Below are positions 1 through 64,000 of a stretch of DNA of 64,000 nucleotides, piece after piece. A program made the position numbers and the translations under genes. The DNA is taken from the IMG/VR virus record IMGVR_UViG_3300035182_002586, positions 434,001 to 498,000 of that record, one strand, 5' to 3'. Below the pieces are notes generated by a model. The model worked only from the letters and a program-made list of their open reading frames with translations, had not been told where the DNA came from and ran no database searches. How positions within the stretch are numbered: position 1 is the first letter of the stretch; each line of letters begins with the position of its first letter.

Positions 1-2
1 GA

Positions 3-495
3 ATGCAGCCAGTCTGTAGCGAGCAGGAAGAGGACGACTCGTTGGATGGGGTGTCCCTCTTCGAGGGGGAAACGCTCCGTATTTTGTGGCCCGACGGAAC
101 CCTAGAAGAACGGGACACCCACATCCGAGAAACCCCCACCAAGGGAAGGGGGGACCAGGTACAGGGCCTTCGTGGAGGAGGTTTTACGTGGCGTCACCGT
201 CGAGGTCCCCTTGCATGGGGTCAAGGCGGAACGGGTTCACCCCCCGAAGTTCCGGGTTGGGGATGTGGTGCACACCATCAACAGCTCGGACCGCCTCGCT
301 GGAAACACCCTCTGCATCACACAGATGGAGTGGGACGACCCGTGGAGGGTCGTTACCCGGCCCCTCTTCACCACGACGGGTTACTTCGTGTCGCACTTCA
401 CGGAGGAGGAACTCCGCGAAGGGCCCGACCCTAGAGAGCCCACCCCCTTCGCGGTCATCGCGGAAGACGGGAAAGTTGCCTACCGGCAGCTCTAG
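3..495 (+). CDS. hypothetical protein with SH3-like C-terminal part; 5' end uncertain, apparent +1 frameshift in G run 148-153
   Basis: frame of ORF 3.. (GETLRILWPDGTLEE) joins frame of ORF 172..495 (YRAFVEEVLRG...FRVGDVV) if one G is removed. Confidence 0.55.
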
Positions 496-511
496 CGTGT
501 GACACCTACTT

Positions 512-1087
512 ATGCGGGGGATTCAGATGGAGGCTCCACCCATGTACAGGTACGACCACCGCACCGTCACCGCAGACCGCTCGACGCAGGAAGGGCTAAT
601 GCGCCTGCACGACACGGTGCCGTACACGTATTTCCTGATGTCGAAGGACTTCACGGGGGTCCTGGACAAGCTCTCGCACCAGGCGCACTCGATCGCGGAC
701 CGCGCGGACGCCATCGCCGACGGGCGCAAGGGCGACACGGCGGACCTCTGCAACAAGATGCTGGACGTCCTCTCCAAGTCGATCGATCCCTTCCGCAAGT
801 GGGGCCCGGCGCACGAACACGAGTGCGCAGCGATCCACGGGATCGACCGCATGAAGGACGTGTACCGCGAGATGATGAACCTCGGGCACGTCTACAAGAA
901 GCTCGACCTGGTTCATCGCCAGGTCTACATGGCGGCCAAGGAGCCGCCCGCCAAGGCCGCAGAGGTGCTCGGCCAGGCGGCGATCGAGGTCTCCACCGCG
1001 CACTCGATCCTCAAGCAGCTCCACCACGCCTGGAAGGCGTACCTGGCGATGCCCTTCGTCGACCCGGGCGGTTCCACGAACTTCTGA
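512..1087 (+). CDS. hypothetical helical protein
   Basis: 191 aa ORF, GC3-rich codons; start may be 527. Confidence 0.75.
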   Translation: MRGIQMEAPPMYRYDHRTVTADRSTQEGLMRLHDTVPYTYFLMSKDFTGVLDKLSHQAHSIADRADAIADGRKGDTADLCNKMLDVLSKSIDPFRKWGPAHEHECAAIHGIDRMKDVYREMMNLGHVYKKLDLVHRQVYMAAKEPPAKAAEVLGQAAIEVSTAHSILKQLHHAWKAYLAMPFVDPGGSTNF

Positions 1088-1093
1088 GCAGAG

Positions 1094-1327
1094 CTAGACC
1101 GGATCCTCGTCAGCAATCCGCTCCCACAGCGTCTTGATCATCCCATCGGAGAGGTCGACGCGTGGGAGCAAGGGCTTCTCTCCGCCTTCGAGCTGCACGT
1201 AGTGGGCATCGAAGAGCCCGCCGACACGGCTCGTCACAACACCCGTCTGCCCTGCATGCTGGCCACCCGTGATGCGCACTCGCGTACCCACAGGAAAGCC
1301 CTCTGGTATCTCTCTGCCCGGCATCAT
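1094..1327 (-). CDS. KOW/SH3-like small protein with LWERI tail
   Basis: FPVGTRVRITGGQHAGQTGVV KOW motif; GGAGG SD; ends TLWERIADEDPV. Confidence 0.7.
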   Translation of the reverse strand: MMPGREIPEGFPVGTRVRITGGQHAGQTGVVTSRVGGLFDAHYVQLEGGEKPLLPRVDLSDGMIKTLWERIADEDPV

Positions 1328-1340
1328 CGTCACTGCCTCC

Positions 1341-1347
1341 GGTGTAC
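1341..1347 (+). promoter_or_regulatory. class B element GGTGTAC (leadered)
   Basis: upstream of GTG 1383. Confidence 0.4.
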
Positions 1348-1382
1348 CCATACCACACACCAAGTAGATCCTCGGAGGCCAC

Positions 1383-2183
1383 GTGATCACGTCGTGTCTC
1401 GCTACTGCCGGGTATGCCGCCAAGTTGCCCGCGCTCAAGGACCGCACGTTCACGTTCGGTCCCGGCCTCATCATTCTCTTCGGGCAGAACGGCTCGGGGA
1501 AGTCGACGTTACTGTCCATTCTCGCGAGCTACTCGGGGTGCTGGGAAGCTGGATGGACAGCGTTCTCTTCCAACTATGTGGGCTTCAACGACGCCCCGTT
1601 CCCGCACAGGCTCGCTACCCGTGGGAACCAAGCAGAGGTCGCGTGGGACGGCACCCCGAGCTTCTACAGCACGGGGCCCGAGTCCGGGCAGTCGGGGTTC
1701 AACAACGCCCTCGAAGACGGTGGTGAGGACGCGGACAACTACCTCCGGAGCCTCCTGGCTCCTGGTTCGGCAGGCCAAGGCCAGATCCAGTGGCTCAATC
1801 AGATGGAGAAGAAGCTCTCCGCGCCTCCGGATCTTCTCCGGGAAGACGGGACTCTACGCATACGTGGTCACGGTGAGGTCGAGAGGTCGAGCGTCAATAG
1901 CCTGTGGGGGGAGGCCATCGACGGCTTCCAGTCACACATCCGGTCGCTGCCCCACACGGGACCCGTGACGGTCCTTCTCGACGAACCCGACGCACACATG
2001 TCGCTGCCGAACCAGCACACCCTCTGGACGAAGGCCATCCCGCGCCTCTCCGTTGGGCGACAGGTCATCGTCGCCACGCACAGCGCATTCGCCCTATGCG
2101 CCCCGGACGCGACCATCATCGACCTCCAGCCGGGGTACGAGGATCGGTGCCGGAAGGTTCTTCGGGCTCTTCGCGAAGTCTGA
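1383..2183 (+). CDS. ABC/AAA-family ATPase (AAA_21-like)
   Basis: Walker A GQNGSGKST, Walker B VLLDEPD, H-loop IVATHS. Confidence 0.85.
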   Translation: MITSCLATAGYAAKLPALKDRTFTFGPGLIILFGQNGSGKSTLLSILASYSGCWEAGWTAFSSNYVGFNDAPFPHRLATRGNQAEVAWDGTPSFYSTGPESGQSGFNNALEDGGEDADNYLRSLLAPGSAGQGQIQWLNQMEKKLSAPPDLLREDGTLRIRGHGEVERSSVNSLWGEAIDGFQSHIRSLPHTGPVTVLLDEPDAHMSLPNQHTLWTKAIPRLSVGRQVIVATHSAFALCAPDATIIDLQPGYEDRCRKVLRALREV

Positions 2184-2210
2184 TGGATCGCTCCCCGCCT
2201 CGCATTGTAG
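2182..2210 (+). promoter_or_regulatory. class A promoter GATGGATC-N17-GTAG
   Basis: 7 nt to ATG 2218; overlaps upstream TGA stop. Confidence 0.8.
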
Positions 2211-2217
2211 GAGGGAC

Positions 2218-2565
2218 ATGGACACCAACACCACCCCCGCCGCCCCCGCTCTCGTCCGCTACCCCACCGACGGCCACACGCGTCCGCTGACGGTCGAGGA
2301 CATCACGGTCGGGCTCGTGACCCGTTACGTCATGTCCGACGGCGCGGTCGATCACTTCTCCGATTCCGTCATCACGAGCGTGGAGAAGAACGAGCACGGC
2401 CTGCTCTGCAAGATCGCTCGCCCCTACCTGCGGGTGACGCCGGACGGCACGCCGGTCGTGAGCTTCGAGAGTTACGAGGCGTACGCGCACCGACTCATCG
2501 AGCGCCACGTCGTGGTGATGTACTCGACGGGCAAGCCCGTGATCAACCTCGCGACGGAGAGCTGA
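2218..2565 (+). CDS. hypothetical protein
   Basis: ORF directly behind class A motif. Confidence 0.75.
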   Translation: MDTNTTPAAPALVRYPTDGHTRPLTVEDITVGLVTRYVMSDGAVDHFSDSVITSVEKNEHGLLCKIARPYLRVTPDGTPVVSFESYEAYAHRLIERHVVVMYSTGKPVINLATES

Positions 2566-2567
2566 AC

Positions 2568-2795
2568 ATGGCGAACACCCAAGTCGTTCGCGCACACCGC
2601 CTCGTCTTCGCGGTGCGTGACTGGAAGAACAACGGCGCCCTCGTCCCGCTTCGGACCCCGGGCCGCGAACCCTGGCCCGCTACGTGGGTCCGACGGGTCC
2701 CCGCCCTCTACGCGCTACACTCGGCCAACCAGTCGAGCCCCGGACGGTTCGCGCTGGTCACCCTGGACCTCGACAAACCCTACGCCGACGCATGA
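2568..2795 (+). CDS. hypothetical protein
   Basis: 75 aa ORF, tight packing. Confidence 0.7.
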   Translation: MANTQVVRAHRLVFAVRDWKNNGALVPLRTPGREPWPATWVRRVPALYALHSANQSSPGRFALVTLDLDKPYADA

Positions 2796-2796
2796 G

Positions 2797-3063
2797 ATGT
2801 CCTCTGCCCCTCCGCCCCCTCCAGTGTTCCACGCGATCTTCCCGGTCGCTGGAGCACTTCTCCAAGGGCATACCCTCCGTGTAAAGTCCCCTCCCTCCGA
2901 GGACGGGGGACCCTCAAAGGAAGTCGTGGCGGGGGAGGGCAAGGTCATCAACTGGTGCGGACAGATGATGCTCGAAGACGAAGACGCCTTCGAAACAGCT
3001 TGGCTCTTCATCGCGCTCGTAGGAACCGACGCCGCACTCCAGTCCGTCGAGGATGCCACCTAG
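2797..3063 (+). CDS. hypothetical protein
   Basis: ATG 1 nt after upstream stop. Confidence 0.65.
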   Translation: MSSAPPPPPVFHAIFPVAGALLQGHTLRVKSPPSEDGGPSKEVVAGEGKVINWCGQMMLEDEDAFETAWLFIALVGTDAALQSVEDAT

Positions 3064-3377
3064 TGAGGAGGCAGCGCGCGCCAAAGCACGACGACGCGCT
3101 TCATCACGTAGCCGGGGACAACACGGTCGGCCAGCACCACATCGGCCCCGTGCTCGAACAGATCGATCCAAGACTCGAACGCAATCGCCATGCGCCCCAA
3201 GTCGTGGCGTATCTCGTCCGCGTTCGCCGCAGTCATGACTTCCATCAGCTTGGCGAACAGCTCGGCGCGCAACAACACCCCGTGCTCATACGCCTCGAAG
3301 AGCTGCTTGGGTGTTCGTGTTTCCGCCACGACTGGGGGTTCGTAGAAGATGATCCTTGACCCCTGCTGCTGAGCCAT
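3060..3377 (-). CDS. hypothetical protein
   Basis: ATG abuts upstream TAG. Confidence 0.6.
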   Translation of the reverse strand: MAQQQGSRIIFYEPPVVAETRTPKQLFEAYEHGVLLRAELFAKLMEVMTAANADEIRHDLGRMAIAFESWIDLFEHGADVVLADRVVPGYVMKRVVVLWRALPPH

Positions 3378-3378
3378 C

Positions 3379-4005
3379 CTACGCCCCGACCCTCTCAAAC
3401 AGACGACCCCCAACTTGAGGGGCGCGCGCACGCAGCCGATCATCCGCAGTCAGCCACGTGTGGTTCGCCATCCGATAGAACTCGTTGGGGTTCGTTTCCA
3501 AGAGTAGCTTCTGCGCCAACATGTGATCTGGAGTCGGCACGTAGTCCCTAATGTGGACACAATAACGCGCCACGTCGATACCATCTTCCACGAGTACGAC
3601 GTTCATGGCAGAGCCACGCTCGATACGGAAGGTCCGTCCATCGGGGGCCCGAACGTGGAAGACGTTCTCCGCTGCGAGCTGCCGGCGGGCCTCTTCGTCA
3701 AGCAGGGCATCGAGGAGCCTCTCCGCCCGCGCCGTCGCTTGCCCCCACAGCTCTTCGCGGACTGCACGATCACGAGCCCGCAGTGCCTCGAAGTCCCGTC
3801 GTATGCCCTCGGGGAGCTGCCGGAAATGGAACAGGTCGATGGTCCACGCCCGCTCTTGGTCTCCACAGCCACAGGTGAACCCGAACCGCCGAGCGAACGC
3901 GAAGTCTTCCGTCCGACACCCCTCGTGAACGTGGTGCTCTCGGATTGCCTCTACCCACTCCCGTAGCGCCGGACGGAGTGCAGCCACACCAGGATCGTCG
4001 AACAT
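3379..4005 (-). CDS. conserved-looking hypothetical protein
   Basis: RAERLL..LL / YCVH..VP..DHMLAQKLLLE pattern; class B element upstream. Confidence 0.7.
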   Translation of the reverse strand: MFDDPGVAALRPALREWVEAIREHHVHEGCRTEDFAFARRFGFTCGCGDQERAWTIDLFHFRQLPEGIRRDFEALRARDRAVREELWGQATARAERLLDALLDEEARRQLAAENVFHVRAPDGRTFRIERGSAMNVVLVEDGIDVARYCVHIRDYVPTPDHMLAQKLLLETNPNEFYRMANHTWLTADDRLRARAPQVGGRLFERVGA

Positions 4006-4016
4006 CGCGAGGAGAT

Positions 4017-4032
4017 CTACACCACGGTGTAG
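4017..4032. promoter_or_regulatory. divergent class B pair TACACC-N2-GGTGTA
   Basis: 11 nt to ATG 4005 (-) and 8 nt to ATG 4041 (+). Confidence 0.7.
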
Positions 4033-4040
4033 GATGGAAC

Positions 4041-4886
4041 ATGACCCGTCTTGCTTGGGCCACCGACACGCATCTCGACCGCATGAACATGAAGCGGTTC
4101 CCGAGAGAGTTCGGCGCCAAGATCGCTGCGGACACCTCGGCGGAAGTCCTGCTCATCACCGGGGACATTGCCGAAGCGTCCACCTTCTCGAAGGCGCTCA
4201 TCGGCGTCTCGGAAGGGTTTGGGGGGCCCGTCTACTTCGTCCTCGGCAACCACGACGTGTGGGGGCAGAGCTTCGTGGACGCGCACCACAAGGCCGCGCG
4301 TCTGACGAGGAAGTACGAACGACTCACCTGGCTCACGGATGCAGGGGTCACCCTCCTGTCCGAGACGACCGCCCTCGTGGGGTTCGACGGTTGGTACGAC
4401 GCCAAGTGGGGTCCCACCAACCCCCCGAAGACACGCATGGGGGACTGGTCCAGGATCAAGGACTTCCAGCGCACTTGGAACCTGATGGCCATGACCTTCG
4501 AGGCGAGGGTCGACTTGATCATCCATCAGTGCCAGGAGAGGTGCGGCCTCATCGTGCAGTGGATCGAGAGGGACCTCCGGGCCGCGCTTGCCGTGCGGCC
4601 AAAGGTGGTGGTCGCCACGCACGTGCCGCCCTACCCGCAGAACGCCATCGAGCACATCGAGGGCAGGTCCGAAGAGGAAGACCGGTCCTGGCTCCCCTGG
4701 TACACGAACAAGGCGCTCGGGGACATGCTCCTGCGGGTCGCGGACGAGCACCCGGACCGGGAGATCCTCGTGCTCTGCGGACATGCACACGCCGAGCACA
4801 ACCACGAGGTTCTACCCAACCTGCGCGTCCGAACGGGGAAGGCCACGTACGGCGCGCCCTCGCTCGCCGGGGTGCTCGATTTGTGA
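4041..4886 (+). CDS. calcineurin-like metallophosphoesterase
   Basis: DTH, GDIAE, GNHD, THVPP, CGHAH motifs. Confidence 0.9.
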   Translation: MTRLAWATDTHLDRMNMKRFPREFGAKIAADTSAEVLLITGDIAEASTFSKALIGVSEGFGGPVYFVLGNHDVWGQSFVDAHHKAARLTRKYERLTWLTDAGVTLLSETTALVGFDGWYDAKWGPTNPPKTRMGDWSRIKDFQRTWNLMAMTFEARVDLIIHQCQERCGLIVQWIERDLRAALAVRPKVVVATHVPPYPQNAIEHIEGRSEEEDRSWLPWYTNKALGDMLLRVADEHPDREILVLCGHAHAEHNHEVLPNLRVRTGKATYGAPSLAGVLDL

Positions 4887-4913
4887 TGGATCGGAGAAGG
4901 GACCGCACGGTAG
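4885..4913 (+). promoter_or_regulatory. class A promoter (N17)
   Basis: 7 nt to ATG 4921; overlaps upstream TGA. Confidence 0.8.
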
Positions 4914-4920
4914 TAGGGAC

Positions 4921-5190
4921 ATGAGCCGCTCCCGCCTGATCCCGGTCACCGTCAACTTCGTCACCGACAACGGCTATTGGACCCCGAGCGAGTGGCGTAC
5001 GCGTTCGACCCGTCAGGGTGGCTACAGCCACGGCAAGCCGACCCTGGAGAACCTCCAGAAGTACGTCGCAGATGCCGAAGCGGCGACGCAGCCCGGAGGC
5101 GTGAACGCCCACCTCGGTCCGACCAAGATCCTCAAGGCGTGGATCATCGACCAGCGCTCGGGCGAGAAGCTCGTGGAGTACACGGCATGA
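4921..5190 (+). CDS. hypothetical protein
   Basis: ORF behind class A motif. Confidence 0.75.
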   Translation: MSRSRLIPVTVNFVTDNGYWTPSEWRTRSTRQGGYSHGKPTLENLQKYVADAEAATQPGGVNAHLGPTKILKAWIIDQRSGEKLVEYTA

Positions 5191-5549
5191 CGCAGAACGT
5201 CGACAAGCGACAGCAGCGCGCAGAGGCTCTCGCCAAGGTGGTGCAGTACAGCTCCATCCCGCACCCCTACGAGTCCGACCGAGCGCGGAACTTCAAGGCG
5301 TACAGCGTGACGGTCCACGGAGTCGCCATCGGCGAGGTCTACCAGACGCACGAGGCCGTCCACAAGAAGGCCGGGCGTCTCATCTCCTCGACCCGTCACG
5401 TGAAGCGGTGGTCGAAGTCGTCCAAGGTGCCCTCCGCGCCCGAGTACGTCTTCTACTACGACACCCGCACCGAAGCCGTGTTCTCTTTGCTGAAGCGCAT
5501 GCTCGCCTCCGGGCATGACGTTCAGGAAGGGATGCTGGTGAGGTCATGA
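5187..5549 (+). CDS. hypothetical protein
   Basis: ATGA overlap with upstream gene. Confidence 0.7.
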   Translation: MTQNVDKRQQRAEALAKVVQYSSIPHPYESDRARNFKAYSVTVHGVAIGEVYQTHEAVHKKAGRLISSTRHVKRWSKSSKVPSAPEYVFYYDTRTEAVFSLLKRMLASGHDVQEGMLVRS

Positions 5550-5737
5550 GCGTGGCATCGTCCAAAGAGGAGTTCGCCAAAGCGGCCGCCGGCCTTCCGG
5601 TGTACGAAGGGGTGGACTTCGACGCCGAGGTCATCTGCATCGAGCCCATCGATGCAGCCTATTTCCGCAACAACAGCAAGCAGCGGTGCATCATCCGCCG
5701 AGCCAACGGCCGGCTGTACCTCGCTTCGTACGACTGA
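5546..5737 (+). CDS. hypothetical protein
   Basis: ATGA overlap. Confidence 0.65.
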   Translation: MSVASSKEEFAKAAAGLPVYEGVDFDAEVICIEPIDAAYFRNNSKQRCIIRRANGRLYLASYD

Positions 5738-5744
5738 GGGATCC

Positions 5745-5954
5745 ATGGCGAAAGAAGCCCTGTACTTCCCCGAAGAGGGCACGCCCACGATGGTGGCCAT
5801 CATCCGCGCCGGGCTGGAAGAGCTGGACGTACCGGATCAGGTACGTGAGCAGCTCACCCTCTGGTGTGACGAGACGATCGAGCACTGGAAAGATGGGCTG
5901 ACGATCCCCCTCGTGTCCCCGAAGCGCAAACGCCCCGCACCCAAGCAGACCTGA
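5745..5954 (+). CDS. hypothetical protein
   Basis: GAGGG SD, codon bias. Confidence 0.65.
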   Translation: MAKEALYFPEEGTPTMVAIIRAGLEELDVPDQVREQLTLWCDETIEHWKDGLTIPLVSPKRKRPAPKQT

Positions 5955-5962
5955 GGCACAAC

Positions 5963-8194
5963 GTGTTCAAACCTGGTGAAGTCGTCAGAATCCGACGGGG
6001 CGGGCAACAGCCTCAGCCCTCTGCCCAAGCGTCCGAGCGCACCATCACCGTCTTGAACGGCGCCCCCATACGGTCCAAGCACAAGTGGCCCGTCGTAACT
6101 AGCGAGGGCGTCTTCGACGAGAGTGAGCTGATCCCCGCCCACCCGAGCGTGATCGCTAACGCCAGCGGTCGAGACCTGTCTCAGGAGGCGTTCCTTGCGG
6201 GTACCGAGGAACGTGAGCAGACGAGGGTGAAACGGTACGAGGGGTTGCCCTTCGAACTCCGAGATGAGATCGAGAACGCCCTGAAAGAGACCACTTTCGA
6301 GTACAACGGCCACTGGAGGAACGGCGCCCTTCTCAAGGACTTCAAACCCTTGGAGCACCTCTTCGTCAGCGGCGACGCCATGACCGCGGCCGATGCGAAG
6401 GACTTCCTCTGCGCCGCGAAGGCCAAGAAGCCCATGGACCATTGGGTCCCCGTGGACGTGTCCCTCGCCCTGTCGAGCATCCGAGCGTGCTCCTACTGCG
6501 GCGAAGAGGGGTTCGGCACGGAAACGAACGGCCTCGTCCTGCGCTTCACTGGAAAGCCGTGCCGGTTCCCAGAGGGTCTCCCGCCGACTGAGTGGGAGCT
6601 GAACGTACCGAGTGGCAAGCTCGTGGTGGCCAACGACCTTCGCCGCGTTTTCCCCCTACTGGAAGACGACTTCGACATCAACACCACGAGGGGTTGCAGC
6701 CAGACCGCCCTCGCCTACGCCGCAATCGGCATGTCCCACGCGTTCGTCGGCAACACCTGCCCTGGCGTCTTCAAGTGCAAGGACGGCAGTTACAAGATCG
6801 CCAACGAACCCTCGGGCGAACGGTGGAACGGCAAGAAGTACGTGAAGGTCAAGGTCCCGAAATTCGACGGAGAAAACGTCGCCGGCATCTGCACTGACCT
6901 CTGGTGGTACTCCATCTGCGATCAGGACGAGTTCGAGCGTCGCTGCAAGCACTTCAAGCAGAAGGCGAAGGACTTCCGCACCACCGTCATCGACATCAAG
7001 CCCGGCGTGTACCGCTTCCGCCACGACGAGGATGCCCGGTCGCACAACGGGCCGGAAGAGTGCGTCTACACGAAGTTCGAGTGGATCCGTGGGCCTGATC
7101 CGGTCAAGGACTACCTCGCGTCCTACGAGAGCGTCGATGTCAACCCGAACGCTTACGTACAGGCGCAAGTGGCGCGCTGGCCCACCCTCTATGGGGTCGT
7201 CAAACGAGGCCCCGGCCGTCGCGAAACGGTCACCCCGTGGGCGAGCATGACTGAAGAGGAGCGCACCCACTCGTGGCAGAGGGTCGCCGACCAGACGATG
7301 TGCACCATCGGCGGGGGCATCGAATGGCACGAGAAGGGGTTCCCCAGGGCCAAGGTCGACCCCTCCGTCCCTGATGTGGAACCCCCGGCCTTCCGGGCCC
7401 AACACCACTGGTACCCGTTCTCCAAGCCCTACGGCGGTCTGTTCGAGCCCAAGGTCCTCTCCCCGGGTTTCGCCAAGCTCGCCTTCCGCGTCCTGGAGTC
7501 CGTCATCTCGTTCGGGCTGACGGTTCACGACAGTAACCATTCGCGAGAAGTCCACCCCACCAGGGAACGCATGCTCCTCGCCGTCAAGCGCTACCGCGAG
7601 CTGGCCAAGAAGTACCCGAACGAAGCCGACCCCGAGTACGTCGCCTGGCTCAACGATTCTGGACGCGCCGAGGCGTGGGTCGCGAGCTTCCCCCTCGGCC
7701 CGGAGTTCACCGAGAAGCACAGGAAGAACGCCGAGGCGCAGCGGTGGATGCCCAAGGACGCCTACGCGATCGCCTTTGACGCGCGCCTGCTCAAGGACGG
7801 CAGCTTCGCCTGGCACCCGAAAACGCCCTCCGTTGGTGGCTGCTGGGCCAACAAGAAGGACGCGCAGCGGTACGCCCTTCTGGAGCACGGCGACAACGGG
7901 CAACCCGGCGAGCACAACTGCTTCTGGACCTCCCACACCAGGAACACGAGCGTCCCTCTCTACTCCGTCGCCCGTATCGTCAAGGTCGGAAACGTCTCCC
8001 ACATGGGCGAAACCCTCGTCGAGCTGGAGTTCGACTACGGGACCCCGTGGATGAGGGACGCGAAGAAGCGTAAGGCCGTCGCCGAGTCCAAGGAGAAGGC
8101 GGCGATCACGATCCTGTCCAAGGAAGACTACGAACGGCTCCTCCCGGAGGCCGTCAAGTTCTTCGAGGACGCCGAAGCGGCGATCAAAGCGTAG
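5963..8194 (+). CDS. large hypothetical protein (743 aa), N-terminal SH3-like segment
   Basis: long ORF, strong GC3 bias; FKPGEVVRI...FDESELIP N-terminus. Confidence 0.85.
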   Translation: MFKPGEVVRIRRGGQQPQPSAQASERTITVLNGAPIRSKHKWPVVTSEGVFDESELIPAHPSVIANASGRDLSQEAFLAGTEEREQTRVKRYEGLPFELRDEIENALKETTFEYNGHWRNGALLKDFKPLEHLFVSGDAMTAADAKDFLCAAKAKKPMDHWVPVDVSLALSSIRACSYCGEEGFGTETNGLVLRFTGKPCRFPEGLPPTEWELNVPSGKLVVANDLRRVFPLLEDDFDINTTRGCSQTALAYAAIGMSHAFVGNTCPGVFKCKDGSYKIANEPSGERWNGKKYVKVKVPKFDGENVAGICTDLWWYSICDQDEFERRCKHFKQKAKDFRTTVIDIKPGVYRFRHDEDARSHNGPEECVYTKFEWIRGPDPVKDYLASYESVDVNPNAYVQAQVARWPTLYGVVKRGPGRRETVTPWASMTEEERTHSWQRVADQTMCTIGGGIEWHEKGFPRAKVDPSVPDVEPPAFRAQHHWYPFSKPYGGLFEPKVLSPGFAKLAFRVLESVISFGLTVHDSNHSREVHPTRERMLLAVKRYRELAKKYPNEADPEYVAWLNDSGRAEAWVASFPLGPEFTEKHRKNAEAQRWMPKDAYAIAFDARLLKDGSFAWHPKTPSVGGCWANKKDAQRYALLEHGDNGQPGEHNCFWTSHTRNTSVPLYSVARIVKVGNVSHMGETLVELEFDYGTPWMRDAKKRKAVAESKEKAAITILSKEDYERLLPEAVKFFEDAEAAIKA

Positions 8195-8240
8195 TCGCCC
8201 ACAACGCAAACGTCACGGACAAGCCTGAGGAGTGACCTGT

Positions 8241-8450
8241 ATGCAGGACATCATCGAGCAGCTCGACGCCATGGAGAAGGTCGCCAAAGAGCAGCAAGAG
8301 GCCATCGCCCGCTGTCGTGAGCAGCTTCTCGCCCACGACTACAAGGGCGCGAAGCACTCCGGAAAGACCATCATCGACAGTGCCAAGGCGAGCTACGGCT
8401 ACGGCTACCAGTTCGAGCGGGACATCCAGCGCGTCGGGGCCGACCGGTAG
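8241..8450 (+). CDS. hypothetical coiled-coil protein
   Basis: GAGGAG SD. Confidence 0.65.
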   Translation: MQDIIEQLDAMEKVAKEQQEAIARCREQLLAHDYKGAKHSGKTIIDSAKASYGYGYQFERDIQRVGADR

Positions 8451-8453
8451 GCC

Positions 8454-8579
8454 ATGGAGCACTTCGTCCTGCTGATCGTCCCCTTCTCGCTCATCGGCGT
8501 GGTGGGGTGGGTCGTCGTCACGGCGCTCCGAGACAAGCCTCACCCGGCCGTCAACGACCTCCCCATGAAGCGCAGGTGA
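8454..8579 (+). CDS. small membrane peptide (41 aa)
   Basis: MEHFVLLIVPFSLIGVVGWVVVTALR hydrophobic helix; not in ORF track. Confidence 0.5.
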   Translation: MEHFVLLIVPFSLIGVVGWVVVTALRDKPHPAVNDLPMKRR

Positions 8580-8622
8580 AGACGAGAATCCGTTTGTCGG
8601 AAAAGGGTGGGTGAGGCCCTTC

Positions 8623-9378
8623 ATGCGCAAAATTGCCAACACCCACGAGCTGACCGCTGAGCTGGCACGCATCTCTGCTTACGCGGGTACTCCGAACCCG
8701 TCACGGCAGGTGCTCGCAGCGGATCTCCGGGTGCTCGCGAGCCGCCTGGAAGAGCGGACCATCGAGGCTGCTCTTCCAGGGCAGGACCCCCTCAAGAACG
8801 CCGACATGCTGAAAAGGCTGTTGGGTTCGATGAAGGTCATGCAGATGTCCATCGAACACGTCGAGGGACAGGCCAAGCACATTCTCGCAGAAATGGCGAA
8901 GGCCATCCCCTTGATCGCGGACCCCGTGTTCAAGGGCGAGGCGGAAAAGCTGTTCACCAAGGGCGCACACGCTCCGCTGCTCATGTTCGCGAACCACAGC
9001 GCGTCACCCCTCTACAAGCTCCTCTCGGACGCTGCAACCCTCGGCTTCAAAGCCAAGGACGACCCGGGCATCGGGGCGCTCCGGCAACTCCACTCCAAGC
9101 TCCTGGACGGGACCTCGCACCTGGGTAAGGCGGTAGGCTCCGTCGGGGCTGAGGCAATGGACGTACTCGGCCACATCTACAACTGGCCCGACACGCACCC
9201 CGAGGCGAAGGCCCACATGGCGCCCCTGTTCGCCGCCATCAACAAGATCTCGTCGCTGTCCCCGTACAAGGCCCCGAAGGGCTCGGGGCTGCTTGCACCC
9301 GCCCCCGTCATCCACGGCGCGATGCACGCGGTCGAAACCCTCATCGGGATGTTCGAACAGGCCGCCAAAGCGGTGTGA
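8623..9378 (+). CDS. hypothetical helical protein
   Basis: 251 aa ORF, GAGG SD. Confidence 0.75.
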   Translation: MRKIANTHELTAELARISAYAGTPNPSRQVLAADLRVLASRLEERTIEAALPGQDPLKNADMLKRLLGSMKVMQMSIEHVEGQAKHILAEMAKAIPLIADPVFKGEAEKLFTKGAHAPLLMFANHSASPLYKLLSDAATLGFKAKDDPGIGALRQLHSKLLDGTSHLGKAVGSVGAEAMDVLGHIYNWPDTHPEAKAHMAPLFAAINKISSLSPYKAPKGSGLLAPAPVIHGAMHAVETLIGMFEQAAKAV

Positions 9379-9405
9379 TGGATCGCCCGCGTGTCCCCGT
9401 TGTAG
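9377..9405 (+). promoter_or_regulatory. class A promoter (N17)
   Basis: 8 nt to ATG 9414; overlaps upstream TGA. Confidence 0.8.
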
Positions 9406-9413
9406 ATAGGATC

Positions 9414-9956
9414 ATGCCCGCTCAAAGCATTCGCTACGAGATCCACGACTGCACGGTCCGCTTCCACGCCCTGGAGTACCAGGCGCAACGTCAAGCTGCG
9501 GCGCAACAGCGGTTCCACGGCGGCACGTGGCGGCCCGCGCAGGTCGAGGGCTACCAAGGGTGGCTCGCGGTGGACGACCAGGGACACGCCTCCGACTGGT
9601 CGGGCAACGTTCCTTCCCACATCGTGGCGCAGCTCAAGATTCCTGCCCGCAAAGTAGACGGAGAAGACATGCTTCTGAGCCTCGGTTACGGCATGATCGC
9701 GGCCGGTACGACGGCCTACGCGATGAAGAACACGCTCGGCCCCATGGTCATCGGCCTCTGTCGAAGAGGCAACCTCACGCTTAGCAACGTCCTGGTGACG
9801 TCGGTGGCTGCCGTCCCCCTCAGCGCGCTCTGCGTACTTGCGGGCGCGCTCTGGCCCGTGTACCTGCCGTACATCGGCTACAACGCGTGGAAGTACCCCA
9901 ACTGGAAACCCTACGTCCCCGGCAATCCTCTACCCGACACTCAGGAGGGCTCGTGA
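9414..9956 (+). CDS. hypothetical protein with hydrophobic C-half (possible two-gene fusion)
   Basis: internal SD+ATG at 9669. Confidence 0.65.
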   Translation: MPAQSIRYEIHDCTVRFHALEYQAQRQAAAQQRFHGGTWRPAQVEGYQGWLAVDDQGHASDWSGNVPSHIVAQLKIPARKVDGEDMLLSLGYGMIAAGTTAYAMKNTLGPMVIGLCRRGNLTLSNVLVTSVAAVPLSALCVLAGALWPVYLPYIGYNAWKYPNWKPYVPGNPLPDTQEGS

Positions 9957-10156
9957 AACGCTGGCTGAACCAACTCCCCTGGCCTTTCAAGATCGCCCTC
10001 TACCTCGGCACGCTCGTCGTGCTGGCGGGGAGGATGGCTGCGACTCCGCTCCCGATCTTCATCGTGGTCATGCTCGGGTTCTGCCTTCTCTTCCACGCGA
10101 TCTTCGACCCGCACCCGAGCCTCGTCCAGGAGGATCAGCGCGAAAAAACCCCCTAA
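9953..10156 (+). CDS. small membrane protein
   Basis: GTGA overlap; two hydrophobic segments. Confidence 0.6.
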   Translation: MKRWLNQLPWPFKIALYLGTLVVLAGRMAATPLPIFIVVMLGFCLLFHAIFDPHPSLVQEDQREKTP

Positions 10157-10160
10157 TCAC

Positions 10161-10187
10161 TTGCCACCGCTCTGCTCGTGCTATGCT
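10161..10187 (+). promoter_or_regulatory. housekeeping-sigma-like promoter TTGCCA-N15-(TGc)TATGCT
   Basis: extended -10; 6 nt to GTG 10194. Confidence 0.5.
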
Positions 10188-10193
10188 AGGCAA

Positions 10194-10919
10194 GTGAACA
10201 AGAAGTTGGTCGAAGAGGCTGTGCAGGCGAGCACATCCTACCGTCAGGTCGCCAAGCGTCTGGGGCTGTACCCTAAAGCTGCCAAAGCAGCCGTCTTGGA
10301 GAGTGGTGCGTCCACCGCTCACTTCGACTTCGGGCGACGATCATATAGCTACGTAGGCAAAACGTACAACCGTCTCACCATACAAGAAGTCATCAAGGAC
10401 CCAAACGGTCGGTGGTTGTGCCGGTGTGACTGTTCGTGCGGAACGAAGGACGTACTGAAACGCCTCGACGGAGTTCTAAACGGGCACGTCCTCTCGTGTG
10501 GGTGCGCCTACCGTCACCGTCCCTCTATGTTTGGAGACGGGAACCCTGCTTACACAGGGTGTGGGGAACTGTCTGGATCTCGTGTGTACTGGATCAAAAC
10601 GGAAGCAGCTCGTCGAGGGGTCCCATTTTCTGTGTCAAAGGAGTACCTCTGGCGGCTGTTCGACAAGCAAAATGGTCTCTGTGCCTTGTCGGGGGTGAAG
10701 CTAATGTTCGGTAGAGGGAACTCCAGACAGGGGGACGCATCCCTTGACCGTATCGACTCCTCTCGTGGTTATGTCGAGGGGAACGTCCAATGGGTCCACA
10801 AGGACGTGAATAGAATCAAGTGGGAGTTCGATCAGGAGTACTTTCTGTCGATGTGTGACAGGATCAGCGCCCATACTCGTACACGTAAACAAGTCGCCCC
10901 TGAAACGCTTGCTGAATGA
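10194..10919 (+). CDS. HNH-family homing endonuclease
   Basis: WLCRCDCSCG, CALSG, SLDRIDSSRGYVEGNVQWVHKDVN; lower GC than flanks. Confidence 0.8.
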   Translation: MNKKLVEEAVQASTSYRQVAKRLGLYPKAAKAAVLESGASTAHFDFGRRSYSYVGKTYNRLTIQEVIKDPNGRWLCRCDCSCGTKDVLKRLDGVLNGHVLSCGCAYRHRPSMFGDGNPAYTGCGELSGSRVYWIKTEAARRGVPFSVSKEYLWRLFDKQNGLCALSGVKLMFGRGNSRQGDASLDRIDSSRGYVEGNVQWVHKDVNRIKWEFDQEYFLSMCDRISAHTRTRKQVAPETLAE

Positions 10920-11406
10920 GCGGTTCGATAACTCGCCAATCACCCTGTGCAAGTCCCGTCCCAATTTTGGGCATGTGAATGCTGGCCTGCGTCCCCCCGA
11001 GCGTGTCGGGGAGCACCGACGTGATGAACTCCACGCGCCGGAGACAGTCCGCGAGGGCTTCGTAGCGGATCGGCGGGCCCTTGCCCCCACCTCGAAGCCC
11101 CTGCTGCGCGATCATGTTCGCGACGTACGTGTCGGGCGTCACCTGTACGAGCTGCACCTGACCGAGGGCGAAGTCACCGGTCGTGGTGATGATCTTCCCC
11201 TTCGTGGGGTTCTGCAACCGCATGCCCTTCAAGATCCGGTGCTCGGACCACTCGCGGTAACACGCCTCGGGCTGGGGCCAGCGCTTCGAGAGGGCCAAGA
11301 CGAAGCCTGCGCCCCATTTCCCATCCGTGTTGCAGATGTGCGGGATGACGTGCACCCCCTTCGTCTGTGGGTCGGTGGCGTCTCCGCGCAGGTACGTGAT
11401 CGGCAT
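10864..11406 (-). CDS. macrodomain ADP-ribose hydrolase (Poa1p/TARG1-like)
   Basis: GDAT, HICN..G.WGAGF, MPKIGTGLAQGDW motifs. Confidence 0.85.
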   Translation of the reverse strand: MPITYLRGDATDPQTKGVHVIPHICNTDGKWGAGFVLALSKRWPQPEACYREWSEHRILKGMRLQNPTKGKIITTTGDFALGQVQLVQVTPDTYVANMIAQQGLRGGGKGPPIRYEALADCLRRVEFITSVLPDTLGGTQASIHMPKIGTGLAQGDWRVIEPLIQQAFQGRLVYVYEYGR

Positions 11407-11417
11407 GGGGGGCGAGC

Positions 11418-11424
11418 GTACACC
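11418..11424 (-). promoter_or_regulatory. class B element GGTGTAC
   Basis: 11 nt to ATG 11406. Confidence 0.6.
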
Positions 11425-11427
11425 TGA

Positions 11428-11697
11428 TCAGGGGTCGGTCCACAGCGAGTGCGACATCGCATCGACCCCGCACTTCGAGCACGTGGCCGAGGAGCCGCTG
11501 CACCCCCGCCCGCTCCCCTTGCACAGGCGACACGTCTCGTCGGTGGCGTTGCCCTCGGCATCGAGCTTCTTCCCCTCGCCGTAACAGGAAGCGCAGGAGT
11601 CGGTCCAGGTCTTCTCCGGGCCGTCCCACTGGTGTGCCCCGCCTTTCGGGCACACGTCCGTCACACCACAGGAGAAGAACGCGGCGACCTCGCTCAT
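11428..11697 (-). CDS. DnaJ-type zinc-finger small protein
   Basis: CASCYGEG and CRLCKGSG CxxCxGxG repeats. Confidence 0.65.
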   Translation of the reverse strand: MSEVAAFFSCGVTDVCPKGGAHQWDGPEKTWTDSCASCYGEGKKLDAEGNATDETCRLCKGSGRGCSGSSATCSKCGVDAMSHSLWTDP

Positions 11698-11707
11698 GAC
11701 GTAGCTC

Positions 11708-11714
11708 TTACACC
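11708..11714 (-). promoter_or_regulatory. class B element GGTGTAA
   Basis: 10 nt to ATG 11697. Confidence 0.6.
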
Positions 11715-11775
11715 GGGAGGACCCCCAGGCGCGAATAGCTCCACAACACGGATCCCCTTGTCATGTCGCGCAGTT

Positions 11776-12198
11776 ATGATCTTCGAGACGATTCAACGTC
11801 CGGCGACCCCCGTTCCCCCGGGGCCGATCGGACACTGGCCGAAGCCCACCTTCGGACAGAAGGCGGCCGAAGCCGTCGCCCGTCTCGTCGGATCGTGGAC
11901 CTTCATCATCGGGCAGAGCGTCGTTCTTGTGGTGTGGGTAACACTGAACGTCCTCGCGTTCTTGCGTCACTGGGACCCGTACCCCTTCCTGCTACTCAAC
12001 GTGATCCTGTCTCTTCAAGCTGCCTACACGGCGCCGATGATCTTGATGGCACAGAACCGTCAAGCGGAGTACGATCGCGCTGTTCTGCACTACAACTACC
12101 AGATGATGGCGGAGGTACTTCGCCAGGTGGCCCCCAACACACTCCAGAGGGTCACGGAACAACCACACGTGACCGATGGTCAACGACAACGGCGCTAA
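11776..12198 (+). CDS. DUF1003 membrane protein
   Basis: GSW.FI, WDPYPFLLLN..LS.QAAY.AP.I.MAQNRQ signature. Confidence 0.85.
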   Translation: MIFETIQRPATPVPPGPIGHWPKPTFGQKAAEAVARLVGSWTFIIGQSVVLVVWVTLNVLAFLRHWDPYPFLLLNVILSLQAAYTAPMILMAQNRQAEYDRAVLHYNYQMMAEVLRQVAPNTLQRVTEQPHVTDGQRQRR

Positions 12199-12923
12199 GT
12201 GCAACCAGCCTTTCCGAAAGCGCAAGAAGACCTCAAAGTACTGCTCCCCCGAGTGCTACTTTGCTGCGACCAGAGGAAAGACCAGACCCCCTCGACCTCC
12301 TGAGGTTAGAGCGAAGATCTCTGCCTCTCATATGGGGCGTCCCGTGTCAGAGGAGACCCGACGTAAGCTCTCGGAGTGGCGTCAAGGGCGTAAGGCAGGG
12401 CCTATGCCTCTGGAGGTGCGAGCTAAGATCTCTGCTGCTCATAAGGGACGCAAGAAAAGCCCTGAGCACATTGCGGCGATGGCACGGGCGCATTGTAAAG
12501 GAAGGCCCCCTATGCCCGCTGCGGGACGATGGGCCGACCCCCGCTACTACACTTGGCAGGCAGCCGTGTTTGAGAGAGACAAGCACACTTGCCAGTCTTG
12601 CGGGTACCCCCGTGGAGGCTCTCGACAGGGCCATCGCTCGGGGTGGGTGGCCGAGCATGATCTCCAGCCGGCGGTTCCGGATGTACCAGGGGCGGCCGGG
12701 AGAGGTCATTGAGAAGATGGACGAGGAGACGCGGGCCCTTCTCCGCGAACTACGGAGCGACGACCTCGCCCCTGAGAAGACCAGCCGATACGCAGCCTGG
12801 CTCGGCCAGAGCCACGAGGACGACCAGGCCAGGCAGTTCTCCGAGATGCTCCTCAAGCACGACCGGGAAGTTCTTCGCCTCCCCCCTCCGCGCGTACGCA
12901 AGGCGCAGGTCCCGTGGGAGTGA
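12176..12923 (+). pseudogene. NUMOD3-repeat DNA-binding protein (homing-endonuclease-like N-part), frameshifted or fused near 12607
   Basis: KYCSPEC, RAKISASHMG/SEETRRKLS/RAKISAAHKG repeats, VFERDKHTCQSCG; then continues in another frame (from GTG 12612). Confidence 0.6.
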
Positions 12924-12930
12924 CCCTCTC

Positions 12931-12937
12931 GGTGTAG
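12931..12937 (+). promoter_or_regulatory. class B element GGTGTAG
   Basis: 8 nt to GTG 12946. Confidence 0.6.
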
Positions 12938-12945
12938 AGGCGGTC

Positions 12946-13194
12946 GTGAACATGACGATCAGAACCGCATTCGAGGAGATGCAGTCCCTCATCCGAGACC
13001 AGGGCGCCATCGGCACCGGAGCGGCGTTCGTCGCCAACACCTGCTTCCGACTCTCGGCCCTGTGCTTCCACACGGCTCTCGCGGACGGGTTCCGTGGCAC
13101 CCGGACCGGGCGCGGGCTGCGTCAGGTCGGGCGGAAGCTCGAAGGCGCGGCCGACTACCTTTGCGACCGGTACGACCCCGACAAGGGCAAGTAG
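12946..13194 (+). CDS. hypothetical protein
   Basis: ORF behind class B element. Confidence 0.65.
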   Translation: MNMTIRTAFEEMQSLIRDQGAIGTGAAFVANTCFRLSALCFHTALADGFRGTRTGRGLRQVGRKLEGAADYLCDRYDPDKGK

Positions 13195-13197
13195 GGC

Positions 13198-13374
13198 CTA
13201 CGCTTGGTCCCGCGAAGCCTTGAAGGCTTCGAATCGAGCACGTGCGGCCTTCCGAGCACGTCGCAAGCGCATGTGCTCACGCCATGCGTTCAGGGGGTTC
13301 TTGACCTGCCACCAGCGGAACGCGACTTCGGACCGTACGAGGTTCCACCACGAGGTGAGGGCTCTGTGTTCCAT
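13198..13374 (-). CDS. small basic hypothetical protein (58 aa)
   Basis: minus-strand class A motif 7 nt upstream. Confidence 0.6.
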   Translation of the reverse strand: MEHRALTSWWNLVRSEVAFRWWQVKNPLNAWREHMRLRRARKAARARFEAFKASRDQA

Positions 13375-13381
13375 GTCTTCA

Positions 13382-13409
13382 CTACACCGCGATGAGAATT
13401 CGATCCATT
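13382..13409 (-). promoter_or_regulatory. class A promoter AATGGATC-N16-GTAG
   Basis: 7 nt to ATG 13374; back-to-back with 13423 copy. Confidence 0.75.
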
Positions 13410-13422
13410 CGCACCTCGGTCG

Positions 13423-13451
13423 GATGGATCGATCCGGGGGTCGCGCGGTAG
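13423..13451 (+). promoter_or_regulatory. class A promoter (N17)
   Basis: 7 nt to ATG 13459. Confidence 0.8.
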
Positions 13452-13458
13452 TAGGGAC

Positions 13459-13896
13459 ATGAACACCAACTACGCCGCCCCCGTCGACACTTTCCGCCAG
13501 GACGCCGGGGTTCCGGTCGCGGAGTGGGAGAAGCTCCTCATGGTGTGGACGCTCCGTAGCCTCAACCCGGCGGCGGACAAGTTCACCACCCTCTCGTTCG
13601 CCATCCAGCAGGACGGGGAGACCTTCCGCGTGGTGGAGCGTGTCGACGGCATGTGCACGTCGACCGCCAACGGCGACTTCACGCTCTCGCAGACCTTCGA
13701 GGGGGCGGACGCCAAGAGCAAGGCGCTGTCCTACTTCATGGAGCAGATCCGCTGCGCGACCCCTCCGTGCCGCCAGGGCGCGCTGCCCGGGCTCGTCGAA
13801 GCTGCGGCGAACTTCGTGGAGACGTACGCCTACTTCGGCGGTTACGGCGGGTCGCCCTGCAACCAGAGCCACGTCCGGGTGGGCGGCTGGAACTGA
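13459..13896 (+). CDS. hypothetical protein
   Basis: ORF behind class A motif. Confidence 0.75.
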   Translation: MNTNYAAPVDTFRQDAGVPVAEWEKLLMVWTLRSLNPAADKFTTLSFAIQQDGETFRVVERVDGMCTSTANGDFTLSQTFEGADAKSKALSYFMEQIRCATPPCRQGALPGLVEAAANFVETYAYFGGYGGSPCNQSHVRVGGWN

Positions 13897-13898
13897 CC

Positions 13899-13905
13899 GG
13901 TGTAG
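13899..13905 (+). promoter_or_regulatory. class B element GGTGTAG
   Basis: 8 nt to ATG 13914. Confidence 0.6.
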
Positions 13906-13913
13906 TAGAGGGC

Positions 13914-14279
13914 ATGACCCACTGGCGCACGACCCTGATCCTCGCTGCCTGCAACGTCCTGGCCTTCTCGGCCGGATGGGGAGTTCGCGCCGCACAAGGG
14001 TGGGCAGAGAAACCCACTCTGGAAATCCGCAGCGCACACGCAGCCGCGGTCGACGAGAACGCGTGGCTCAAGGCCAGCCCCCTCCAGGGAGGTCTAGCTC
14101 CGAACTTCACGGCGGTCCCCATGAAGCTCTGCCCGCAAGACGGGGGAACGTTCTGCCCGTACGAGTCGTGCGCGGCGAGCTACCCGCAGAAGACTGACTA
14201 CGGCAAGCTATGGAATTCCTACGTGGTCCCGGGCAAAGACGGTCCCGTCGTCATCTGTGAGTGGCGCACGAAGTTCTGA
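13914..14279 (+). CDS. exported/membrane-anchored hypothetical protein
   Basis: N-terminal hydrophobic signal; 4 Cys in C-half. Confidence 0.7.
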   Translation: MTHWRTTLILAACNVLAFSAGWGVRAAQGWAEKPTLEIRSAHAAAVDENAWLKASPLQGGLAPNFTAVPMKLCPQDGGTFCPYESCAASYPQKTDYGKLWNSYVVPGKDGPVVICEWRTKF

Positions 14280-14303
14280 TCTCCTTGTGATCGGGCGATA
14301 GGC

Positions 14304-14495
14304 ATGGACTCGGAGGCCATCAAGGGGGTCTACAGGCTGTGCCTGCTGATCTGGTGTCTCGGGGTCACGGTGCTTCCGGTCCTCATCGGGCGAGGCATCA
14401 TCGAGCCCGCCCCTGCAATGCTCGCGGTGCACCTGTATCTCCTGGTCCACTTCGGGAGCCTCGGCTACCTCCACCTTCGGGGCATCGTGAAATGA
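14304..14495 (+). CDS. small membrane protein
   Basis: two hydrophobic helices. Confidence 0.6.
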   Translation: MDSEAIKGVYRLCLLIWCLGVTVLPVLIGRGIIEPAPAMLAVHLYLLVHFGSLGYLHLRGIVK

Positions 14496-14779
14496 CCTCC
14501 CAACGTGTTCTCGCCCGCTACCTCGCCGCCTCCAAGATCCAACCCCTGGTCATGGACAAGGAGCGCTTCACGCGTTGGATCGAGGGCGTGACCCACCGGA
14601 AGATCAAGAACCTCACGGTGCGGATGGACGGCCCGAACACGGCCGTGCTCATCGTGGGGTTCGACGACACCAAGGGCCCAGTACACGTGCGCTACGAGAT
14701 CGAGTTCGTCTTCTCGACCGTCTCCATCGATAGCGTGGCGATGACCCCGACCATCCGAAGCGTCAAACAGATCGACTAG
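14492..14779 (+). CDS. hypothetical protein (N-term QRVLARYLAAS)
   Basis: ATGA overlap; codon bias. Confidence 0.7.
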   Translation: MTSQRVLARYLAASKIQPLVMDKERFTRWIEGVTHRKIKNLTVRMDGPNTAVLIVGFDDTKGPVHVRYEIEFVFSTVSIDSVAMTPTIRSVKQID

Positions 14780-14780
14780 C

Positions 14781-14787
14781 GGTGTAC
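14781..14787 (+). promoter_or_regulatory. class B element GGTGTAC
   Basis: 8 nt to ATG 14796. Confidence 0.6.
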
Positions 14788-14795
14788 ATGAGGAC

Positions 14796-15179
14796 ATGAA
14801 GGTCCCGGCCCGCGTCGTTCTGTCGAAGCCCCTCAGTCGCCACGCCTCCAAGGTGCCCGGCTGCTTCGAGATGAACGCCTACGTCATCGGCCAGGCCCCA
14901 CAGCTCGAAGCCGCCACCGAAGCGTTCGAGCTGTGCGTCAAGGCGTTCCACGAGCAGCTCGAAGCTCTCGGTGTCGAGGTCATCACGTCCAAGGCCGAGC
15001 TGCGTGCCCTACTCGGGGAGGAGGCCATCGCGATCCTCCCCCGGAAGGAACACTACGCCCCCCACGGCAAGCACATTTGCCCCACGACCTTCGTGTCGGA
15101 GAAGCACCTGACGACGGACCCCGAAAAGGTGACCTGCCGCAACTGCCTCAAGCTGATGAAGGCGGGCAAGGTGCCGTGA
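14796..15179 (+). CDS. hypothetical protein with C-terminal H-C-VTCxxC zinc module
   Basis: HYAPHGKHIC...VTCRNC. Confidence 0.7.
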   Translation: MKVPARVVLSKPLSRHASKVPGCFEMNAYVIGQAPQLEAATEAFELCVKAFHEQLEALGVEVITSKAELRALLGEEAIAILPRKEHYAPHGKHICPTTFVSEKHLTTDPEKVTCRNCLKLMKAGKVP

Positions 15180-15181
15180 TG

Positions 15182-15210
15182 GATGGATCGGACCCACTGA
15201 CACGATGTAG
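15182..15210 (+). promoter_or_regulatory. class A promoter (N17)
   Basis: 7 nt to ATG 15218. Confidence 0.8.
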
Positions 15211-15217
15211 AGGGGGC

Positions 15218-15526
15218 ATGCACCCGATCGACGCCATGCTCATCCGGTCAGGCTTCGCGCCCGTTGGGGACGGCGACCGGTTCATCCGCGTGACCGATGA
15301 CGGTGTTCGCATCATCGTGGCGAGCGGAGTCGTGGCCGGCGAGCCCGTCCGAGACACCGCCGTCGTCCGCGTGGAGCGCGTGCGCCCGGGTTGGACGGAG
15401 ACGTGCTTCCGCCGTACCGTCTCGGTCGGTTCGGCCAGCGACAACCAGATCACGTCACTCCTGAACCTGATGCGCTACGCCTGGCAGTTTGCCCGCGCGG
15501 TGGCGAAGAAGGACCACCATGTCTGA
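15218..15526 (+). CDS. hypothetical protein
   Basis: ORF behind class A motif. Confidence 0.7.
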   Translation: MHPIDAMLIRSGFAPVGDGDRFIRVTDDGVRIIVASGVVAGEPVRDTAVVRVERVRPGWTETCFRRTVSVGSASDNQITSLLNLMRYAWQFARAVAKKDHHV

Positions 15527-15791
15527 CCTTCGGTTCATGACCGACAAGAACGTCGGGTGGGAACGTGTGTGGAACCTCATCGCGCACACGTTTGGGTCCT
15601 TCGACTGTCTAGAGAACAACGAGGTCTGGCAGTACATGGGCACGACAGAGCGGGAGCACCAGTTCCGTCACCGCTCGTTCCGTGGCCAGCGCAAGTACCA
15701 CAACATCGCGATCGACCCCCACGACTTCGACACGCCCCCCGAAGAGCCCGCCCCGACCCTGTGGGAACGCCTGGAGGAGCCCCTTTTCTGA
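15519..15791 (+). CDS. hypothetical protein with LWERL tail
   Basis: ends PPEEPAPTLWERLEEPLF. Confidence 0.75.
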   Translation: MSDLRFMTDKNVGWERVWNLIAHTFGSFDCLENNEVWQYMGTTEREHQFRHRSFRGQRKYHNIAIDPHDFDTPPEEPAPTLWERLEEPLF

Positions 15792-16123
15792 TGGCTTCCC
15801 CCGACGAACGTGTGCTCTGGCTACTTCGCTGGATGACCAATCCGGTGAAGTGTTCTTCCGGGTTCCTGGTCGCGTGGAACGAGAACATCGTGGACGCATT
15901 CGTCCAAGCTTTCCCCGAGGCGCAGAAAGCACTCCGCTACTACATGATTGGCCCCAACTCCTGCCCCATGTTGAACGCTGCGGCGAAGCGGGCCAAGGAC
16001 GCAGGGTACATCACCCCCGGGGTCATCGGGAATGAGGGGGCGCGAGACTACAACCAACGCACGTGGTGCCGCACCTGGAACGTCACTCCGGCGGGGCGCG
16101 CAGCCGCAGAGAAGACCCCATGA
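15791..16123 (+). CDS. hypothetical protein (possible winged helix)
   Basis: TGATG coupling; C-terminal WNVTPAGRAA wing-like motif. Confidence 0.65.
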   Translation: MASPDERVLWLLRWMTNPVKCSSGFLVAWNENIVDAFVQAFPEAQKALRYYMIGPNSCPMLNAAAKRAKDAGYITPGVIGNEGARDYNQRTWCRTWNVTPAGRAAAEKTP

Positions 16124-16479
16124 TCGCCGTTGACCAGACCACGTTCGGCCATCCCGGCGGCAATTGCTTCTCCGCTTGTGTGGCGTCCCTGCTCCACCTG
16201 TCCGTCGAAGACGTGCCCTACTTCATGGGGCACGACGACTGGTACGAAGAATTCAGCAAGTGGCTCAAGCCACATGGGTTCGTCCCCCTGACATTCCGCC
16301 TCGACGGATGGACGCCCCCGGAAGGCGTCCTGTGCATCCTTGGGGGCAAGTCCCCTCGCGGGAGCCACGCCTGTGTGGGTCGAGGGAAGAAGATCGTCCA
16401 CGACCCACACCCAAGCCGTGACGGCCTAACCGCGATCGAGGACATCACCTTCTTGATCCCCTACGAGCCCGTCCGCTAG
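16120..16479 (+). CDS. putative papain-fold (C39-like) peptidase domain protein
   Basis: QTT..GNCFSACVASLL, SHACV, HDPHP catalytic-like Cys/His/Asp. Confidence 0.45.
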   Translation: MIAVDQTTFGHPGGNCFSACVASLLHLSVEDVPYFMGHDDWYEEFSKWLKPHGFVPLTFRLDGWTPPEGVLCILGGKSPRGSHACVGRGKKIVHDPHPSRDGLTAIEDITFLIPYEPVR

Positions 16480-17054
16480 CTCTCACGGGGCTTCCGTGCA
16501 CCACCCGTGCGCCCGATGAGCCTTGCCTCCTCAGGCGTCCATACATGGGCCGTCCCCCGTGCGTGGCAGATCTTGCCCGCTGCCGCCCCCGTCTCGGAGG
16601 TGAACTTTGAGGCCGTCCCCTTCGCTTGCGCAGCTCGTCCGCCCTGACCCGCCCGCTCGCGTCGTTGCTCGGGCGTCAGGATCGAGAACCCGCTCGGCTT
16701 TGAGAGACCCACCCGGAACACTGCGAGAGGGGTGGCCCCTCGAAGAGCCGCGCACGGAGCGCAGTACCCCTCTTGCGAGATTGGGGCAGTGAAGGTGCGG
16801 CACGCCGCGCAGAGACGGTGGCCCGCAACGTCCACGAGGTAGCACTCGAAGCACCAGCCTGGGGTTACGACCTTGTGGCCACACAACTTGAAGCACTTGC
16901 CGCACGGGGCCGGGACCCGTGGCACCGCCTTGTGCCCGTGTGCCGTGTGACACCCGCGGCAGCACGCCCACGGCTTGCCGAAACGGCTCGGTGTGTACGC
17001 CTCTCTCGGGAGGTCGCGACGGCACCGGGGGCAATGTTGCGTATCAGCAGGCAC
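16476..17054 (-). CDS. multi-CxxC zinc-finger protein fused to KGG-type stress repeat
   Basis: six or more CxxC pairs then GFSILTPEQRRERAGQGGRAAQAKGTASKFTSE..AAAG..HARGTAHVWTPEEAR..GRTGG. Confidence 0.65.
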   Translation of the reverse strand: MPADTQHCPRCRRDLPREAYTPSRFGKPWACCRGCHTAHGHKAVPRVPAPCGKCFKLCGHKVVTPGWCFECYLVDVAGHRLCAACRTFTAPISQEGYCAPCAALRGATPLAVFRVGLSKPSGFSILTPEQRRERAGQGGRAAQAKGTASKFTSETGAAAGKICHARGTAHVWTPEEARLIGRTGGARKPRES

Positions 17055-17259
17055 GGGGCGCCGGTACACCGAGTGGGGGACGCCGAGAGGCGCGGCTCAC
17101 CTCCCAGTAATAGCGGCAGCCCTTCTCCGCGTTCAAGCGGTTGAGACGCTCGGTTTGTTGGTCGGCCTCATCGACCGACCCGACGACCAACTTCACAACC
17201 ACTCGGTCCCCGTCGGCCCGAAGAACCACGAAGCAGGGCTCAATTGTAGCGGGGTTCAT
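17044..17259 (-). CDS. hypothetical protein
   Basis: 71 aa; class B element upstream. Confidence 0.55.
   Translation of the reverse strand: MNPATIEPCFVVLRADGDRVVVKLVVGSVDEADQQTERLNRLNAEKGCRYYWEVSRASRRPPLGVPAPRAC
17064..17070 (-). promoter_or_regulatory. class B element GGTGTAC
   Basis: 9 nt to GTG 17054. Confidence 0.55.
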
Positions 17260-17272
17260 CTCAGCGCTGCCG

Positions 17273-17292
17273 GTACACCGCGTCTGGTGTAC
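17273..17292. promoter_or_regulatory. divergent class B pair TACACC-N6-GGTGTA
   Basis: 13 nt to ATG 17259 (-), 9 nt to ATG 17302 (+). Confidence 0.7.
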
Positions 17293-17301
17293 CCCAGAGG
17301 T

Positions 17302-17883
17302 ATGCCTCCGAAGAAGATCACGCTCCCCGAAGACGCGACGCTCCAGGCCGCACGAGATGCCGTCGAGTTCGGAAGAACTGGCCGCGAGGGGGTGATCTGC
17401 CCCTGCTGCGATCAGCAGGCTACGATGTACCGGCGCAAGGTCACCGCAGCCATGGCGAAGGTACTCCTGGCGCTCTACTGCCGGGATCTGACGGCACCCG
17501 GCGCTTGGGTTCGCATCCCGTCTCTTCTCAGCACGATGAAGGGGGCCGACGGCCAGGGAGGCGATTGGGGGAAACTCGCCCACTGGGACCTCGTAGAGAA
17601 GGGCACTGGGAAGCGTGAGGACGGCAGTAGCCGCACGGGCTACGCCCGAATCACGTCCTTCGGTCGGAAGTTCGCAGCACGGGGTGCCCGGATCCTACAG
17701 ATCGCACACGTCTTCAACGACAAGTGCTTCGGTTACGACGGACCCCTCGTCACCATCGACGACTGCCTCGGGAAAGAAAACGCCTTCCTGTACAACGAGA
17801 TCCTCTCGGGCGTCAGCATCCCAGAAGAGGACACCCGGGAGGAGCCGACCGAAGAGGCGAAGTTCTTCGAGTCCCTCATCTGA
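17302..17883 (+). CDS. conserved-looking phage protein (CPCC motif, probable winged helix)
   Basis: G..CPCC.Q...YRRK, GDWGKLAHW, YARITSFG. Confidence 0.75.
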   Translation: MPPKKITLPEDATLQAARDAVEFGRTGREGVICPCCDQQATMYRRKVTAAMAKVLLALYCRDLTAPGAWVRIPSLLSTMKGADGQGGDWGKLAHWDLVEKGTGKREDGSSRTGYARITSFGRKFAARGARILQIAHVFNDKCFGYDGPLVTIDDCLGKENAFLYNEILSGVSIPEEDTREEPTEEAKFFESLI

Positions 17884-18251
17884 TGAGCCGCGAGAACCCC
17901 CAAGTCCAAGTGCTCCTGGCCCCCATCGACCAGGACTCCGCTGGAAGCTGCTTGCTTCTCGCACGCAACATCCGAGCGTGGGGGATCTCGTGTCTCGTGG
18001 ACGGGCGCGCCGTCCGCCTGAAAAAGAAGATCGAGTGGGCCGTGAAGATGGACGCGTTCTTCGTCCTCATCGTCGGGCCGGACGACATCGCAGCCGGAGT
18101 GGTGCAGATCAAGGACCTCGACGAGAGCACCCAACAGACGGTCCCCCTCGCGAACACCCCCCGCTACCTCGCCGGCCAGCTCCTCGCCCCCGACGAGATG
18201 CGGCGGATCAAGCTGGACCGGGAAGTCGAAGACTTCAACAAGCAAGGCTGA
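17883..18251 (+). CDS. stand-alone class II aaRS (HisRS-like) anticodon-binding domain
   Basis: VLLAPID..A...L.LA..IR..GI.C.VD....RLKKKIEWA.K...FVLIVG.D....G.V.IKDL....Q..VPL. Confidence 0.75.
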   Translation: MSRENPQVQVLLAPIDQDSAGSCLLLARNIRAWGISCLVDGRAVRLKKKIEWAVKMDAFFVLIVGPDDIAAGVVQIKDLDESTQQTVPLANTPRYLAGQLLAPDEMRRIKLDREVEDFNKQG

Positions 18252-18284
18252 GATCCGGTGTTACGCTTGGCCGAGGCCAGGAGG

Positions 18285-18842
18285 ATGAACATGGATCGAA
18301 GGACCGCCATCAGCACGCTTACCGGGATCGCTGCACTCACCGTCGCCGCACCCGCGCTCGCAGCCGCGCCGGGCACCCCTACCACGACTCCGGGGTGCCC
18401 GAAGGATCACGAGTACATCGCCCTCGTCATCAGAACCCCCACGGCGCTCAAGACCAAGGAGGGCGTCGCCGAAGCCCTCCGGCAGAGGGTGCGGACCGAG
18501 CTGGCGAACCTTCCCGGGTGGGGCTACTGCGGGCTGATCCGGATCCGCGCCGAGGGCATCGACGAGAGCCTGACGGAAAAGGACCGTCTGGCCCACCTCG
18601 CGATGGTCGAGGAGACGGTGAAGAACGATCCCGATTACGTGTTCGTCGCGAACTACGCCGCTAACGAGTGGCGGGTACGGGACGCAACGGTCGTGCTGGA
18701 AGAGGAAGCGGCCGACTTCACGTTCAAGCACCAGGAGTACGAGTGGCTCGTCGACGAGACGCTCAAGAACTGGACGCACGGGTTCGCGCCCTCCCACATC
18801 GAGTTCATCGCCTACGTGTCCGCTCCCAAGAAGAAGGCGTGA
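18285..18842 (+). CDS. putative Tat-exported protein
   Basis: MDRRTAISTLTGIAALTVAAPALAAA twin-Arg, h-region, AxA; AGGAGG SD. Confidence 0.65.
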   Translation: MNMDRRTAISTLTGIAALTVAAPALAAAPGTPTTTPGCPKDHEYIALVIRTPTALKTKEGVAEALRQRVRTELANLPGWGYCGLIRIRAEGIDESLTEKDRLAHLAMVEETVKNDPDYVFVANYAANEWRVRDATVVLEEEAADFTFKHQEYEWLVDETLKNWTHGFAPSHIEFIAYVSAPKKKA

Positions 18843-18855
18843 CGCTTCGGGCCCC

Positions 18856-18862
18856 GGTGTAC
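18856..18862 (+). promoter_or_regulatory. class B element GGTGTAC
   Basis: 11 nt to ATG 18874. Confidence 0.55.
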
Positions 18863-18873
18863 GCGGACTGCCC

Positions 18874-19503
18874 ATGCAGTACGTGATCGAGACGCGAGAC
18901 GGGGAGAAGCCGTGGGAGCCCTTCACCGAGCCCACCCTCGGCTTCGCGATTCTCGGCAAGGGGACGCAGCAGCTCAACCAGGTCCAGCGGATCTACCGGA
19001 CCGAGAAAGAGGCTGAGGATCGCGTGGGGGAGCTAGAGCGGCGCCTCCCCCGAAAGTCCCCACTCGCGTACCGGGCCGTGGGCCTCCAACGACCGAACCT
19101 CGAAACCCCTGAGTTCGAGTGGGCCCGTGATGGCGCCCCCACGGCCGAGACTATCGCCGCCAAGAAGGCCGAGCTGGACGAGCGCCTCATCGCCCTGGAA
19201 GCGGAGAAGGCCAAGCTCACCGAGGAGTCCAACCAGCTTCTTGGGTACACCCTGGTCACATGTACCCGGAACTGTCATGGCCCCGGGTGCGGCAAGGCCA
19301 CCCCCATCCGCGAGCTGGTCTACATCCAGACGCACTGGTACGTCGAGCCTCACGGCTGCACGGGTGGGGACTATTGGAGAGCAGGGGAGGGCAACTTCGA
19401 CTGCCCTCACTGCGGGCACCGCAACCGGCTCTATGACCGCAAGCCCATCGAAGCGCTCAGGCACCTGTTCCGGGGCGTCACCAACGAACACCGGGACAGG
19501 TAG
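18874..19503 (+). CDS. hypothetical protein, coiled coil plus Cys cluster
   Basis: 209 aa ORF; CTRNC..GCG, CPHCG. Confidence 0.75.
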   Translation: MQYVIETRDGEKPWEPFTEPTLGFAILGKGTQQLNQVQRIYRTEKEAEDRVGELERRLPRKSPLAYRAVGLQRPNLETPEFEWARDGAPTAETIAAKKAELDERLIALEAEKAKLTEESNQLLGYTLVTCTRNCHGPGCGKATPIRELVYIQTHWYVEPHGCTGGDYWRAGEGNFDCPHCGHRNRLYDRKPIEALRHLFRGVTNEHRDR

Positions 19504-19971
19504 CTACCCGAGGGTGACCATCGAGGCGTAGGCAGCAGGCTTCGGAGGGTCGACCTTCATCGTGGTCAGGTGTCCCAACGAGTGGGCGAACGTGATGATC
19601 CACGCCTTCAAGTAGACCCCCGTGACACGGTGGACCGTGCGTCCGGGCCCCGCCAGTGCCTTGGCTGCCAGGACGACCTTCTCCTCAGGGGTCTTGGCCG
19701 GGACACGGACGATGCGGTCCGGTACGGGCAGAGAGCCCTCGACGGTGCATGTGACGACCAGGTAGGTGTCTGCCGGGGCGATGGAGCGGAACATCCCGTG
19801 ATAGGGCTGCGGAACGTCGTCGAGGCTGGCGATTGGGGGTGCCATCGTCTCCACGGCTCCGACCGCTCCGTCCCGCATCAGGTCGAGAACCTCGGCCGGG
19901 TCTGTCACGCCCTCCTCCGCCAGCACAGCGAGGATCTTCCTGCCCACTCGTTCCTTCTTCGCAGTGTCCAT
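19504..19971 (-). CDS. hypothetical protein
   Basis: TATGCT 7 nt upstream of ATG. Confidence 0.65.
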   Translation of the reverse strand: MDTAKKERVGRKILAVLAEEGVTDPAEVLDLMRDGAVGAVETMAPPIASLDDVPQPYHGMFRSIAPADTYLVVTCTVEGSLPVPDRIVRVPAKTPEEKVVLAAKALAGPGRTVHRVTGVYLKAWIITFAHSLGHLTTMKVDPPKPAAYASMVTLG

Positions 19972-19978
19972 CTCGCGA

Positions 19979-19984
19979 AGCATA
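19979..19984 (-). promoter_or_regulatory. -10-like TATGCT (leaderless spacing)
   Basis: 7 nt to ATG 19971. Confidence 0.45.
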
Positions 19985-19998
19985 ACCACGCTGCATGA

Positions 19999-20005
19999 GG
20001 TGTAG
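19999..20005 (+). promoter_or_regulatory. class B element GGTGTAG
   Basis: 9 nt to ATG 20015. Confidence 0.6.
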
Positions 20006-20014
20006 AAGCGGATC

Positions 20015-20299
20015 ATGAGCACCGAACCCGCCCTCATGACCTTCGAGATGCTTCGCGACATCGCCACCCGGAAGGGCACGGTCCGCTGGACGGCCTCGGG
20101 CATCGTCGAGCACCTGCGGCTACACAAGAAGGGCTTCGTGATCGCCCGGAAGGTCAAGGACACCAAGGAGCACCGGATCAAGACCCACGACGACGGCTAC
20201 CGCTGCATCGAGGTCGCCAGGGACTCTCGGTTCCCGTCCGACCATCCGGAGGGCTTCGTCCCCACGATCCCCGCCGAGACACTCACGGGCCTGGTGTAG
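20015..20299 (+). CDS. hypothetical protein
   Basis: 94 aa ORF. Confidence 0.7.
   Translation: MSTEPALMTFEMLRDIATRKGTVRWTASGIVEHLRLHKKGFVIARKVKDTKEHRIKTHDDGYRCIEVARDSRFPSDHPEGFVPTIPAETLTGLV
20293..20299 (+). promoter_or_regulatory. class B element GGTGTAG doubling as Val-stop
   Basis: 8 nt to ATG 20308. Confidence 0.6.
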
Positions 20300-20307
20300 T
20301 CAGGACC

Positions 20308-21057
20308 ATGGAGACTGACACCGAGCGGCTGGTCCGAGAGGCAGAAGAGGCGGGGAAGAAATTGCTGGCCGACCTCCAGCAAGAGACCGACGCCCTACGC
20401 GAGAGGCTTCTCCCCATCGGAGAGACCCTTCGAGAAGCCGAGGTGTACCACGAGCGTGGGAGCACAGCCGGCTCGATGGTGTTCGTCCTGAGGGCGCTCC
20501 GCGAGTACGGAGCGGTCCTCACCGGCATCCTCGACCTCATGTGTGACTCGCCCGAGAAACGGGCCGAGAAGGCTGCGAACCTACCGAAGGTGCACCACGC
20601 GCCGAAGGGGCCCCGAGCAACGTGCGGAGCCCTGCTCGTCGAATGGGACAAGTGGTCCGACACCTTCGAGGGGGTGACCTGCGAAGCGTGTCGGGCAAGG
20701 GTTAAGGAGATCCGTGCGGCGGCCAAGATGATCCCGTTCACGAGCTACCCGCGGATCCCCGTCGTCCACGTGCTTCGTGAGGGACTCCCTGTCTGTGCCT
20801 TCTCTAGCCGGGTCCCGGGGGAGTGGCCGAGCGGTCACCAGTGGGTCTCGGAGGAGCACCTCTCCGATGTCACGTGCGGCGTCTGCAAGGGCGTGACGCA
20901 ACACTACGAGATCATCGGTGGCCACACGAACGAGGTCATCGGCTGCACGACGGGTGAACACGGGAAGGAAGACGTGCTCGCCGAAGAACCTGGAGCCACC
21001 TTCCGGCCCATCACGCGAGCCGACTGTGCCTCCTGCAAAGAAGCCAGGAGCAAGTAG
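20308..21057 (+). CDS. hypothetical protein with tandem H-C-VTCxxC zinc modules
   Basis: VTCEAC, VTCGVC, DCASC. Confidence 0.75.
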   Translation: METDTERLVREAEEAGKKLLADLQQETDALRERLLPIGETLREAEVYHERGSTAGSMVFVLRALREYGAVLTGILDLMCDSPEKRAEKAANLPKVHHAPKGPRATCGALLVEWDKWSDTFEGVTCEACRARVKEIRAAAKMIPFTSYPRIPVVHVLREGLPVCAFSSRVPGEWPSGHQWVSEEHLSDVTCGVCKGVTQHYEIIGGHTNEVIGCTTGEHGKEDVLAEEPGATFRPITRADCASCKEARSK

Positions 21058-21060
21058 CCC

Positions 21061-21366
21061 GTGACGAAGACCGCAGCGGAAGCGGAGGAGCGGCGCGCGT
21101 GGGAGTGGATCCACGCGCAGTGCGAAGCGCACGGGGTTACGTGGAAGACTCTCAGCCTGGCAGAGCAGCGAGACCTTACGCGAGCGATCCCCTGCAACCT
21201 CCGATGCTGGAGGGTCGGAGGTGCGGTCGACACGACCCCCGGGCAACCCTGCCCCGAGTGCGGCCGCCCGGTTCCACACCTCTCGCTGTGGGAGCGTCTG
21301 GTGGATGACGAGCACGGACCGATGGATCCCCACGTTCTACGCACGGTAGATGGACGGGAGATCTAA
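21061..21366 (+). CDS. zinc-ribbon protein with LWERL motif near C-terminus
   Basis: CNLRC, CPECG, HLSLWERLVDDEHGP. Confidence 0.7.
   Translation: MTKTAAEAEERRAWEWIHAQCEAHGVTWKTLSLAEQRDLTRAIPCNLRCWRVGGAVDTTPGQPCPECGRPVPHLSLWERLVDDEHGPMDPHVLRTVDGREI
21321..21349 (+). promoter_or_regulatory. class A promoter (N17), leadered
   Basis: embedded in 3' end of upstream ORF; GGGAG SD then ATG 21369. Confidence 0.7.
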
Positions 21367-21368
21367 CC

Positions 21369-21569
21369 ATGTCCGCACGCAAGTACTCCGAACCCCTTCG
21401 CGCCTGTGCCGCCGAGATCGCCGAAGAAGTCGTCTTCACCGGCCGAAGCACCGGATGGTCCGGCACCCTCGAACAGTGCGAGGAGGTCCAGGACATCCTC
21501 CGCCCCTTCAACATCGCGTACGTCGACGACATGCTCGGCGAGTATGCGGCCCGCCCCCCGAAGCCGTAG
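21369..21569 (+). CDS. hypothetical protein
   Basis: 66 aa ORF. Confidence 0.65.
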   Translation: MSARKYSEPLRACAAEIAEEVVFTGRSTGWSGTLEQCEEVQDILRPFNIAYVDDMLGEYAARPPKP

Positions 21570-21575
21570 GCGAGC

Positions 21576-21797
21576 ATGGACGACGAGCCCTTCCTCTTCG
21601 CCTTCACGGCCGTAGTCGACTCGCGAGGCTATCTGGTCGGGCGTGCAGATGTCGGCACGAAGGGCTACACACCCGTTCTCCGTGAGGGGTTCTTCCCCAC
21701 ATACCACGCCGCGAAGGCGAGGGCCGAAGAGTTGAACAAACTCATGGGGATACCCAACGACGAGGCCGATCGCATCGTCACCAGCACGATGCGCTAG
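21576..21797 (+). CDS. hypothetical protein
   Basis: 73 aa ORF. Confidence 0.7.
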   Translation: MDDEPFLFAFTAVVDSRGYLVGRADVGTKGYTPVLREGFFPTYHAAKARAEELNKLMGIPNDEADRIVTSTMR

Positions 21798-21827
21798 CTG
21801 TAAAGCACAGACGAGGCGCACCACAGA

Positions 21828-21860
21828 GGGTAAATCGATCGAACCCCGGTCGATTTACCC
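21828..21860. terminator. hairpin between convergent genes
   Basis: GGGTAAATCGA-N11-TCGATTTACCC perfect 11-bp inverted repeat. Confidence 0.6.
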
Positions 21861-22073
21861 TTCAAGTGCTTCCTGAGAGGTGTACGCAGACCATGCGTCA
21901 TGGCTGTGGAAAACACGTGCACGGAGGGCAAGCAGTCCGAATTTTAACGTGACTTCGCGCAACGGACCCGTACTTCGGGCACCTAGAGTCAACCTCCACT
22001 CAATGAGCGGGGCGTAGACCTGCACGATGAAGCCGTAACCCCCACACTTCCAGCACGGCGGGTCTTTGGTCAC
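21855..22073 (-). CDS. hypothetical protein (CWKCGG)
   Basis: class B element 9 nt upstream; lower GC. Confidence 0.5.
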   Translation of the reverse strand: MTKDPPCWKCGGYGFIVQVYAPLIEWRLTLGARSTGPLREVTLKFGLLALRARVFHSHDAWSAYTSQEALEG

Positions 22074-22082
22074 GTTGACCCT

Positions 22083-22103
22083 CTACACCGCGCTGTGGTG
22101 TAG
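22083..22103. promoter_or_regulatory. divergent class B pair TACACC-N7-GGTGTA
   Basis: 9 nt to GTG 22073 (-) and 9 nt to ATG 22113 (+). Confidence 0.7.
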
Positions 22104-22112
22104 GGTAGAAGC

Positions 22113-22595
22113 ATGATGCCCCGGCTGACGGAGAACGTCGCCCACCCCCTCTCCACGTTCAAGCGCTGCCAGCTCTGTGGCTTCGAGGGTCACCGGGACA
22201 TCTGCGAGTTCCGCATGTGGGTCGAGTGCGACGAACAGGACAAGCCCGAGCCGGGCAACGTTCTGGTCGTCTGCCGTGGGGAAGCGTGCCGGAAGGCCAT
22301 CAGCGACCACCCACGGCTCTACATCGAGGTACCGTGGGGCGAGGGCCTCCCCGGGCACTTCATGCTCCTGTGCGGCGACTGTGCCTTCCGGAAAGGGGTT
22401 GGCTGCACGCACCCCGACCTCAAGTCGAACGGGGGCGCCGGGTTGAAGGTCAGCATCGGCGGGCCCTTCTCAAACGTCCGGGTGTGCTTCTCGGACGGGA
22501 CCTCCAGCACGGGGCCGCACCCGGCTGTCGAATGCATCGGGCAGACGGCGATCCCGCCGCCCTCCGTGTGGGAGCGCCTCGGGGAAGACCTCTAA
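22113..22595 (+). CDS. Cys-rich hypothetical protein with VWERL tail
   Basis: CQLCG, CGDC; ends IPPPSVWERLGEDL. Confidence 0.75.
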   Translation: MMPRLTENVAHPLSTFKRCQLCGFEGHRDICEFRMWVECDEQDKPEPGNVLVVCRGEACRKAISDHPRLYIEVPWGEGLPGHFMLLCGDCAFRKGVGCTHPDLKSNGGAGLKVSIGGPFSNVRVCFSDGTSSTGPHPAVECIGQTAIPPPSVWERLGEDL

Positions 22596-22597
22596 AA

Positions 22598-23020
22598 CTA
22601 CGGAAGAAACTCGAACGGAAGAGAGTCCAGGAACAGGACTGTCCCTCGTGAGGCTTCGTGTCGAACGAAGGTATCGACCCCGAAGAAGGCTCCCACATAA
22701 CCTCTTGGCCCCGGGCTGAGTCCCTGACCGAGGGCTGCGAACTGAGCCACCCCGTTAAGCGCGTGGAGGATGTCGGCGAAGTCGGCCGGGTGGATGACCA
22801 TGGCCCGCACCGTGCGGTTCTGCCTCTGCGTCTCTGCGAGAAGCTCCCGGACGCGTTCGGCGGTTAGAGGGCCGAACCTCCGGTCCAGGTGGCCTGGGAG
22901 CGTCTGCTCTTCGAGCACGGGGACCGGAGGCTTCGGTGGTGGCGGAAGCTCTGGCTCTTCTTCCCCCGGCTCAAGGGGATCGTCGAGGAGGAGCCTCTCG
23001 TACGAGTTGAGTCGAGCCAT
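22598..23020 (-). CDS. hypothetical protein; Pro-rich N-part, capsid-A-domain-like C-part
   Basis: MVIHPADFADIL...YVGAFFGVDTFV...GTVLF. Confidence 0.65.
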   Translation of the reverse strand: MARLNSYERLLLDDPLEPGEEEPELPPPPKPPVPVLEEQTLPGHLDRRFGPLTAERVRELLAETQRQNRTVRAMVIHPADFADILHALNGVAQFAALGQGLSPGPRGYVGAFFGVDTFVRHEASRGTVLFLDSLPFEFLP

Positions 23021-23033
23021 CGCGGTTCCCCCG

Positions 23034-23040
23034 GTACACC
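23034..23040 (-). promoter_or_regulatory. class B element GGTGTAC
   Basis: 13 nt to ATG 23020; abuts class A copy at 23041. Confidence 0.55.
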
Positions 23041-23069
23041 GATGGATCGATCCCGGTCACGTGCGGTAG
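23041..23069 (+). promoter_or_regulatory. class A promoter (N17)
   Basis: 7 nt to ATG 23077. Confidence 0.8.
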
Positions 23070-23076
23070 TAGAGAC

Positions 23077-23208
23077 ATGGACAACCACTCGTACCGACGG
23101 GCTTTCAAGGCATACCGCCGCGCAAACTTCATCGTCGAGGGACCGTTTGAGAAACGCCAGGCCAACCGGGCTTCCCGTAGGCTCTCGCGGGTTCTGGTGC
23201 GCCTGTGA
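23077..23208 (+). CDS. small basic peptide (43 aa)
   Basis: behind class A motif; not in ORF track. Confidence 0.6.
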   Translation: MDNHSYRRAFKAYRRANFIVEGPFEKRQANRASRRLSRVLVRL

Positions 23209-23553
23209 GCGTCTTCATCAACAGCGTGTGGGTCAAAGAGGGCGAGTGCGTGGACTGGCCCTTGAACGTGCCCGTGAAGCTCGTCGACGGCTCGACCGCT
23301 ACGGCGCGGGAGCACCGGAAGACCAAGCAGGCACAGATCGCGGGTACAGTGGGACGGCCGCAACCGCAAGGTCACGAAGGTCCCGGACTTCGGAACGAGC
23401 TTCACGGGCACCGCGATGGCCTCGAAGGGGTGGGAGCCCCGCTGGTACATGGTCGGCAAAGCGGCATTCGCGCGCTCGACGGTCGACGGTAAGTTCTTCC
23501 CGTGTACGCACCGCCCCAAGGTCGCCCCCGGTTTCGTGATGGATCCCGCCTGA
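23205..23553 (+). pseudogene. hypothetical protein with apparent +1 frameshift near 23343
   Basis: removing one G from GCGGGTA joins MSVFINSVW...QIA to VQWDGRNRKV...MDPA*. Confidence 0.55.
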
Positions 23554-23565
23554 CCCACGTTGTAG
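23538..23565 (+). promoter_or_regulatory. class A promoter (N16)
   Basis: 7 nt to ATG 23573. Confidence 0.8.
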
Positions 23566-23572
23566 AGGAAAC

Positions 23573-23872
23573 ATGACCACCACCAAGACCCTCCGCAAAC
23601 CGACCGTCCACCTGAACGGCACGAGCCCCGACGCCCTCTTCGAGCAGCTCGCCAACGTGAACGGCGCGATCCGCAAGGCGATCAGCACCCTGCAAGAAGC
23701 TGCCCCCCACGGACGGGACTACTACCCGCAAGGGGACAACGCGATCAACGAGGCCACGAAGGAACACCTGGACCGCATCGCGCGTCTTCGGTCCGTGATG
23801 TCCGAGATCGAGGAGCTGGCCGAGCACGTGGCCGACGCGCGTGACGCGCGAGCGGCTCGGAAAGCCCGCTGA
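23573..23872 (+). CDS. conserved-looking hypothetical protein
   Basis: PTVHLNGTS..L...APHGRDYYPQG pattern. Confidence 0.75.
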   Translation: MTTTKTLRKPTVHLNGTSPDALFEQLANVNGAIRKAISTLQEAAPHGRDYYPQGDNAINEATKEHLDRIARLRSVMSEIEELAEHVADARDARAARKAR

Positions 23873-23890
23873 CGCACAGCGTAAGAACGT

Positions 23891-23930
23891 GGCCACAGGT
23901 TCTCCCGAACCTGTGGCCTTTCGGCTATTT
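23891..23930 (+). terminator. rho-independent terminator
   Basis: GGCCACAGGTTC-tccc-GAACCTGTGGCC followed by T-rich tract. Confidence 0.7.
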
Positions 23931-23976
23931 ACCGCATCCTTTTCGCGGTCGAAATCAGGCTTCGGCTCCGTGACCT

Positions 23977-23983
23977 GGTGTAC
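23977..23983 (+). promoter_or_regulatory. class B element GGTGTAC (leadered)
   Basis: intergenic, after terminator, before ATG 24057. Confidence 0.45.
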
Positions 23984-24056
23984 GGGATAGGGACAACCTA
24001 CCTCTGGAACTCGGTGTTGGCCGAGACCCCCAAGACACGAAAGGAGTCGGACAGGC

Positions 24057-24359
24057 ATGGCAGCCGAAACGATGTCAATGAAGGTCCTCGCGGCGCTGAA
24101 CGAGGGGGCCAAGACCCTCGCAGACGTCACAGAGAAGACGGGGATCCCTCGGCCCAAGACCTACGCAACGCTCCACCAGCTCCTCAAGGAAGGCAAGGCC
24201 ACCAGAACCGGGCCGCGCGGATGGGAACGAGGCCGATGGGCACCCTCCGCAGCGGCGACCTCAGAAGAAGCGACCCCCTCAGAGGAGACGATCGAGGAAC
24301 CGAAGTCAGGGATTCGCACTCGAAGCACGATGCGCTCCGCCACCCGCCTCGCCGGCTGA
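24057..24359 (+). CDS. TrmB/IclR-like winged-helix DNA-binding protein
   Basis: VLAAL..GAKTLADV.EKTGIPRPKTY.TL..L.KEG. Confidence 0.7.
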   Translation: MAAETMSMKVLAALNEGAKTLADVTEKTGIPRPKTYATLHQLLKEGKATRTGPRGWERGRWAPSAAATSEEATPSEETIEEPKSGIRTRSTMRSATRLAG

Positions 24360-24372
24360 CACCGCAGAACGA

Positions 24373-24412
24373 CGAAAGGCTCCCGACCCCGCGATGGGGT
24401 GGGAGCCTTTCG
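24373..24412. terminator. bidirectional hairpin between convergent genes
   Basis: CGAAAGGCTCCC(g)ACCCC-gcgat-GGGGTGGGAGCCTTTCG. Confidence 0.65.
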
Positions 24413-24428
24413 CACGTCCGGGGGTCGA

Positions 24429-26483
24429 CTACGAGGCGCCGTTGGTCGGCGTCGCCGGGGTCTTCTTGCCGACCTCGGCGCGGATCTGGTTCCGCAGTGC
24501 CTCGGTCTCCGGGCTCCGCTTGGGGGCCGCCGAGAGCACCGTGTCAGCCGCGAACTTGTCCGACATCACCATCGTCAGCAGAGTCTCCAGGATGCCCGAG
24601 CCCTGGCCGTTCTGACTCCCGACGACGATGCGAGGCACCACATCGACCTTCGACTCACGGATGGCGTTCGAGAAGCCCTCCATGACCTGCTGAGTGAGCT
24701 GGAACTTCGGACCACCGTAGGCAGCCACCTGCTCCTCGATCGCCACGGCCTGCGCGATACCGACGCGTGCAGCCCGGTCCGCCTCGGCTTCGGCGAGGTA
24801 GCGAACCTTGTCCGCTTCGGCGCGCGCCATCGCGCGAACCTTGTCGGCCTCCGCTTCTGCCATCGCACGGATCTGCGAGGCCGTCTGAATCGACCGCTGG
24901 TACTGCGCCTTGCCCTCGTTCTCCTGCGTCCGGATGGAGATCTCGGACTCGGTGAGCTGCTGCTGAGCCCTCGAAACCGCCTCGGCCTCGCGAAGCGCGC
25001 GTTCCTTCTCCGCAGCCTTCTGCTGGCGGTCGTAGGTGCCGATCTGCTCTTCGGCGATCTGACGCGAGCGGAGCTGCGTCAGGATGGTGCCGATCTGCTT
25101 GTCGTTGTCGTCCGGCGACGGCGTGCCGATGAGGACCTCTTCCAGCTCCAGGTTGTACTGCGCGAACTTGGCCTTCATCCCCACGGCCGACTCGCTCTGG
25201 ATCTCGCTGCGCTCCTGAATGAGCTGGATCAGCGTCCGGGTCTGCGCCACGTTCTTGAAGTACGCGCTGACCATCGGGTCGAGCGTCTGGTTCACGAGGC
25301 GCTGGATGTCACCGAAGCGCTGGACAACGAGCGGCGCCTTGCGGTAGTCGATGTGCACGACAACCGAGAGCGGCAGCCAGGGCTCGAACGCGTCCTTGGT
25401 GATGAGCCCGACCTCGCAGAGGTTCTCGTCGAACTTGTGAGCAGACACTTCCGTCTCTTCCCACTTGAGGATGAAGTTCGTGGTCGGGACCGTGACGATC
25501 TTCCCGGCGTACGTGTTGAACGCGTACTTGCCCGGCATCAGAGCCTCGTCCCACACGCCGCGCTGACCCTTGCGAACCAGCTCCCCGTGCGAGTAGTCCG
25601 ACCCCGAGAGGTCCGCGCCCGCCTCGCCCGTGTAGGAGACTACGACGCCGACCGTGCCGACCTCGATGACCGTCTTGGGGATCAGCTCGACCGTCGCGAA
25701 GAGCCGGTTGATGTAGTAGGTCCCGTCGACGAGCACCTGCATCTGGCGCCCACGACGGCCGCCCGCAGCCAGGAAGAGCAGAGGGTCCTGGAAGTTGTTG
25801 TGGTAGGAGGGCTTCTCCGGATCCTCTCCGACGAGCGGGGCGATCACGTCCCCGTGGGAGAGACCCGGGCCGTCGTGCACGGTCACGACCCCGATCTTGT
25901 CGTCCGTGCCCCGGATCACGATCGGCTTGAAGCCATCACGCTCCCGGATGATGGTCGACATCTTCTCCAGCTCGTGCTTGTCATTCGACAGGCTCAGCCC
26001 ATACACCTCGTCCTCGGTGAAGACCGCGAAGAGGGCCGGGTTGATGGCGTACGTCCCCTCACGGAGGATCGTCATCTGCGGGCCCCGCTGACCTCCCCCT
26101 GCGAGGAACGCCCGAGCATCCCCGTAATTGGCGCACCCCACCACGCATCCTGCGAGGGTCTGCGTCGCTTCGAGCTGCTTGCCGTCGCGCGCGAAGACGT
26201 AGCCGATCTTGCCCTGCGGCACGGTGACCAGCGGCGCCTTGTGGACGCGGTACTGAATCGGCGTGAGCCAGTGGATGCCGCCACGGAGCATGTCGGGCTG
26301 GTAGCCCGCCTCGCCCCCGAGGGCCATGAAGCCGCTCTTGACGGAGCCCTTGCGTGACCACCGTTTCTCAACGACGGCCACGCGATTGTTCGGGATGACT
26401 CGTACCCCTGAGAGGAGCACAAAGAAGACGAGGAGGCCCAAGGCCACCTCGATGAGGAATGCCGGTTCGGGCAGGTGGTGCAT
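24429..26483 (-). CDS. SPFH/band 7 flotillin-family membrane protein
   Basis: N-terminal TM, LITKDAFE..LP.SVVVHID SPFH core, AEA/EAE coiled coil. Confidence 0.85.
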   Translation of the reverse strand: MHHLPEPAFLIEVALGLLVFFVLLSGVRVIPNNRVAVVEKRWSRKGSVKSGFMALGGEAGYQPDMLRGGIHWLTPIQYRVHKAPLVTVPQGKIGYVFARDGKQLEATQTLAGCVVGCANYGDARAFLAGGGQRGPQMTILREGTYAINPALFAVFTEDEVYGLSLSNDKHELEKMSTIIRERDGFKPIVIRGTDDKIGVVTVHDGPGLSHGDVIAPLVGEDPEKPSYHNNFQDPLLFLAAGGRRGRQMQVLVDGTYYINRLFATVELIPKTVIEVGTVGVVVSYTGEAGADLSGSDYSHGELVRKGQRGVWDEALMPGKYAFNTYAGKIVTVPTTNFILKWEETEVSAHKFDENLCEVGLITKDAFEPWLPLSVVVHIDYRKAPLVVQRFGDIQRLVNQTLDPMVSAYFKNVAQTRTLIQLIQERSEIQSESAVGMKAKFAQYNLELEEVLIGTPSPDDNDKQIGTILTQLRSRQIAEEQIGTYDRQQKAAEKERALREAEAVSRAQQQLTESEISIRTQENEGKAQYQRSIQTASQIRAMAEAEADKVRAMARAEADKVRYLAEAEADRAARVGIAQAVAIEEQVAAYGGPKFQLTQQVMEGFSNAIRESKVDVVPRIVVGSQNGQGSGILETLLTMVMSDKFAADTVLSAAPKRSPETEALRNQIRAEVGKKTPATPTNGAS

Positions 26484-26493
26484 GGGCGCGGTG

Positions 26494-26500
26494 GTACACC
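26494..26500 (-). promoter_or_regulatory. class B element GGTGTAC
   Basis: 10 nt to ATG 26483. Confidence 0.6.
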
Positions 26501-26521
26501 GAGTCCACCCCGAACGAGGCC

Positions 26522-27631
26522 CTACTTTCCCTTGCCGAGGAACTCCTTGATCGAGGGGAGGATCGCATCGCGGTCTGCGATCTGGCTCAGGGTCACCCGA
26601 TCGTCGTCGGGGAATGCCGTTCGGAGGTCCTTGTAGAACTGCCCCGACCCGTACGGAGAATCGACCTGTCCGTACGAGAACACGTTCACGACGGGCAGGA
26701 GGCGATCGCGCAGGACCTTGATGCAATCCTCCGTGTCCTCAGTCGACCAGTTGTCCCCGTCGGAGAAGTGGAAAGGGTAGATGTTCCACGAAGATGAGGG
26801 GTAGTCCTTGTCGATGATCTTCATGCACAGGTCCAGAGCCGACGAGATCCTCGTCCCTCCAGACTCGCGCGTGTGGAAGAACGTGTGCCGGTCGACCTCG
26901 CGCGCCTCTGCGTCGTGGGTGATGAACCGGGTCTCGATGCCCTTGTACTGACGTCGGAGCCAGAGGTCGATCCAGAAGGACTCCAGGCGGACGATCTCTT
27001 TCTGGTCGTCGCCCATCGAGCCCGACACGTCCATCATGTAGATGACGACGGCCTGCGCCTGCGGCTTGAGGGTGATGTCCGGCGCGCGGTAGCGCCAGTC
27101 GTCTCGCACGGGCATGAGCACGGGCTGGTCGGGGTTGTAGTCCCCCGACGAGATGGCGCGCTTGAGCGTCTCCTTGTAGCTGCGCTTCATGTGGCGCAGC
27201 GACCCGGGCCCCACTCTGGAGATCCCCGTGTACTTGTTCGAGTCCTGGATGATGTTCTCTTTGCCCTTGTTCTCGATCTTCGGGAGTTGGAGTTCGTCTC
27301 CGAGCATGTCGGCGAGTTCATCCATGGAGATGTCCGCCTCGATCCCGTGCTTGTCCGTGTCCTTGCCGGCCTTCTTGCCCTTGCCCTTCTGGTCCGGGTC
27401 GCCGCCCACGGGATCGCCTACGTCCCCATCCCCCTGTCCTGCGCCCCCCGCCTGCTTGTCACCGTAGACGAAGCGCGGCATGTCGATCTGAGGGATCGGC
27501 ACGGACACGACATCCTTGCCGACGCGGCCGAGAAGCTCCCCCGAAGAGATGTACTTCGAGAGGTTCCCGCGCACCTTCTTGCGGATGATGTCCTTGAACC
27601 TCGAATGGTCTGCGCCGATGCGATTCGACAT
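26522..27631 (-). CDS. yeaH: YeaH/YhbH family (DUF444) protein
   Basis: DHSRFKDII, MMDVSGSM, SGGT.ISSA, NIYPFHFSDGDNW. Confidence 0.9.
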   Translation of the reverse strand: MSNRIGADHSRFKDIIRKKVRGNLSKYISSGELLGRVGKDVVSVPIPQIDMPRFVYGDKQAGGAGQGDGDVGDPVGGDPDQKGKGKKAGKDTDKHGIEADISMDELADMLGDELQLPKIENKGKENIIQDSNKYTGISRVGPGSLRHMKRSYKETLKRAISSGDYNPDQPVLMPVRDDWRYRAPDITLKPQAQAVVIYMMDVSGSMGDDQKEIVRLESFWIDLWLRRQYKGIETRFITHDAEAREVDRHTFFHTRESGGTRISSALDLCMKIIDKDYPSSSWNIYPFHFSDGDNWSTEDTEDCIKVLRDRLLPVVNVFSYGQVDSPYGSGQFYKDLRTAFPDDDRVTLSQIADRDAILPSIKEFLGKGK

Positions 27632-27642
27632 GGAGCCTCCCG

Positions 27643-27660
27643 GTACACCGGACGGTGTAG
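27643..27660. promoter_or_regulatory. divergent class B pair TACACC-N4-GGTGTA
   Basis: 11 nt to ATG 27631 (-), 9 nt to ATG 27670 (+). Confidence 0.7.
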
Positions 27661-27669
27661 CTTAGCGCA

Positions 27670-28086
27670 ATGGCCGACGAAGAAGCCAAGGTCGACGTCG
27701 TGATCGCCACGCGCCTGTGGAAGCTCTATAACCTCGTGTGGACGGGCAATCTCTACGAGAAGGCCCGAGCGAACACGCTCCAGAAGTACCCCGCAGTCCA
27801 CGAGTTCGTCCCCGAAGACAAGCGCACGAACCTCCCGGACGCCTGGGACCTCGGACGGGTCCGGCACTTCTACGAGCTGCTGCGCGCGGGCAAGTCCATC
27901 GACCCCATCGACGTGGACAACGAGTGCCACAACGGGTTCATCTACCCCGTCCCCATCGTCCTCGATGGCCACCACCGGCTCGTTGCGGCCGCCCTCGCAA
28001 GGGCCCGCATCCCCGTGCACTACGGTGGCCGGATTGACCTTCTCGACTACCTCACGGGCAAGCGACGGACGGCCCCGACGGCCTAG
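27670..28086 (+). CDS. ParB/Srx-like N-terminal domain protein
   Basis: IDPIDVD...IVLDGHHRLVAA. Confidence 0.7.
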   Translation: MADEEAKVDVVIATRLWKLYNLVWTGNLYEKARANTLQKYPAVHEFVPEDKRTNLPDAWDLGRVRHFYELLRAGKSIDPIDVDNECHNGFIYPVPIVLDGHHRLVAAALARARIPVHYGGRIDLLDYLTGKRRTAPTA

Positions 28087-28089
28087 CCG

Positions 28090-28422
28090 TCAGCTCGCTC
28101 CGCGCTGCTGCATGTACCCAAGCCCGTAGCTTGGGGTGGAGAGCGCAGCCTCGCCACGCTCCTCGAAGGGTCGGGGGTCGATCGCCAGACCCTTCGAGGT
28201 CAGAAGCTCGCAGTACGTCCGGATCTGCTCCCACGAGACGTGGATCCCCATCTCCCTGAAGTCCCTCGACCGAGCCACAATCAGGCCGTGGTTCCAGTCC
28301 GTGGTGACGAAGAAGACCTCGCCTGGTCGGAGCCACGTACGTCCCGTGTCGAAGGACCGGAGCACGCGCAGGGTGTCGATGGGTTGGAGGCGCTCGATCC
28401 CGTGGCCACGTCGTTTGGACAT
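28090..28422 (-). CDS. hypothetical protein
   Basis: class B element 8 nt upstream. Confidence 0.6.
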   Translation of the reverse strand: MSKRRGHGIERLQPIDTLRVLRSFDTGRTWLRPGEVFFVTTDWNHGLIVARSRDFREMGIHVSWEQIRTYCELLTSKGLAIDPRPFEERGEAALSTPSYGLGYMQQRGAS

Positions 28423-28430
28423 GTCCACAT

Positions 28431-28437
28431 GTACACC
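28431..28437 (-). promoter_or_regulatory. class B element GGTGTAC
   Basis: 8 nt to ATG 28422. Confidence 0.55.
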
Positions 28438-28439
28438 GG

Positions 28440-29099
28440 TCAACGCTTGGAGCGGTCGTACTCCCCGGCCAGGTGCTTCTTGAGGGTCTCCCCCAGAGCG
28501 CGCTCCAAGAGCCCTACGAGGTCCAGCTCCCGTTCGTAGGTGACCTCCCATGCGTAGGTCGCGCCCCCACCGAAACCCTCCACGATCCGAGACTTGTGGG
28601 CTCGACACCCCGTACCAAGACCTTTCGCCAACAGCTCGTTGGCGTCCGGAGCCTCGTGCCACTCCGACTCGGCCTCCTCGTGGGACTGCGCCCATCCGTA
28701 GCAGAGGCGAAAGCGCATCTCCAGCTTGTTCCCCTTCGCCGAAGCCTGCACGTACTCGACCGAGGGGCTCGTGGACTCGTGGTTCACAGCCGTCAGAGCG
28801 GCCTCGATGGCCTCGTCCAGCTTCGGAGAGTACAGCACCGGGTGCAGAGCCTCCCCCGTTGCCTCGTGCATGGTCTTGACGATCTCGTGGTACGCATGCG
28901 CCACGTAGGCTTCACGCGTCATCGCCTCCGGGGCGTCGGTGGCGTCGAGGTAGGTGGTACACCGGAGTACCTCCGTGACCATCCGGGTCGTCTCGTGCGG
29001 CTGGATCGCCTTGAAGGCGTTCAGGAAGAACTTGGGGTAGGTGGCCGCCACGATTGCCCGTTGGTTGTACTGGTAGGACATCTCACACCAGGGTTTCAT
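28440..29099 (-). CDS. hypothetical protein
   Basis: 219 aa ORF. Confidence 0.75.
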   Translation of the reverse strand: MKPWCEMSYQYNQRAIVAATYPKFFLNAFKAIQPHETTRMVTEVLRCTTYLDATDAPEAMTREAYVAHAYHEIVKTMHEATGEALHPVLYSPKLDEAIEAALTAVNHESTSPSVEYVQASAKGNKLEMRFRLCYGWAQSHEEAESEWHEAPDANELLAKGLGTGCRAHKSRIVEGFGGGATYAWEVTYERELDLVGLLERALGETLKKHLAGEYDRSKR

Positions 29100-29106
29100 A
29101 GAAGAA

Positions 29107-29113
29107 GTACACC
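29107..29113 (-). promoter_or_regulatory. class B element GGTGTAC
   Basis: 7 nt to ATG 29099. Confidence 0.55.
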
Positions 29114-29145
29114 AGCGCGCTTTTTCCTTCTAGGCTTCCAAGGGT

Positions 29146-29553
29146 ATGGCCCTCCGCACGGTCGGAGATCCCCGGTCCGAAGTCGTGGTCCTTGGACCCC
29201 AAGGACGCATCGTGGGCCATATTTTCGTCGACCTCAGCCTCTACGGCATCGACGACCCCGTTCTCGATGACCAGGACCTACGACCCTTCATCATCAACTG
29301 CCTCGACGGGATCATCCTCGTCGCCCACCGGCAGGTCGACCGCAAGTCGCGGTTCCTCGAACTCGGGCCCATGGATCTAGAGCACGAGCCGGTTCTGCGC
29401 GAAGCCTTCGAGATGCCCGCCGCGCACATGTACACGAGCGACTACATCAGGCACACGCAAGCGGTGAACAACACCGAAGTCTTGCGGATCAAGGGGTTGG
29501 CCGGAGCCCATTTCGGACGACGGGCCCGTGCATCCAGTGGTCTCCCGAACTGA
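29146..29553 (+). CDS. hypothetical protein
   Basis: 135 aa ORF; 3' overlap with ligase gene. Confidence 0.65.
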   Translation: MALRTVGDPRSEVVVLGPQGRIVGHIFVDLSLYGIDDPVLDDQDLRPFIINCLDGIILVAHRQVDRKSRFLELGPMDLEHEPVLREAFEMPAAHMYTSDYIRHTQAVNNTEVLRIKGLAGAHFGRRARASSGLPN

Positions 29554-30151
29554 CGTGATCCTTTCGGACCCACTTTCCAACCGCGCGTGAGAACTCGCCC
29601 TCTCCGAAGCCGCAGGCCCACCGAACGACGACGCCCTCCCTCTCCCCACCGCAGGCTGACGGCTGCACCGCGAAGCGCTCAACGATGGCCTGGAGGTCCT
29701 GCGCTCGGGGTGCTGGAGCGGGCTGTGCGAGAACCGGGACTGTCGGTAGCCCGAGGGACGCCGCACACTCCTCGACCTCGGCCCACGAGTGCCAACGGAG
29801 TGTCTGCGCGTTGCGTACTCCGAAGACGGTCAGGTAGGCGGGCAGCGCCGTGTAGGCGATCGAGTGCTTCGCCCAGAGCCACTCCCCGAACACCTGGAGG
29901 TTGTCGGGGATGCTGTCGCGCAACGACGCCCACAGAGCCTTGAAGGCGTCGAAGCTCGGGTGCGACGGCGGCTTCCCGTGGCTGCGCGCAAAACACCCCT
30001 CCCGTTCGAGGCTCACGTTGCTGCCGTCGAGCTTCTCGGTGAAGACGAGGGGCACCTTGAGGAGCGAACCGACGCTCTTCATGCGCTTGTCGTCGCTCTC
30101 GCCTCCAGGGGAGAACGGGAAGTGGGAGGTGCGGGGGTACTTGAGGCTCAT
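29489..30151 (-). CDS. ATP-dependent RNA ligase, Rnl2-like family
   Basis: KYPRT.H, motif I TEKLDGSN, FGE, REGVVVR, KWVR. Confidence 0.85.
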   Translation of the reverse strand: MSLKYPRTSHFPFSPGGESDDKRMKSVGSLLKVPLVFTEKLDGSNVSLEREGCFARSHGKPPSHPSFDAFKALWASLRDSIPDNLQVFGEWLWAKHSIAYTALPAYLTVFGVRNAQTLRWHSWAEVEECAASLGLPTVPVLAQPAPAPRAQDLQAIVERFAVQPSACGGEREGVVVRWACGFGEGEFSRAVGKWVRKDHVSSGDHWMHGPVVRNGLRPTP

Positions 30152-30154
30152 GGC

Positions 30155-31027
30155 TCAACTCCGGGGCTTCCGTAGTCGGACCCACTCCTCCGTCGTTCCC
30201 TCGAACCCCGACGGCTTCGGCCCGCACCCTACCGGCACGTCCTCGAACTCCCCAGGCCCCGTCTGAACCAGATACGTCTCAGGTTCGGGCACAGGCTCGA
30301 AGGCCGCAGCGGGGGGCAGGCAAAGACAGTCTCGCGAACGTCCACAGGTGTCGCAGTAGTACCCGCCGTCCGTGATGACACAGAGAGGGGCGGGGGGCGG
30401 GTTCTTCCGGCGCATCTTCGGGACGGGCTTGCCACAGAACGGGCAGAACCGACCCTCAGGATCCGTGTCGTAGTGACCATCCGGCGCGAGGTCCGTGTGG
30501 TAGCTCGTGCGCCACCACGCCTTACCTGTGATGGAGTCTGGGTCGACCCTGACCGTAAAGACGATCGCCGGGTGCACCCGCGCCTCTTCGCAGCATTCGA
30601 GACGCGGAATCGCGTTCTTCTGGAATCGCTGGTACTCGTCGAAGAGGTCGCTAAGCTCCCACCGCTCCTGTTCGGACAGTGCCTCCCCGTCCTCGTGACG
30701 CGCCGCGCCTTCCTTTGCACTGAGAACGCGGAACCGTTCGATACGGGTCAAGTCCATGCGAAGGGAGGTACACCATCGGAGTGCGTCGCGAAGCTCCCCC
30801 GTCGGAGCCAGCTCCCGGTTCCCATCCTCGGGGGTAATGAGCACCAGCGCGGACCCGACGACGTTCGTGTTCGCCGTGTTGCACACGTGGAACCGGCGCT
30901 CTGCCCGATCGACCACGGTGGTGCCCGCATTCGGCCGCGCGAAGAGCTTCGTCTCTGCCGACCGGAGCATCACTGCCCATGCGTCCATCGAGGGCGAGAA
31001 GCGGCTGTCGAGGATCTCGTAGACCAT
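30155..31027 (-). CDS. Cys-rich hypothetical protein
   Basis: FCPFCG, YCDTCG..DCLC. Confidence 0.7.
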   Translation of the reverse strand: MVYEILDSRFSPSMDAWAVMLRSAETKLFARPNAGTTVVDRAERRFHVCNTANTNVVGSALVLITPEDGNRELAPTGELRDALRWCTSLRMDLTRIERFRVLSAKEGAARHEDGEALSEQERWELSDLFDEYQRFQKNAIPRLECCEEARVHPAIVFTVRVDPDSITGKAWWRTSYHTDLAPDGHYDTDPEGRFCPFCGKPVPKMRRKNPPPAPLCVITDGGYYCDTCGRSRDCLCLPPAAAFEPVPEPETYLVQTGPGEFEDVPVGCGPKPSGFEGTTEEWVRLRKPRS

Positions 31028-31503
31028 CAGAACACCGCCAGTGCCCCAGCCACGAAGCCCTCGGAGTAGACGACGAGGGCTTCGCGCTTCTTTTTGGTGA
31101 ACGAGTCCCACTCGTTCACGGCGATCCCGAGCTTCCCGGTGGGGCCACCGTGGACCTTGATGTCCCAGATGTGATCGTCCCGGTCCAGAGACCAGAGGAC
31201 TTCCTTGAGGTTCGCGGCCAGAGCTTCGAGAACCTTGACCTCGCTGCACGTCACCAGGCGAACGTAGCGGCCGCTGTACTCCTCCTGCCAGACGGGGCAC
31301 TCGGGCCGCCCGTCGATGCCGCCCCAGCAGTAGTCGCTGAACGGGTCTCCGAGTCCCTTCCGAGAGCAGTCGATGTCCTCTGCGCTCGGCTTGTAGTCCC
31401 CACAGCCGGGGCAGACCTCGCCGCTCCCGACCCTAGGGGCACTCTCGCCTTCGCCTTCCGCCTTGGTGGCGTCCTCCCCGGGGAGCACTTCGTCGTCTTC
31501 CAT
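31027..31503 (-). CDS. hypothetical protein (CPGCG)
   Basis: class B element 9 nt upstream; TGATG coupling. Confidence 0.65.
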   Translation of the reverse strand: MEDDEVLPGEDATKAEGEGESAPRVGSGEVCPGCGDYKPSAEDIDCSRKGLGDPFSDYCWGGIDGRPECPVWQEEYSGRYVRLVTCSEVKVLEALAANLKEVLWSLDRDDHIWDIKVHGGPTGKLGIAVNEWDSFTKKKREALVVYSEGFVAGALAVF

Positions 31504-31512
31504 GCCCCCAAA

Positions 31513-31519
31513 GTACACC
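31513..31519 (-). promoter_or_regulatory. class B element GGTGTAC
   Basis: 9 nt to ATG 31503. Confidence 0.55.
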
Positions 31520-31553
31520 GGGAACCGGCACCCGAAAGAAAGTTGAGGGAGCC

Positions 31554-31581
31554 GATGGATCAGCACCCCCTCGCACGGTAG
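31554..31581 (+). promoter_or_regulatory. class A promoter (N16)
   Basis: 7 nt to ATG 31589. Confidence 0.8.
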
Positions 31582-31588
31582 TAGGAGC

Positions 31589-32236
31589 ATGGCCCGCTAC
31601 CTCCCCAAGAAGACCGGCGCACACACCTACGACAACAACGTCCTCGTCGCGAGCGAGATCGGCCTCACGGTCAAGGTCTACTCCGAGAGCGTCCAGGTCA
31701 TGTCGGACATCTTCGAGTACCAGACCTTCGCGGTTTGCTACAACCAGGCGACGGACTCGTTCGAGTCGCGGTACGTGAACTCGGACTACGGCTCCACGAC
31801 GGCGTACGCCGAGGTCGACGCCGAGCCCGAGCTGATGGTCCGCTACGCGGCGTGGCAGGTCGAGCAGGCGGCGGAGAACGCCGGCTTCCACCACTCGCGC
31901 GAGCTGGACGAAGCGCGGAACGAGCTGCGTCACGTCAAGTACGGCCGCAACGTCAAGGTTGTCCGTGGCCGCAAGGTCCCGGTGGGCACGACCGGTCGCG
32001 TGTTCTGGACCGGCGACAGCAAGTACGGCGCCCGCGTGGGCATCGAGCTGGCCTCCGGCGAACGCGTGTTCACGGCGACCCACAACGTCGAGGTCGAGGT
32101 CGACCCGGCCGAGGTCGCGAAGGTCGAGACGGTGTTCGCCAAGAGCGCCGTCCGCCAGGCGGCCAAGTTCGCCGCCGAGCGTGCCGCTGCGGTGGCGGCT
32201 GCCGAAGCGAAATACGCGGCCGCCCTGGCCGCGTGA
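31589..32236 (+). CDS. KOW/SH3-like conserved phage protein
   Basis: VKVVRGRKVPVGTTGRVFW...RVGI. Confidence 0.75.
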   Translation: MARYLPKKTGAHTYDNNVLVASEIGLTVKVYSESVQVMSDIFEYQTFAVCYNQATDSFESRYVNSDYGSTTAYAEVDAEPELMVRYAAWQVEQAAENAGFHHSRELDEARNELRHVKYGRNVKVVRGRKVPVGTTGRVFWTGDSKYGARVGIELASGERVFTATHNVEVEVDPAEVAKVETVFAKSAVRQAAKFAAERAAAVAAAEAKYAAALAA

Positions 32237-32262
32237 CCCCAACGAGACGAAAAGAGGCACCC

Positions 32263-32619
32263 GTGGGAATCATCGCAGACATCTACCGAAGTGGCATGGG
32301 CGACTGCTCCAACGGGGGCCTCTCGTCGAAGCACCAGAAGGTCTTGATCGTGAACGCCGAAGGGCCATTCGATCCGACCCCGACGTGCCCGGCCGTCCTG
32401 CTCCGCAAGGGGCCGATCAACACCATCCACGCGGTCCCCGCCAAGCTCGACGTGTACGGCAAGTGGGTCCCCGAAGACGAGACGTTCAGCTTCGGGGGCA
32501 CCTACGTCGCGTGCTGCGACAGCCGCTTCGGCGCCGCGGTCCGCCGGGTCGGCGGGCAGGACATCTACGGCGCGATCGCGTTCCACGACCGTCCCTGGTC
32601 CGACCTTGGGCCGGGCTGA
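32263..32619 (+). CDS. conserved-looking phage protein
   Basis: DCSNGG.S, FGG.Y..DSRF, AI.FHDR pattern. Confidence 0.75.
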   Translation: MGIIADIYRSGMGDCSNGGLSSKHQKVLIVNAEGPFDPTPTCPAVLLRKGPINTIHAVPAKLDVYGKWVPEDETFSFGGTYVACCDSRFGAAVRRVGGQDIYGAIAFHDRPWSDLGPG

Positions 32620-32636
32620 GAGGCCGCCCGATTCCC

Positions 32637-32665
32637 GATGGGTCACCCCGGAGGGCGCGTTGTAG
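32637..32665 (+). promoter_or_regulatory. class A variant GATGGGTC-N17-GTAG, leadered
   Basis: CAGGAG SD before ATG 32709. Confidence 0.6.
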
Positions 32666-32708
32666 TCCCGAACGCGCTCCCAACCCCAACCCTCAGGAGT
32701 GTGCCCTC

Positions 32709-32915
32709 ATGGCTCGTTTCGACCTCAAAGAGATCCTGGACATCTGCGTCACCAAGCACGGCTGCCGTATCGAGTACTATGGATCACACGTCCGCGTGCT
32801 GCCGCCCGACCCGAAGATGGGCATGGTCGGGATCTCGCAGCACCCGAGCGATCACCGGGCGATCCGGAACTTCATCGCGCAGCTCCGGCGCGCGGGCATC
32901 GACGTGAAGGTGTAA
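32709..32915 (+). CDS. HicA-like dsRBD-fold small protein
   Basis: GSHVRV..P...V.I..HPSDHRAIRN..AQLRRAG. Confidence 0.55.
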   Translation: MARFDLKEILDICVTKHGCRIEYYGSHVRVLPPDPKMGMVGISQHPSDHRAIRNFIAQLRRAGIDVKV

Positions 32916-32924
32916 GAGGATCCC

Positions 32925-33335
32925 ATGACCTGCGAGCACCTGACCGGCTGCCACAAGAACTCGAAGGGCGATCGCGTCTGCAACGGCTGTGGTCTTGTGA
33001 ATCCCCGCCGGCACTCGTGGCGGGGCCGCAAGCACGACGTGAAGTGCCGCCACTGCGGGATGGTCCGCAAGCACCTCGGGGGCGGCGTGTGGGCCTGCCA
33101 GACCAAGGACGGCAAAGCCCTCGTCGGAAGCGTGCACGAGTGCCCGCCAGAGCCCGAGGTGTGCGGGGACAAGGTGATCGTCGCCGACGGTGAGCAGGTC
33201 ACGTGCTCCCTGGAGAAGGATCACCCGGTCGTGGGCATCGACAACGGCAAGACCCGCAAGTACCAGTTCCACCAAGGTGGCGAGTGGGTGTGGGACGAGA
33301 AGTGCGCCTGGAAGAAAGGCGAGGAACCACGATGA
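32925..33335 (+). CDS. Cys/His-rich hypothetical protein
   Basis: multiple CxxC. Confidence 0.7.
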   Translation: MTCEHLTGCHKNSKGDRVCNGCGLVNPRRHSWRGRKHDVKCRHCGMVRKHLGGGVWACQTKDGKALVGSVHECPPEPEVCGDKVIVADGEQVTCSLEKDHPVVGIDNGKTRKYQFHQGGEWVWDEKCAWKKGEEPR

Positions 33336-34072
33336 ACGCCGTGTTCCGCATCGTCCGTTGGGTGCTCGGCCAGTTGTGGGAGAAGATCAACCTCCCGGCC
33401 ATCTACCGGGAGCTGCGCGCCCTCGGCAAGAAGCACGGCAAGCGGTTCTTCTGGGCGGCGCTCATCTGGGAGCTGATCGAAGATGTGCTCTTCCCGTACC
33501 TCTCGTGGCTCGCCGGGATGCCCGAGCTGATCCCCCTCTTCCTCGTGCTCCACTTCGAGCCCATCGTCTACCCCGTCTTCTTCTGGGCCTTCCGCACGTA
33601 CGACCGCTACAAGGACCGCGAGCCATGGGAGCCGGACCGCAGCGCGCAGTCGAGCCACTGGCGCTCGGCCGTGAAGGTCGGTGTATACAAGGTCGCCTCG
33701 CTCGGGTGGTTCACCGCCGTCTTCCTCGCGTGGCACGCGACGCCGAAGATGCTCGTCCTGTACGCCGTCCTGATGGCCCTCTTCGGGTTCATCCACGAGC
33801 GCATCTGGCACGACTCGAACTACGGGATCCTCCCGAACGATGTGGTTGAGGTCCGCCGAATCACCATGAAGGCCCTCACGTACCGCATCGTGTCGACGAT
33901 GATCTTCTACCCCTTCCTTCGCGCCACCCTCGGGACGGTGCCCTGGAAGCTCCTCCTGCTCTGCCAGGGAGTCGGGCTCGTCCTCTACATCGTCCTCGAA
34001 TCCGTGTGGGCGCGCTCCATGTGGGGCTGCTCCCCCGTCTCGCAACCCAAGACTGAGGAAGTGCCATGCTGA
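33332..34072 (+). CDS. membrane protein with tandem DUF2061-like repeats
   Basis: SHWRSAVK..YK...IHERIW and RRI.MKALTYRI...LESVW. Confidence 0.6.
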   Translation: MNAVFRIVRWVLGQLWEKINLPAIYRELRALGKKHGKRFFWAALIWELIEDVLFPYLSWLAGMPELIPLFLVLHFEPIVYPVFFWAFRTYDRYKDREPWEPDRSAQSSHWRSAVKVGVYKVASLGWFTAVFLAWHATPKMLVLYAVLMALFGFIHERIWHDSNYGILPNDVVEVRRITMKALTYRIVSTMIFYPFLRATLGTVPWKLLLLCQGVGLVLYIVLESVWARSMWGCSPVSQPKTEEVPC

Positions 34073-34251
34073 CCGACGCCATGAAGCGTGAAATCGTGGA
34101 GTACACCCTGGCCTTCTCGAAGGGCCTCATCGAAGACGACCAGTCGTGCCCCGAGGTCTGCAAGGCCGTCGACGACAAGGCCGTCACGTGGGGCGAGCTG
34201 GAAGAGTACGTGGAGAAGTGCAAGGAGGCCCTCCTCAAGAATCTCCCCTGA
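34066..34251 (+). CDS. hypothetical protein
   Basis: 61 aa ORF with SD. Confidence 0.6.
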   Translation: MLTDAMKREIVEYTLAFSKGLIEDDQSCPEVCKAVDDKAVTWGELEEYVEKCKEALLKNLP

Positions 34252-34255
34252 CCCG

Positions 34256-34283
34256 GATGGATCGTCGCCCCCTCGCACGGTAG
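34256..34283 (+). promoter_or_regulatory. class A promoter (N16)
   Basis: 7 nt to ATG 34291. Confidence 0.8.
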
Positions 34284-34290
34284 TGGAGTC

Positions 34291-34527
34291 ATGGCCCTCG
34301 TCGTCCACGTCACCAAGTCGAAGTCGGTTGCCGTTGCCTCGTTCGCTGAGGCGGCCAAGCTCGTGGTCGCGCAGTGGGGCTCCAAGAGCTACCACGCGAT
34401 GTACCGCGACCCCAAGGCGGGCATCATCGAGCAGGACGGCGTGCCCTACGCGCACGTCTCCTACAACGGCCGCGTGTGGGCGACCCCGAACCGCCTCGCG
34501 AACAACGCCCCCGAGATCGCGATCTGA
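34291..34527 (+). CDS. hypothetical protein
   Basis: HVSYNGRVW motif; behind class A. Confidence 0.75.
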   Translation: MALVVHVTKSKSVAVASFAEAAKLVVAQWGSKSYHAMYRDPKAGIIEQDGVPYAHVSYNGRVWATPNRLANNAPEIAI

Positions 34528-34549
34528 TGTCCCTAGTGTCGTAAGCACG

Positions 34550-35101
34550 TCACTTCCTGGAGTCGTGTGCGGCCACAACTTTGCGGCATAGAGCCACGAA
34601 CTCCTCGTCAGACATGTCGTGCTTCGCAGTGTTGACCTCCAACAGAACCCATCGGAGGTTACCCCTTACGGAAAGGCCGCCTTTAGACCGCGGTACTATG
34701 TGATCCAGGCTAGCGTTGACCCCTGGAATAAGCGGCTCACCTGTCACCGCACACAGCCCACACTGTTCATCCCAGATAGACTGTAGAAGGGCCGTACCAC
34801 CGTTCTTAGTTTGGAGCCCATATGGATTCCCGATGCCCTGGAACCAGTGGTACAGACAGAGAATGTTCGTCACCGCCTTCTGCTTACAGCGAATGCACCA
34901 CCCGTTCGCCAGTCGCGCCCCTTTCCAAGACTTGATGTACGTCCTGTACTGTTCTCGTTGTTCACTGGTCAGAGGTTTTCGAGTGGTGCGGCGGCACTCC
35001 TTACAGGGCATTCTCGGCCGCCCACTCGTCATCGAGTAGAAGTCTTTTCGAGGTTTGGGGAGCGAGCAGTCCCGGCACCGGATCAGTTCTACGTCTGACA
35101 T
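34550..35101 (-). CDS. HNH endonuclease
   Basis: CAVTG, SLDHIVPRSKGG...NLRWV...N.AK; lower GC. Confidence 0.85.
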   Translation of the reverse strand: MSDVELIRCRDCSLPKPRKDFYSMTSGRPRMPCKECRRTTRKPLTSEQREQYRTYIKSWKGARLANGWCIRCKQKAVTNILCLYHWFQGIGNPYGLQTKNGGTALLQSIWDEQCGLCAVTGEPLIPGVNASLDHIVPRSKGGLSVRGNLRWVLLEVNTAKHDMSDEEFVALCRKVVAAHDSRK

Positions 35102-35117
35102 TTGCTACCTAAGAGCT

Positions 35118-36128
35118 ATGACACACCTCGACAAGATCGGCTTCTACACCCTGCAAGACGAACGCGCCCGCACGTGTAGCACCACGTCCCCCATGACACG
35201 GGCGTGCTTCATGATCACCGGGCGTTGTAACTTCCGTTGCGTTTATTGCAACGGCTCGGTGTGCGACCGGGACTTCACCGTCGAGCAGGTTGGCGCGCTG
35301 CTCACGGACCTAGCCAACCACCAGATCCAGGCGGTCCGCTTCACGGGCGGGGAGCCGACCTTGCACCGTGACCTGCTCACGATGGTTCGGACCGCGCGCG
35401 ACCTCGGGATCCCGAAGATCGCCGTCTCGACGAACGGGGCCGCACGCCCCGAGCTGTACCGCGAGCTGGTCGAGGCCGGGGTCAACGACTTCTCGATCTC
35501 GGCCGACTGCCAAGACCTGGAGCTGGCCGCGAAGCTCTCGGGCCGCCCGGGGACGTGGGACCGGGTGAAAGAGAACATCCGGATGCTCTCGAAGCTCACC
35601 TACGTGATCATCGGGACCACCATCACGGAAGAGAACCTCGCGCAGATCCCGGAGACACTGGCGTTTCTCGGAGCCCTTGGGGTGGCCGACATCAAGCTGG
35701 CGACGGCGACACAGCTCAGGAGGGATATCCCCCTCGACATTCTCGACAAGATCTCGCCCGAGCTGCTCGAACGGATGCCCGTCCTACGCTACCGGATCGA
35801 GCACTACAAGGCCGGGAGACCGGTTCGGGGGCTCGTCGAGGGTCGGGACAGCCACCACTGCTGGTGGGTCCAGGACGACATCGTGCTGACCCCCGATGGC
35901 CACTACCCGTGCATCGTGTACCCCCGGGAGAAGGGGACGCCGATCGGACCCCTCGCGTCCGTGGCGGAGATGCGGGAAGCCCGCCTCGCGTGGGCGCGCA
36001 GCCGGGACACCCACGAGGATCCCATCTGCGTGCCCTACTGCATGGACATCTTCGCCGACTGCAACAAGCGGATCGAGGACCTCCAGGGGCTCGTCCCGGC
36101 TTCCAGGCTGAGGCGAACCACGGCCTGA
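35118..36128 (+). CDS. radical SAM enzyme (MoaA/NirJ-like fold)
   Basis: CNFRCVYC, FTGGEPTL, STNG. Confidence 0.9.
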   Translation: MTHLDKIGFYTLQDERARTCSTTSPMTRACFMITGRCNFRCVYCNGSVCDRDFTVEQVGALLTDLANHQIQAVRFTGGEPTLHRDLLTMVRTARDLGIPKIAVSTNGAARPELYRELVEAGVNDFSISADCQDLELAAKLSGRPGTWDRVKENIRMLSKLTYVIIGTTITEENLAQIPETLAFLGALGVADIKLATATQLRRDIPLDILDKISPELLERMPVLRYRIEHYKAGRPVRGLVEGRDSHHCWWVQDDIVLTPDGHYPCIVYPREKGTPIGPLASVAEMREARLAWARSRDTHEDPICVPYCMDIFADCNKRIEDLQGLVPASRLRRTTA

Positions 36129-36137
36129 ACTTTCCCC

Positions 36138-36165
36138 GATGGATCGATCCCGGGTCGCGTTGTAG
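36138..36165 (+). promoter_or_regulatory. class A promoter (N16)
   Basis: 7 nt to ATG 36173. Confidence 0.8.
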
Positions 36166-36172
36166 AGGGTAC

Positions 36173-36832
36173 ATGGCCCTCATTCACACCATCCAGGTCG
36201 TCGACGAGAAGCGCAACCACTCAACCGTCAGCTCGACCCGCAAGAGCGAGACGCGCCGCTACCTGGCGTGCATCGTCGCGACGACGACCGAGGCGAGCCT
36301 CAAGATCGACGCCGGCAAGAAGGCGGCCGTCGAGGCCGAGCTGGTGACCGCCAAGGCCCGGCTGGCCGAGCTGACGGCCAAGTTCGGGATGACCCCGGAA
36401 GAGGCCGAGGCCAAGCACGAGGTCGAGAGCGACCGTTGGTACAACCGTGAAGACGGGATCTTCGAGACGGGCCAACGCATCCGTCTGGCGAAGAGTGGGA
36501 GCACGTACGGCCACGTCCACAACCTGGACAGCATCGTCAAGGCCGACCTCCTCGCGCGCGGCTTCGTTGACCCCTATGACAAGAGCGGGACGTACGGCAT
36601 CTGCGACGTGTACTCCACCGTCCGGCGTTGCGAAGCCACCCTCAAGGGCTGGTTCAAGCTCACCCTTGGCTCGGAAGGCGTCATCTCGTGGCACGGGACG
36701 ACGGACCTGGCGCAGAAGGCGATGGGCAGCCTCGACTACATCCGCGAGCGGGGCGACACGCTGGCCATCCGTACGGACATCACCATCACCGAGACCAAGA
36801 AGCGCGCCAAGAAGAACGAAGCGGCGGAGTGA
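36173..36832 (+). CDS. hypothetical protein
   Basis: 219 aa behind class A motif. Confidence 0.75.
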   Translation: MALIHTIQVVDEKRNHSTVSSTRKSETRRYLACIVATTTEASLKIDAGKKAAVEAELVTAKARLAELTAKFGMTPEEAEAKHEVESDRWYNREDGIFETGQRIRLAKSGSTYGHVHNLDSIVKADLLARGFVDPYDKSGTYGICDVYSTVRRCEATLKGWFKLTLGSEGVISWHGTTDLAQKAMGSLDYIRERGDTLAIRTDITITETKKRAKKNEAAE

Positions 36833-36849
36833 CCCTCGGGCACCACCAG

Positions 36850-36906
36850 CTCTCAGATCTGATAGATCAGCGCCTCAAAGTGGCGACAATATACCAGATC
36901 TGAGAG
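36850..36906. other. intergenic inverted repeat with internal hairpin
   Basis: CTCTCAGATCTG...CAGATCTGAGAG (12 bp arms, 33 nt loop containing CGCC-N7-GGCG). Confidence 0.55.
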
Positions 36907-36913
36907 TCCACGG

Positions 36914-36920
36914 GGTGTAT
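36914..36920 (+). promoter_or_regulatory. class B element GGTGTAT (leadered)
   Basis: GGAGG SD then ATG 36938. Confidence 0.45.
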
Positions 36921-36937
36921 GGACGGAGGACTGAACC

Positions 36938-37216
36938 ATGAGCTACGACCCCGACGAGGACTACGACGACGAGGACTACGACGACGAGGACTACGACGAC
37001 GAGGATGCGGGCGACTTCGACCTCGACGACGAGGACGACCGCTCGATGTTCGCCGACCCCGGTGGCAAGAGCGCCCTGCGCGCGGCGACCCCGGACAACC
37101 CCCGGGACCTCCCGTGCCCGACCTGCCACCAGCCGGACAAGCTCACGCCCGCCGACAAGGCGCTCGGCTACCAGTGCGACGACTGCGCCGACCGGGCCGA
37201 GGGCGGGGGCTATTGA
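36938..37216 (+). CDS. acidic-N-terminus zinc-ribbon protein
   Basis: (DYDDE)n then CPTC...CDDC. Confidence 0.75.
   Translation: MSYDPDEDYDDEDYDDEDYDDEDAGDFDLDDEDDRSMFADPGGKSALRAATPDNPRDLPCPTCHQPDKLTPADKALGYQCDDCADRAEGGGY
36961..37005 (+). repeat. 15-bp tandem repeat x3
   Basis: CTACGACGACGAGGA x3. Confidence 0.9.
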
Positions 37217-37425
37217 TGCCCAAGCCGAAGAAGCCGAGCCGCAAGGACCTCCACAAGGCCGCGCAGAAGCTCCTCTTCGCGCTCGCGATCTACCCGAACT
37301 ACCGCGTCGACAGCCGGGGCCCGAGGGGGTGCCTCCTCGACGCGCTCGATGTTCTCGACCCCAAGGCAGCGGCTAAGCTCCGAGACGGACAAGACGCCCA
37401 CGACCTGCTCGATGAGGAAGGCTGA
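37216..37425 (+). CDS. hypothetical protein
   Basis: TGATG coupling. Confidence 0.65.
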   Translation: MPKPKKPSRKDLHKAAQKLLFALAIYPNYRVDSRGPRGCLLDALDVLDPKAAAKLRDGQDAHDLLDEEG

Positions 37426-37427
37426 CC

Positions 37428-37595
37428 ATGCACGTCTGCAAGGAAGAGACGAAGGAAGTCGTGCTCCCGGTCCTTGGCCGCTGCACCGTGGCCGAGGTCA
37501 AGAACGAACCCGGCCACTACCTGTGGCTGGACCTCATGGGTTGGCACGACTGCACGCGGGGCGAAGACGCCATCATCCGGAGCCAGAAGTCGTGA
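37428..37595 (+). CDS. small hypothetical protein (55 aa)
   Basis: fills gap, codon bias; not in ORF track. Confidence 0.55.
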   Translation: MHVCKEETKEVVLPVLGRCTVAEVKNEPGHYLWLDLMGWHDCTRGEDAIIRSQKS

Positions 37596-37972
37596 ACCAG
37601 CGCGATGTCGTGTACCCCGGCCACCCGATCACCGTGGCCCTCATCATCACGCAGGTGTTCCCCAACTTCGAGGGGGCCAACTACAACGCGCTCGGTTCCA
37701 GCGCCATTCCCGGTGCGGGCGGCAACGTCCACCAGGCGCTCGACCTCCTCCGGGACGCGAAAGACGGCAAACCCCTCGACGAGGTGTTCGCGGAAGCCGA
37801 CAAGGCTTGGGCCGAGTGTGATGCACAGGCGAAGGGAGGCTACGCCGGCAACGAGGAGCACCGCAACCACTTCGTCGAACGCTGGATGGAAGGTCAGGAG
37901 CAGGCGGACAAGGTGAAGGACGAGCTGCGCGCCCGCCTCACCCCCTGGCTACTCGCTGTCCCGGGCCGCTAG
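37592..37972 (+). CDS. hypothetical protein
   Basis: GTGA overlap. Confidence 0.7.
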   Translation: MNQRDVVYPGHPITVALIITQVFPNFEGANYNALGSSAIPGAGGNVHQALDLLRDAKDGKPLDEVFAEADKAWAECDAQAKGGYAGNEEHRNHFVERWMEGQEQADKVKDELRARLTPWLLAVPGR

Positions 37973-38149
37973 GCGGAGCGCCTCTTCACGCGCGCCACGC
38001 TTGGCAGCGCGCTTCATCCGCTTCTCGACCGCCCGATCCGCCTTGGTCTTCGGGTTGCTGGAAGTCCCGTGCGGCCGCCCATCGATGTAGGCTTGCACGG
38101 TCCCGGATCCGTAGACCTCACGTCCGAGACGCTTTTCCATCGTCGCCAT
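37949..38149 (-). CDS. small basic hypothetical protein
   Basis: GAGGTG SD. Confidence 0.55.
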   Translation of the reverse strand: MATMEKRLGREVYGSGTVQAYIDGRPHGTSSNPKTKADRAVEKRMKRAAKRGAREEALRLAARDSE

Positions 38150-38152
38150 GAC

Positions 38153-38788
38153 TCACCTCAGAGAGGCCAGCTCTTCGAGCGTCGTGATCGGCCGCGCACT
38201 CAGGACGACCGCTCGACTCCAGCCCATGGAACGAAACTCGCTCTGCCCCGGCGTTCCCGCCACGGGGATCTCGAACATCCCCCACGAGGGGTCCCCGCCG
38301 TCCGCGTGCGCTACGAACGAGAGGTCCGCCGTCACCACGAAGTGCGTCGGCTGCCGGATCCAAGGGCGGTCCGAGTCCACGTAGCGGCCGGCAGCGTACG
38401 CCGCAGCGTAGGCACCCGTCAGATGTGGGACGAGCAGCGCCGCCGACTGCGGCGTGTGCGTCACCAGGAAGACCTTTGCCTGCTTCCCCTTCGGCCAGCC
38501 GATGGGCACGTACGTGTACCCCGTGACTGCCGGAAACCCCGCCCACTCACCCTTGATCAGCATCTTGGCCATACTGCCCGACTGTAACACAGGATCATCG
38601 GGGGTTGTCGAGGGTAGGACACGATGGGCTGCCCTGCGAACCGCCTCCTCCGACACCTCGTGCCCCTCGACCTGGAGCGACTGTCGAACGCTCCGTATCA
38701 GGGCGTCGCTGACCAGAACACCAGGCGGGGCCCGGCGCCGGGGACGCGCCAGAAGCTCGCTCAGCTTCGTGTCCGGGGTGACCTTCAC
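38153..38788 (-). CDS. hypothetical protein (start uncertain, 38788 or 38572)
   Basis: GTGA overlap with upstream stop. Confidence 0.55.
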   Translation of the reverse strand: MKVTPDTKLSELLARPRRRAPPGVLVSDALIRSVRQSLQVEGHEVSEEAVRRAAHRVLPSTTPDDPVLQSGSMAKMLIKGEWAGFPAVTGYTYVPIGWPKGKQAKVFLVTHTPQSAALLVPHLTGAYAAAYAAGRYVDSDRPWIRQPTHFVVTADLSFVAHADGGDPSWGMFEIPVAGTPGQSEFRSMGWSRAVVLSARPITTLEELASLR

Positions 38789-39093
38789 AACGAGGTTGTG
38801 CCCGTCCACCCACAGCCGGGACACCCGATCCGCCGCTGCGGTGGGTAGGACGTGAGCACGACGCCCCCGCTGATGTCGTACAACTCCGTCTTGCAGTGGT
38901 CGCAAGCGAAGCCACAGGGGCTTGCACCCCCTCCAACGATCACCGCATGGATCCGGTCCCGCATCTGCTCCGTAACCCCCTCGCGGAGCGGGATCTGCTG
39001 GCTCTGGATCGCGAGGACCCTATCTGCACGCTCCTGCGCCTTCCGGGCACGCGACTCTTCTCGCCACGCCTTCTCTTCGTTGAGCGTCCTCAT
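38785..39093 (-). CDS. zinc-ribbon hypothetical protein
   Basis: CDHC...CPGCGW. Confidence 0.7.
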   Translation of the reverse strand: MRTLNEEKAWREESRARKAQERADRVLAIQSQQIPLREGVTEQMRDRIHAVIVGGGASPCGFACDHCKTELYDISGGVVLTSYPPQRRIGCPGCGWTGTTSL

Positions 39094-39102
39094 GCGCTCC
39101 TA

Positions 39103-39123
39103 GTACACCACGGTCCGGTGTAA
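39103..39123. promoter_or_regulatory. divergent class B pair TACACC-N7-GGTGTA
   Basis: 9 nt to ATG 39093 (-), 9 nt to ATG 39133 (+). Confidence 0.7.
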
Positions 39124-39132
39124 GCCCCTCAC

Positions 39133-39501
39133 ATGGGTGCGACCCGGACCGTTCGCGTTGACGCGCTTCTCGTCGAGTACATGCAGGCCACCGCCTCGGT
39201 CAGAAAACTCCGAGATCGCACGAAGGTTCTGCAACGCCAGATCCTCTTGAAGGCGGGCTGGAAGGTCCACGCTCCGGGTTCCACGGGATGGCTGAAAGGG
39301 ATCGAGCGGCACGTCGCCTCGAACCCCAAGTCCAAGGTGACCGCCGGGTTCTACCAACGCTACTACGCGAACAAGGAGGTCTGGGTCGATCCCGTCATGA
39401 AGGATCTCCTCTTCATGGTGTCCTACGCCTGGACCCGGCATTTCGGGCGAATCAGCCGCTCCTGCGATCTCATCGCCAACGGTGTAGAGGCACGAGCATG
39501 A
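39133..39501 (+). CDS. hypothetical protein
   Basis: 122 aa ORF. Confidence 0.7.
   Translation: MGATRTVRVDALLVEYMQATASVRKLRDRTKVLQRQILLKAGWKVHAPGSTGWLKGIERHVASNPKSKVTAGFYQRYYANKEVWVDPVMKDLLFMVSYAWTRHFGRISRSCDLIANGVEARA
39481..39487 (+). promoter_or_regulatory. class B element GGTGTAG
   Basis: 10 nt to ATG 39498. Confidence 0.5.
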
Positions 39502-39842
39502 AGAAGTGGACACCGTGGACGCGTGACCTCGCGTTCGACTTCATCGCGAGAGCCATCCCCGTGATGAAAGACGCCGGGTACGCGTGCGCCCTCGCGGGAA
39601 GTCTCCTGATCAAGAACGAGAGTCAGAAGGATCTGGATCTGGATCTCGTTCTCTTCCCCTACGACAACACCAAGTCACGCGTGGACGATGCTCTCGAAGC
39701 CCTCCGGTCCCTCGGGATGGCCTGCGTGTTCGACGTGGCGTTCGTACACGAGAAGTGGGCGAACCAGGGGAGCACGGATCGAAAGCACGTCGAGGTGTGG
39801 GAGTACGACGGCCACCGCATCGATGTCTTCTGGCTGGAGTGA
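39498..39842 (+). CDS. minimal nucleotidyltransferase-fold protein
   Basis: LAGSLL...S.KDLDLDL and RIDVF, Pol-beta-like G-S/DxD/D. Confidence 0.6.
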   Translation: MKKWTPWTRDLAFDFIARAIPVMKDAGYACALAGSLLIKNESQKDLDLDLVLFPYDNTKSRVDDALEALRSLGMACVFDVAFVHEKWANQGSTDRKHVEVWEYDGHRIDVFWLE

Positions 39843-39844
39843 AC

Positions 39845-40105
39845 ATGTCGAGTTACGGCGAACGAGTCCGCACTCTGCTCGAACACGGGACGGTCATCTG
39901 CGAGTGCCACACGTGCATGGGGTCGGACGGCACCGCTGTCCTCCGCATCCTGTGGGACGATGGACACATCAGCGAGATGCCTTACTACAAGGTCGTCCCG
40001 TCGGACAAACCCGGACGCCCGCTCTTCAACGGGCAGCCCGCAACGGACGGCCGAACGCCGCGAGTACCGCAGCATCCCGTTCAAGCACCTGCACGGGAGG
40101 TATGA
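39845..40105 (+). CDS. hypothetical protein
   Basis: 86 aa ORF. Confidence 0.6.
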   Translation: MSSYGERVRTLLEHGTVICECHTCMGSDGTAVLRILWDDGHISEMPYYKVVPSDKPGRPLFNGQPATDGRTPRVPQHPVQAPAREV

Positions 40106-40170
40106 CGCGACGTACCTCCCGGACCCCCTTCCTCGACACACGAGCCCTCTCACCCTTCCCTGAGGCCACG

Positions 40171-40689
40171 ATGATGCCCCGCAAGAACATGACGATCCGT
40201 GGGAACTACGCTCTCTTCTGGGGCCAGTGGCCGTCCAACTGGGAGGCGTCCCCCTTCACCATCGACGGCAAGAGCTACACGTGCGTCGAGCAGTGGATGA
40301 TGGCGGAGAAGGCTCGCCTCTTCGGCGACACCGTGGCGGAGGCCCGCATCATGGCGACTGCGGACCCCGCGGATCAGAAGCGCTACGGCCGTGGCGTGAA
40401 GGGGTACGTCGAGGACCAGTGGGCGGCTGTCCGCTACCAGATCGTGCTTCGAGGCGTCGTCGAGAAGTACAGGCAGAACGAGCACTTGCGGGAGAAGCTC
40501 CTCGCGACGGGAGACCTCCAGTTCGTCGAGGCGTCCCCCGAAGACCGGGTGTGGGGCATCGGCATGCGCGCGACGGATCCCGGTGCCGACAACCCCCGCC
40601 AGTGGCGGGGCCAGAACCTCCTCGGCAAGGCCACGACGGAAGCGCGGGAGACCATCCGCGCGGAGATGGCCCTCGCAGGCATCCCGTGA
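40171..40689 (+). CDS. ybiA: NADAR family (YbiA-like) N-glycosidase / ADP-ribosylhydrolase
   Basis: FW...SNW..SPF, EQWMMAEKARLFGD, EASP.DRVWGIG, G.NLLGK. Confidence 0.9.
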   Translation: MMPRKNMTIRGNYALFWGQWPSNWEASPFTIDGKSYTCVEQWMMAEKARLFGDTVAEARIMATADPADQKRYGRGVKGYVEDQWAAVRYQIVLRGVVEKYRQNEHLREKLLATGDLQFVEASPEDRVWGIGMRATDPGADNPRQWRGQNLLGKATTEARETIRAEMALAGIP

Positions 40690-40697
40690 GAACCCCG

Positions 40698-40976
40698 ATG
40701 ACCAAGGACACCCCCAAGCTCACCTACACCAAAGCGCGGGCGAAAGCCGCAGCGCTCGACGAGAAGCTCCTCGCGACGGACAAGCGACTCGACGGCAGCG
40801 TGATCGTCGTGCACCAGGACGGCTCGATCTTCTACTTCAACCGAGCCTTCGTGCTCCAGTACCAGGACTTCGCCATTATCCTGACGGAGCACCACGGTCC
40901 GCACGTCTACGCGACGTACGACCTCAAAGACATGCGCGCCTTGGGCCCGCGCATGTCCATCAAGAAGACCCGATGA
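40698..40976 (+). CDS. hypothetical protein
   Basis: 92 aa ORF. Confidence 0.7.
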   Translation: MTKDTPKLTYTKARAKAAALDEKLLATDKRLDGSVIVVHQDGSIFYFNRAFVLQYQDFAIILTEHHGPHVYATYDLKDMRALGPRMSIKKTR

Positions 40977-41161
40977 CCGAACCCAAGCCCACCGACCTGC
41001 ACTATTGGGGTTACGCAGGGAAGCCTACGTTCGGGATCCCCTGCGGCGCGCCATCGAACAACCACTCCAAGGTCACGGGCTACGCGAACGACGTCACGTG
41101 CCCGGGCTGCCGGGCTGCACTAGACGCCTCGTTCGCTTCCACCGTCACCCGACCCCGATGA
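40973..41161 (+). CDS. H-C-VTCxxC zinc-module protein
   Basis: LHYW...PCG...VTCPGC. Confidence 0.65.
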   Translation: MTEPKPTDLHYWGYAGKPTFGIPCGAPSNNHSKVTGYANDVTCPGCRAALDASFASTVTRPR

Positions 41162-41337
41162 GCATCAAGAACAAGAGCGGCTTCCTGCCCCCTGAGGACG
41201 ACCTTCCGCCTTACGCGAAGGACACGCCGTGCTGGGGCTGCGGCAACCTCTTCGACTTCACCGAGCTACTCGCCAAAGACGAAGGACTCTGCACCAAGTG
41301 TGCGAAAACCGTAAGGAAGACTGAGGGCTCGACATGA
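41158..41337 (+). CDS. small zinc-ribbon protein
   Basis: CWGC...CTKC. Confidence 0.6.
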   Translation: MSIKNKSGFLPPEDDLPPYAKDTPCWGCGNLFDFTELLAKDEGLCTKCAKTVRKTEGST

Positions 41338-41858
41338 CGACTCAGAGCTACAAGCGATGCGGCAAATGTGGGGCTCAGTACATCTACACGGGGAGCGGAC
41401 ACGGCTGTCTGAAGCCCCTGAACAACTCGACCTGGTGCCCCGACTGCACGAGAGTCGTCAACGCGGCCCTCGCGAACATCCCGAGGAAGTTCGAGGGGCG
41501 TTGGACCCCCATCGCCGAAGTGCCACACCTCGCGGGCGTCACCCCGGAGCACATTCGGGCCTGGGAGGAAGCGGCGCACCGTGAAGCTGAAGAGAGGCAG
41601 GCCGCAGGGCAGATCGTGGCCCGTCGCGTCTTCTCGCCCCTCTTCAACCTCCAGACCGGCGACTCTCAGAACGTGCGAGAGGTCCGTGGCCGCGACGAGT
41701 TCCAAGGGCACACGTTCAAGGTCGCCTCTTGGCGTCAAGCGGGAGGAATCGAGATCGAGGTCAACATGGAGTACGACCTCCAGAACAACCGCTACACCGG
41801 ACACGAATGGCCCCGCGCGGTCCCAAAGCGCGGATCGGTGTACCCCCGAGAGAGCTGA
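41334..41858 (+). CDS. zinc-ribbon hypothetical protein
   Basis: CGKCG...WCPDC. Confidence 0.75.
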   Translation: MTTQSYKRCGKCGAQYIYTGSGHGCLKPLNNSTWCPDCTRVVNAALANIPRKFEGRWTPIAEVPHLAGVTPEHIRAWEEAAHREAEERQAAGQIVARRVFSPLFNLQTGDSQNVREVRGRDEFQGHTFKVASWRQAGGIEIEVNMEYDLQNNRYTGHEWPRAVPKRGSVYPRES

Positions 41859-41859
41859 C

Positions 41860-42111
41860 ATGAAACTCGACATCCCGATCGTCGTCATCCACCGACCGAC
41901 CCCGGAGTATTCCAACATCCCGGGCCCCCGTCTCGACTGGACTGCTCGAAGCCTACTGCCCCTTCCGAGCTTCATGATGGGCGACCCCTTCTGGCAACCG
42001 GCAGCCGCAGGGGAGACTCGCGAAGAAGCCGTCAAGCACCTCAGGACCACGATCGAACGATGGTCCAAGGAACACCGGGCCGAGCTGGCAACCTTCACGG
42101 TGGAGACATGA
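41860..42111 (+). CDS. hypothetical protein
   Basis: AAGETREEAV C-terminal motif; GGTGTAC at 41837. Confidence 0.65.
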   Translation: MKLDIPIVVIHRPTPEYSNIPGPRLDWTARSLLPLPSFMMGDPFWQPAAAGETREEAVKHLRTTIERWSKEHRAELATFTVET

Positions 42112-42482
42112 TCGTCAACGTCTCCGCCGGCTCCGTCGAGGGTGAGGTCGTCCCCTTCCCGATGACGAAAGAACAACGGCATGTCGCCTGTGAGAAGCTG
42201 GCCGGAGGCCCTTCCCGTCAAACGGCGGAGTACGACGGAGTGCAGCTCTTCCGGGCTAACAAGCCTGTCCTGACCCTCGACGGACTGCCAGTCCTACCCG
42301 AACCCAAGACTCGCAAGTGTCACGCCTGTGGTTCAACCGTGCCGTCCAAACGAGCCCCGAAGGTGAAGGCCCGTCGCGCACGCAAGCAGAAGTGGTGGCT
42401 CTACTACGGACCCAACCGCCTCTCGGGCGGCTTCCCGACGAAGCAAGAGGCGATGAACTGGTACCTCAAGGGCGGGAGGTAG
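42108..42482 (+). CDS. hypothetical protein
   Basis: ATGA overlap. Confidence 0.65.
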   Translation: MIVNVSAGSVEGEVVPFPMTKEQRHVACEKLAGGPSRQTAEYDGVQLFRANKPVLTLDGLPVLPEPKTRKCHACGSTVPSKRAPKVKARRARKQKWWLYYGPNRLSGGFPTKQEAMNWYLKGGR

Positions 42483-42484
42483 CC

Positions 42485-42742
42485 GTGATCACCCAAGGAA
42501 ATTACAGACATTTCAAAGGGTCGCTCTACAGAGTCGTCATCATCGGCAAGGACTCTGAGACCCAAGAACCGACGGTCGTGTACCACAAGTACCCTTACCC
42601 CGAGCGACGCGACGAGCGTGGGCTCGTGATGTCCTTCCTCAAGTCACCCGACTGGTGGATCCGGCCCGCCCGGATGTTCGAGGAAGAAGTCGTCTGGCCT
42701 GACGGGATCAAGCGGCCCCGCTTCGTTCGCGAGGGGGACTAG
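42485..42742 (+). CDS. DUF1653 domain protein
   Basis: G.YRHFKG..YRV....DSET.E..VVY, WIRP..MF...V...RF. Confidence 0.85.
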   Translation: MITQGNYRHFKGSLYRVVIIGKDSETQEPTVVYHKYPYPERRDERGLVMSFLKSPDWWIRPARMFEEEVVWPDGIKRPRFVREGD

Positions 42743-43113
42743 TGCGCCACATGTGGGGTGATACCGAGCTGTGGGGTCGCAAGGCGCTCGCCTGCGAAGC
42801 CTGTGGGCTCCACATCGTAGATGCGGACCTCGGAGTCGCCTGGAAGTCGGAGGGTATGCTGCACCTTCTTGCTGAGGGCCCCATCCCCGAGGGTGTGCAG
42901 CTCGTCCGTTGGCAGGTGAGTAACGTCCTGAACTACGGCTTCAAGGACCGTACGCGCGAAGAGATCATCGCCTACGCCGAAGACGAGTTCAACCGCGAGT
43001 GCTCCGGGGACAAGTCCGCCAGGTGGGAGCCCTACGAGCGCATCGTGATCCCCGTGACCGGGCCCACCCGACGCAAGAAGGCAGCGTTCAAGGGACGGGC
43101 TACGAAGCGCTGA
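42742..43113 (+). CDS. hypothetical protein
   Basis: TAGTG coupling; CEACG. Confidence 0.65.
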   Translation: MRHMWGDTELWGRKALACEACGLHIVDADLGVAWKSEGMLHLLAEGPIPEGVQLVRWQVSNVLNYGFKDRTREEIIAYAEDEFNRECSGDKSARWEPYERIVIPVTGPTRRKKAAFKGRATKR

Positions 43114-43114
43114 C

Positions 43115-43121
43115 GGTGTAG
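43115..43121 (+). promoter_or_regulatory. class B element GGTGTAG
   Basis: 9 nt to ATG 43131. Confidence 0.6.
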
Positions 43122-43130
43122 ATCGTGGGC

Positions 43131-43817
43131 ATGGACCCGCGAGACATCCGAGCCTGGCTCCGAGACCCCGAGACCAACGGGGGCGACCTCTGGCTCAAAG
43201 CCAACGGAGAGGAAGCGATCCGTCTCCTGCTTGGGCGTCTCGACGCCTTCGAGGATCGAGACGAGACGATCGCGCGCGACTCGGCGGAGCGGAGGGCACG
43301 CATGGACGCCTTCATCGCGAAGCTCGAAGAGAACGCGCCGCCCCCTCCGACCCCGGAGGAGATGGAGAAGACTGCGGAGAGCTTCGCCGAAATGTTCAAG
43401 CCGTGCGAGCACTGCGGCAAGTCCGGCATGTCCTGCATCGAGGACGAAAGCTGCCACTGCTGCTACGGCTGCATCCGCCTGCGGGACATCCTGCACGCCG
43501 TCCTGACCAACCCGAAGAGCGAGACCCTCGCGGCTGCGCGGGCAGCCTACGAGGAGAGTGACCCCCGCCAGTGGATCGGGTCCGAGATCGCCTACCGGCT
43601 CAAGGACCTTGGCGTGGAGGTGGTCCGGAGCCCGTTCCCCGACTTCATCCAGGGCAGCAAGGGGGACAAGACCTTCGCGGCGCGAGCGGACGGGATCAAG
43701 GTCTTCTACTGGATCAACCACGGGGAGGAGAAGCAGGCGGAGTACCTGGTCGACCTGATCGACACTCTCGTGGCCGAATTCCAAACCCCTCTGGATGGAT
43801 CGGCCCCGCCCCCCTGA
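43131..43817 (+). CDS. hypothetical protein with Cys cluster
   Basis: CEHC..SC..SCHCCYGC. Confidence 0.75.
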   Translation: MDPRDIRAWLRDPETNGGDLWLKANGEEAIRLLLGRLDAFEDRDETIARDSAERRARMDAFIAKLEENAPPPPTPEEMEKTAESFAEMFKPCEHCGKSGMSCIEDESCHCCYGCIRLRDILHAVLTNPKSETLAAARAAYEESDPRQWIGSEIAYRLKDLGVEVVRSPFPDFIQGSKGDKTFAARADGIKVFYWINHGEEKQAEYLVDLIDTLVAEFQTPLDGSAPPP

Positions 43818-43822
43818 GGTAG
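43794..43822 (+). promoter_or_regulatory. class A promoter (N17)
   Basis: 7 nt to ATG 43830. Confidence 0.8.
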
Positions 43823-43829
43823 TAGGGGC

Positions 43830-44078
43830 ATGAGCAGCACGCCCCTCCCCGAAGTCGGCCAGAAGATCGCCTACTGCATCGGCAGCGATCGCTACGCGGT
43901 CACGATCAAGGACGTTCAGCGCGGGGGCCAGACGGTCATCGTCGAGCTGCGTCAGGGCCGCAACGTCCACGAGTACGAGTGCACCAAGGGCCGCGACGGC
44001 GTGTACCGGGAGAAGGGTCACCGTATCGGGATGCTCGACTTCACGCGCAGCGACGGCCACCTGTCGCGGGAGTTCTGA
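43830..44078 (+). CDS. conserved-looking phage protein
   Basis: PEVG....GSDRYAVTI..V ...YLSREF-like end. Confidence 0.75.
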   Translation: MSSTPLPEVGQKIAYCIGSDRYAVTIKDVQRGGQTVIVELRQGRNVHEYECTKGRDGVYREKGHRIGMLDFTRSDGHLSREF

Positions 44079-44079
44079 G

Positions 44080-44295
44080 ATGGGGGCCAAGCGCGAGAAG
44101 CTGAAAGAAGACCTGCGGGAGGCCATCCGCCTCATCCGCATGTTCGTCGACGGGGAGTACTGCACCTTCCACTACGACCGCAAGGACGGCGAGACGTGCA
44201 AGGAAGCACAGTCGCGTAAGCAGGGTGTCCCCATGCCCGGGTGCGACCAATGCCAGGCCCGCGACTTCCTCAAGAAAATGAAGGACTTCCGATGA
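44080..44295 (+). CDS. Cys-containing hypothetical protein
   Basis: 71 aa; CDQC. Confidence 0.65.
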   Translation: MGAKREKLKEDLREAIRLIRMFVDGEYCTFHYDRKDGETCKEAQSRKQGVPMPGCDQCQARDFLKKMKDFR

Positions 44296-44612
44296 AGACG
44301 ACGATCACCGAGTGGTACGCGCGGGGTGGTGGCATCGCGAAGTCTGGCCCCCACGCGTCGCAGGCGATGGCTGCGGCCGCGATCATGGGCGTCAACGGCT
44401 TCCCCGTGGAAGACGCCTTCATCTGGCCCGTCGAGGTCGAGCGCGAGGTGCTGAGCACCTCCGACGAGTACGTCGTGTGGGCCGCCCTCTCCGCCATGGT
44501 CGACGACGTGCACTGCGCGCAGGACCAGCTCACCGAAGAGCAGTGGGCGCACGCCAGCAACCTCTTCCAGCGCCTCACCAAGAAGCTGAACGCCAAGTCG
44601 GAGTCGAAGTAG
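44292..44612 (+). CDS. hypothetical protein
   Basis: ATGA overlap. Confidence 0.7.
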   Translation: MKTTITEWYARGGGIAKSGPHASQAMAAAAIMGVNGFPVEDAFIWPVEVEREVLSTSDEYVVWAALSAMVDDVHCAQDQLTEEQWAHASNLFQRLTKKLNAKSESK

Positions 44613-44613
44613 C

Positions 44614-45435
44614 ATGTTCCACACCCTCGCCGCCCACGACGACCTCGAAGCGAAGCGCGAAGCCCTCGCGGCGAAGCTGCTGCGTCCGGTCTACATCGTC
44701 AGCGCGACCTGCAAGAGCAACGGGACGCACTTCAAGCGCCCGCGCAGCATGAAGTACGCTCCGATGGGCGCCCTGGAGCTATACCTCTCGACGCTCACCG
44801 ACGACAACCGCTGCGTCAAGCGCGTGAAGGTCAACGACGACTCGGCCAACGACCACTACTACTTTGACCTCCGCGAAGCGGACTTCCTCCACGTCGTCTA
44901 CCCGATGACGGACCAAGAGAGCACGCTGCCGGGGATTCGCGACGCGTTCAAGTCCGTGGACCTGACGAGTGGCCTCAGCCCGTGCGAGAACGTCTACCCC
45001 TCGTCGGGCGAGCCGATCCCGCCGGAGCTGGAGAAGTATCTCCGCTCGAAGAAGGTCCGCAGCGGGGTGACGCGCATGGGAATTCTCTTCGCGCGCAGCG
45101 AGGCGATCGCCACCCCGAACAAGCTCCACGAGCGCTGGCACCGGGGTCTGAGGGTCGAGGGGAAGTACGCCCCGCCGTTCGTGACCCTCCAGGCGCCGGG
45201 CTGGTACCACGGCAAGCCGATCACCACGGTCGAGAACATCAACCGCTTCGGCCTCCTCGACACCGACCCGGGCCCCTGCACCGTCTGCCACGGAAAGAGC
45301 GGAGATCGCCGTCACATCGCCCCGGTGCAGTCGGCGGGCCCGGACGCCTACCTCGCGGGTCACCTGTGTCGCACCTGCGCGAAGGACGCCTTCGCGCAGT
45401 GGGCCAACCTACTCGACGACGCTACGCCGATCTAG
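44614..45435 (+). CDS. hypothetical protein with C-terminal zinc finger
   Basis: 273 aa; CTVC...CRTC. Confidence 0.8.
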   Translation: MFHTLAAHDDLEAKREALAAKLLRPVYIVSATCKSNGTHFKRPRSMKYAPMGALELYLSTLTDDNRCVKRVKVNDDSANDHYYFDLREADFLHVVYPMTDQESTLPGIRDAFKSVDLTSGLSPCENVYPSSGEPIPPELEKYLRSKKVRSGVTRMGILFARSEAIATPNKLHERWHRGLRVEGKYAPPFVTLQAPGWYHGKPITTVENINRFGLLDTDPGPCTVCHGKSGDRRHIAPVQSAGPDAYLAGHLCRTCAKDAFAQWANLLDDATPI

Positions 45436-45436
45436 G

Positions 45437-45790
45437 GTGTCGTTCGAGGATACCCTCACGGACGACAACCCACTGGCCGACGAGACCATCAGCGAGGGTG
45501 AGCTGGAGGTCTACCTGTCCGTGTTCCTCGGCGATCTGTTGACCAAGCTGGACCCCCGCGAGCGAAACGTCGTCGACCGTAGGTTCACGGACAACCCCGA
45601 AACACTCGAAGAGATCGCCAACAGCTTCGGCCTGTCGCGGGAGCGCGTCCGTCAGATCGAGGAGCGCTGCCTGAACAAGATCAGGGACGCCATGGCGAAA
45701 GGCGGCCACTTGGGCGTCCCGGGGACCTGGCGCATCGGCCTCGACGACTGGCCCGTGGTCATGGACAAGATGACACTGGTGGGGGAGTGA
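45437..45790 (+). CDS. stand-alone sigma70 region 3.2-4 (HTH) protein
   Basis: LDPRERNVVDRRF...TLEEIANSFGLSRERVRQIE..CL.KIR. Confidence 0.85.
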   Translation: MSFEDTLTDDNPLADETISEGELEVYLSVFLGDLLTKLDPRERNVVDRRFTDNPETLEEIANSFGLSRERVRQIEERCLNKIRDAMAKGGHLGVPGTWRIGLDDWPVVMDKMTLVGE

Positions 45791-45816
45791 TGGATCGAGC
45801 CATCACCGCCTTGTAG
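45789..45816 (+). promoter_or_regulatory. class A promoter (N16)
   Basis: 7 nt to ATG 45824; overlaps upstream TGA. Confidence 0.8.
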
Positions 45817-45823
45817 TAGACTC

Positions 45824-46123
45824 ATGACGAAGAAATACGTTGGATACTTCGCGCACCTCTCCGACCTGCCGGTCAAGCGCGGTCAGACGGTGACGATCCC
45901 CAAGGGGACTGTGATCCACACGACCGGACCCACGAAGAAGCGGATCGCGAAGCGCACCTACAAGATCAAGGTGCACAGCGTCGGCTGTGGCCAGAACCAC
46001 CCCGAAGGTCACCCCGACCACATCGGTGGCTACTCCGTGCGCAACCCCGACGTCACGTGGGTCGGCGAGGGCGGCTACTGGTTCTCGGTGGACATCAACG
46101 ACGTCCCCGAGGCGAACGCCTGA
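45824..46123 (+). CDS. hypothetical protein
   Basis: W.G.GGYW motif; behind class A. Confidence 0.75.
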   Translation: MTKKYVGYFAHLSDLPVKRGQTVTIPKGTVIHTTGPTKKRIAKRTYKIKVHSVGCGQNHPEGHPDHIGGYSVRNPDVTWVGEGGYWFSVDINDVPEANA

Positions 46124-46131
46124 CGATTCCG

Positions 46132-46160
46132 GATGGATCGGACTCTCCCTCGCGAGGTAG
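46132..46160 (+). promoter_or_regulatory. class A promoter (N17)
   Basis: 7 nt to ATG 46168. Confidence 0.8.
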
Positions 46161-46167
46161 TAGGGTC

Positions 46168-46524
46168 ATGAGCCGCCAATACGTCCTCGAAATCCGCCGC
46201 ACGGTGTGGGTCCTTTGGGGCTACGGTCCGAGCGGCGTCGTCGAGCATGTGGAGCCCGCCTGTACCCTCATCGACGTCGGCGTCGGCGAGCCCCTGGACT
46301 TCCCCTTCGAGCTTCCCGAGACCACCGGTACGCTCCCGGCCCCGGTCGAGTACGAGCGCCGTGAGGGCCTGGCCTGGCGGTTCACGAACCGCGCGGGCAA
46401 CGACACCGGCTGGAAGCTCGTCGAGAGCGATGAAGCCGCCCTGACGGCCGCACAGGCGAAGATCGACCAGATGCCTGTCCACGCCCGCACCCACTTCCAG
46501 AACGCCCCCGTCGTTCACTCGTGA
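46168..46524 (+). CDS. hypothetical protein
   Basis: behind class A motif. Confidence 0.75.
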   Translation: MSRQYVLEIRRTVWVLWGYGPSGVVEHVEPACTLIDVGVGEPLDFPFELPETTGTLPAPVEYERREGLAWRFTNRAGNDTGWKLVESDEAALTAAQAKIDQMPVHARTHFQNAPVVHS

Positions 46525-46531
46525 GGATCCC

Positions 46532-46942
46532 ATGGCACGGAAAGCCCCCGAACAGTCCTTCGCTGCTGCCGCCGCTCCGCCGGCCACGCCACCCGCCCCA
46601 ACCCTGATGGACAAGCTCCGCGCCAAGGAAGCGGAGTTCAACGCTGCCCGGCAGCGCGCCGTCGAGGCTGCCAAGGTGGAAGAGGCTGCCAAGCGCGAGC
46701 TGGCGACCCTCCAGGCAGAGCAGAAGCGTCAGCGCAACATGGCGTTCGCGAAGATGCTGGAGAAGGACGACGACCTGATCGACGTTCTGGCTCCCGAGCA
46801 CTCGCGTACCTCGTGTTCGGACACCGAGTTCGACAACTACTCGCGCGGCTGCACCCGGTGCGCCCTGCTGCACCTGCATACGCTTTCGGACTACGACGAC
46901 TTCGAGTTCGAGTTCACCGCCAAGGTCCCGAGGGACTACTGA
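46532..46942 (+). CDS. coiled-coil protein with C-terminal Cys motif
   Basis: H.RTSCSD...CTRCALL. Confidence 0.75.
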   Translation: MARKAPEQSFAAAAAPPATPPAPTLMDKLRAKEAEFNAARQRAVEAAKVEEAAKRELATLQAEQKRQRNMAFAKMLEKDDDLIDVLAPEHSRTSCSDTEFDNYSRGCTRCALLHLHTLSDYDDFEFEFTAKVPRDY

Positions 46943-46944
46943 CC

Positions 46945-47151
46945 ATGACCCTCCTCGAAGAACTTGAAGAGATCCGCAAGAGGCTCCGCGCCATCGAGCC
47001 CAAGGACTGCTGCAAGAAGCAGCCGATGGTGGCGGCGGGCAAGACCGAGATGCTCTGTGGGCCCGACTGCTCCTGGATGCAGCTCGAAACCGCGCTGATG
47101 TACGTCATCCTCGACGCTGAGCAGAGAGAGAAGCAGTCGCGCGGTGTATGA
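46945..47151 (+). CDS. hypothetical protein
   Basis: 68 aa. Confidence 0.6.
   Translation: MTLLEELEEIRKRLRAIEPKDCCKKQPMVAAGKTEMLCGPDCSWMQLETALMYVILDAEQREKQSRGV
47143..47149 (+). promoter_or_regulatory. class B element GGTGTAT
   Basis: 9 nt to GTG 47159. Confidence 0.5.
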
Positions 47152-47158
47152 ACGAGGG

Positions 47159-47287
47159 GTGCCGTACCCTCCCCGCAAGTGGATCGAGAAGTGGTCCTAC
47201 GATCACCCGTGGCAGGCGGCCGTCCTGTTGGTCGTCTGGCTCGGGATCGTCGCCACCTTCCTCTGGATGCTGATCACCGGACCCTGA
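47159..47287 (+). CDS. small membrane peptide (42 aa)
   Basis: HPWQAAVLLVVWLGIVATFLWMLI helix; not in ORF track. Confidence 0.55.
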   Translation: MPYPPRKWIEKWSYDHPWQAAVLLVVWLGIVATFLWMLITGP

Positions 47288-47295
47288 GGTCCCCC

Positions 47296-47583
47296 ATGTT
47301 CGAGATGCGAAAAGTCCGCGAGCGGGTGATGGCGAAGGCTCGGGTTCTCCGGGAGCCTGGCGAGGACTTCCTGCACGAGCAGTACTCCACCGAGGTCTAC
47401 CGAGAGCTGGAAGAGGTGCACAAGAAGGTGACCGTGGCGGGCGAAGCCCTGCGCTCGACCCTTCGGTCCATCGTCACCGCCAACATCCCCGGGAAGGGGG
47501 TCACCGTCGTCGATGCGGAACGCGTCAACGAGGCCCTGCGCGGCGTCGAAGCCCTCCTGGCCGAGGTCCGGGGGCTCCGATGA
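47296..47583 (+). CDS. hypothetical coiled-coil protein
   Basis: GAGGT SD. Confidence 0.65.
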   Translation: MFEMRKVRERVMAKARVLREPGEDFLHEQYSTEVYRELEEVHKKVTVAGEALRSTLRSIVTANIPGKGVTVVDAERVNEALRGVEALLAEVRGLR

Positions 47584-47735
47584 GGGTCCGCCTCTACGTC
47601 CGGCTGTACAGCATGTGGTGGCACACGGCGCCATCGAACCCACGCGCCGACAACCTGTGCCTCTGCATGAACAACCGGTGGTCCCGGATGACCCCCGAGG
47701 AGCGAGCCCTCGCTCGGTCGCTGGAGACCCGATGA
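47580..47735 (+). CDS. small hypothetical protein (51 aa)
   Basis: ATGA overlaps at both ends; not in ORF track. Confidence 0.55.
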   Translation: MRVRLYVRLYSMWWHTAPSNPRADNLCLCMNNRWSRMTPEERALARSLETR

Positions 47736-47962
47736 ACAGCGGCAAACACCCCGACGACTGTGGATGCTCGACCGGCATCCACGAGGGGATCACCTTCGGG
47801 CGGGGTCGCCTCGACTTCAACGGGTTCTGGGAGTTCCCCTGCCGCCCCTGCGCCGTCGCGTGGGACAAGGCCCACCCGGACGACTCCCACGGGCCAGCAT
47901 GGCCCTACGACGACGGCCCCTACGAGCCGGTCGACGAAGCTCGATTCCCGTTCTCGCGCTGA
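47732..47962 (+). CDS. Cys/His-containing hypothetical protein
   Basis: CGCSTGIH...PCRPC. Confidence 0.65.
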   Translation: MNSGKHPDDCGCSTGIHEGITFGRGRLDFNGFWEFPCRPCAVAWDKAHPDDSHGPAWPYDDGPYEPVDEARFPFSR

Positions 47963-47970
47963 GGAGCCTC

Positions 47971-48363
47971 ATGACCCCGTACCCGAAGGCCGACATATCG
48001 TTCGACGAACTCCCCATCACGCGCACGCACCTGCGCATGAAGCTGACGTGGGGGCTACCGGTCACGCCGACAACGACGTGCCAGGAGATCATCGCGCAGC
48101 ACGCTGCCGCGTTCACGCACGCGGATACAATCGCGGACGGCTACGGCAACGCCATCATCAGGTCGCAGAAGGAACGGTGCCCCGACGTGACCAGCTCGTT
48201 CCGCGAGGAGAGCGCGAGCGTCTCGATGCAGGCAACCAATGGAGAGCTTCTCTTCACCGCGACCGTGATCCTCAAGTTCGAGGAGCGTGTGACGATGAAG
48301 GACCGTGTTCCCGCGCGGGACTACCTGAAAACGGTCGCCAGCCGCATTATCGAGAGCATGTGA
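47971..48363 (+). CDS. hypothetical protein
   Basis: GAGGAG SD. Confidence 0.65.
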   Translation: MTPYPKADISFDELPITRTHLRMKLTWGLPVTPTTTCQEIIAQHAAAFTHADTIADGYGNAIIRSQKERCPDVTSSFREESASVSMQATNGELLFTATVILKFEERVTMKDRVPARDYLKTVASRIIESM

Positions 48364-48372
48364 GGGTCGGGT

Positions 48373-48400
48373 GATGGATCGGGGCCGGGTCGCGTTGTAC
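48373..48400 (+). promoter_or_regulatory. class A promoter GATGGATC-N16-GTAC
   Basis: 7 nt to ATG 48408. Confidence 0.75.
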
Positions 48401-48407
48401 TAGGACC

Positions 48408-48599
48408 ATGACCCCGACCCTCGTTCCGGTTCCCTCGTGCGGCATGTTCGTGACGCTCGCCGACGACGGCAAGACCATCCTCTGCGCCCCGGAGAACCTC
48501 GACGGCACCCCGGACATGGACTCGCTCTGCGAGATGGACATGATCTCGGCCGAAGACAGCACGATCGCCGCCGCCAAGGCCGCCCTCGGTCTGGTGTGA
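48408..48599 (+). CDS. hypothetical protein
   Basis: behind class A motif. Confidence 0.7.
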   Translation: MTPTLVPVPSCGMFVTLADDGKTILCAPENLDGTPDMDSLCEMDMISAEDSTIAAAKAALGLV

Positions 48600-48601
48600 C
48601 C

Positions 48602-48763
48602 GTGGATCGCATGGACCGTCTCGGGTTCTGCCTCTTCTGCGGGGTCCTCGCGGGTGCACTGGCCGTCGTGCTGCCCCAAATGGCCGCGTTCGCCGTGATC
48701 GCCCTGCTGGTCACCAAGCTCGTGTGGGAAGGGCTCAAAGCCCACGATCAGATCAAGCCGTGA
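48602..48763 (+). CDS. small membrane protein
   Basis: two hydrophobic segments. Confidence 0.55.
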   Translation: MDRMDRLGFCLFCGVLAGALAVVLPQMAAFAVIALLVTKLVWEGLKAHDQIKP

Positions 48764-48769
48764 GGGAAC

Positions 48770-49627
48770 ATGCCCGCCAAGAAGTCTGAACTCAAGCCGT
48801 GGCCCGCTGATGGGTCGTACGTCCCCGCCGAGCAACTCGTCGAGGGCGTCCTCAAGCTCCTCAGGGACACGTACAAGCTCCAGCGCAAGGGCCGGACGGT
48901 CCCTCCCTACGTAGGCTACGGCCTCGGGACGAAGGACCTCGCCGGTCAGCCAAACGTCGACGAGCAGTTCCAACCGGACATGCTCGCCTACCACCGGGCG
49001 CGCGGCCGCGACATCCTGGACATCGCCGCCTACATGCTGCTGAACCTCGGCATCGAGCAAGGGCGACGGCTTGCCGCCGAAGACAGCCGAAGTGACCTCC
49101 GAGATCAAGAGCTGATCGGCTACTGCCGTGGGCTTCTCCAGGGGCTCGACACCTCCGAGTCGAAGAAGGCCAAGCTCCGCGCGGAGACCGCCAGCACCCT
49201 CGACTTCTACAAGACGCGCCGGCCGTCCCTCATGGCCGAAGATCCGACGAAGCTCAAGCCCTTCCCCGCAGGCGATGTGGTCTTGAACGCCAAGGCTCGA
49301 CAGAAGATCAAGGTCATCCGGAAGCTCTGGCAGGACCTCAGCGGCGCCAAGACGGCCGCTCTCCAGGCCGCCAAGGGTGACGACGGAGGCTCCTGCAACT
49401 TCGACGCGTGCGCTCTCAAGGGCGGTGCGGATGTCGGCCGCGCCCTCCGACTGGCGGGCCTCACGAGCCGCTCCGGCTCGGGCCGTCTGTGGCGTGGCTA
49501 CTGGCTGATCGATCCCCCCCCCCCCGTCAACGGCCAAGCCGCCGTTCGCACGCGGCAGGCCGAAGCCATGGAGAAGCACCTCAAGGCGCTCAAGTACGAG
49601 GTCACCGTCTACTACCAGGCGGACTGA
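48770..49627 (+). CDS. two-domain hypothetical protein
   Basis: C-domain DDGGSCNFD...GQ...RT.QAEAM...L....Y.V..YYQ.D. Confidence 0.8.
   Translation: MPAKKSELKPWPADGSYVPAEQLVEGVLKLLRDTYKLQRKGRTVPPYVGYGLGTKDLAGQPNVDEQFQPDMLAYHRARGRDILDIAAYMLLNLGIEQGRRLAAEDSRSDLRDQELIGYCRGLLQGLDTSESKKAKLRAETASTLDFYKTRRPSLMAEDPTKLKPFPAGDVVLNAKARQKIKVIRKLWQDLSGAKTAALQAAKGDDGGSCNFDACALKGGADVGRALRLAGLTSRSGSGRLWRGYWLIDPPPPVNGQAAVRTRQAEAMEKHLKALKYEVTVYYQAD
49514..49525 (+). repeat. poly-C12 tract inside CDS
   Basis: GAT-C12-GTC, in frame (PPPP). Confidence 0.85.
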
Positions 49628-49654
49628 TGGATCGCCGCCACCCTCACACTGTAG
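49626..49654 (+). promoter_or_regulatory. class A promoter (N17)
   Basis: 7 nt to ATG 49662; overlaps upstream TGA. Confidence 0.8.
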
Positions 49655-49661
49655 AGGGAGC

Positions 49662-49898
49662 ATGACCACGACCGACGAGAACCCCGACTTCGTGTGCTTC
49701 GGTGACGTGTGCCGCAAGCGTATCGGCATCCAGTGCCAGTACAGCCGCCACTACCTCCGAGAGCCCGGGATCGGCGAAGGCATCCGCTGGCAGGGCCGGT
49801 TCGAGGATTACCACGGGCTCACGATCCACAAGGACGACGTGGAGCTGTTCGTCGAACGCGCAATCGCGTGGCGCAGGAAGATGGGGATCATCGCATGA
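49662..49898 (+). CDS. hypothetical protein
   Basis: behind class A motif. Confidence 0.75.
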   Translation: MTTTDENPDFVCFGDVCRKRIGIQCQYSRHYLREPGIGEGIRWQGRFEDYHGLTIHKDDVELFVERAIAWRRKMGIIA

Positions 49899-50098
49899 GC
49901 AAGCACTTCGACCACTGCAACGCCAACGGCCTGGTGGACGGGAGGATCCCGGTGGGCAAGCCCTGCCCCTTCCTCGCCAAGTGCCCGATGGCAAGCGAAC
50001 GTTGCCCCGGCTTCGAGGGGCAGCTCAAGCCCGTCGCCTACTCGTGCGCCGCCGCGCGAGGCTTCTCCATCTGCATGGAACCCAAGGATCCGGTGTAA
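49895..50098 (+). CDS. Cys-rich small protein
   Basis: CPF..KC....RCP...YSCAAARGF. Confidence 0.65.
   Translation: MSKHFDHCNANGLVDGRIPVGKPCPFLAKCPMASERCPGFEGQLKPVAYSCAAARGFSICMEPKDPV
50092..50098 (+). promoter_or_regulatory. class B element GGTGTAA doubling as Val-stop
   Basis: 8 nt to ATG 50107. Confidence 0.6.
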
Positions 50099-50106
50099 AA
50101 AGAACC

Positions 50107-50544
50107 ATGACCCTCCAGACCAGCATCGACCGCCTCACGGCGATGTTCACGGCCGCCCTCCTGAACGCCATCCGAGAGACCGTCTCCAACACCTCCCTCA
50201 TCGGCCTCGCGGCCATGACCGAGCCGCGACGACCCGGCCGCCCGCCCCGGTGGAAGACTGAGGCCCTGCGCACCTTCGAGAAGACCACGGCGGTCGCCGC
50301 CGCCCCCAAGATCAAGAGGGCTCCCAAGGCCAAGCCCGTGAAGACGGAGACGGTCGAGGCGTTCACCCCGCCACCGGCTCCCAAGGCCAAGCCCGTGCCC
50401 ATCGTCGGGATCGTCAAGGGCAGCCTTGTCATCACCGAGAAGGACGGCCGATTCTCCATGAAGCTGAACGGCAAGCAGTACGGCGCGTCCCGCCGTCGCG
50501 ACCTCGTGCGCCAGGCGCGCCGGATCGGCGTCGCCCTGGTGTAG
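50107..50544 (+). CDS. basic protein with AT-hook-like PGRPP and APKAKPV repeats (putative nucleoid-associated)
   Basis: RRPGRPPR; 22-bp direct repeat at 50319-50340 and 50376-50397. Confidence 0.6.
   Translation: MTLQTSIDRLTAMFTAALLNAIRETVSNTSLIGLAAMTEPRRPGRPPRWKTEALRTFEKTTAVAAAPKIKRAPKAKPVKTETVEAFTPPPAPKAKPVPIVGIVKGSLVITEKDGRFSMKLNGKQYGASRRRDLVRQARRIGVALV
50538..50544 (+). promoter_or_regulatory. class B element GGTGTAG doubling as Val-stop
   Basis: 10 nt to ATG 50555. Confidence 0.6.
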
Positions 50545-50554
50545 AAGACGGGGC

Positions 50555-50776
50555 ATGAACCACTCGAAGTTCTCCCTCGCCCTGGAAGCATTCGCCATTC
50601 GGGGCGACAGGAAGCCCGTGCTCTCCCTCACCCCGAGCGAGATCCCCCCGAAGTTCTACCCGACCGTCATCAGACTGCGCGCGTGGCCTCTCATCGAACC
50701 GAGTGTCCGGTTCACCGAGACCCGGCGCATCATGGAGCACCTCGCAACCGTAGGCGCGTGCCGCCAGGCCGCCTGA
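50555..50776 (+). CDS. hypothetical protein
   Basis: 73 aa. Confidence 0.6.
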   Translation: MNHSKFSLALEAFAIRGDRKPVLSLTPSEIPPKFYPTVIRLRAWPLIEPSVRFTETRRIMEHLATVGACRQAA

Positions 50777-51027
50777 TGTCCCTGGAAGTTCTCCGCGAGG
50801 AGAACCCTGAGGCTCTCCTCGCGGACGGGTTTGAGGATGCGTTCCTCGGCATCTGCCGGCGTTATGGGCAGCCCGCTCTGGCTGCCTATGACCGCGCCAA
50901 GTGCATCAACATCCTCATGGTCCGCGACGGCATGACCGAAGATGCCGCTGAGGAGTTCTTCGAGTACAACGTCATCGGTGCGTGGGTGGGAGAAGGAACT
51001 CCCGTCTTCATCGAGGTCGCCCCATGA
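50776..51027 (+). CDS. conserved phage hypothetical protein
   Basis: ADGFEDA.LG...Y...C..IL..DGM....A.EFFEYNV.GAWVGE.TP.F. Confidence 0.8.
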   Translation: MSLEVLREENPEALLADGFEDAFLGICRRYGQPALAAYDRAKCINILMVRDGMTEDAAEEFFEYNVIGAWVGEGTPVFIEVAP

Positions 51028-51428
51028 GCCACTGGGATACGTGCGAACACTGCCGAGCGAACTTCCAAGAACCGCCCGGCGTCGTGCACATCTACGGGCA
51101 GCATAGCTGGCACGGGGAAGCGTATATCGTCGCGGACGAGAAGGGTCTCACCCTTGTCCGCGACGCCATCAACCGGGCCCTCGCCGAAGGCCAGGCCCAC
51201 GTGGGGCTCTCCCCCGCCGATGGGGAGGGCTTCCTCCTCTACGTCGTCAAGCACGACACCGAGCGGATGGACAAGCTCACGCTGCCGTACCCCGAGCACC
51301 CGGGGTCGGAGAAGACCCACCGCCCCCCGTACAGCATCGTCAAGGAACCCACGGACGGGGTAGAGGACGAGATCCTCGGGGACGACGAGTGGTTCGAGTT
51401 CATGCGCAGAACGGGGATGATCGAATGA
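51024..51428 (+). CDS. conserved-looking hypothetical protein
   Basis: HIYGQ.SWHGEAYIV...GL..RDAI..AL...DGEG. Confidence 0.75.
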   Translation: MSHWDTCEHCRANFQEPPGVVHIYGQHSWHGEAYIVADEKGLTLVRDAINRALAEGQAHVGLSPADGEGFLLYVVKHDTERMDKLTLPYPEHPGSEKTHRPPYSIVKEPTDGVEDEILGDDEWFEFMRRTGMIE

Positions 51429-51724
51429 GCACCGAAGACACCAAGGCCCTGATCGCCCGCCTGCGGGAGCTGCGGGCGAAGACGCCACAGGGCACGTGGA
51501 TGACGTACTCCGAGGAAGGCCCCTACCAGGGCACGACCCGACAGACGCACTCCGTCTGCATCTACGACCCGACCTTCAATCACGACGAAGACCACGTGTG
51601 CGTCACCACGGGCGTCGGAGACGACGAAGAGCAGGCACGCAACGTCGCGATCTTCATCGCCGAAGCCCACACCGCGCTCCCCCGCCTCCTCGACGAGCTG
51701 GAAGCGGCACTGGCGGGCAAGTGA
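51425..51724 (+). CDS. Ead/Ea22-like hypothetical protein
   Basis: L..L..K.TPGTW ...NA.FIA.AH...P.LL.EL. Confidence 0.55.
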   Translation: MSTEDTKALIARLRELRAKTPQGTWMTYSEEGPYQGTTRQTHSVCIYDPTFNHDEDHVCVTTGVGDDEEQARNVAIFIAEAHTALPRLLDELEAALAGK

Positions 51725-51972
51725 CGAGGAACAGCTTCGACGTGCTATCCCGTCCCATGGGCGGGCTCAAGGTGCTGTTCGCCAAGTGCAGTGATGGGGT
51801 CGTCCACGCCTTCGGCCTGAACGGGGACAAGGTGGAGGCCACGCCTGCGTGCAACGCCGAGGTCGGGAGCAAGCGCGTCCCCGCCACCGATGCTGACCCC
51901 GCCTGCGAGAGCTGCGGGGCTGCTGCCGAAGCGTGGGCTCAAGGCGCGCCCCTCCGGATGATCCAAACCTGA
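51721..51972 (+). CDS. H-C-CxxC zinc-module protein
   Basis: VHAF...ACN...ACESC. Confidence 0.65.
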   Translation: MTRNSFDVLSRPMGGLKVLFAKCSDGVVHAFGLNGDKVEATPACNAEVGSKRVPATDADPACESCGAAAEAWAQGAPLRMIQT

Positions 51973-51999
51973 TGGATCGCCCCTAACCACACGAGGTAG
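51971..51999 (+). promoter_or_regulatory. class A promoter (N17)
   Basis: 7 nt to ATG 52007; overlaps upstream TGA. Confidence 0.8.
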
Positions 52000-52006
52000 A
52001 GGGATC

Positions 52007-52222
52007 ATGCCGACTGCCACCGTGTGCGCGAATGACCGTGGGGAACGGTACGTCGAGGCCGAGTGCAGCGGCTACACCTTCCAGTACAGGTCCGACGAGC
52101 TTCCCTCCGAAGGCACGGAGGTCGAGGTCGAGACCTACATGGGCATCGGGGACGTGTACTGCGCCGACATCACCTGGACCGACTTCGAGAGCCGCTACCA
52201 CATCACCGCGACCGGCTGGTGA
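52007..52222 (+). CDS. hypothetical protein
   Basis: behind class A motif. Confidence 0.7.
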   Translation: MPTATVCANDRGERYVEAECSGYTFQYRSDELPSEGTEVEVETYMGIGDVYCADITWTDFESRYHITATGW

Positions 52223-52472
52223 GCGGCTTCGCGCAGAACGCGCACGCCCCGTCCTTGACGTAGCTCCCGTGCCCGTCCAGACGCCCGTTAGGCGTGATGC
52301 AGGATACGAGGTCCCACTCCCCACGGGCCACGAGGTTCGCAGCAGCGATCACCGCCGTCATGCTCCCCTCGGCCACCACCTGGAGTTCCCTCAAAGGCTG
52401 GTGTTTGGGCTCCGGCGCGCGGCACAGACTCGCTCGACCACCACCCAAGTCGATCACCACGTACGGCTTCAT
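52203..52472 (-). CDS. hypothetical protein
   Basis: 89 aa; CAFC. Confidence 0.6.
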   Translation of the reverse strand: MKPYVVIDLGGGRASLCRAPEPKHQPLRELQVVAEGSMTAVIAAANLVARGEWDLVSCITPNGRLDGHGSYVKDGACAFCAKPLTSRSR

Positions 52473-52473
52473 C

Positions 52474-53427
52474 CTAGGACCCCTTCACCCGAAGACGGCG
52501 AATCTCCTCGATGAGCACGGGTAGATCGTCGAGAGCTTGATAGGCCGTCGCGATGTCCGCGTCGTTGTCCAGGGCGAAGCCAGGGACCCGGGCGCTGACT
52601 GCCCGCTCCGTGATGGCAGCCAGCGCTTCCTCCGAGAGCGGGACCTCCCTCGCCTTGAACCGCTCGACCTGGTAGCGACCACGAAGCTCCAGGAGGCACA
52701 TCACGAGCATCTGGCAGCGAGACCCTGTGTAGTGCTCCAGCTCGTGGATGGCATCGTCCAGCGTCTCCCACCGCTTGGGGTCCGTGATGGCTTCCGCTAG
52801 CGGACGGGGCTCCCCCTCCATCGCTCTCACGATGCGCTGCGTGCGCTCCACGACGGCCGCTGCACTCGCAGGGTCGACGACCAAGGGGTGACGAATCACC
52901 ACGGCGTCGAGGTTGGACGCACCCCCTTCGATGTCTTCGTCCCCGCACCCCGCCTCGCGCGCACGTGCGAGATCTTCCGAATCCGGCTCATAGTCGTCGG
53001 TGTCCGGATAGTCGGGGTAGTCGTAGTCGTCCCGGTCGTCCATGGGTCGAGAGTCCCCCTGACACTCTTCACATGCCGTCGCCTCCCACAGGTGCTTGGA
53101 GTAGACGCGACGCCCGGGCTTCCCGCACTGCTCGCACGTCTCGCCGCTCCGGTCGATGGCCTCCTTGACGATGGCCTGGACCTCGGGCGTGCCGCCGAAA
53201 GGTTCATCGGAGATCCTCGTGGGAACCATGTTGAGGGTGGCGTACTTCTCCTTGATGTACGTGAACGACGCCCCGAGCTTCTCCGCCTTCGCCCCGAGGT
53301 CCATCAGGATGGCTTCCCACCCCTCGTCGTGGGCGAAGTGGCAGTTGCCGTAGACCGTCGGGTACGCCGCGCGCAACCGCGCCGTCATCGTTGCAAGCTG
53401 CTTCGCGGACTCTTCGTGCGTCTTCAT
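52474..53427 (-). CDS. multi-module hypothetical protein
   Basis: N-domain GW..IL...YIKEKY.TL...S.ETCEQCG.PG...W..T.CEEC; acidic mid-segment. Confidence 0.8.
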   Translation of the reverse strand: MKTHEESAKQLATMTARLRAAYPTVYGNCHFAHDEGWEAILMDLGAKAEKLGASFTYIKEKYATLNMVPTRISDEPFGGTPEVQAIVKEAIDRSGETCEQCGKPGRRVYSKHLWEATACEECQGDSRPMDDRDDYDYPDYPDTDDYEPDSEDLARAREAGCGDEDIEGGASNLDAVVIRHPLVVDPASAAAVVERTQRIVRAMEGEPRPLAEAITDPKRWETLDDAIHELEHYTGSRCQMLVMCLLELRGRYQVERFKAREVPLSEEALAAITERAVSARVPGFALDNDADIATAYQALDDLPVLIEEIRRLRVKGS

Positions 53428-53438
53428 CGCGTAGAGGG

Positions 53439-53445
53439 CTACACC
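53439..53445 (-). promoter_or_regulatory. class B element GGTGTAG
   Basis: 11 nt to ATG 53427. Confidence 0.55.
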
Positions 53446-53448
53446 GGA

Positions 53449-53700
53449 TCAGCAGTGGAGCATTGAGGAAAGGAACACCCCGAGGACGATCCCCCACGAG
53501 AAGATGAGCAACGCCTGCTTCGTCGTGTACCCGGGAGGCTTCGGGGGGTCCGGCCACTTCAAATCGTCGGGCGTCGGCGCGGGCGGCGGAAGCGTGTACA
53601 TCGGCTTCCGTGAGGTCGGTCGAGGGTCGTATCGATCCTGGCAACGCGGACACGGGATCACTCTCCCGCACGTGTTGCAACGGCCCTCGTCCCAGGCCAT
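53449..53700 (-). CDS. zinc-ribbon protein with C-terminal TM helix
   Basis: CNTC..CPRC, Pro-rich linker, LLIFSWGIVLGVFL. Confidence 0.65.
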   Translation of the reverse strand: MAWDEGRCNTCGRVIPCPRCQDRYDPRPTSRKPMYTLPPPAPTPDDLKWPDPPKPPGYTTKQALLIFSWGIVLGVFLSSMLHC

Positions 53701-53966
53701 CAGCCGGGCCCACACGACTGGATGTACACGCTCACCGGGATCGCGCGACTCACCACCCACGAAGGCTCGAAGAAAAGGCTCCCCTTGGGGTCGAAGGTGT
53801 TAGGGTTCGGCCACCCCCACACGCGCGCAAGTCGTGTCGCCGCCTTCCCCATGAGCGTCCGCTCGATGTACTCGGCCAGGGTCTCCCCCGGCTGATAGCA
53901 CCCGTAGAAGTCCAAGTGGCTCTCCACCACAGGCTTCAGATCGAGAGAGCGGGAAGCGTTTGACAT
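53700..53966 (-). CDS. hypothetical protein
   Basis: class B element 11 nt upstream; TGATG coupling downstream. Confidence 0.55.
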   Translation of the reverse strand: MSNASRSLDLKPVVESHLDFYGCYQPGETLAEYIERTLMGKAATRLARVWGWPNPNTFDPKGSLFFEPSWVVSRAIPVSVYIQSCGPG

Positions 53967-53977
53967 CACAGAGGATC

Positions 53978-53984
53978 CTACACC
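53978..53984 (-). promoter_or_regulatory. class B element GGTGTAG doubling as Val-stop
   Basis: 11 nt to ATG 53966. Confidence 0.55.
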
Positions 53985-54925
53985 GCAGGAGCCGGGAATG
54001 ATGCGATCAGAGCACGCATAGCATCTTCCGCGACCTTGATCCCGTCCGCGTATACCCCACCCATGACGCGTCCGCGCACGGATTGTGTGTCGTACTTGCT
54101 GCTCCCGATGTTCCGGGTCACGTCCCAATAGGCCCACCGAACCCCGGAACCGTCGTTCAACCCCTCGCAGTTCTCGGACACCCCGATCGCCGTGAGGCTC
54201 CAACCCTGGAGGACAGTCCAGCACCCACAGAGGAACCGGCTCTCGTCCGCCATGGGGATCCCGTAGCCTGCGGCCGCAGCACGTGCCTGTGTCTCCGCCT
54301 CTTCCCACGTCCCCGCGCTGCCTGTCAGACGGTCCCGGGGCGGGCCGTCAGGTGGGTTCACGACGTGCGGCTTCACGCTCCACTCGAAGGTCTGCCGGAC
54401 GGGCACACGGCAAAGAAGCTCCTCCCACCCTCCAACCGGGAACTCCCCCATCTGCACCCTATCGTCGTAGAGCTTCCGGAGCCAGGCGGTGTCCCGCATC
54501 GTGTGCTTGACCTCCACCTTCCCCGCCTCGTTGCGCCACGTCGTGGAGGCGTGCGTCTGCACACCCCCGGCGAGGAACGACCAAGGCTTGTCCCGACGAA
54601 GTTCCTCGGAGAGCCCGTGGATCAGCAGGCCGGCACGCGCGATGGGATGCGCGCCCCGCTCGATCCTGTCGAGATCCTGCGTCAGCTCAGTTCTATCGTG
54701 GAGACGCCAGTAGCTCACGATCCACTGGAGGAAGGATTCCCCCACCAGCATGGCCCCGTCCCGCACCGAGGTCCCACGGTAGATCGCATCTCGCACCTCG
54801 GGCGGAGCCCGGCGACGCAGCTCCAAGACCGCATCACGGTACGTCGCCGGGATGTTCTCCGTCCCGTCCGCTGTCCGGTCCATCAGCGGAGCGAGAGAGT
54901 CCTCTAGCAGCAAACGCTCGTACAT
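53978..54925 (-). CDS. hypothetical protein starting MYERLLLEDSL
   Basis: 315 aa from ATG 54925, GGAGA SD. Confidence 0.7.
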   Translation of the reverse strand: MYERLLLEDSLAPLMDRTADGTENIPATYRDAVLELRRRAPPEVRDAIYRGTSVRDGAMLVGESFLQWIVSYWRLHDRTELTQDLDRIERGAHPIARAGLLIHGLSEELRRDKPWSFLAGGVQTHASTTWRNEAGKVEVKHTMRDTAWLRKLYDDRVQMGEFPVGGWEELLCRVPVRQTFEWSVKPHVVNPPDGPPRDRLTGSAGTWEEAETQARAAAAGYGIPMADESRFLCGCWTVLQGWSLTAIGVSENCEGLNDGSGVRWAYWDVTRNIGSSKYDTQSVRGRVMGGVYADGIKVAEDAMRALIASFPAPAV

Positions 54926-54935
54926 CGCTTCTCCG

Positions 54936-54942
54936 GGTGTAC
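54936..54942 (+). promoter_or_regulatory. class B element GGTGTAC
   Basis: 10 nt to ATG 54953. Confidence 0.55.
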
Positions 54943-54952
54943 CATGAGGCAC

Positions 54953-55180
54953 ATGATGCCCCCTCCGCCCAACCCCGCACGCGTCCCCGTCTTCCTCGTT
55001 CTTGAGGGACTCGACGACAAGGGGGCCACGTACACCGTGGTGGAAGCATCCGGCTTCAAGCTCGATGGTGGCACCTGGAGCATCCGCAAGGGCTGCATGA
55101 TCAACGTCGTGCAAGCCGAGAAGGTCTACCTGTCCAGGGGCGCCGCCGAAGCGCGCATCGAGGAGCTGCGTAAGAGATGA
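54953..55180 (+). CDS. hypothetical protein
   Basis: 75 aa. Confidence 0.65.
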   Translation: MMPPPPNPARVPVFLVLEGLDDKGATYTVVEASGFKLDGGTWSIRKGCMINVVQAEKVYLSRGAAEARIEELRKR

Positions 55181-55323
55181 CCACCAGGGTCCAGGTCACC
55201 GTCTTCGGCGCGGCGCTCCTCGGAGCCCTGTGGTTCGGCTTCGCTGGACACCCGGTCCCCACTGCCGTCTGCATCGCCATCGCGTACTACACGAAGGAAG
55301 CACCCGTCGAGGATGAGGAGTGA
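55177..55323 (+). CDS. small membrane protein (48 aa)
   Basis: ATGA/TGATG overlaps; hydrophobic; not in ORF track. Confidence 0.55.
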   Translation: MTTRVQVTVFGAALLGALWFGFAGHPVPTAVCIAIAYYTKEAPVEDEE

Positions 55324-55712
55324 TGCGCCACTCATTCTCCTACCGCTTCACCCACCTCGTGACCGGGCCCTTCCCGTTCGAGTACTGGACCTGGACAGGC
55401 AAGTCCGGCGCTCACGCGTGGAGCCGACCCAACGCCCTGTCCGCCACGATGAAGATCGCCTTCCCGAGGCACACCATCACCGGAAGCCCCACCGACGTTC
55501 GCGCCCGCTACGATGACGCGATCGCACACCTCCCCCGAGGCGTACGGACAACGATCACCGGGATCAGGGACAACGATAACGGCTCGATCGACCTCGGCAC
55601 CATCGCCTGCGTGCAGGACGTTGATCTCACCGAGGACGAGTGCCCCTTCTGGTTCGAGCCACCGGAGCCTCAACCCCTGTGGGAGAAGCTCCTCGTGGAC
55701 GACCCGTTCTAG
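55323..55712 (+). CDS. hypothetical protein with LWEKL tail
   Basis: ends EPPEPQPLWEKLLVDDPF. Confidence 0.75.
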   Translation: MRHSFSYRFTHLVTGPFPFEYWTWTGKSGAHAWSRPNALSATMKIAFPRHTITGSPTDVRARYDDAIAHLPRGVRTTITGIRDNDNGSIDLGTIACVQDVDLTEDECPFWFEPPEPQPLWEKLLVDDPF

Positions 55713-56218
55713 CCGACCGCGAACTGCCCCACGTGCTCGAACTCGGGCGGGGTCTCGATCGCCACGTACTTGCCGTCGTGGAAGCGACCGTCCTCGTGGC
55801 GCTCGCCCTTGTCGTATCGGAACCAGTACTGGTCCCGATGGAAGCCGCCGTACGCGTAGCCCATCGCGAACGACTCGATCACGGCGAAGCCGTAGCTGTA
55901 CTCCCACCAGAACTCGCCGCGATCACCACTGATCGCCTCGACGGCCTCGTCGAATGTCTCCAGGATCATCACGGTCCGCGTCCCACCGTAGCGCACGCTC
56001 GACGCGATCGTCGTCAGCGTGTACGCCCGCTTGCCCTTGAAGTCCGGGCTGAGCGGCTTCTCCGTGTGCCCCTCGGGCTTCAAGACCGAGTTCTCGAACG
56101 CCTTGTCGTACTCCTGCTCCGCCTCGGTCCGGACCCTCGGGTCCTGCGACAGAGCGGCCGCCACGCTCGCCAGTGCGTTGTTGCTCACAACCAGCGTCGG
56201 CTCTTCCTTCTCGCTCAT
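55709..56218 (-). CDS. hypothetical protein
   Basis: DFWEY..AVIE-like pattern; class B upstream. Confidence 0.75.
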   Translation of the reverse strand: MSEKEEPTLVVSNNALASVAAALSQDPRVRTEAEQEYDKAFENSVLKPEGHTEKPLSPDFKGKRAYTLTTIASSVRYGGTRTVMILETFDEAVEAISGDRGEFWWEYSYGFAVIESFAMGYAYGGFHRDQYWFRYDKGERHEDGRFHDGKYVAIETPPEFEHVGQFAVG

Positions 56219-56228
56219 GGGGGTCCTT

Positions 56229-56235
56229 GTACACC
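56229..56235 (-). promoter_or_regulatory. class B element GGTGTAC
   Basis: 10 nt to ATG 56218; divergent from class A at 56240. Confidence 0.6.
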
Positions 56236-56239
56236 GCTG

Positions 56240-56268
56240 GATGGATCACCCCACCCCCCGCGCTGTAG
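56240..56268 (+). promoter_or_regulatory. class A promoter (N17)
   Basis: 7 nt to ATG 56276. Confidence 0.8.
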
Positions 56269-56275
56269 AGAGGAC

Positions 56276-56464
56276 ATGGGAAACGAAATCGTCTACATCA
56301 AGCTCCCCCCGCCCGAGAGCCCTCTCGGGGGGCTCACCGGCTTCACGTCCAAGGTCCTCGAACGCAAGAAGGGCCACGTCCTCGTGGACTACCCCCTCTC
56401 GTTCGGACACTGCACCCACCAGTGGGTCCCCGAAGCGTGGGTCGCCTGGACGCTCCCGAGCTGA
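56276..56464 (+). CDS. small SH3-like hypothetical protein
   Basis: behind class A motif. Confidence 0.65.
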   Translation: MGNEIVYIKLPPPESPLGGLTGFTSKVLERKKGHVLVDYPLSFGHCTHQWVPEAWVAWTLPS

Positions 56465-56467
56465 CAT

Positions 56468-56716
56468 ATGGAAACCCCGCAACGCCCCGCTCTCCTGGTC
56501 ACCGTCGACGAAGCCTCCCACACGATGCGCCGCGTCGAGAAGTCGTCGTTCCTCCGGGATCAAGGGGTCACGGTCTACACCGTCCCCTCGGAGACCCCCA
56601 TCTACGTGGACGAGCGCAAGGTCCCGGCCGTGGTGCTCATGGTCCGCGCAGAGACGGACTACCTCGTCGGCGTGGGCGTCGGGTTCGTGACGCTCCTCGT
56701 TGAGGGCCTCCGCTGA
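56468..56716 (+). CDS. hypothetical protein
   Basis: 82 aa. Confidence 0.65.
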   Translation: METPQRPALLVTVDEASHTMRRVEKSSFLRDQGVTVYTVPSETPIYVDERKVPAVVLMVRAETDYLVGVGVGFVTLLVEGLR

Positions 56717-56721
56717 TTTCG

Positions 56722-56749
56722 GATGGATCGGTTCCCCCTCGCGCTGTAG
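56722..56749 (+). promoter_or_regulatory. class A promoter (N16)
   Basis: 7 nt to ATG 56757. Confidence 0.8.
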
Positions 56750-56756
56750 AGGGGAC

Positions 56757-56993
56757 ATGACCACGACGACCGCCCCCGCCATCGACGCGATGCTCGAAGT
56801 TCTCCTGACCGCGTGGGCGCTGTCGCAGGTCAAGGGCCCGGCCCCGAAGCTGAACGTGGCCTTCCCGCCCCGCCTCCAGTCGGCCCTCCGCAAGGCCCGC
56901 AAGCTCGAATACGTAACCGTCGACGATGCCGGCGTCTACCTCGACGAACTCGGCTGCCTCTACCTCGCCGAACACGGCAACCCCCAGATCTGA
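56757..56993 (+). CDS. hypothetical protein
   Basis: behind class A motif. Confidence 0.7.
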   Translation: MTTTTAPAIDAMLEVLLTAWALSQVKGPAPKLNVAFPPRLQSALRKARKLEYVTVDDAGVYLDELGCLYLAEHGNPQI

Positions 56994-57003
56994 GGAAGTC
57001 ACC

Positions 57004-57300
57004 ATGGAACGCACCACCGACCTCGACGTCATCCGCAAGCACCGCGCCCGCTTCACGTGGGGCAGCGTCCAGGAAATCCACGACATCGGCCCCTACACGA
57101 TCGTCGAGTACATCTCCCGCAACCGAGACAAGGAAGACGAGACCTGCTTCCACGTCTACGTCGACGGCAAGAACACCAGCTCGTCGACCTCGACGCTCGA
57201 AGGCGCCATGATCCTCGCCATCGCCCACAAGCACCTGGAGGTCAACGAGGCTCGCTACATGGCGATGGCCGCCTGCAAGATCCTCGGCGTCAAGGAGTAG
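57004..57300 (+). CDS. conserved-looking hypothetical protein
   Basis: FTWG.V..IHDIGPY.IVEY...FH.YVDG...S.S..TLE.A.I.AIA.K. Confidence 0.75.
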   Translation: MERTTDLDVIRKHRARFTWGSVQEIHDIGPYTIVEYISRNRDKEDETCFHVYVDGKNTSSSTSTLEGAMILAIAHKHLEVNEARYMAMAACKILGVKE

Positions 57301-57308
57301 GTGACCCC

Positions 57309-57458
57309 ATGCCCGACAGGTCCCTGATCCGCGCGCTGCTCCTGGTCGCGTACCACCTCACCCGCTGCTTGCTGGTTGCGGTGGCCCTGCTGCCGCTCGT
57401 CGGCTTCATCTGGTTCCTCGGGCTGTTCTTCGAGTGGGCGCCACAGGAAGGGGCGTAG
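57309..57458 (+). CDS. small membrane protein
   Basis: hydrophobic 49 aa. Confidence 0.55.
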   Translation: MPDRSLIRALLLVAYHLTRCLLVAVALLPLVGFIWFLGLFFEWAPQEGA

Positions 57459-57460
57459 CG

Positions 57461-57763
57461 ATGTCCACGAACACGTTCCCCAACTGGCTGGCCCTCATGG
57501 AGACCTGGTTGTGGGTCCACCACAAGGGTCAGCCCGCCGTCATCTTCTCCTACCCCATCGCCGGTCCTGATCCTGGCTTCGCCGATCGAGTCAAGCGACT
57601 GCAAGAACGCTTCGGCGCGGACTTCCCGAGTCTCGTTGGCGCCGAGTTCGCTGTCCTCGTGTGCCCCACCTTCGAGGAAGCGGGCCGCATCCTGCGCGAG
57701 ACCCCCGAGAACGACCCCTACACCCTCGTGTGGGACGGGAACAAGATCACGGGCCACCACTGA
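57461..57763 (+). CDS. hypothetical protein
   Basis: 100 aa. Confidence 0.7.
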   Translation: MSTNTFPNWLALMETWLWVHHKGQPAVIFSYPIAGPDPGFADRVKRLQERFGADFPSLVGAEFAVLVCPTFEEAGRILRETPENDPYTLVWDGNKITGHH

Positions 57764-57768
57764 AACCG

Positions 57769-57797
57769 GATGGATCGGCCCGTACCTCGCGGTGTAA
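57769..57797 (+). promoter_or_regulatory. hybrid class A/B promoter GATGGATC-N14-GGTGTAA, leadered
   Basis: GAGGT SD before ATG 57832. Confidence 0.7.
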
Positions 57798-57831
57798 CTA
57801 AGGCAGGTCGCGCATCCACACGAGGTTACCC

Positions 57832-58497
57832 ATGAACGTGTCTGTTCTTCGCCCCGAGGTGTCGAAGGTCGCCGTGAAGGTCGCGCTGCAAGGCGTCGCA
57901 GCGGAGGGCTTCAAGTACGACGCCCATCTGGTCGATCTCGTGCGCCGGAACACGACCATGCGCGGCCGGCAGGTGCAGTTCGGGCTCGACGCTCTCCGCC
58001 GTACGACCCGTTGGGCGCAAGTCGCCACGGGGATGAGCACGATCTTCGAGGAGGGGGTCAGCTCTCAGGACGCGCGTGACCGCTTCGAGGCCATCCGCGA
58101 ACGCCCGAACTACTACTTCATGGTGACGAACTACCTCGGGCGCCAGGCGACCAAGAAGGGAACCACCGCCCCGAACGAGAAGCTCCTGACGGCCGAGCAG
58201 GCGTGCACGATCCTCGGCCTCAAGTGGGGCATGTGGAAGAAGCGCATGTGGCGGTTCCACAAGGGGGAGCCCAACACCTACAAGAAGGACGACCGCCGCC
58301 GCTTCACCGGTTGGATGCCCACGCCAGTGGAAGGGGCCTACCTCTCCAAGAAGGCGCTGTTCACGGCCGCCGACATCGCCAGGGTTCAGCGCCTCCATGG
58401 AGGTAAGGATCCGACTGTCGAGGTGAAGGTGACGCCGGAGAACGATGTCGAACCCGCCCCCAAGGCTTGGCCGCGCGCGGCGCGAGGAGGCCGGTGA
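57832..58497 (+). CDS. putative DNA-binding protein with excisionase/MerR-like HTH
   Basis: LLTAEQACTILGL...FTAADIAR. Confidence 0.6.
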   Translation: MNVSVLRPEVSKVAVKVALQGVAAEGFKYDAHLVDLVRRNTTMRGRQVQFGLDALRRTTRWAQVATGMSTIFEEGVSSQDARDRFEAIRERPNYYFMVTNYLGRQATKKGTTAPNEKLLTAEQACTILGLKWGMWKKRMWRFHKGEPNTYKKDDRRRFTGWMPTPVEGAYLSKKALFTAADIARVQRLHGGKDPTVEVKVTPENDVEPAPKAWPRAARGGR

Positions 58498-59186
58498 TGA
58501 AAAGCCCCCGTCCGCGTCTCCACCTGAAGGACGACGACTTCCGCGCCCTTCGCCACATGGCCATCGACACGGACCGCACGGTCGGTGACCTGGTGGCCGA
58601 AGCGATCCAGCTTCTCTTCAAGCACCACAACTACGTGTGGGGGCAGACGAAACCTGAGAAAACGACCACACCCGCGAGCTGCGGCTCGACCCCGAAGAAG
58701 GGAGTTCGACCGATCGGCCGCCCGCGTCGGGCCCTCAACACCCCTCCGGAAGGGATCGAAGTCGAGCGCGTCCGACTCGGGTTGTCGAAACGCGAACACG
58801 CGAAGAAGATCGGGATCCCGATCGCAACGTACCTGGCCGCAGTGCAACGCGAAAGTGTAACGCCTGTGGTCACCGAGAAGCCCAACAAGGCTCCGGTCAC
58901 CGAGAAGCCCAACAAGGCTCCGGTCACCGGAATCTCCCTGGAGACGTTCGCGAAGCGACGTGGCGTGCCCGTGTCGCAGATCGTCAAAGAGGGCCCGGAC
59001 GCGCCGCTCAAGATTCGGTCGAAGACGACGGGACGGTGCCTCACGACGAAGGGTGAGTGGGCAGACCTTCATCGCAGGACCATCGTGCTGACGACGGCGC
59101 AAGAAGCCGAGGAGTTCGTGAAGAGCGTCTTCGGGGAGTTGAGTGGTACGTCGGACGTGGAGATCGTTCCGGTCTACGCCAACTGA
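58494..59186 (+). CDS. multi-domain regulator: RHH + AT-hook-like + XRE-like HTH
   Basis: LHLKDDDFRALRHMAIDTDRTVGDLVAEAI; IGRPRR; RVRLGLSKREHAKKIGI. Confidence 0.65.
   Translation: MMKSPRPRLHLKDDDFRALRHMAIDTDRTVGDLVAEAIQLLFKHHNYVWGQTKPEKTTTPASCGSTPKKGVRPIGRPRRALNTPPEGIEVERVRLGLSKREHAKKIGIPIATYLAAVQRESVTPVVTEKPNKAPVTEKPNKAPVTGISLETFAKRRGVPVSQIVKEGPDAPLKIRSKTTGRCLTTKGEWADLHRRTIVLTTAQEAEEFVKSVFGELSGTSDVEIVPVYAN
58869..58929 (+). repeat. 27-bp tandem repeat x2.3 (VTEKPNKAP)
   Basis: GTCACCGAGAAGCCCAACAAGGCTCCG repeated exactly. Confidence 0.9.
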
Positions 59187-59189
59187 TCG

Positions 59190-59217
59190 GATGGATCGCC
59201 ACCGACTCACGCTGTAG
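59190..59217 (+). promoter_or_regulatory. class A promoter (N16)
   Basis: 7 nt to ATG 59225. Confidence 0.8.
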
Positions 59218-59224
59218 TAGGAAC

Positions 59225-59563
59225 ATGACCCCCGAAACCGCCCGCGCTGCCGTCGCCCTCTTCGTCAAGGCCGCCGAGACCCGCCTCTGCCACGAACCCG
59301 ACGAGGAGACCCGCGAGATCGAAGGCAAGAGCATGATGCGCATCAGCGCAATGCTCGTCCCGTACAACAAGGCGAAGGTCGACCGTCTCTACGTGTGGCT
59401 GACCGACGAAACCATCACGGTCCAGGTCGCCGGCCAGACCCCTTCCCCCGAAGGCGCCGAGTACGGCTTCACCTCGGTCTCGGCCAAGGCCGAGACCAAC
59501 GCCCAGTTCGACGCCGCCGGGCTCTGCCAGTTCTTCCTCGCCCTCGCCAAGGGGATGCGCTGA
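59225..59563 (+). CDS. hypothetical protein
   Basis: behind class A motif. Confidence 0.75.
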   Translation: MTPETARAAVALFVKAAETRLCHEPDEETREIEGKSMMRISAMLVPYNKAKVDRLYVWLTDETITVQVAGQTPSPEGAEYGFTSVSAKAETNAQFDAAGLCQFFLALAKGMR

Positions 59564-59883
59564 TGCCCGCCGAGATCCGCATCGTATACAAGCGCCCGGG
59601 TTGCCTCGCGGACGTGCAGTTCGTCGAGAACTCCCTCCAGGGGTTCCGCGCCCTGCTCGACGGCGGACACATCGAGTTCATCCGCCTCCGCGAGTACGGC
59701 CAGGGCATCCACGGGTACGCGGACGAGGAAGGACGCCTCAAGGACCTGCCCTACAACCTCGACGTGGACGGCGAGCCCATCGTCGGCCCCATCTTCTTCT
59801 CGAAGGGTGACGGCGAAGGGGAAGACATCGGCTTCGAGGATGTCGAGGAAGCGTTCGCCCTCTGCCGCTTCCTCAACGCCTGA
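59563..59883 (+). CDS. DUF3846 domain protein
   Basis: NSLQGFRALLDGG.IE...DEEGRLK.LP.N...IVGPIFF. Confidence 0.8.
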   Translation: MPAEIRIVYKRPGCLADVQFVENSLQGFRALLDGGHIEFIRLREYGQGIHGYADEEGRLKDLPYNLDVDGEPIVGPIFFSKGDGEGEDIGFEDVEEAFALCRFLNA

Positions 59884-59910
59884 TGGATCGCTCCGTCCCT
59901 CATGCTGTAG
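59882..59910 (+). promoter_or_regulatory. class A promoter (N17), leadered
   Basis: overlaps upstream TGA; AGGAGGT SD before GTG 59939. Confidence 0.75.
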
Positions 59911-59938
59911 AGGAAGGGGATAAACCAGGAGGTGTGCT

Positions 59939-60412
59939 GTGGGAGGAAAAACCGTAGGAGACTGGGGCCAGGCACACAGCCGAGCACGCAACGCGCGAGA
60001 GTCCAACGACACCAAGGTCGAAGCCGCCCTTCGGGAGAAACGGGACGCCGAACGCTCCGTTGCTCTGATGCACATCAAGTGGATCCTCGAATCCCCCTAC
60101 GTGACCGATCCGGCGTGGGTCATCAGGATTCGTACGAACCTCTTGGAGAACCCAACCCTGGTACCAGCCCGGAGGGAGCAAGTCGCCCTCGAACGCCTCT
60201 TGTTTTCGTTGCACCTCCGGGATTTGAACGGAGGCGAGAGCAAGCCGCGTTCCCCCGAAGAGGTCGAAGCTGCTAGGGCGAAACGCCGCGCTCTCGTCGC
60301 TGCCGTGCAAGAGAGGGGCAAGTTTCGAGAGAAGATCAATCAAGCCGCCTTCCGCCCACAAGGGGAGCCACCGCCCAAACCACCCCGCAAAGTCTCTGTG
60401 GGTGACTACTGA
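59939..60412 (+). CDS. hypothetical basic protein
   Basis: 157 aa, lower GC. Confidence 0.65.
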   Translation: MGGKTVGDWGQAHSRARNARESNDTKVEAALREKRDAERSVALMHIKWILESPYVTDPAWVIRIRTNLLENPTLVPARREQVALERLLFSLHLRDLNGGESKPRSPEEVEAARAKRRALVAAVQERGKFREKINQAAFRPQGEPPPKPPRKVSVGDY

Positions 60413-60439
60413 CGGATCGCACCACCCCCAGCAGTGTTA
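60411..60439 (+). promoter_or_regulatory. degenerate class A copy GACGGATC-N17-GTTA
   Basis: overlaps upstream stop; GAGGAG SD before ATG 60459. Confidence 0.4.
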
Positions 60440-60458
60440 CCTGTGAGGAGAACCCCCG

Positions 60459-60677
60459 ATGCTGACCGTAGGGATGCGCGTGATCTATGAGCAGCCGGGC
60501 CACCGCCGGGAGACCGGCGTGCTGCTTCGCCTCATGGGAACAATGAGTTGCGAGATTCGCACGGACCGCTGCGCCTCTGACCCCAAGGGATGGCCGATCC
60601 CTTGGAGGACGCTCACCCTCAACGTCAACCGCGCCTTCGTGAGGCCGGAAGCGTCGAACTACCCGAAGGCAGGGTAG
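60459..60677 (+). CDS. small SH3-like hypothetical protein
   Basis: LTVGMRVIY...TGVL. Confidence 0.6.
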   Translation: MLTVGMRVIYEQPGHRRETGVLLRLMGTMSCEIRTDRCASDPKGWPIPWRTLTLNVNRAFVRPEASNYPKAG

Positions 60678-60691
60678 GCGGAGATCGAACC

Positions 60692-61525
60692 ATGAAACCG
60701 ACTTTGAACCTACCCTCGCTAGCGGCCGCTCTGCGCATTCACCCCACACACGCTGCTCACCTTGTGAGGGCGATGAGGGCGATGAGGGCGGGAACAAGTC
60801 AAGTGGCTGCCCTCGCCGACGAGATCGAGAGGGTGGCGCAACGCCGGAGTCCGCGGGAATCGATCAGCGTAACGCCTCCGCGACCAACAAGGGGACCCGA
60901 AGAACGGGAGTGGCGCCGACTGTACGCGCGTACGAGTGAGGCCCGAAGTAACAACCTTACCCGCAAGGCCGCCGCTGCCATGCGGTTTGACTACAACGAC
61001 GGCGACTCGCAATACGAAGCGTTCTGCAAGCGTTTCGGCTACGGTTCAACCGAAGAGGTGTTCCGCGCCGCTATTCGCCCGTGGGAGATCGGTTGGCGCG
61101 GTGTGGAAGTCGGAAATGTCCGGTTCGGCAAGCTGGAAAAACCACTGAGCCCGACGATGCCCCCGTCTCGTCGATCCAATACACCCGTCGACTTCTACCG
61201 GTTGCTGTACCTCACGAAGCCGGTAGGTGTCTCGTTCGACGACATGTACGGTCAGTCGATCTGTGGGTTCACGAGCCCGTGCCGTCGTTTCGCTATGGCC
61301 TTCTACTTCCACAAGTATGAGCTTGCAGCCTACCAATACGTCCGCAAAGACCTTGCTGTACGTACGCGTGAACTGCGCGGGCAGTTCATCATTCAGTCTG
61401 GTATCCCGGGCGTCGACAATGGTGTCAATACGAACGACGTCGACGCGAAACGATGGTTCCGAATGGTAGCTACCGCTATGCGCCGAAAGTGGAAGGTCTA
61501 CCCGGGTAACAACTTCGACATATAA
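60692..61525 (+). CDS. hypothetical protein (lower-GC island)
   Basis: 277 aa, weak codon bias. Confidence 0.7.
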   Translation: MKPTLNLPSLAAALRIHPTHAAHLVRAMRAMRAGTSQVAALADEIERVAQRRSPRESISVTPPRPTRGPEEREWRRLYARTSEARSNNLTRKAAAAMRFDYNDGDSQYEAFCKRFGYGSTEEVFRAAIRPWEIGWRGVEVGNVRFGKLEKPLSPTMPPSRRSNTPVDFYRLLYLTKPVGVSFDDMYGQSICGFTSPCRRFAMAFYFHKYELAAYQYVRKDLAVRTRELRGQFIIQSGIPGVDNGVNTNDVDAKRWFRMVATAMRRKWKVYPGNNFDI

Positions 61526-61624
61526 CCGCGAACTGATCGAGGCCCAAAGGAAGTGACGATGTGAACAGGTGCACCGCTGCACCGCAATCACTTCAAGTGC
61601 CTGTCGCCGAACGAGAGCTGAAAC

Positions 61625-61957
61625 ATGAGCCTAGCCCGCCACTGGATCATCCCCGGAGAAGTCACGCAAGAGGAGTTCGACTTCCTCGCGCACAGGCTAG
61701 GCGTCGTCTTCCCCGACCTCGGCGGGAAGTTCGAGCGCAACGCCCTCCAGAAGATGGTATGGGAAGTCGACCTCGACGAAGAGGACGCTCGGCGTGGTCA
61801 CAACCTGAGCCGGGAGGTGAAGGTCGACCTCACGGTCCGACTGCGCAACAGCGCGCTCGCGAACCTCGTCGCCTACCGGAACCGGACGCCCGGAGCCATC
61901 CCGAAGGCCGAGCACATCACCCTGTGGGATCGCATCCTCAAGGACGACGGACTCTAG
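61625..61957 (+). CDS. hypothetical protein with LWDRI tail
   Basis: ends AEHITLWDRILKDDGL. Confidence 0.75.
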   Translation: MSLARHWIIPGEVTQEEFDFLAHRLGVVFPDLGGKFERNALQKMVWEVDLDEEDARRGHNLSREVKVDLTVRLRNSALANLVAYRNRTPGAIPKAEHITLWDRILKDDGL

Positions 61958-62226
61958 TAGGGGTTCTCCTCCATCAGGAGCGCCTCGTAGACGTCCGCCA
62001 CGTCGCCGCGCGGACTCGGCCTCTCCATCGACGCCTCGCGCTCCATGGACATTTGGTTCAACCACCCGACCCTCATGGCACCGAGAATCTGAGGGCAGGT
62101 GAAGTCTCGATCCTTGCAGTAGACCCGGCCGGCATCGTCCACCCAGACGACCTCCCCGATGTCGATGTGGAACTTGACCTTCCCCGCCACCACATCGAAG
62201 GGACGCGCCGCGACGTAGCAATGCAT
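61954..62226 (-). CDS. hypothetical protein ending VYEALLMEENPY
   Basis: class B element 10 nt upstream. Confidence 0.65.
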   Translation of the reverse strand: MHCYVAARPFDVVAGKVKFHIDIGEVVWVDDAGRVYCKDRDFTCPQILGAMRVGWLNQMSMEREASMERPSPRGDVADVYEALLMEENPY

Positions 62227-62236
62227 GCGGCCGCCC

Positions 62237-62243
62237 CTACACC
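62237..62243 (-). promoter_or_regulatory. class B element GGTGTAG
   Basis: 10 nt to ATG 62226. Confidence 0.6.
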
Positions 62244-62249
62244 GCGAGG

Positions 62250-62483
62250 TCAGAGAAGGGGCCGGATCTTCTCCACCGTCTCCGCGTACGCCAGCGAGAC
62301 CGGCTGCTCGTCCTCGTCATCACCCCACGTGCGGCCCACCTTCGAGTGAGCCTCGCAGGCGAAGTACATGTCCCCCGCGTAGTCCACGCAACGCTTGGTG
62401 GCCGTCTCCGAGCACTGGTAGCACAGGGGAAGCTGACCGAGGAGCGTCTTGACCAGACCGCGAAGCTCGCCGTCGTCACACAT
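62250..62483 (-). CDS. zinc-finger hypothetical protein
   Basis: CYQC...CEAH. Confidence 0.6.
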   Translation of the reverse strand: MCDDGELRGLVKTLLGQLPLCYQCSETATKRCVDYAGDMYFACEAHSKVGRTWGDDEDEQPVSLAYAETVEKIRPLL

Positions 62484-62599
62484 GGGGTTCTTTCCTAGCA
62501 CGGGAGACGAACCGAGTCTCACAAGATACCAAGCGGCGCGAAGCGCCGCGCCCGGGGGTAAAGTCGATTTTTCAACCCCGGCCCACGATACCCGGCAAA

Positions 62600-63298
62600 T
62601 CAGGCCAGTGCGTCCCACAGGGCCGAAAGACGCCGCATCTCGGCCCCTATCTCCCCGAGCGCCTTCTTCACGTACGGCGCCATGTGCTTCGCGATGATCG
62701 CCGAGTGACGCTCCAGGTGCTTGTCCCGGCCCGCCACGTCCTTCGGGCACTCCCCCATCGCCCGGATCTCCTGACGCATCGCCTCCAACACGTCCTCCGG
62801 AGTCCCCGGAGCGAACGCCAGCTCCCGCGCCACCGGAGCGCTCAGACGCTCCCGGCCCATGCGGACCCCGTGCACGTCGTACGCGCACCAGCGGACGCCC
62901 TTCGGCAGCTTGTCCGCCTCCTTGTGACTCCCCACCACGATGACCGGCCACGCCTCGTACCCGTCGTAGACCGTGTACGGCACCGGCATCTGGAACGTGT
63001 GGCCCTTCACCACGTCGCGGCTGAACCGCCTCTTCGTCGACCCTACCCGGATCGCCATCCACCGGAGCGCCGTGTACGTGTACTCGCGCTCCATCCCGTG
63101 CAGGTGCGAAGCGTAGTCGAACCCGATCAGACGTTTGCCCCGGTCGTAGGACAGGTCCTCCGACGGGTCGCCCGCCGACCGGAACCCGCCCGGCTTGCCC
63201 TTCACCTCGGGCCAGCCCCGGAAGTTCGCCTGCATGAAGGCGACCATCTTCCGCTGCGCCGCCTCGGACTTCGTACGGATCGCGATGCTGTAACCCAT
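62600..63298 (-). CDS. hypothetical protein
   Basis: 232 aa; LSYD.GK..IGFDY..YDG.E motifs. Confidence 0.8.
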   Translation of the reverse strand: MGYSIAIRTKSEAAQRKMVAFMQANFRGWPEVKGKPGGFRSAGDPSEDLSYDRGKRLIGFDYASHLHGMEREYTYTALRWMAIRVGSTKRRFSRDVVKGHTFQMPVPYTVYDGYEAWPVIVVGSHKEADKLPKGVRWCAYDVHGVRMGRERLSAPVARELAFAPGTPEDVLEAMRQEIRAMGECPKDVAGRDKHLERHSAIIAKHMAPYVKKALGEIGAEMRRLSALWDALA

Positions 63299-63308
63299 GG
63301 AATGGGTC

Positions 63309-63315
63309 GTACACC
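63309..63315 (-). promoter_or_regulatory. class B element GGTGTAC
   Basis: 10 nt to ATG 63298. Confidence 0.6.
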
Positions 63316-63341
63316 AAGCTCGACCCCTTGCCCAGATGTCC

Positions 63342-63347
63342 TATGAT
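63342..63347 (+). promoter_or_regulatory. -10-like TATGAT (leaderless spacing)
   Basis: 6 nt to ATG 63354. Confidence 0.45.
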
Positions 63348-63353
63348 CCGAAC

Positions 63354-63587
63354 ATGGGCTACGACGTCTGGATCGAAGCCACCCTCCACGGACGAAAGGG
63401 ACGGGCCACGCGCACCGGCAGACCCGCCACCCACTCGTGGGACGAATGGCTCTTCGTCCCGGACGAGCCCAAGGACGAGATCGATCACGACCACCCCAAG
63501 CAGGGGGACGCAGGGTTCGAGCTGCACGGCACGGTCGTCGGCCCGCCCCCCTGGTGGAAGTACCACGGGATCAAGCCCCTCCTGTAG
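63354..63587 (+). CDS. hypothetical protein
   Basis: 77 aa. Confidence 0.6.
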   Translation: MGYDVWIEATLHGRKGRATRTGRPATHSWDEWLFVPDEPKDEIDHDHPKQGDAGFELHGTVVGPPPWWKYHGIKPLL

Positions 63588-63593
63588 CGCCCC

Positions 63594-63600
63594 GGTGTAC
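63594..63600 (+). promoter_or_regulatory. class B element GGTGTAC
   Basis: 12 nt to ATG 63613. Confidence 0.5.
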
Positions 63601-63612
63601 CGTCACCACCCG

Positions 63613-64000
63613 ATGCTCGCCCACGCTACGCTCGACGCACGCCCCGGTTGGACCGAAGGGCTCAAGGACCTCCCGCCCGGCGCCCACGTCGCCGTTCTCG
63701 GAGCCCGCCCCTCCCACTGCATGGAGGGCCGACGCGCCGGCCTGGAGTTCCGGGACACCATCCTCCTCGTCACGGCCAAGGGCCTCTCCGCCGCCGCCCT
63801 CTTCCGCCTCCCGTTCGACGGCACCGTCGCGACACAGATGACGAAGACGGCCACGGGCGGCCTCTGGGTCGACGGGTGCCGCGTCAGCACCACACCGAGC
63901 GACGATATCTTCGCAAAAAACCCCACACAAGGGGAGGGTTCGGACACGGGAACGCGCAAGTCTATGGGGACAGCGCAGGAGCCCCCAACTACAACCCGTC
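63613..64000 (+). CDS. N4/N6 DNA-methyltransferase-like protein, 3' partial
   Basis: GLEFRDTI...FRLPFDGTVA....ATGGLWVDGCRV resembles the RKPLEGTVA..GTGALNIDGCR segment of phage MTases; runs off window. Confidence 0.55.
   Translation, partial: MLAHATLDARPGWTEGLKDLPPGAHVAVLGARPSHCMEGRRAGLEFRDTILLVTAKGLSAAALFRLPFDGTVATQMTKTATGGLWVDGCRVSTTPSDDIFAKNPTQGEGSDTGTRKSMGTAQEPPTTTR

What the first reader, a model, noticed from the sequence alone, without database searches (positions are those of the whole stretch)
2182..60439. Dispersed bipartite element GATGGATC-N16/17-GTAG with an almost invariant 7 nt to ATG: probable ECF-sigma-like leaderless promoter class
Seen: 25 copies (starts 2182, 4885, 9377, 13409(-), 13423, 15182, 21321, 23041, 23538, 31554, 32637, 34256, 36138, 43794, 45789, 46132, 48373, 49626, 51971, 56240, 56722, 57769, 59190, 59882, 60411). 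The spacer is always 16 or 17 nt with variable sequence. In 19 copies the ATG is exactly 7 nt after the GTAG/GTAC box and in one it is 8 nt. The other five have a longer leader with a Shine-Dalgarno site. Established: this geometry puts the boxes at about -35 and -10 if +1 is the A of ATG, and short GGAAC/TGAAAC-N16/17-GTT/CGTA-type boxes are typical of ECF (group 4) sigma promoters. Inference: one dedicated sigma, phage-encoded or host ECF, drives a leaderless regulon of small genes. The motif also fixes many start codons missed by the ORF track.
Basis: partly seen in the sequence, partly recalled or inferred. Interest (0 to 1): 0.85.

Follow-up and report, generated by a model that had tools for sequence, protein, structure and literature searches.

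The report
Leaderless two-box promoters of a megaphage
A 36-base two-box signal sits in front of dozens of small genes of an uncultured 620-kb soil phage, placed so that transcription should start on the A of the ATG. It is a real, evolutionarily conserved phage promoter class, one of two in this genome, but nothing found here ties it to an ECF sigma factor.

Summary
The window has 25 copies of GATGGATC-N16/17-GTAG: 19 have ATG exactly 7 nt later, one has it 8 nt later, and five have Shine-Dalgarno leaders. The 8-mer occurs 22 times against 2.4 expected.

The window is part of a 620-kb uncultured phage contig. A related soil phage (about 75% nucleotide identity) keeps both boxes and the N7-ATG while the spacer diverges. 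A more distant phage has the same frame with a different upstream box, GTTGATTC-N16-GTA-N7-ATG, including in front of orthologous genes.

It is as abundant as the first and occurs in three further phage lineages.

Best reading: sigma-type promoters that give leaderless mRNAs, read by a factor specific to this phage lineage. The ECF label is not supported. No complete sigma gene was found in the 30% of the genome I could read. There is only a stand-alone sigma region 3.2-4 protein. Its nearest relatives are unclassified sigma2+sigma4 proteins encoded by the other phages that carry these promoters.

The transcription start sites and the recognising factor remain untested.

The parts
2182..2220 (+). 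class 1 promoter, spacer 17, N7; ATG opens ORF 2218-2565 (115 aa); the stop of the upstream gene overlaps the box
4885..4923 (+). class 1, spacer 17, N7; ORF 4921-5190 (89 aa)
9377..9416 (+). class 1, spacer 17, the single N8 copy; ORF 9414-9956 (180 aa)
13372..13409 (-). class 1 variant AATGGATC, spacer 16, N7, with the class 2-type CGGTGTAG extension; weak 58-aa ORF 13198-13374; divergent from the 13423 copy
13423..13461 (+). class 1, spacer 17, N7; ORF 13459-13896 (145 aa); box is part of the palindrome GGATCGATCC
15182..15220 (+). class 1, spacer 17, N7; ORF 15218-15526 (102 aa)
21321..21349 (+). class 1 boxes with a longer leader; GGGAG 8 nt before ATG 21369
23041..23079 (+). class 1, spacer 17, N7; short 43-aa ORF 23077-23208 with low coding score; abuts a minus-strand GGTGTAC at 23034-23040
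23538..23575 (+). class 1, spacer 16, N7; ORF 23573-23872 (99 aa); the ortholog in L183 also has a class 1 promoter, but with box GTTGATTC
31554..31591 (+). class 1, spacer 16, N7; ORF 31589-32236 (215 aa); back to back with minus-strand class 2 at 31501-31519
32637..32665 (+). variant GATGGGTC, spacer 17, GTAG, long leader with GGAG before the start
34256..34293 (+). class 1, spacer 16, N7; ORF 34291-34527 (78 aa)
36138..36175 (+). class 1, spacer 16, N7; ORF 36173-36832 (219 aa)
43794..43832 (+). class 1, spacer 17, N7; ORF 43830-44078; heads the five-gene run that ends with the sigma4-only gene
45437..45790 (+). 117-aa stand-alone sigma-70 region 3.2-4 protein (GTG start) with no region 2; its stop overlaps the next class 1 box
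   Evidence: Pfam Sigma70_r4 E=5.6e-18; PDB RpoS/RpoH/SigA regions 3.2-4.2; same gene call by JGI
45789..45826 (+). class 1, spacer 16, N7; ORF 45824-46123 (99 aa)
46132..46170 (+). class 1, spacer 17, N7; ORF 46168-46524 (118 aa)
48373..48410 (+). class 1 with GTAC box, spacer 16, N7; ORF 48408-48599 (63 aa); gene callers started it at 48444
49626..49664 (+). class 1, spacer 17, N7; ORF 49662-49898 (78 aa)
51971..52009 (+). class 1, spacer 17, N7; ORF 52007-52222 (71 aa); the ortholog in L183 has GTTGATTC-N16-GTAT-N7-ATG
56240..56278 (+). class 1, spacer 17, N7; ORF 56276-56464 (62 aa); back to back with minus-strand class 2 at 56216-56235
56722..56759 (+). class 1, spacer 16, N7; ORF 56757-56993 (78 aa)
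57769..57797 (+). class 1 box, spacer 17, then CGGTGTAA; long leader, GAGG 7 nt before ATG 57832
59190..59227 (+). class 1, spacer 16, N7; ORF 59225-59563 (112 aa)
59882..59910 (+). class 1 boxes, long leader, AGGAGG 6 nt before GTG 59932
60411..60439 (+). weakest copy: GACGGATC, spacer 17, GTTA; GAGGAG leader to ATG 60459; could be chance
27629..27672 (.). two divergent class 2 promoters (GGTGTAC on the minus strand, GGTGTAG on the plus strand). They fill the 38-nt gap between the DUF444 gene (26522-27631, minus) and ORF 27670-28086.
26481..26500 (-). class 2, N10; opens the 684-aa SPFH-domain gene 24429-26483
4026..4043 (+). class 2, N8; opens ORF 4041-4886 (metallophosphoesterase); overlaps a minus-strand copy at 4017-4023
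43115..43133 (+). class 2, N9; ORF 43131-43817
17273..17304 (.). divergent class 2 pair; the plus-strand copy (N9) opens ORF 17302-17883
39103..39135 (.). divergent class 2 pair; the plus-strand copy (N9) opens ORF 39133-39501
53425..53445 (-). class 2, N11; opens the 317-aa gene 52474-53427
63296..63315 (-). class 2, N10; opens the 232-aa gene 62600-63298. The remaining class 2 sites (first G of GGTGTA): plus strand 13899, 14781, 18856, 19999, 20293, 22097, 32909, 39481, 50092, 50538, 54936, 63594; minus strand 11424, 11714, 28437, 29113, 30774, 31519, 53984, 56235, 62243.

Best explanation
The element is a promoter. An 8-bp upstream box (GATGGATC, -36/-35 to -29/-28) and a downstream element (C-17, C-15, R-14, K-12, then GTAG at -11..-8) are recognised together by RNA polymerase carrying a sigma-type specificity factor. 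One domain binds the upstream box across a flexible 16/17-nt spacer, and another binds and opens the GTA core. Transcription starts 8 nt after the GTAG, on the A of the ATG, so the mRNA has no leader and is translated without a Shine-Dalgarno site. The same GTA core, strengthened to CGGTGTA(C/G), works without any upstream box in a second class, as an extended -10 does for sigma-70. The recognising factor is specific to this phage lineage rather than the host's primary sigma. The best candidate is the phage-borne sigma2+sigma4 protein family found next to the same promoters in related phages; in this phage only a sigma3.2-4 piece has been seen so far. Shown here: the anatomy, the enrichment, the position at gene starts and the evolutionary conservation. 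Inferred: that it is transcriptional, where +1 lies, and who reads it. My estimates for the sub-claims: promoter 0.85; leaderless start at the ATG 0.75; reader is a phage-encoded sigma-70-family protein 0.4.
For: Enrichment and orientation. The 8-mer occurs 22 times against 2.4 expected, always in the direction of the downstream gene. An exact-pattern scan of IMG/VR found 38 copies on this contig and never more than one on any other contig. About 54 copies lie in the parts of this genome that were read.

Placement. The copies fill 33-36-nt gaps between genes, and the upstream TGA stop often overlaps the box. Of 20 short-spacing ATGs, 18 open ORFs with good coding scores.

Bipartite behaviour. 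The spacer varies in sequence and by one base in length, while the boxes are invariant.

Phylogenetic footprint. Six contigs of a relative in soil metagenome Ga0070717 (74-78% nucleotide identity in shared genes) carry 14 copies with the same boxes and the N7-ATG. Orthologous promoters differ in spacer sequence and length.

Same frame in a distant phage. L183 (GC 56%) has 15 copies of GTTGATTC-N16-GTA(C/A/T), eight of them with N7-ATG. Two of these sit in front of orthologs of window genes 23573 and 52007.

Leaderless reading. In 48 of 48 short-spacing copies the start is ATG, against 69% ATG among other genes. The purine run after GTAG lies 1-4 nt from the ATG, whereas real Shine-Dalgarno sites in this genome peak at 5-9 nt. 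C at -1 occurs in 40/42, against 30/48 in SD-led genes.

Not an RNA structure. The mean folding z-score is +0.4 over 42 copies.

Not the host's primary sigma. There are no sigma-70 consensus promoters in 43-62 kb, and the GTAG core lacks the T at the last hexamer position.

Second class. CGGTGTAS occurs 29 times against 3.1 expected, and about 62 sites are followed 8-11 nt later by an ORF-opening ATG. The same motif lies before genes in L182, L183 and L268, each of which encodes a member of the sigma2+sigma4 family.
Against: No transcript data exist, so +1 is inferred from geometry alone. With +1 on the A, the GTA core sits at -10/-9 in class 1 but at about -12/-11 in class 2 (N9-10). One reader would therefore have to tolerate a 2-3 nt difference in distance to the start. 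No complete sigma gene was found in the 30% of the genome that was read. The sigma4-only protein has the recognition helix SRERVRQIE of primary-type sigmas, which predicts a TTGACA-like box rather than GATGGATC. The relatives' sigmas have the same helix although their box differs, so no simple protein-DNA covariation explains the box switch. One phage with a family member, L267, lacks these motifs. In L183 the sigma gene itself is preceded by a class 1 promoter, so something else must read class 1 first unless sigma is delivered with the virion. C at -1 is common in this genome anyway (62%).
Confidence: 0.6

Rival explanations
1. The upstream box is not read by a sigma domain but by a separate phage activator bound at about -30, as with the MotA box of T4 middle promoters. 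The GTA core is read by whatever reads class 2. Class 1 would then be class 2 plus an activator site, possibly marking a different time class.
For: Class 2 works with the core alone. Class 1 has a weaker version of the extended core (C-15, R-14, N, K-12 against CGGT). The box differs between related phages while the core is constant. The box is asymmetric and always in one orientation.
Against: No MotA- or AsiA-like family appeared among the 235 proteins scanned. Class 1 also differs downstream, with a fixed N7 and a G-rich discriminator, which an upstream activator does not explain. The 16/17 spacing equals classical sigma -35/-10 spacing.
Confidence: 0.2
2. A host alternative sigma factor (ECF or SigB/SigF-like) is hijacked. 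The motif is a host stress-regulon promoter copied by the phage.
For: The geometry (short boxes, 16/17 spacer, core about 8-11 nt before +1) fits alternative sigmas. From my own knowledge, not tested here, the SigB/SigF-type -10 GGGTAY resembles GGTGTAC. No complete phage sigma was found in 30% of the genome.
Against: The box changes between related phages (GATGGATC against GTTGATTC) in front of orthologous genes, which is easier with a phage-borne reader. Host ECF sigmas are normally held inactive by anti-sigmas. The boxes lack the AAC and CGT hallmarks. The metagenome scan found multi-copy contigs only from the relative phage. The host is unknown.
Confidence: 0.12
3. The promoters are read by a phage-encoded RNA polymerase that needs no sigma, either single-subunit or a phiKZ-like multisubunit enzyme possibly carried in the virion.
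For: Conservation is nearly continuous from -19 to +3, as in T7-type promoters. Very large phages of some groups carry their own polymerases (Iyer et al. 2021, PMC7824862). 70% of the genome was not read.
Against: The variable 16/17 spacer and a distal box are not features of known single-subunit or phiKZ/AR9 promoters. No polymerase domain appeared among the proteins scanned or annotated in 185 kb. The relatives that share these promoters encode sigma-family proteins.
Confidence: 0.08
4. The element acts on RNA or as a non-promoter DNA site: a processing site, a translation enhancer with a very short SD spacing, an operator for a repressor, or a Dam-methylation signal (the box contains GATC).
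For: There is an AGGG/AGGA run just before the ATG. The box contains GATC, and the phage encodes a D12-class adenine methyltransferase. The copies lie inside co-directional gene runs without terminators.
Against: There is no folding signal. The purine run is 1-4 nt from the ATG, too close for this genome's SD spacing. The relatives' box GTTGATTC has no GATC. The box is not palindromic. GATC is not avoided in the window (461 against about 342 expected). The bipartite layout with a spacer of free sequence is typical of promoters.
Confidence: 0.05

Closest known systems
ECF (group 4) sigma promoters, e.g. GGAAC-N16/17-CGT(T/C) (my own knowledge)
   Same: Two short boxes, a 16-17 nt spacer of free sequence, and a downstream box centred near -10.
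   Different: The boxes lack the AAC and CGT signatures. No ECF sigma or anti-sigma pair was found. The sigma-like proteins linked to these promoters hit PF04545 (region 4 of groups 1-3) and pass only the generic TIGR02937 model.
Sigma-70 -35/-10 promoters and extended -10 promoters
   Same: There is a trade-off between a distal box and a strengthened proximal element: class 1 has a box plus a weak extension, class 2 has no box and a strong CGGT extension. The relatives' box GTTGATTC contains TTGA, as in TTGACA.
   Different: The core is GTA(G/C), not TANNNT. In class 1 it lies 2 nt closer to +1 than a -10 hexamer would. No TGn motif is present.
-10 elements adjacent to ORFs that give leaderless mRNAs in Deinococcus-Thermus (PMC12340547) and the leaderless middle/late genes of Thermus phage phiYS40 (Sevostyanova et al. 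2007; listed as a reference in that paper, content from my own knowledge)
   Same: The promoter abuts the start codon at a fixed distance, there is no SD site, and many genes in one genome are affected.
   Different: Those use the host's TANNNT element. Here the core and the box are phage-lineage specific, and there are two classes.
Phage T4 middle (MotA box plus -10) and late (gp55/gp33, -10-like element only) promoters (my own knowledge; gp33 and AsiA in jumbo phages, PMC7824862)
   Same: Phage-specific promoter classes are built on one polymerase. One class has a distal factor site, the other has a single proximal element.
   Different: No MotA, AsiA, gp55 or gp33 homologs were detected. 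T4 transcripts have leaders.
'Minimal' single-HTH sigma factors of group 2 jumbo phages (Iyer et al. 2021, PMC7824862) and the two-subunit sigma SigO-RsoA of Bacillus subtilis (my own knowledge)
   Same: The window encodes a sigma piece with only the flap-binding, -35-reading domain (45437-45790).
   Different: Here the piece is clearly the C-terminal third of a sigma2+sigma4 family whose other members are full length. No partner with region 2 was found.

Membership tests
ECF sigma-dependent promoter | -35 element with the conserved AAC core (GGAAC-like) | tested here: not met
   The box is GATGGATC (GGATC at best); the position weight matrix of 42 copies shows no AAC.
ECF sigma-dependent promoter | -10 element with a CGT core | tested here: not met
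   The core is (T/G)GTAG; the base before GTA is G, and before that T or G, never C.
ECF sigma-dependent promoter | A cognate ECF sigma gene (regions 2 and 4 only, usually with an anti-sigma and autoregulated) in the same genome | tested here: inconclusive
   None among the 235 proteins scanned or in the JGI annotation of 48 kb walked, but only about 30% of the 620 kb was read. Relatives encode sigma2+sigma4 proteins that pass only the generic TIGR02937 model.
Sigma-type bipartite promoter (general) | Two conserved boxes, a spacer constrained in length (plus or minus 1) but not in sequence, fixed orientation, upstream of genes | tested here: met
   Spacer 17 in 28 copies and 16 in 14 copies, with near-zero information inside the spacer. 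All copies point toward the downstream gene. Orthologous copies differ in their spacers.
Sigma-type bipartite promoter (general) | Transcription starts a fixed distance downstream and depends on both boxes | not testable with these tools
   Needs 5'-end mapping and mutagenesis.
Leaderless mRNA genes | The start codon is at the 5' end of the transcript; no SD site at working distance; strong preference for AUG | tested here: inconclusive
   The sequence features are met: 48/48 ATG, the purine run is only 1-4 nt from the ATG against 5-9 nt for real SD sites, and the distance is a fixed 7 nt. The 5' end itself is not measured.
Host primary-sigma (TTGACA/TATAAT or TANNNT) promoter | -10 hexamer with T at the first and last positions and A at the second, 6-8 nt before +1 | tested here: not met
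   No consensus sites in 43-62 kb. After the TA of GTAG there is no conserved T, and the hexamer would end at -5.
T4-type sigma appropriation (MotA/AsiA) | MotA- and AsiA-like proteins encoded by the phage | tested here: inconclusive
   Not among the Pfam or PHROG families hit by the 119 window proteins, nor among the Pfam families hit by the 116 proteins from other loci. The genome was only 30% read, and such proteins are small and divergent.

The most novel reading that the evidence does not exclude
The phage uses a sigma factor in pieces. The stand-alone region 3.2-4 protein (45437-45790) docks on the beta flap and reads the lineage-specific box GATGGATC. A separate, still unfound protein reads and melts the CGGTGTA/GTAG core. 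Class 2 genes would then need only the core reader and class 1 genes both pieces. That would give a two-tier, almost wholly leaderless transcription programme whose upstream-box specificity was switched (GTTGATTC to GATGGATC) genome-wide in this lineage.
Probability: 0.12. Interest if true: 0.8.

Novelty: new variant of a known kind. Interest (0 to 1): 0.55.

Why it matters
If the start sites are confirmed, about 40% of the genes in the window of this 620-kb phage would be translated from leaderless mRNAs made at two very compact promoter types, some of them as divergent pairs inside 38-nt gaps. That gives a simple sequence rule for correcting gene starts and operon maps in a whole group of uncultured high-GC phages. 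It also predicts a cognate specificity factor that can be searched for and tested in vitro. The change of upstream box between related phages, with core and spacing kept, is a natural experiment in promoter-factor co-evolution. Short, strong, orthogonal promoter/sigma pairs of this kind are also useful parts for high-GC expression systems.

Tried and rejected
1. Megablast of 12 kb against isolated phages found no match. Protein searches gave only distant hits to huge uncultured phages and Thermus phages.

2. I looked for region 2 of the split-looking sigma. The four upstream genes have no Pfam hit even at E up to 1. tblastn with 16 full-length relatives found only the region 4 gene. The 273-aa neighbour has no informative Atlas match. 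I therefore rejected a gene cut in two by an inserted endonuclease.

4. Walking 48 kb of the contig with the look-up of encoding contigs found translation and nucleotide-metabolism genes but no sigma or polymerase. I stopped because each step adds only 10 kb.

5. RNA structure was rejected. An SD function of the purine run was rejected on spacing. A methylation signal is unlikely because the relatives' box has no GATC.

6. C at -1 as evidence for the start site is weaker than it looks, because 62% of SD-led genes also have C there.

7. Host assignment is only a weak hint: DUF444 is nearest to Planctomycetota and Myxococcota, and PurA is 56% identical to a deltaproteobacterial MAG.

8. Literature searches for the motif or for leaderless promoters in huge phages found nothing specific. 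The DNA of the contig that encodes P0025 is not held.

Full report
**What is there**

The 8-mer GATGGATC occurs 22 times in the window, always on the + strand, against 2.4 expected from shuffles. Each is followed after 16 or 17 nt by GTAG (once each GTAC, GTAA and GTTA). Nineteen have ATG exactly 7 nt later, one (9377) has it 8 nt later, and five have leaders with GGAG-type sites 6-8 nt before the start.

Eighteen of the 20 short-spacing ATGs open ORFs with clearly positive codon-usage scores. Most coincide with starts picked by a motif-blind caller and by the JGI annotation. The weak ones are 13409(-) and 23041. Site 60411 departs from the consensus twice and may be chance.

A position matrix from 42 copies in this genome shows more conservation than was reported:
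- C at -17 is invariant, and C at -15 is present in 36/42.
- R is found at -14 and K at -12.
- The -6 to -3 stretch is G-rich, and C at -1 is present in 40/42.
- The rest of the spacer carries no information.

**Where the window comes from**

An exact-pattern scan of IMG/VR returned 38 copies on one contig, IMGVR_UViG_3300035182_002586, and never more than one on any other contig. The window is positions 434,001-498,000 of that record. The record is itself bases 90,622-619,578 of a 620,031-base JGI contig, Ga0373636_0000001.

GC content is 64%. No isolated phage is similar at the DNA level. Gene content is that of a very large phage. It includes DUF444, SPFH, radical SAM, RNA ligase and NADAR. 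It also includes EF-Ts, an RNase II-type nuclease, an RF-1 domain, endonuclease VII, PurA, topoisomerase IB, a D12 methyltransferase and HU.

Copies are about ten times denser in the last 108 kb of the IMG/VR record than in the rest (28 of the 38).

**Is it functional?**

A metagenome scan found six short contigs from one soil sample (Ga0070717) with 14 copies. Their genes are 74-78% identical in DNA to genes of this phage, so they come from a relative. In orthologous promoters the two boxes and the N7-ATG are unchanged, while the spacer differs in sequence and even in length. The pairs are L072:1297 against L052:2989, and L075:653 against L052:8131.

The element shows no RNA folding signal (mean z +0.4). 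The purine run before the ATG lies 1-4 nt from it, whereas Shine-Dalgarno sites of other genes peak at 5-9 nt. All 48 short-spacing copies use ATG, against 69% of other genes.

There are no sigma-70 consensus promoters and no excess of terminators in 43-62 kb. In many cases the upstream gene's TGA overlaps the box. These are therefore internal promoters in a very compact genome.

**A second class**

Upstream regions of genes without the motif are strongly enriched for CGGTGTA(C/G): 29 in the window against 3.1 expected. About 62 such sites in the 148 kb examined are followed 8-11 nt later (mode 9-10) by an ATG that opens a good ORF. They lie on both strands and have no conserved upstream box.

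Thirty of these sites are in the window. They include back-to-back divergent pairs inside gaps of about 40 nt, for example 27629-27672.

Class 1 carries a degenerate form of the same extension (C-15, R-14, N, K-12). Sites 13409(-) and 57769 have both the box and the full extension. This is the familiar trade-off between a distal box and an extended proximal element. Together the two classes precede about 43% of the window's genes.

**Who reads it?**

Pfam, PHROG and JGI annotations of about 185 kb (30% of the genome) show no complete sigma and no polymerase.

The window does encode a 117-aa protein (45437-45790) that is only sigma region 3.2 plus region 4:
- Its Pfam Sigma70_r4 hit has E = 5.6e-18.
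- Its best solved relatives are RpoS, RpoH and SigA.
- Its recognition helix is SRERVRQIE.

Its nearest relatives in 1.8 billion representatives are 36-46% identical. They form a family of 250-500-aa proteins with regions 2 and 4 and no region 3, and they pass only the generic TIGR02937 model.

These relatives sit on phage-like contigs, one of them 484 kb long. Three of those four contigs carry the same promoter architecture:
- **L183 (GC 56%):** 15 copies of GTTGATTC-N16-GTA(C/A/T), eight with N7-ATG, plus CGGTGTAA-N9-ATG sites.
- **L182 (GC 65%):** four GTTGATTC-N16 sites, three followed by GTAT and one by GTCT, all with SD-type leaders, and six CGGTGTAN sites 8-10 nt before ATG or GTG.
- **L268 (GC 64%):** 13 CGGTGTA(A/C/G)-N8/9-ATG sites in 12 kb.
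- **L267:** lacks these motifs.

Window genes 23573 and 52007 have orthologs in L183 (44% and 51% identity). These orthologs also carry class 1 promoters, but with the other box. The two boxes occupy the same frame and share G.TG..TC.

**Interpretation**

The promoter reading and the leaderless geometry are well supported by sequence and by comparison, but they are not measured. The architecture belongs to a phage lineage, and the upstream box has been switched within it. This favours a phage-borne reader.

The ECF label fails its two sequence criteria, and the associated proteins are not curated ECF members.

Several weak points remain:
- The core-to-start distance is 7 nt in class 1 but 9-10 nt in class 2.
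- The same recognition helix occurs in sigmas of phages with different boxes.
- In L183 a class 1 promoter precedes the sigma gene itself.
- 70% of the genome was not read.

Iyer et al. (PMC7824862) describe minimal single-HTH sigmas in jumbo phages, which is the nearest precedent for the 117-aa protein. -10 elements that abut ORFs and give leaderless mRNAs are documented for Deinococcus-Thermus (PMC12340547).

**Verdict**

It is of moderate to good interest, mainly because it defines a testable two-class leaderless promoter system across uncultured very large phages.

Noticed in passing
window, 30 sites listed in 'parts' (e.g. 27629-27672, 26481-26500, 43115-43133); also L182, L183, L268: A second promoter-like class, CGGTGTA(C/G) followed 8-11 nt later by ATG, with no upstream box. 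It is as frequent as the reported motif and is shared by at least three other phage lineages.
   Followed up: yes
window 45437-45790 (+): A stand-alone sigma-70 region 3.2-4 protein (117 aa, GTG start) with no region 2 anywhere nearby. Its nearest relatives are full-length sigma2+sigma4 proteins of other large phages.
   Followed up: partly
whole window; JGI contig Ga0373636_0000001: The window belongs to a 620,031-base contig. IMG/VR holds only bases 90,622-619,578. The trimmed 90 kb still looks phage-like where it was read (endonuclease VII, EF-Ts, RNase II-type nuclease, RF-1 domain, PurA, NUDIX, protein kinase).
   Followed up: partly
window 13423-13440, 23041-23058, 36138-36155; L052 near 4451 and 3640 (minus strand): In several class 1 copies the box runs into gatcc, making the perfect 10-bp palindrome GGATCGATCC with two GATC sites. 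The phage encodes a D12-class adenine methyltransferase (L179:1-715). GATC is somewhat over-represented in the window (461 against about 342).
   Followed up: partly
window 24429-31518 (minus strand): A block of larger minus-strand genes (684-aa SPFH-domain protein, DUF444/YeaH-like protein and others) is driven only by class 2 sites. DUF444 is nearest to Planctomycetota and Myxococcota clusters, a weak hint about the host.
   Followed up: partly
L183: 7393, 5926 and 10059 (minus strand); window 48408: Automatic gene calls start several genes at a downstream ATG. The N7 rule moves the start upstream, by 12 nt at L183:7393 and by 36 nt at window 48408.
   Followed up: partly
L267 (contig Ga0642625_14092): A phage with a more distant member of the same sigma family lacks both motif classes. 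Instead it repeats AAGCCTTGACAT-like and GGAAAACTCC 8-mers about 10 times in 21 kb, possibly its own promoter or operator set.
   Followed up: no
L183: 10117-10165 (+), inside the called sigma gene 10001-11065: A class 1 promoter (GTTGATTC-N16-GTAC) with a 15-nt G-rich leader lies 116 nt inside the called ORF, just before the Met where similarity to the sigma family begins. The sigma gene is probably shorter than called and is itself under a class 1 promoter.
   Followed up: partly
window 1383-2183, 4041-4886, 35118-36128: Other recognisable genes in the window are an AAA/ABC-type ATPase, a calcineurin-like phosphoesterase and a radical SAM enzyme. One window protein each also matches RNA ligase, NADAR, DUF1003, DUF1653 and an aminoacyl-tRNA synthetase anticodon-binding domain.
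   Followed up: no

What the first reader, a model, noticed from the sequence alone, without database searches (positions are those of the whole stretch)
17883..18251. Stand-alone HisRS-like anticodon-binding domain in a phage accessory operon
Seen: a 122 aa ORF matching the class IIa synthetase anticodon-binding fold by motif, translationally coupled (TGATG) to a probable winged-helix gene, with no catalytic domain nearby. Inference: a tRNA-binding factor that might shield anticodon loops from host anticodon nucleases, sequester a tRNA, or mimic the GCN2/HisZ-type use of aaRS domains for sensing.
Basis: partly seen in the sequence, partly recalled or inferred. Interest (0 to 1): 0.6.

Follow-up and report, generated by a model that had tools for sequence, protein, structure and literature searches.

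The report
Phage stand-alone HisRS-type anticodon-binding protein
A giant bacteriophage (at least 529 kb, with 53 tRNA genes) encodes a small protein that is only the tRNA-anticodon-recognising domain of histidyl-tRNA synthetase, belongs to a rare, conserved family found on phage-like contigs, and most likely binds tRNA-His without charging it.

Summary
Window 17883-18251 (+) is a real 122-aa gene. It scores 46 bits on Pfam HGTP_anticodon (E 5e-12), and its best full-length models are HisRS. An AlphaFold model (pLDDT 95.7) superposes on HisRS anticodon-binding domains at Z 17-18 and 1.3-1.4 Å. Its ATG shares one base with the upstream stop (TGATG). The whole 529-kb record has no class IIa catalytic domain and no second ABD.

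The record is a tailed phage, with portal, terminase, baseplate and DNA polymerase genes, 53 tRNAs and a tmRNA.

The gene is not a pseudogene. The best 17 hits in a search of 1.8 billion proteins are short proteins that begin at the domain. They share an extra C-terminal helix and sit, wherever context could be read, in ORFan-dense phage-like contigs. dN/dS against a 71%-identical homologue is 0.23.

The residues that read the GUG anticodon in Thermus HisRS are kept (D/E68, K/R77, Q84).

My best reading (about 0.45) is a non-catalytic binder of the tRNA-His anticodon arm. Shielding, sequestration or escort roles are untested.

Coupling to the upstream gene is not conserved, and its winged-helix assignment is weak. 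The family is absent from PHROGs, GenBank phages and BFVD phage proteins. I rate it a new variant of a known kind, of moderate interest.

The parts
17883..18251 (+). Gene for the 122-aa stand-alone HisRS-type anticodon-binding protein (P0001), stop codon included
   Evidence: Translation. Pfam PF03129 E 4.6e-12. hisS C-terminal match. dN/dS 0.23 and GC3 0.87. AF2 pLDDT 95.7. HisRS ABDs at Z 17-18.
17907..18170 (+). Core anticodon-binding domain, residues 9-96 (beta-alpha-beta-alpha-beta-alpha-beta-beta-alpha)
   Evidence: Pfam envelope 9-96. Secondary structure of the model. Model residues 1-102 superpose on HisRS ABDs: 3net at rmsd 1.3 A over 97 residues, 1h4v at 1.4 A over 95.
18078..18134 (+). 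Segment homologous to the anticodon-reading region of HisRS: P66-D67-D68, K77, L79 and Q84, equivalent to Thermus HisRS E386-D387-E388, K397, K399 and Q404
   Evidence: Contacts taken from PMC4357726. Mapping rests on motif spacing in the HMMER alignment to E. coli HisRS and on the structural-alignment offset of 320 at the C-terminal end for 1h4v and 4rdx. Conservation in the family: D/E68 25/25, K/R77 24/25, Q84 17/25.
18189..18245 (+). Family-specific C-terminal helix (residues 103-121), with no counterpart in solved HisRS structures
   Evidence: Helix 103-121 has mean pLDDT 94-96. PDB alignments end at model residue about 101-102. Top representative hits align through query residues 117-124. 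It is visible in alignment A1.
17881..17885 (+). TGATG stop/start overlap (1 nt shared) with the upstream gene
   Evidence: Read directly from the sequence and ORF coordinates. Not conserved in relative L007.
17302..17883 (+). Upstream 193-aa gene (context, not a demonstrated partner): phage protein family phrog_2693, function unknown
   Evidence: phrog_2693 E 2.6e-27. JGI gene call. Nearest Atlas clusters are all viral, with a weak PadR-like structural hint. Its homologue in L007 lies three genes away from the ABD gene.

Best explanation
The gene encodes a non-catalytic, free-standing version of the HisRS anticodon-binding domain.

- **Origin (shown).** Within the set of HisRS-type ABDs compared, these stand-alone proteins group together on phage-like contigs, away from every full-length HisRS. 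That fits a single HisRS-like origin, but the separating branch is weak.
- **Added feature (shown).** The family has gained a C-terminal helix.
- **Molecular mechanism (inferred).** The protein keeps the HisRS residues that read G34-U35-G36. It therefore most likely binds the anticodon stem-loop of tRNA-His (GUG) during infection, either the host tRNA or the phage's own tRNA-His gene.
- **What binding would do (inferred).** With no catalytic core it cannot charge the tRNA. Binding would cover the anticodon loop or hold the tRNA.
- **Likeliest biological use (speculative).** It may protect or escort tRNA-His so that phage translation continues when anticodon loops are attacked or modified. Sequestration of host tRNA-His is the alternative outcome of the same activity.
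For: - **Fold and family.** Pfam PF03129 at 46 bits. hisS scores above thrS and proS. The family profile hits HisRS ABDs in the PDB at E 9e-14 to 1e-12, ahead of ThrRS at 6e-10. The AF2 model has pLDDT 95.7. Foldseek ranks HisRS first. VIA-align gives Z 18.3 to 17.5 for 3net, 4rdx and 1h4v.
- **Anticodon-reading residues kept.** The Thermus complex uses E386-E388, K397, K399 and Q404. The equivalents are D/E68 in 25/25, K/R77 in 24/25 and Q84 in 17/25 family members. In 111 HisRS-type sequences the figures are 111/111, 111/111 and 97/111.
- **A real, selected, stand-alone family.** The 17 best hits among 1.84 billion proteins are 104-278 aa and begin at the domain. Two fragments carrying a HisRS catalytic tail appear at E 9e-11 and 5e-8, and complete HisRS only from E about 5e-7. 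dN/dS is 0.23. In the tree, 19 of 20 family members lie apart from all 20 long HisRS, and a starred clade of 13 holds P0001.
- **Phage context.** The five family members whose contigs were read lie in ORFan-dense, phage-like DNA. The nearest relative sits on short 4-kb contigs.
- **tRNA biology in this genome.** It carries 53 tRNAs, including a canonical tRNA-His(GUG) with encoded G-1, C73 and CCA, plus a tmRNA and an RNA ligase 11 kb away. This fits a phage that invests in tRNA supply and repair.
- **No split synthetase.** There is no HisRS or class IIa catalytic domain anywhere in the 529-kb record.
Against: - No binding was measured and no protein-RNA model could be made with these tools.
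- The anticodon is only a weak identity element for bacterial HisRS, and the ABD adds little to catalysis (PMC4357726). An isolated ABD may therefore bind tRNA weakly.
- Most family members are mildly acidic (pI 5.0-5.4), which is unusual for a strong RNA binder.
- Q84 is replaced in about a third of members.
- No neighbour is conserved. The gene lies about 275 kb from the tRNA island. No RNA-seq run holds the locus.
- The ABD fold is also used for non-tRNA purposes in other proteins (my own knowledge: the Pol gamma accessory subunit and Brix-domain proteins).
Confidence: 0.45

Rival explanations
1. Protein-level modulator. The free ABD, with its extra C-terminal helix, docks on host HisRS or another host or phage protein. 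It would change that partner's activity as a competitor, decoy or adaptor, rather than binding tRNA itself.
For: - Most members are acidic, pI about 5.
- The family has signature residues not typical of HisRS: D80 in 24/25 against 14/111, R42 in 21/25 against 27/111, and K49 in 19/25 where HisRS mostly has Q.
- The conserved extra helix has no HisRS counterpart.
- Many small acidic phage proteins are inhibitors (general knowledge).
Against: - No partner is conserved next to the gene.
- The anticodon-contact residues would not need to be kept at HisRS-like levels.
- The host is unknown, and no complex was predicted or tested.
Confidence: 0.2
2. Translational regulator. The protein binds an anticodon-arm mimic in an mRNA. 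Precedents are the ThrRS operator in E. coli (my own knowledge) and yeast HisRS binding its own mRNA (PMC6542539).
For: - The precedents show that class IIa ABDs can read anticodon-like hairpins in mRNAs (title and abstract of PMC6542539).
- The anticodon-reading residues are kept.
Against: - A scan of the genome for 5-bp stems with a 7-nt YU-GUG-RN loop outside the tRNA island found 6 sites against 4.4 expected. This is no enrichment, and none lies next to the gene.
- The scan was crude.
Confidence: 0.1
3. Functionless remnant of a captured host hisS gene.
For: Short HGTP_anticodon-only proteins in databases are often fragments of HisRS.
Against: - dN/dS is 0.23 with the same length at 71% identity.
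- Family members start at the domain, not inside a catalytic domain.
- The family forms its own group apart from long HisRS and has its own added helix.
- No adjacent hisS debris: the upstream gene is an unrelated phage family.
Confidence: 0.05

Closest known systems
C-terminal anticodon-binding domain of bacterial histidyl-tRNA synthetase (e.g. PDB 3net, 4rdx/1h4v, 1kmm)
   Same: - Same fold: Z 17-18, rmsd 1.3-1.4 A over 95-97 residues for 3net and 1h4v.
- Same Pfam family.
- Same anticodon-reading motif positions.
   Different: - It is not attached to any catalytic or insertion domain, and none exists in the genome.
- It has an extra C-terminal helix.
- Its family signature (D40, R42, K49, D80) differs from typical HisRS.
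- Identity to HisRS ABDs is only 22-24%.
Human HisRS splice variant lacking the catalytic domain (HisRS deltaCD, PDB 2lw7)
   Same: It is a natural protein that keeps the HisRS anticodon-binding domain without the catalytic domain. The family profile hits it at E 1.4e-6.
   Different: - It arises by exon skipping and keeps an N-terminal WHEP domain (my own knowledge).
- It is eukaryotic and of independent origin.
- It has no phage link.
Free-standing aaRS-domain paralogues (YbaK/ProX, AlaX, HisZ, Trbp111) and the KTSC RNA-binding domain protein of some jumbo phages
   Same: The principle is the same: a synthetase module released from the enzyme and reused. [quoted passage not shown] Jumbo phages are known to carry a LysRS-associated KTSC-domain protein (PMC7824862).
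   Different: - Those are different domains and folds (editing, catalytic-like, OB-fold, KTSC).
- The jumbo-phage survey has no mention of HisRS, and none of its anticodon or synthetase passages concerns a class IIa ABD.
- HisZ is the HisRS-like catalytic core, which is absent here.
GCN2 HisRS-like region
   Same: It is a HisRS-derived, non-charging module used outside aminoacylation.
   Different: GCN2 uses a whole HisRS-like domain within a kinase (abstract of PMC11363354). Here there is only the 100-residue ABD plus a helix, and no kinase.
Catovirus CTV1 146-aa 'threonyl-tRNA synthetase' (UniProt A0A1V0SBD4, BFVD)
   Same: It is a short viral protein with the class IIa ABD fold (TM 0.72 by query, 0.61 by target, E 5e-6).
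   Different: It comes from a giant virus of eukaryotes, is ThrRS-type and is only 16% identical. It may simply be a fragment.

Membership tests
Pfam HGTP_anticodon (PF03129), class IIa anticodon-binding domain | Sequence match above the curated gathering score over the full domain | tested here: met
   46.4 bits against a cut-off of 21, profile positions 1-91 of 94. Also found by six-frame search of the genome.
Pfam HGTP_anticodon (PF03129), class IIa anticodon-binding domain | Alpha/beta fold with a mixed sheet flanked by helices, superposable on solved ABDs | tested here: met
   AF2 pLDDT 95.7. Foldseek E 3e-9 and TM 0.73. VIA-align Z 18.3, rmsd 1.3 A over 97 residues.
Histidine--tRNA ligase (HisRS; TIGR00442 / PF13393) | Class II catalytic core with motifs 1-3 and the histidine-binding motifs | tested here: not met
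   The TIGR00442 score is 44.3 against a cut-off of 286.75, and only positions 321-405 match. There is no PF13393 or PF00587 match in the whole record at E <= 1.
Histidine--tRNA ligase (HisRS; TIGR00442 / PF13393) | Anticodon (GUG) contact residues of the ABD | tested here: met
   D68, K77 and Q84 are equivalent to Thermus E388, K397 and Q404. They are conserved in the family. This is homology of positions, not a binding test.
HisZ (ATP-PRT regulatory subunit) | HisRS-like catalytic-core fold that pairs with HisG | tested here: not met
   There is only a weak C-terminal match to NF008942, at 15.8 bits against a cut-off of 643. No catalytic-like domain is present.
GCN2-type HisRS-like sensor | HisRS-like domain fused to a protein kinase | tested here: not met
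   The protein is 122 aa and single-domain.
tRNA-binding protein (functional class) | Measured, specific binding to tRNA | not testable with these tools
   No RNA-protein prediction or assay was available. The only support is indirect, from residue conservation.
Phage counter-defence against anticodon nucleases | Protection of a tRNA from a defined nuclease, or rescue of infection in a defence-carrying host | not testable with these tools
   There are no PADLOC hits for the gene or five neighbours. No experiment was possible.

The most novel reading that the evidence does not exclude
The family is a phage-encoded tRNA-His anticodon shield or escort. It would clamp G34-U35-G36 of tRNA-His and so keep it out of reach of host anticodon-loop nucleases or modifying enzymes. 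My own knowledge: colicin E5-type nucleases cut tRNA-His, Tyr, Asn and Asp at positions 34/35. That would be a counter-defence principle not yet described, namely protection by a borrowed synthetase recognition module rather than by tRNA replacement or repair.
Probability: 0.15. Interest if true: 0.75.

Novelty: new variant of a known kind. Interest (0 to 1): 0.5.

Why it matters
Free-standing synthetase modules are a known route to new functions. A conserved class IIa anticodon-binding domain on its own in phages was not found in any of the resources I could search:
- PHROGs
- GenBank phages by tblastn
- BFVD phage proteins
- IMG/VR by pattern scan
- the literature held here

If it binds tRNA-His, it adds a non-enzymatic, protein-based way for large phages to manage a specific tRNA, beside the known tRNA genes, synthetases and repair ligases. 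It would also give a compact natural module of about 100 residues that reads one anticodon.

The test is cheap: one small soluble protein and one tRNA.

Tried and rejected
- **Single-sequence AlphaFold.** It gave a useless model (pLDDT 48.7). It was replaced by a run on a 117-sequence alignment.
- **GenBank phages and PHROGs.** tblastn of the protein found no match, megablast of 20 kb of the window found none, and PHROGs had no family for it.
- **Pattern scans.** The IMG/VR scan with the family found no relatives; two other alignments were too variable to scan with. The metagenome scan returned 80 loci, but almost all are full-length HisRS genes with ORFs of 410-590 aa and the match at residue about 320-490. 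That scan did not enlarge the stand-alone family.
- **Profile word search.** It was swamped by HisRS and added only two or three short members.
- **Split-synthetase idea.** Rejected: there is no HisRS or class IIa core anywhere in the record.
- **Thg1 or CCA-adding partner.** Neither is present.
- **T4 Rnl1 family.** No match, but the control genomes also had none, so this is uninformative.
- **Obligate partnership with the upstream gene.** Rejected as a family feature. For that reason I did not send a complex prediction.
- **mRNA anticodon-mimic hairpins.** No enrichment.
- **Defence-system models (PADLOC).** No hits for the gene or five neighbours.
- **TAA recoding, suggested by a tRNA with anticodon UUA.** No evidence. 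TAA ends 23 of 516 high-GC3 ORFs, and reading it through does not lengthen coding. Table 11 was used throughout.
- **Model coordinates.** They were not available to scripts, so how the C-terminal helix packs could not be examined.

Full report
**1. The observation**

Window 17883-18251 on the + strand translates to a 122-residue protein ending in TGA. It matches Pfam HGTP_anticodon (PF03129) over the whole domain: profile positions 1-91 of 94, E 4.6e-12, 46.4 bits against a cut-off of 21.

Among NCBIfam full-length models the best is hisS (TIGR00442). Only its last 85 positions match, at E 1.2e-11. thrS, HisZ and proS score progressively worse. phmmer against PDB sequences returns only HisRS chains as true matches; a stronger-scoring designed TIM barrel is a repeat artefact.

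The upstream ORF ends with TGA at 17881-17883 and the ATG is at 17883-17885. The TGATG overlap is therefore real. The gene has the codon-position GC pattern of a coding region in a 64% GC genome, with GC3 0.87 and GC2 0.38.

**2. The genome**

The window is bases 434001-498000 of a 528,957-bp IMG/VR record. That record was cut from a 620,031-bp metagenome contig. It is a tailed phage, with these PHROG matches:
- portal protein
- large terminase
- baseplate wedge
- DNA polymerase
- a RecD/Dda-type helicase

It also carries 53 tRNA genes and a tmRNA in an island at 123-177 kb. One of them is a canonical bacterial-type tRNA-His(GUG) with encoded G-1, C73 and CCA.

The region around the finding is almost entirely small ORFans. 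The record has a single HGTP_anticodon match. It has no match at E <= 1 to the HisRS catalytic domain (PF13393) or the class IIa core (PF00587), while all 14 control genomes matched. The protein is therefore truly stand-alone and is not half of a split synthetase. The caveat is that the 90.6 kb trimmed from the contig could not be searched.

**3. Fold**

A single-sequence AlphaFold run failed. With a 117-sequence alignment the model reached mean pLDDT 95.7 and pTM 0.85. Its order of elements is strand-helix-strand-helix-strand-helix-strand-strand-helix, followed by an extra C-terminal helix at residues 103-121.

Structure comparisons all point to HisRS:
- Foldseek ranks HisRS domains first: E. 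coli 1kmm and Thermus 4rdx at ranks 1 and 4, Nostoc 3net at rank 17, E about 1e-8, TM 0.73.
- VIA-align gives Z 18.3 for 3net (rmsd 1.3 A over 97 residues), 17.6 for 4rdx and 17.5 for 1h4v. GlyRS, ProRS and ThrRS domains follow closely at Z about 16-17.
- ESM-Atlas shape neighbours are again HisRS.
- All solved matches stop at model residue about 101-102. The last helix therefore has no counterpart in solved HisRS structures.

**4. Relatives**

The word-based search found only one relative, 71% identical and also 122 aa. The exhaustive HMMER search of 1.84 billion representatives found 342 hits.

The best 17 hits (E 1.7e-25 to 2.2e-11) are 104-278 aa. In these the match begins at residue 2-25 and usually runs through the query's C-terminal helix. 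Two truncated sequences that carry the tail of the HisRS catalytic domain appear at E 9e-11 and 5e-8. Complete synthetases of 420-480 aa appear only from E about 5e-7. Weaker short hits with N-terminal extras are HisRS fragments of the same kind.

In a maximum-likelihood tree of 139 domains, 19 of the 20 top stand-alone proteins lie on one side of a weakly supported split. All 20 long HisRS lie on the other side. A well-supported clade (SH-aLRT 96) of 13 rows contains the query.

Each family cluster is a singleton seen on one to a few contigs. Five family members sit on contigs long enough to judge: 370 kb, 63 kb, 43 kb (same sample as the window), 35 kb and 11 kb. These are ORFan-dense and carry phage-type genes: DNA ligase, dCTP deaminase, endonuclease VII, SSB, DHFR, DNA methyltransferases and a Tad2-like protein. 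The nearest relative lies on short 4-kb contigs.

Apart from the ABD gene itself, nothing is shared between these loci. In the nearest relative, the homologue of the upstream gene is three genes away.

dN/dS between the two closest genes is 0.23, with dS near 0.95. This is a selected gene family, not debris.

**5. What it probably binds**

In the Thermus HisRS-tRNA-His complex the contacts are as follows (PMC4357726):

| Anticodon base | HisRS contact |
|---|---|
| G34 | E386-D387-E388 |
| G36 | K397 side chain and K399 main chain |
| U35 | Q404 |

Two lines of evidence place P66-D67-D68, K77, L79 and Q84 of this protein at those positions. The first is the HMMER alignment of the family to E. 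coli HisRS, which shows the same spacing: G-x-x-E, then K nine residues on, then Q sixteen residues on. The second is the structural alignment, which has an offset of 320 at its C-terminal end for 1h4v and 4rdx.

Conservation across 25 family members, compared with 111 HisRS-type sequences:

| Position | Family (25) | HisRS-type (111) |
|---|---|---|
| 68 (D/E) | 25 | 111 |
| 77 (K/R) | 24 | 111 |
| 84 (Q) | 17 | 97 |

The family also has its own signature: D40, R42, a basic L-K-K-K stretch with K49 where HisRS mostly has Q, and D80.

So the recognition surface for GUG has been kept. That is the main reason to expect binding to the tRNA-His anticodon arm. It is an inference from homology; no binding was or could be tested.

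**6. Mechanism and rivals**

The best reading (about 0.45) is a non-catalytic binder of the tRNA-His anticodon loop that a large phage makes during infection. Binding would cover G34-G36 or hold the tRNA. Either could protect or escort tRNA-His, or could withdraw host tRNA-His.

The genome invests heavily in tRNA supply and carries RNA-repair genes. There is an RNA ligase at window 29489-30151 (-) and an RtcB fragment elsewhere. This fits pressure on tRNAs but is circumstantial.

Evidence against this reading:
- The anticodon is a weak identity element for bacterial HisRS.
- The family is mildly acidic.
- No conserved partner or RNA element is linked to the gene.

Rivals:
- A protein-level modulator, for example of host HisRS (0.2).
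- A translational regulator that reads anticodon-like hairpins in mRNA (0.1). A crude genome scan found no enrichment, 6 sites against 4.4 expected.
- A functionless remnant (0.05), disfavoured by selection, family breadth and the added helix.

**7. Comparison with what is known**

It is a member of the HGTP_anticodon domain family by sequence and by fold. It is not a HisRS, HisZ or GCN2-type protein, because the catalytic-core feature was tested and is absent.

The nearest analogue in architecture is the human HisRS splice variant without the catalytic domain (PDB 2lw7, hit at E 1.4e-6). That variant arose independently and keeps a WHEP domain (my own knowledge).

Free-standing synthetase domains are recognised as a class (PMC5388404). 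Jumbo phages are known to carry a KTSC-domain protein (PMC7824862). I found no description of a phage class IIa ABD in any of these:
- the literature held here
- PHROGs
- GenBank phages
- BFVD, where only giant-virus synthetases match
- IMG/VR pattern scan

**8. Verdict**

The thing is a new variant of a known kind: a free-standing synthetase module, here a phage family with an added helix. Interest is moderate at 0.5. The biology is plausible and cheaply testable, but the function is not shown.

Noticed in passing
whole record G000 (window = G000 434001-498000): The source is a tailed phage of at least 529 kb, cut by IMG/VR as a 'provirus' from a 620,031-bp contig. That puts it among the largest phage genomes. 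Portal is at G000 57453-59399, large terminase at 61177-63204, baseplate wedge at 251835-255296 and DNA polymerase at 318160-321213, all on the - strand. The first 90.6 kb of the contig was not available to check whether it is host or phage.
   Followed up: partly
G000 123254-176528 (outside the window): There is a tRNA island with 53 tRNAs covering nearly all amino acids, plus a tmRNA at 175160-517 with tag ending ALKAAA. A tRNA with anticodon UUA (would read TAA) lies at 123254-123328. TAA ends only 23 of 516 high-GC3 ORFs, and reading it through does not lengthen coding, so there is no sign of recoding.
   Followed up: partly
L009 12175-12348: A different phage contig from the same sample carries a family member (P0004). 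It has two tandem tRNAs with anticodon UUA about 1.8 kb downstream of its ABD gene. The recurrence of this odd tRNA in two ABD-carrying phages is unexplained.
   Followed up: no
window 29489-30151 (-): A 220-aa RNA ligase (Pfam PF09414, E 1e-29) lies 11 kb downstream of the finding. The adjacent 381-aa ORF at 30155-31300 (-) has no Pfam or PHROG match.
   Followed up: partly
G000 116020-116316 (+), locus L102: Only the C-terminal 70-90 residues of RtcB (tRNA ligase) match, in a short open frame. The 506-aa ORF just upstream has no RtcB signal. It could be a remnant, or a gene interrupted by an intron or intein.
   Followed up: partly
window 18258-18842 (+): The gene directly downstream of the ABD encodes a protein of about 183-194 aa. 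It has a twin-arginine-like signal peptide (RR followed by a hydrophobic stretch and an A-x-A site), which suggests a secreted or membrane-anchored phage protein. It has no family match.
   Followed up: no
window 24429-26726 (-), 26522-27631 (-), 39688-40689 (+): This accessory region also holds a 765-aa protein with a Band_7/SPFH domain, a DUF444 protein (E 2e-85; its phrog_10856 match is annotated 'sporulation protein') and a NADAR-domain protein (E 1e-46).
   Followed up: no
window 16476-17069 (-) and 17302-17883 (+): A divergently oriented pair is conserved as a pair in the related contig L007 (56% and 70% identity). It consists of a Cys-rich 197-aa gene and the phrog_2693 gene. The pair is separate from the ABD gene there, so it may be its own module.
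   Followed up: partly
window 16900-19600: Near-identical DNA occurs in public runs labelled sediment, microbial mat and groundwater metagenomes. No RNA run holds it.
   Followed up: partly
P0010 (278 aa), P0003 (185 aa): Two family members carry long C-terminal extensions with no Pfam match after the shared helix. This suggests the helix may be a linker or docking element for added modules.
   Followed up: no
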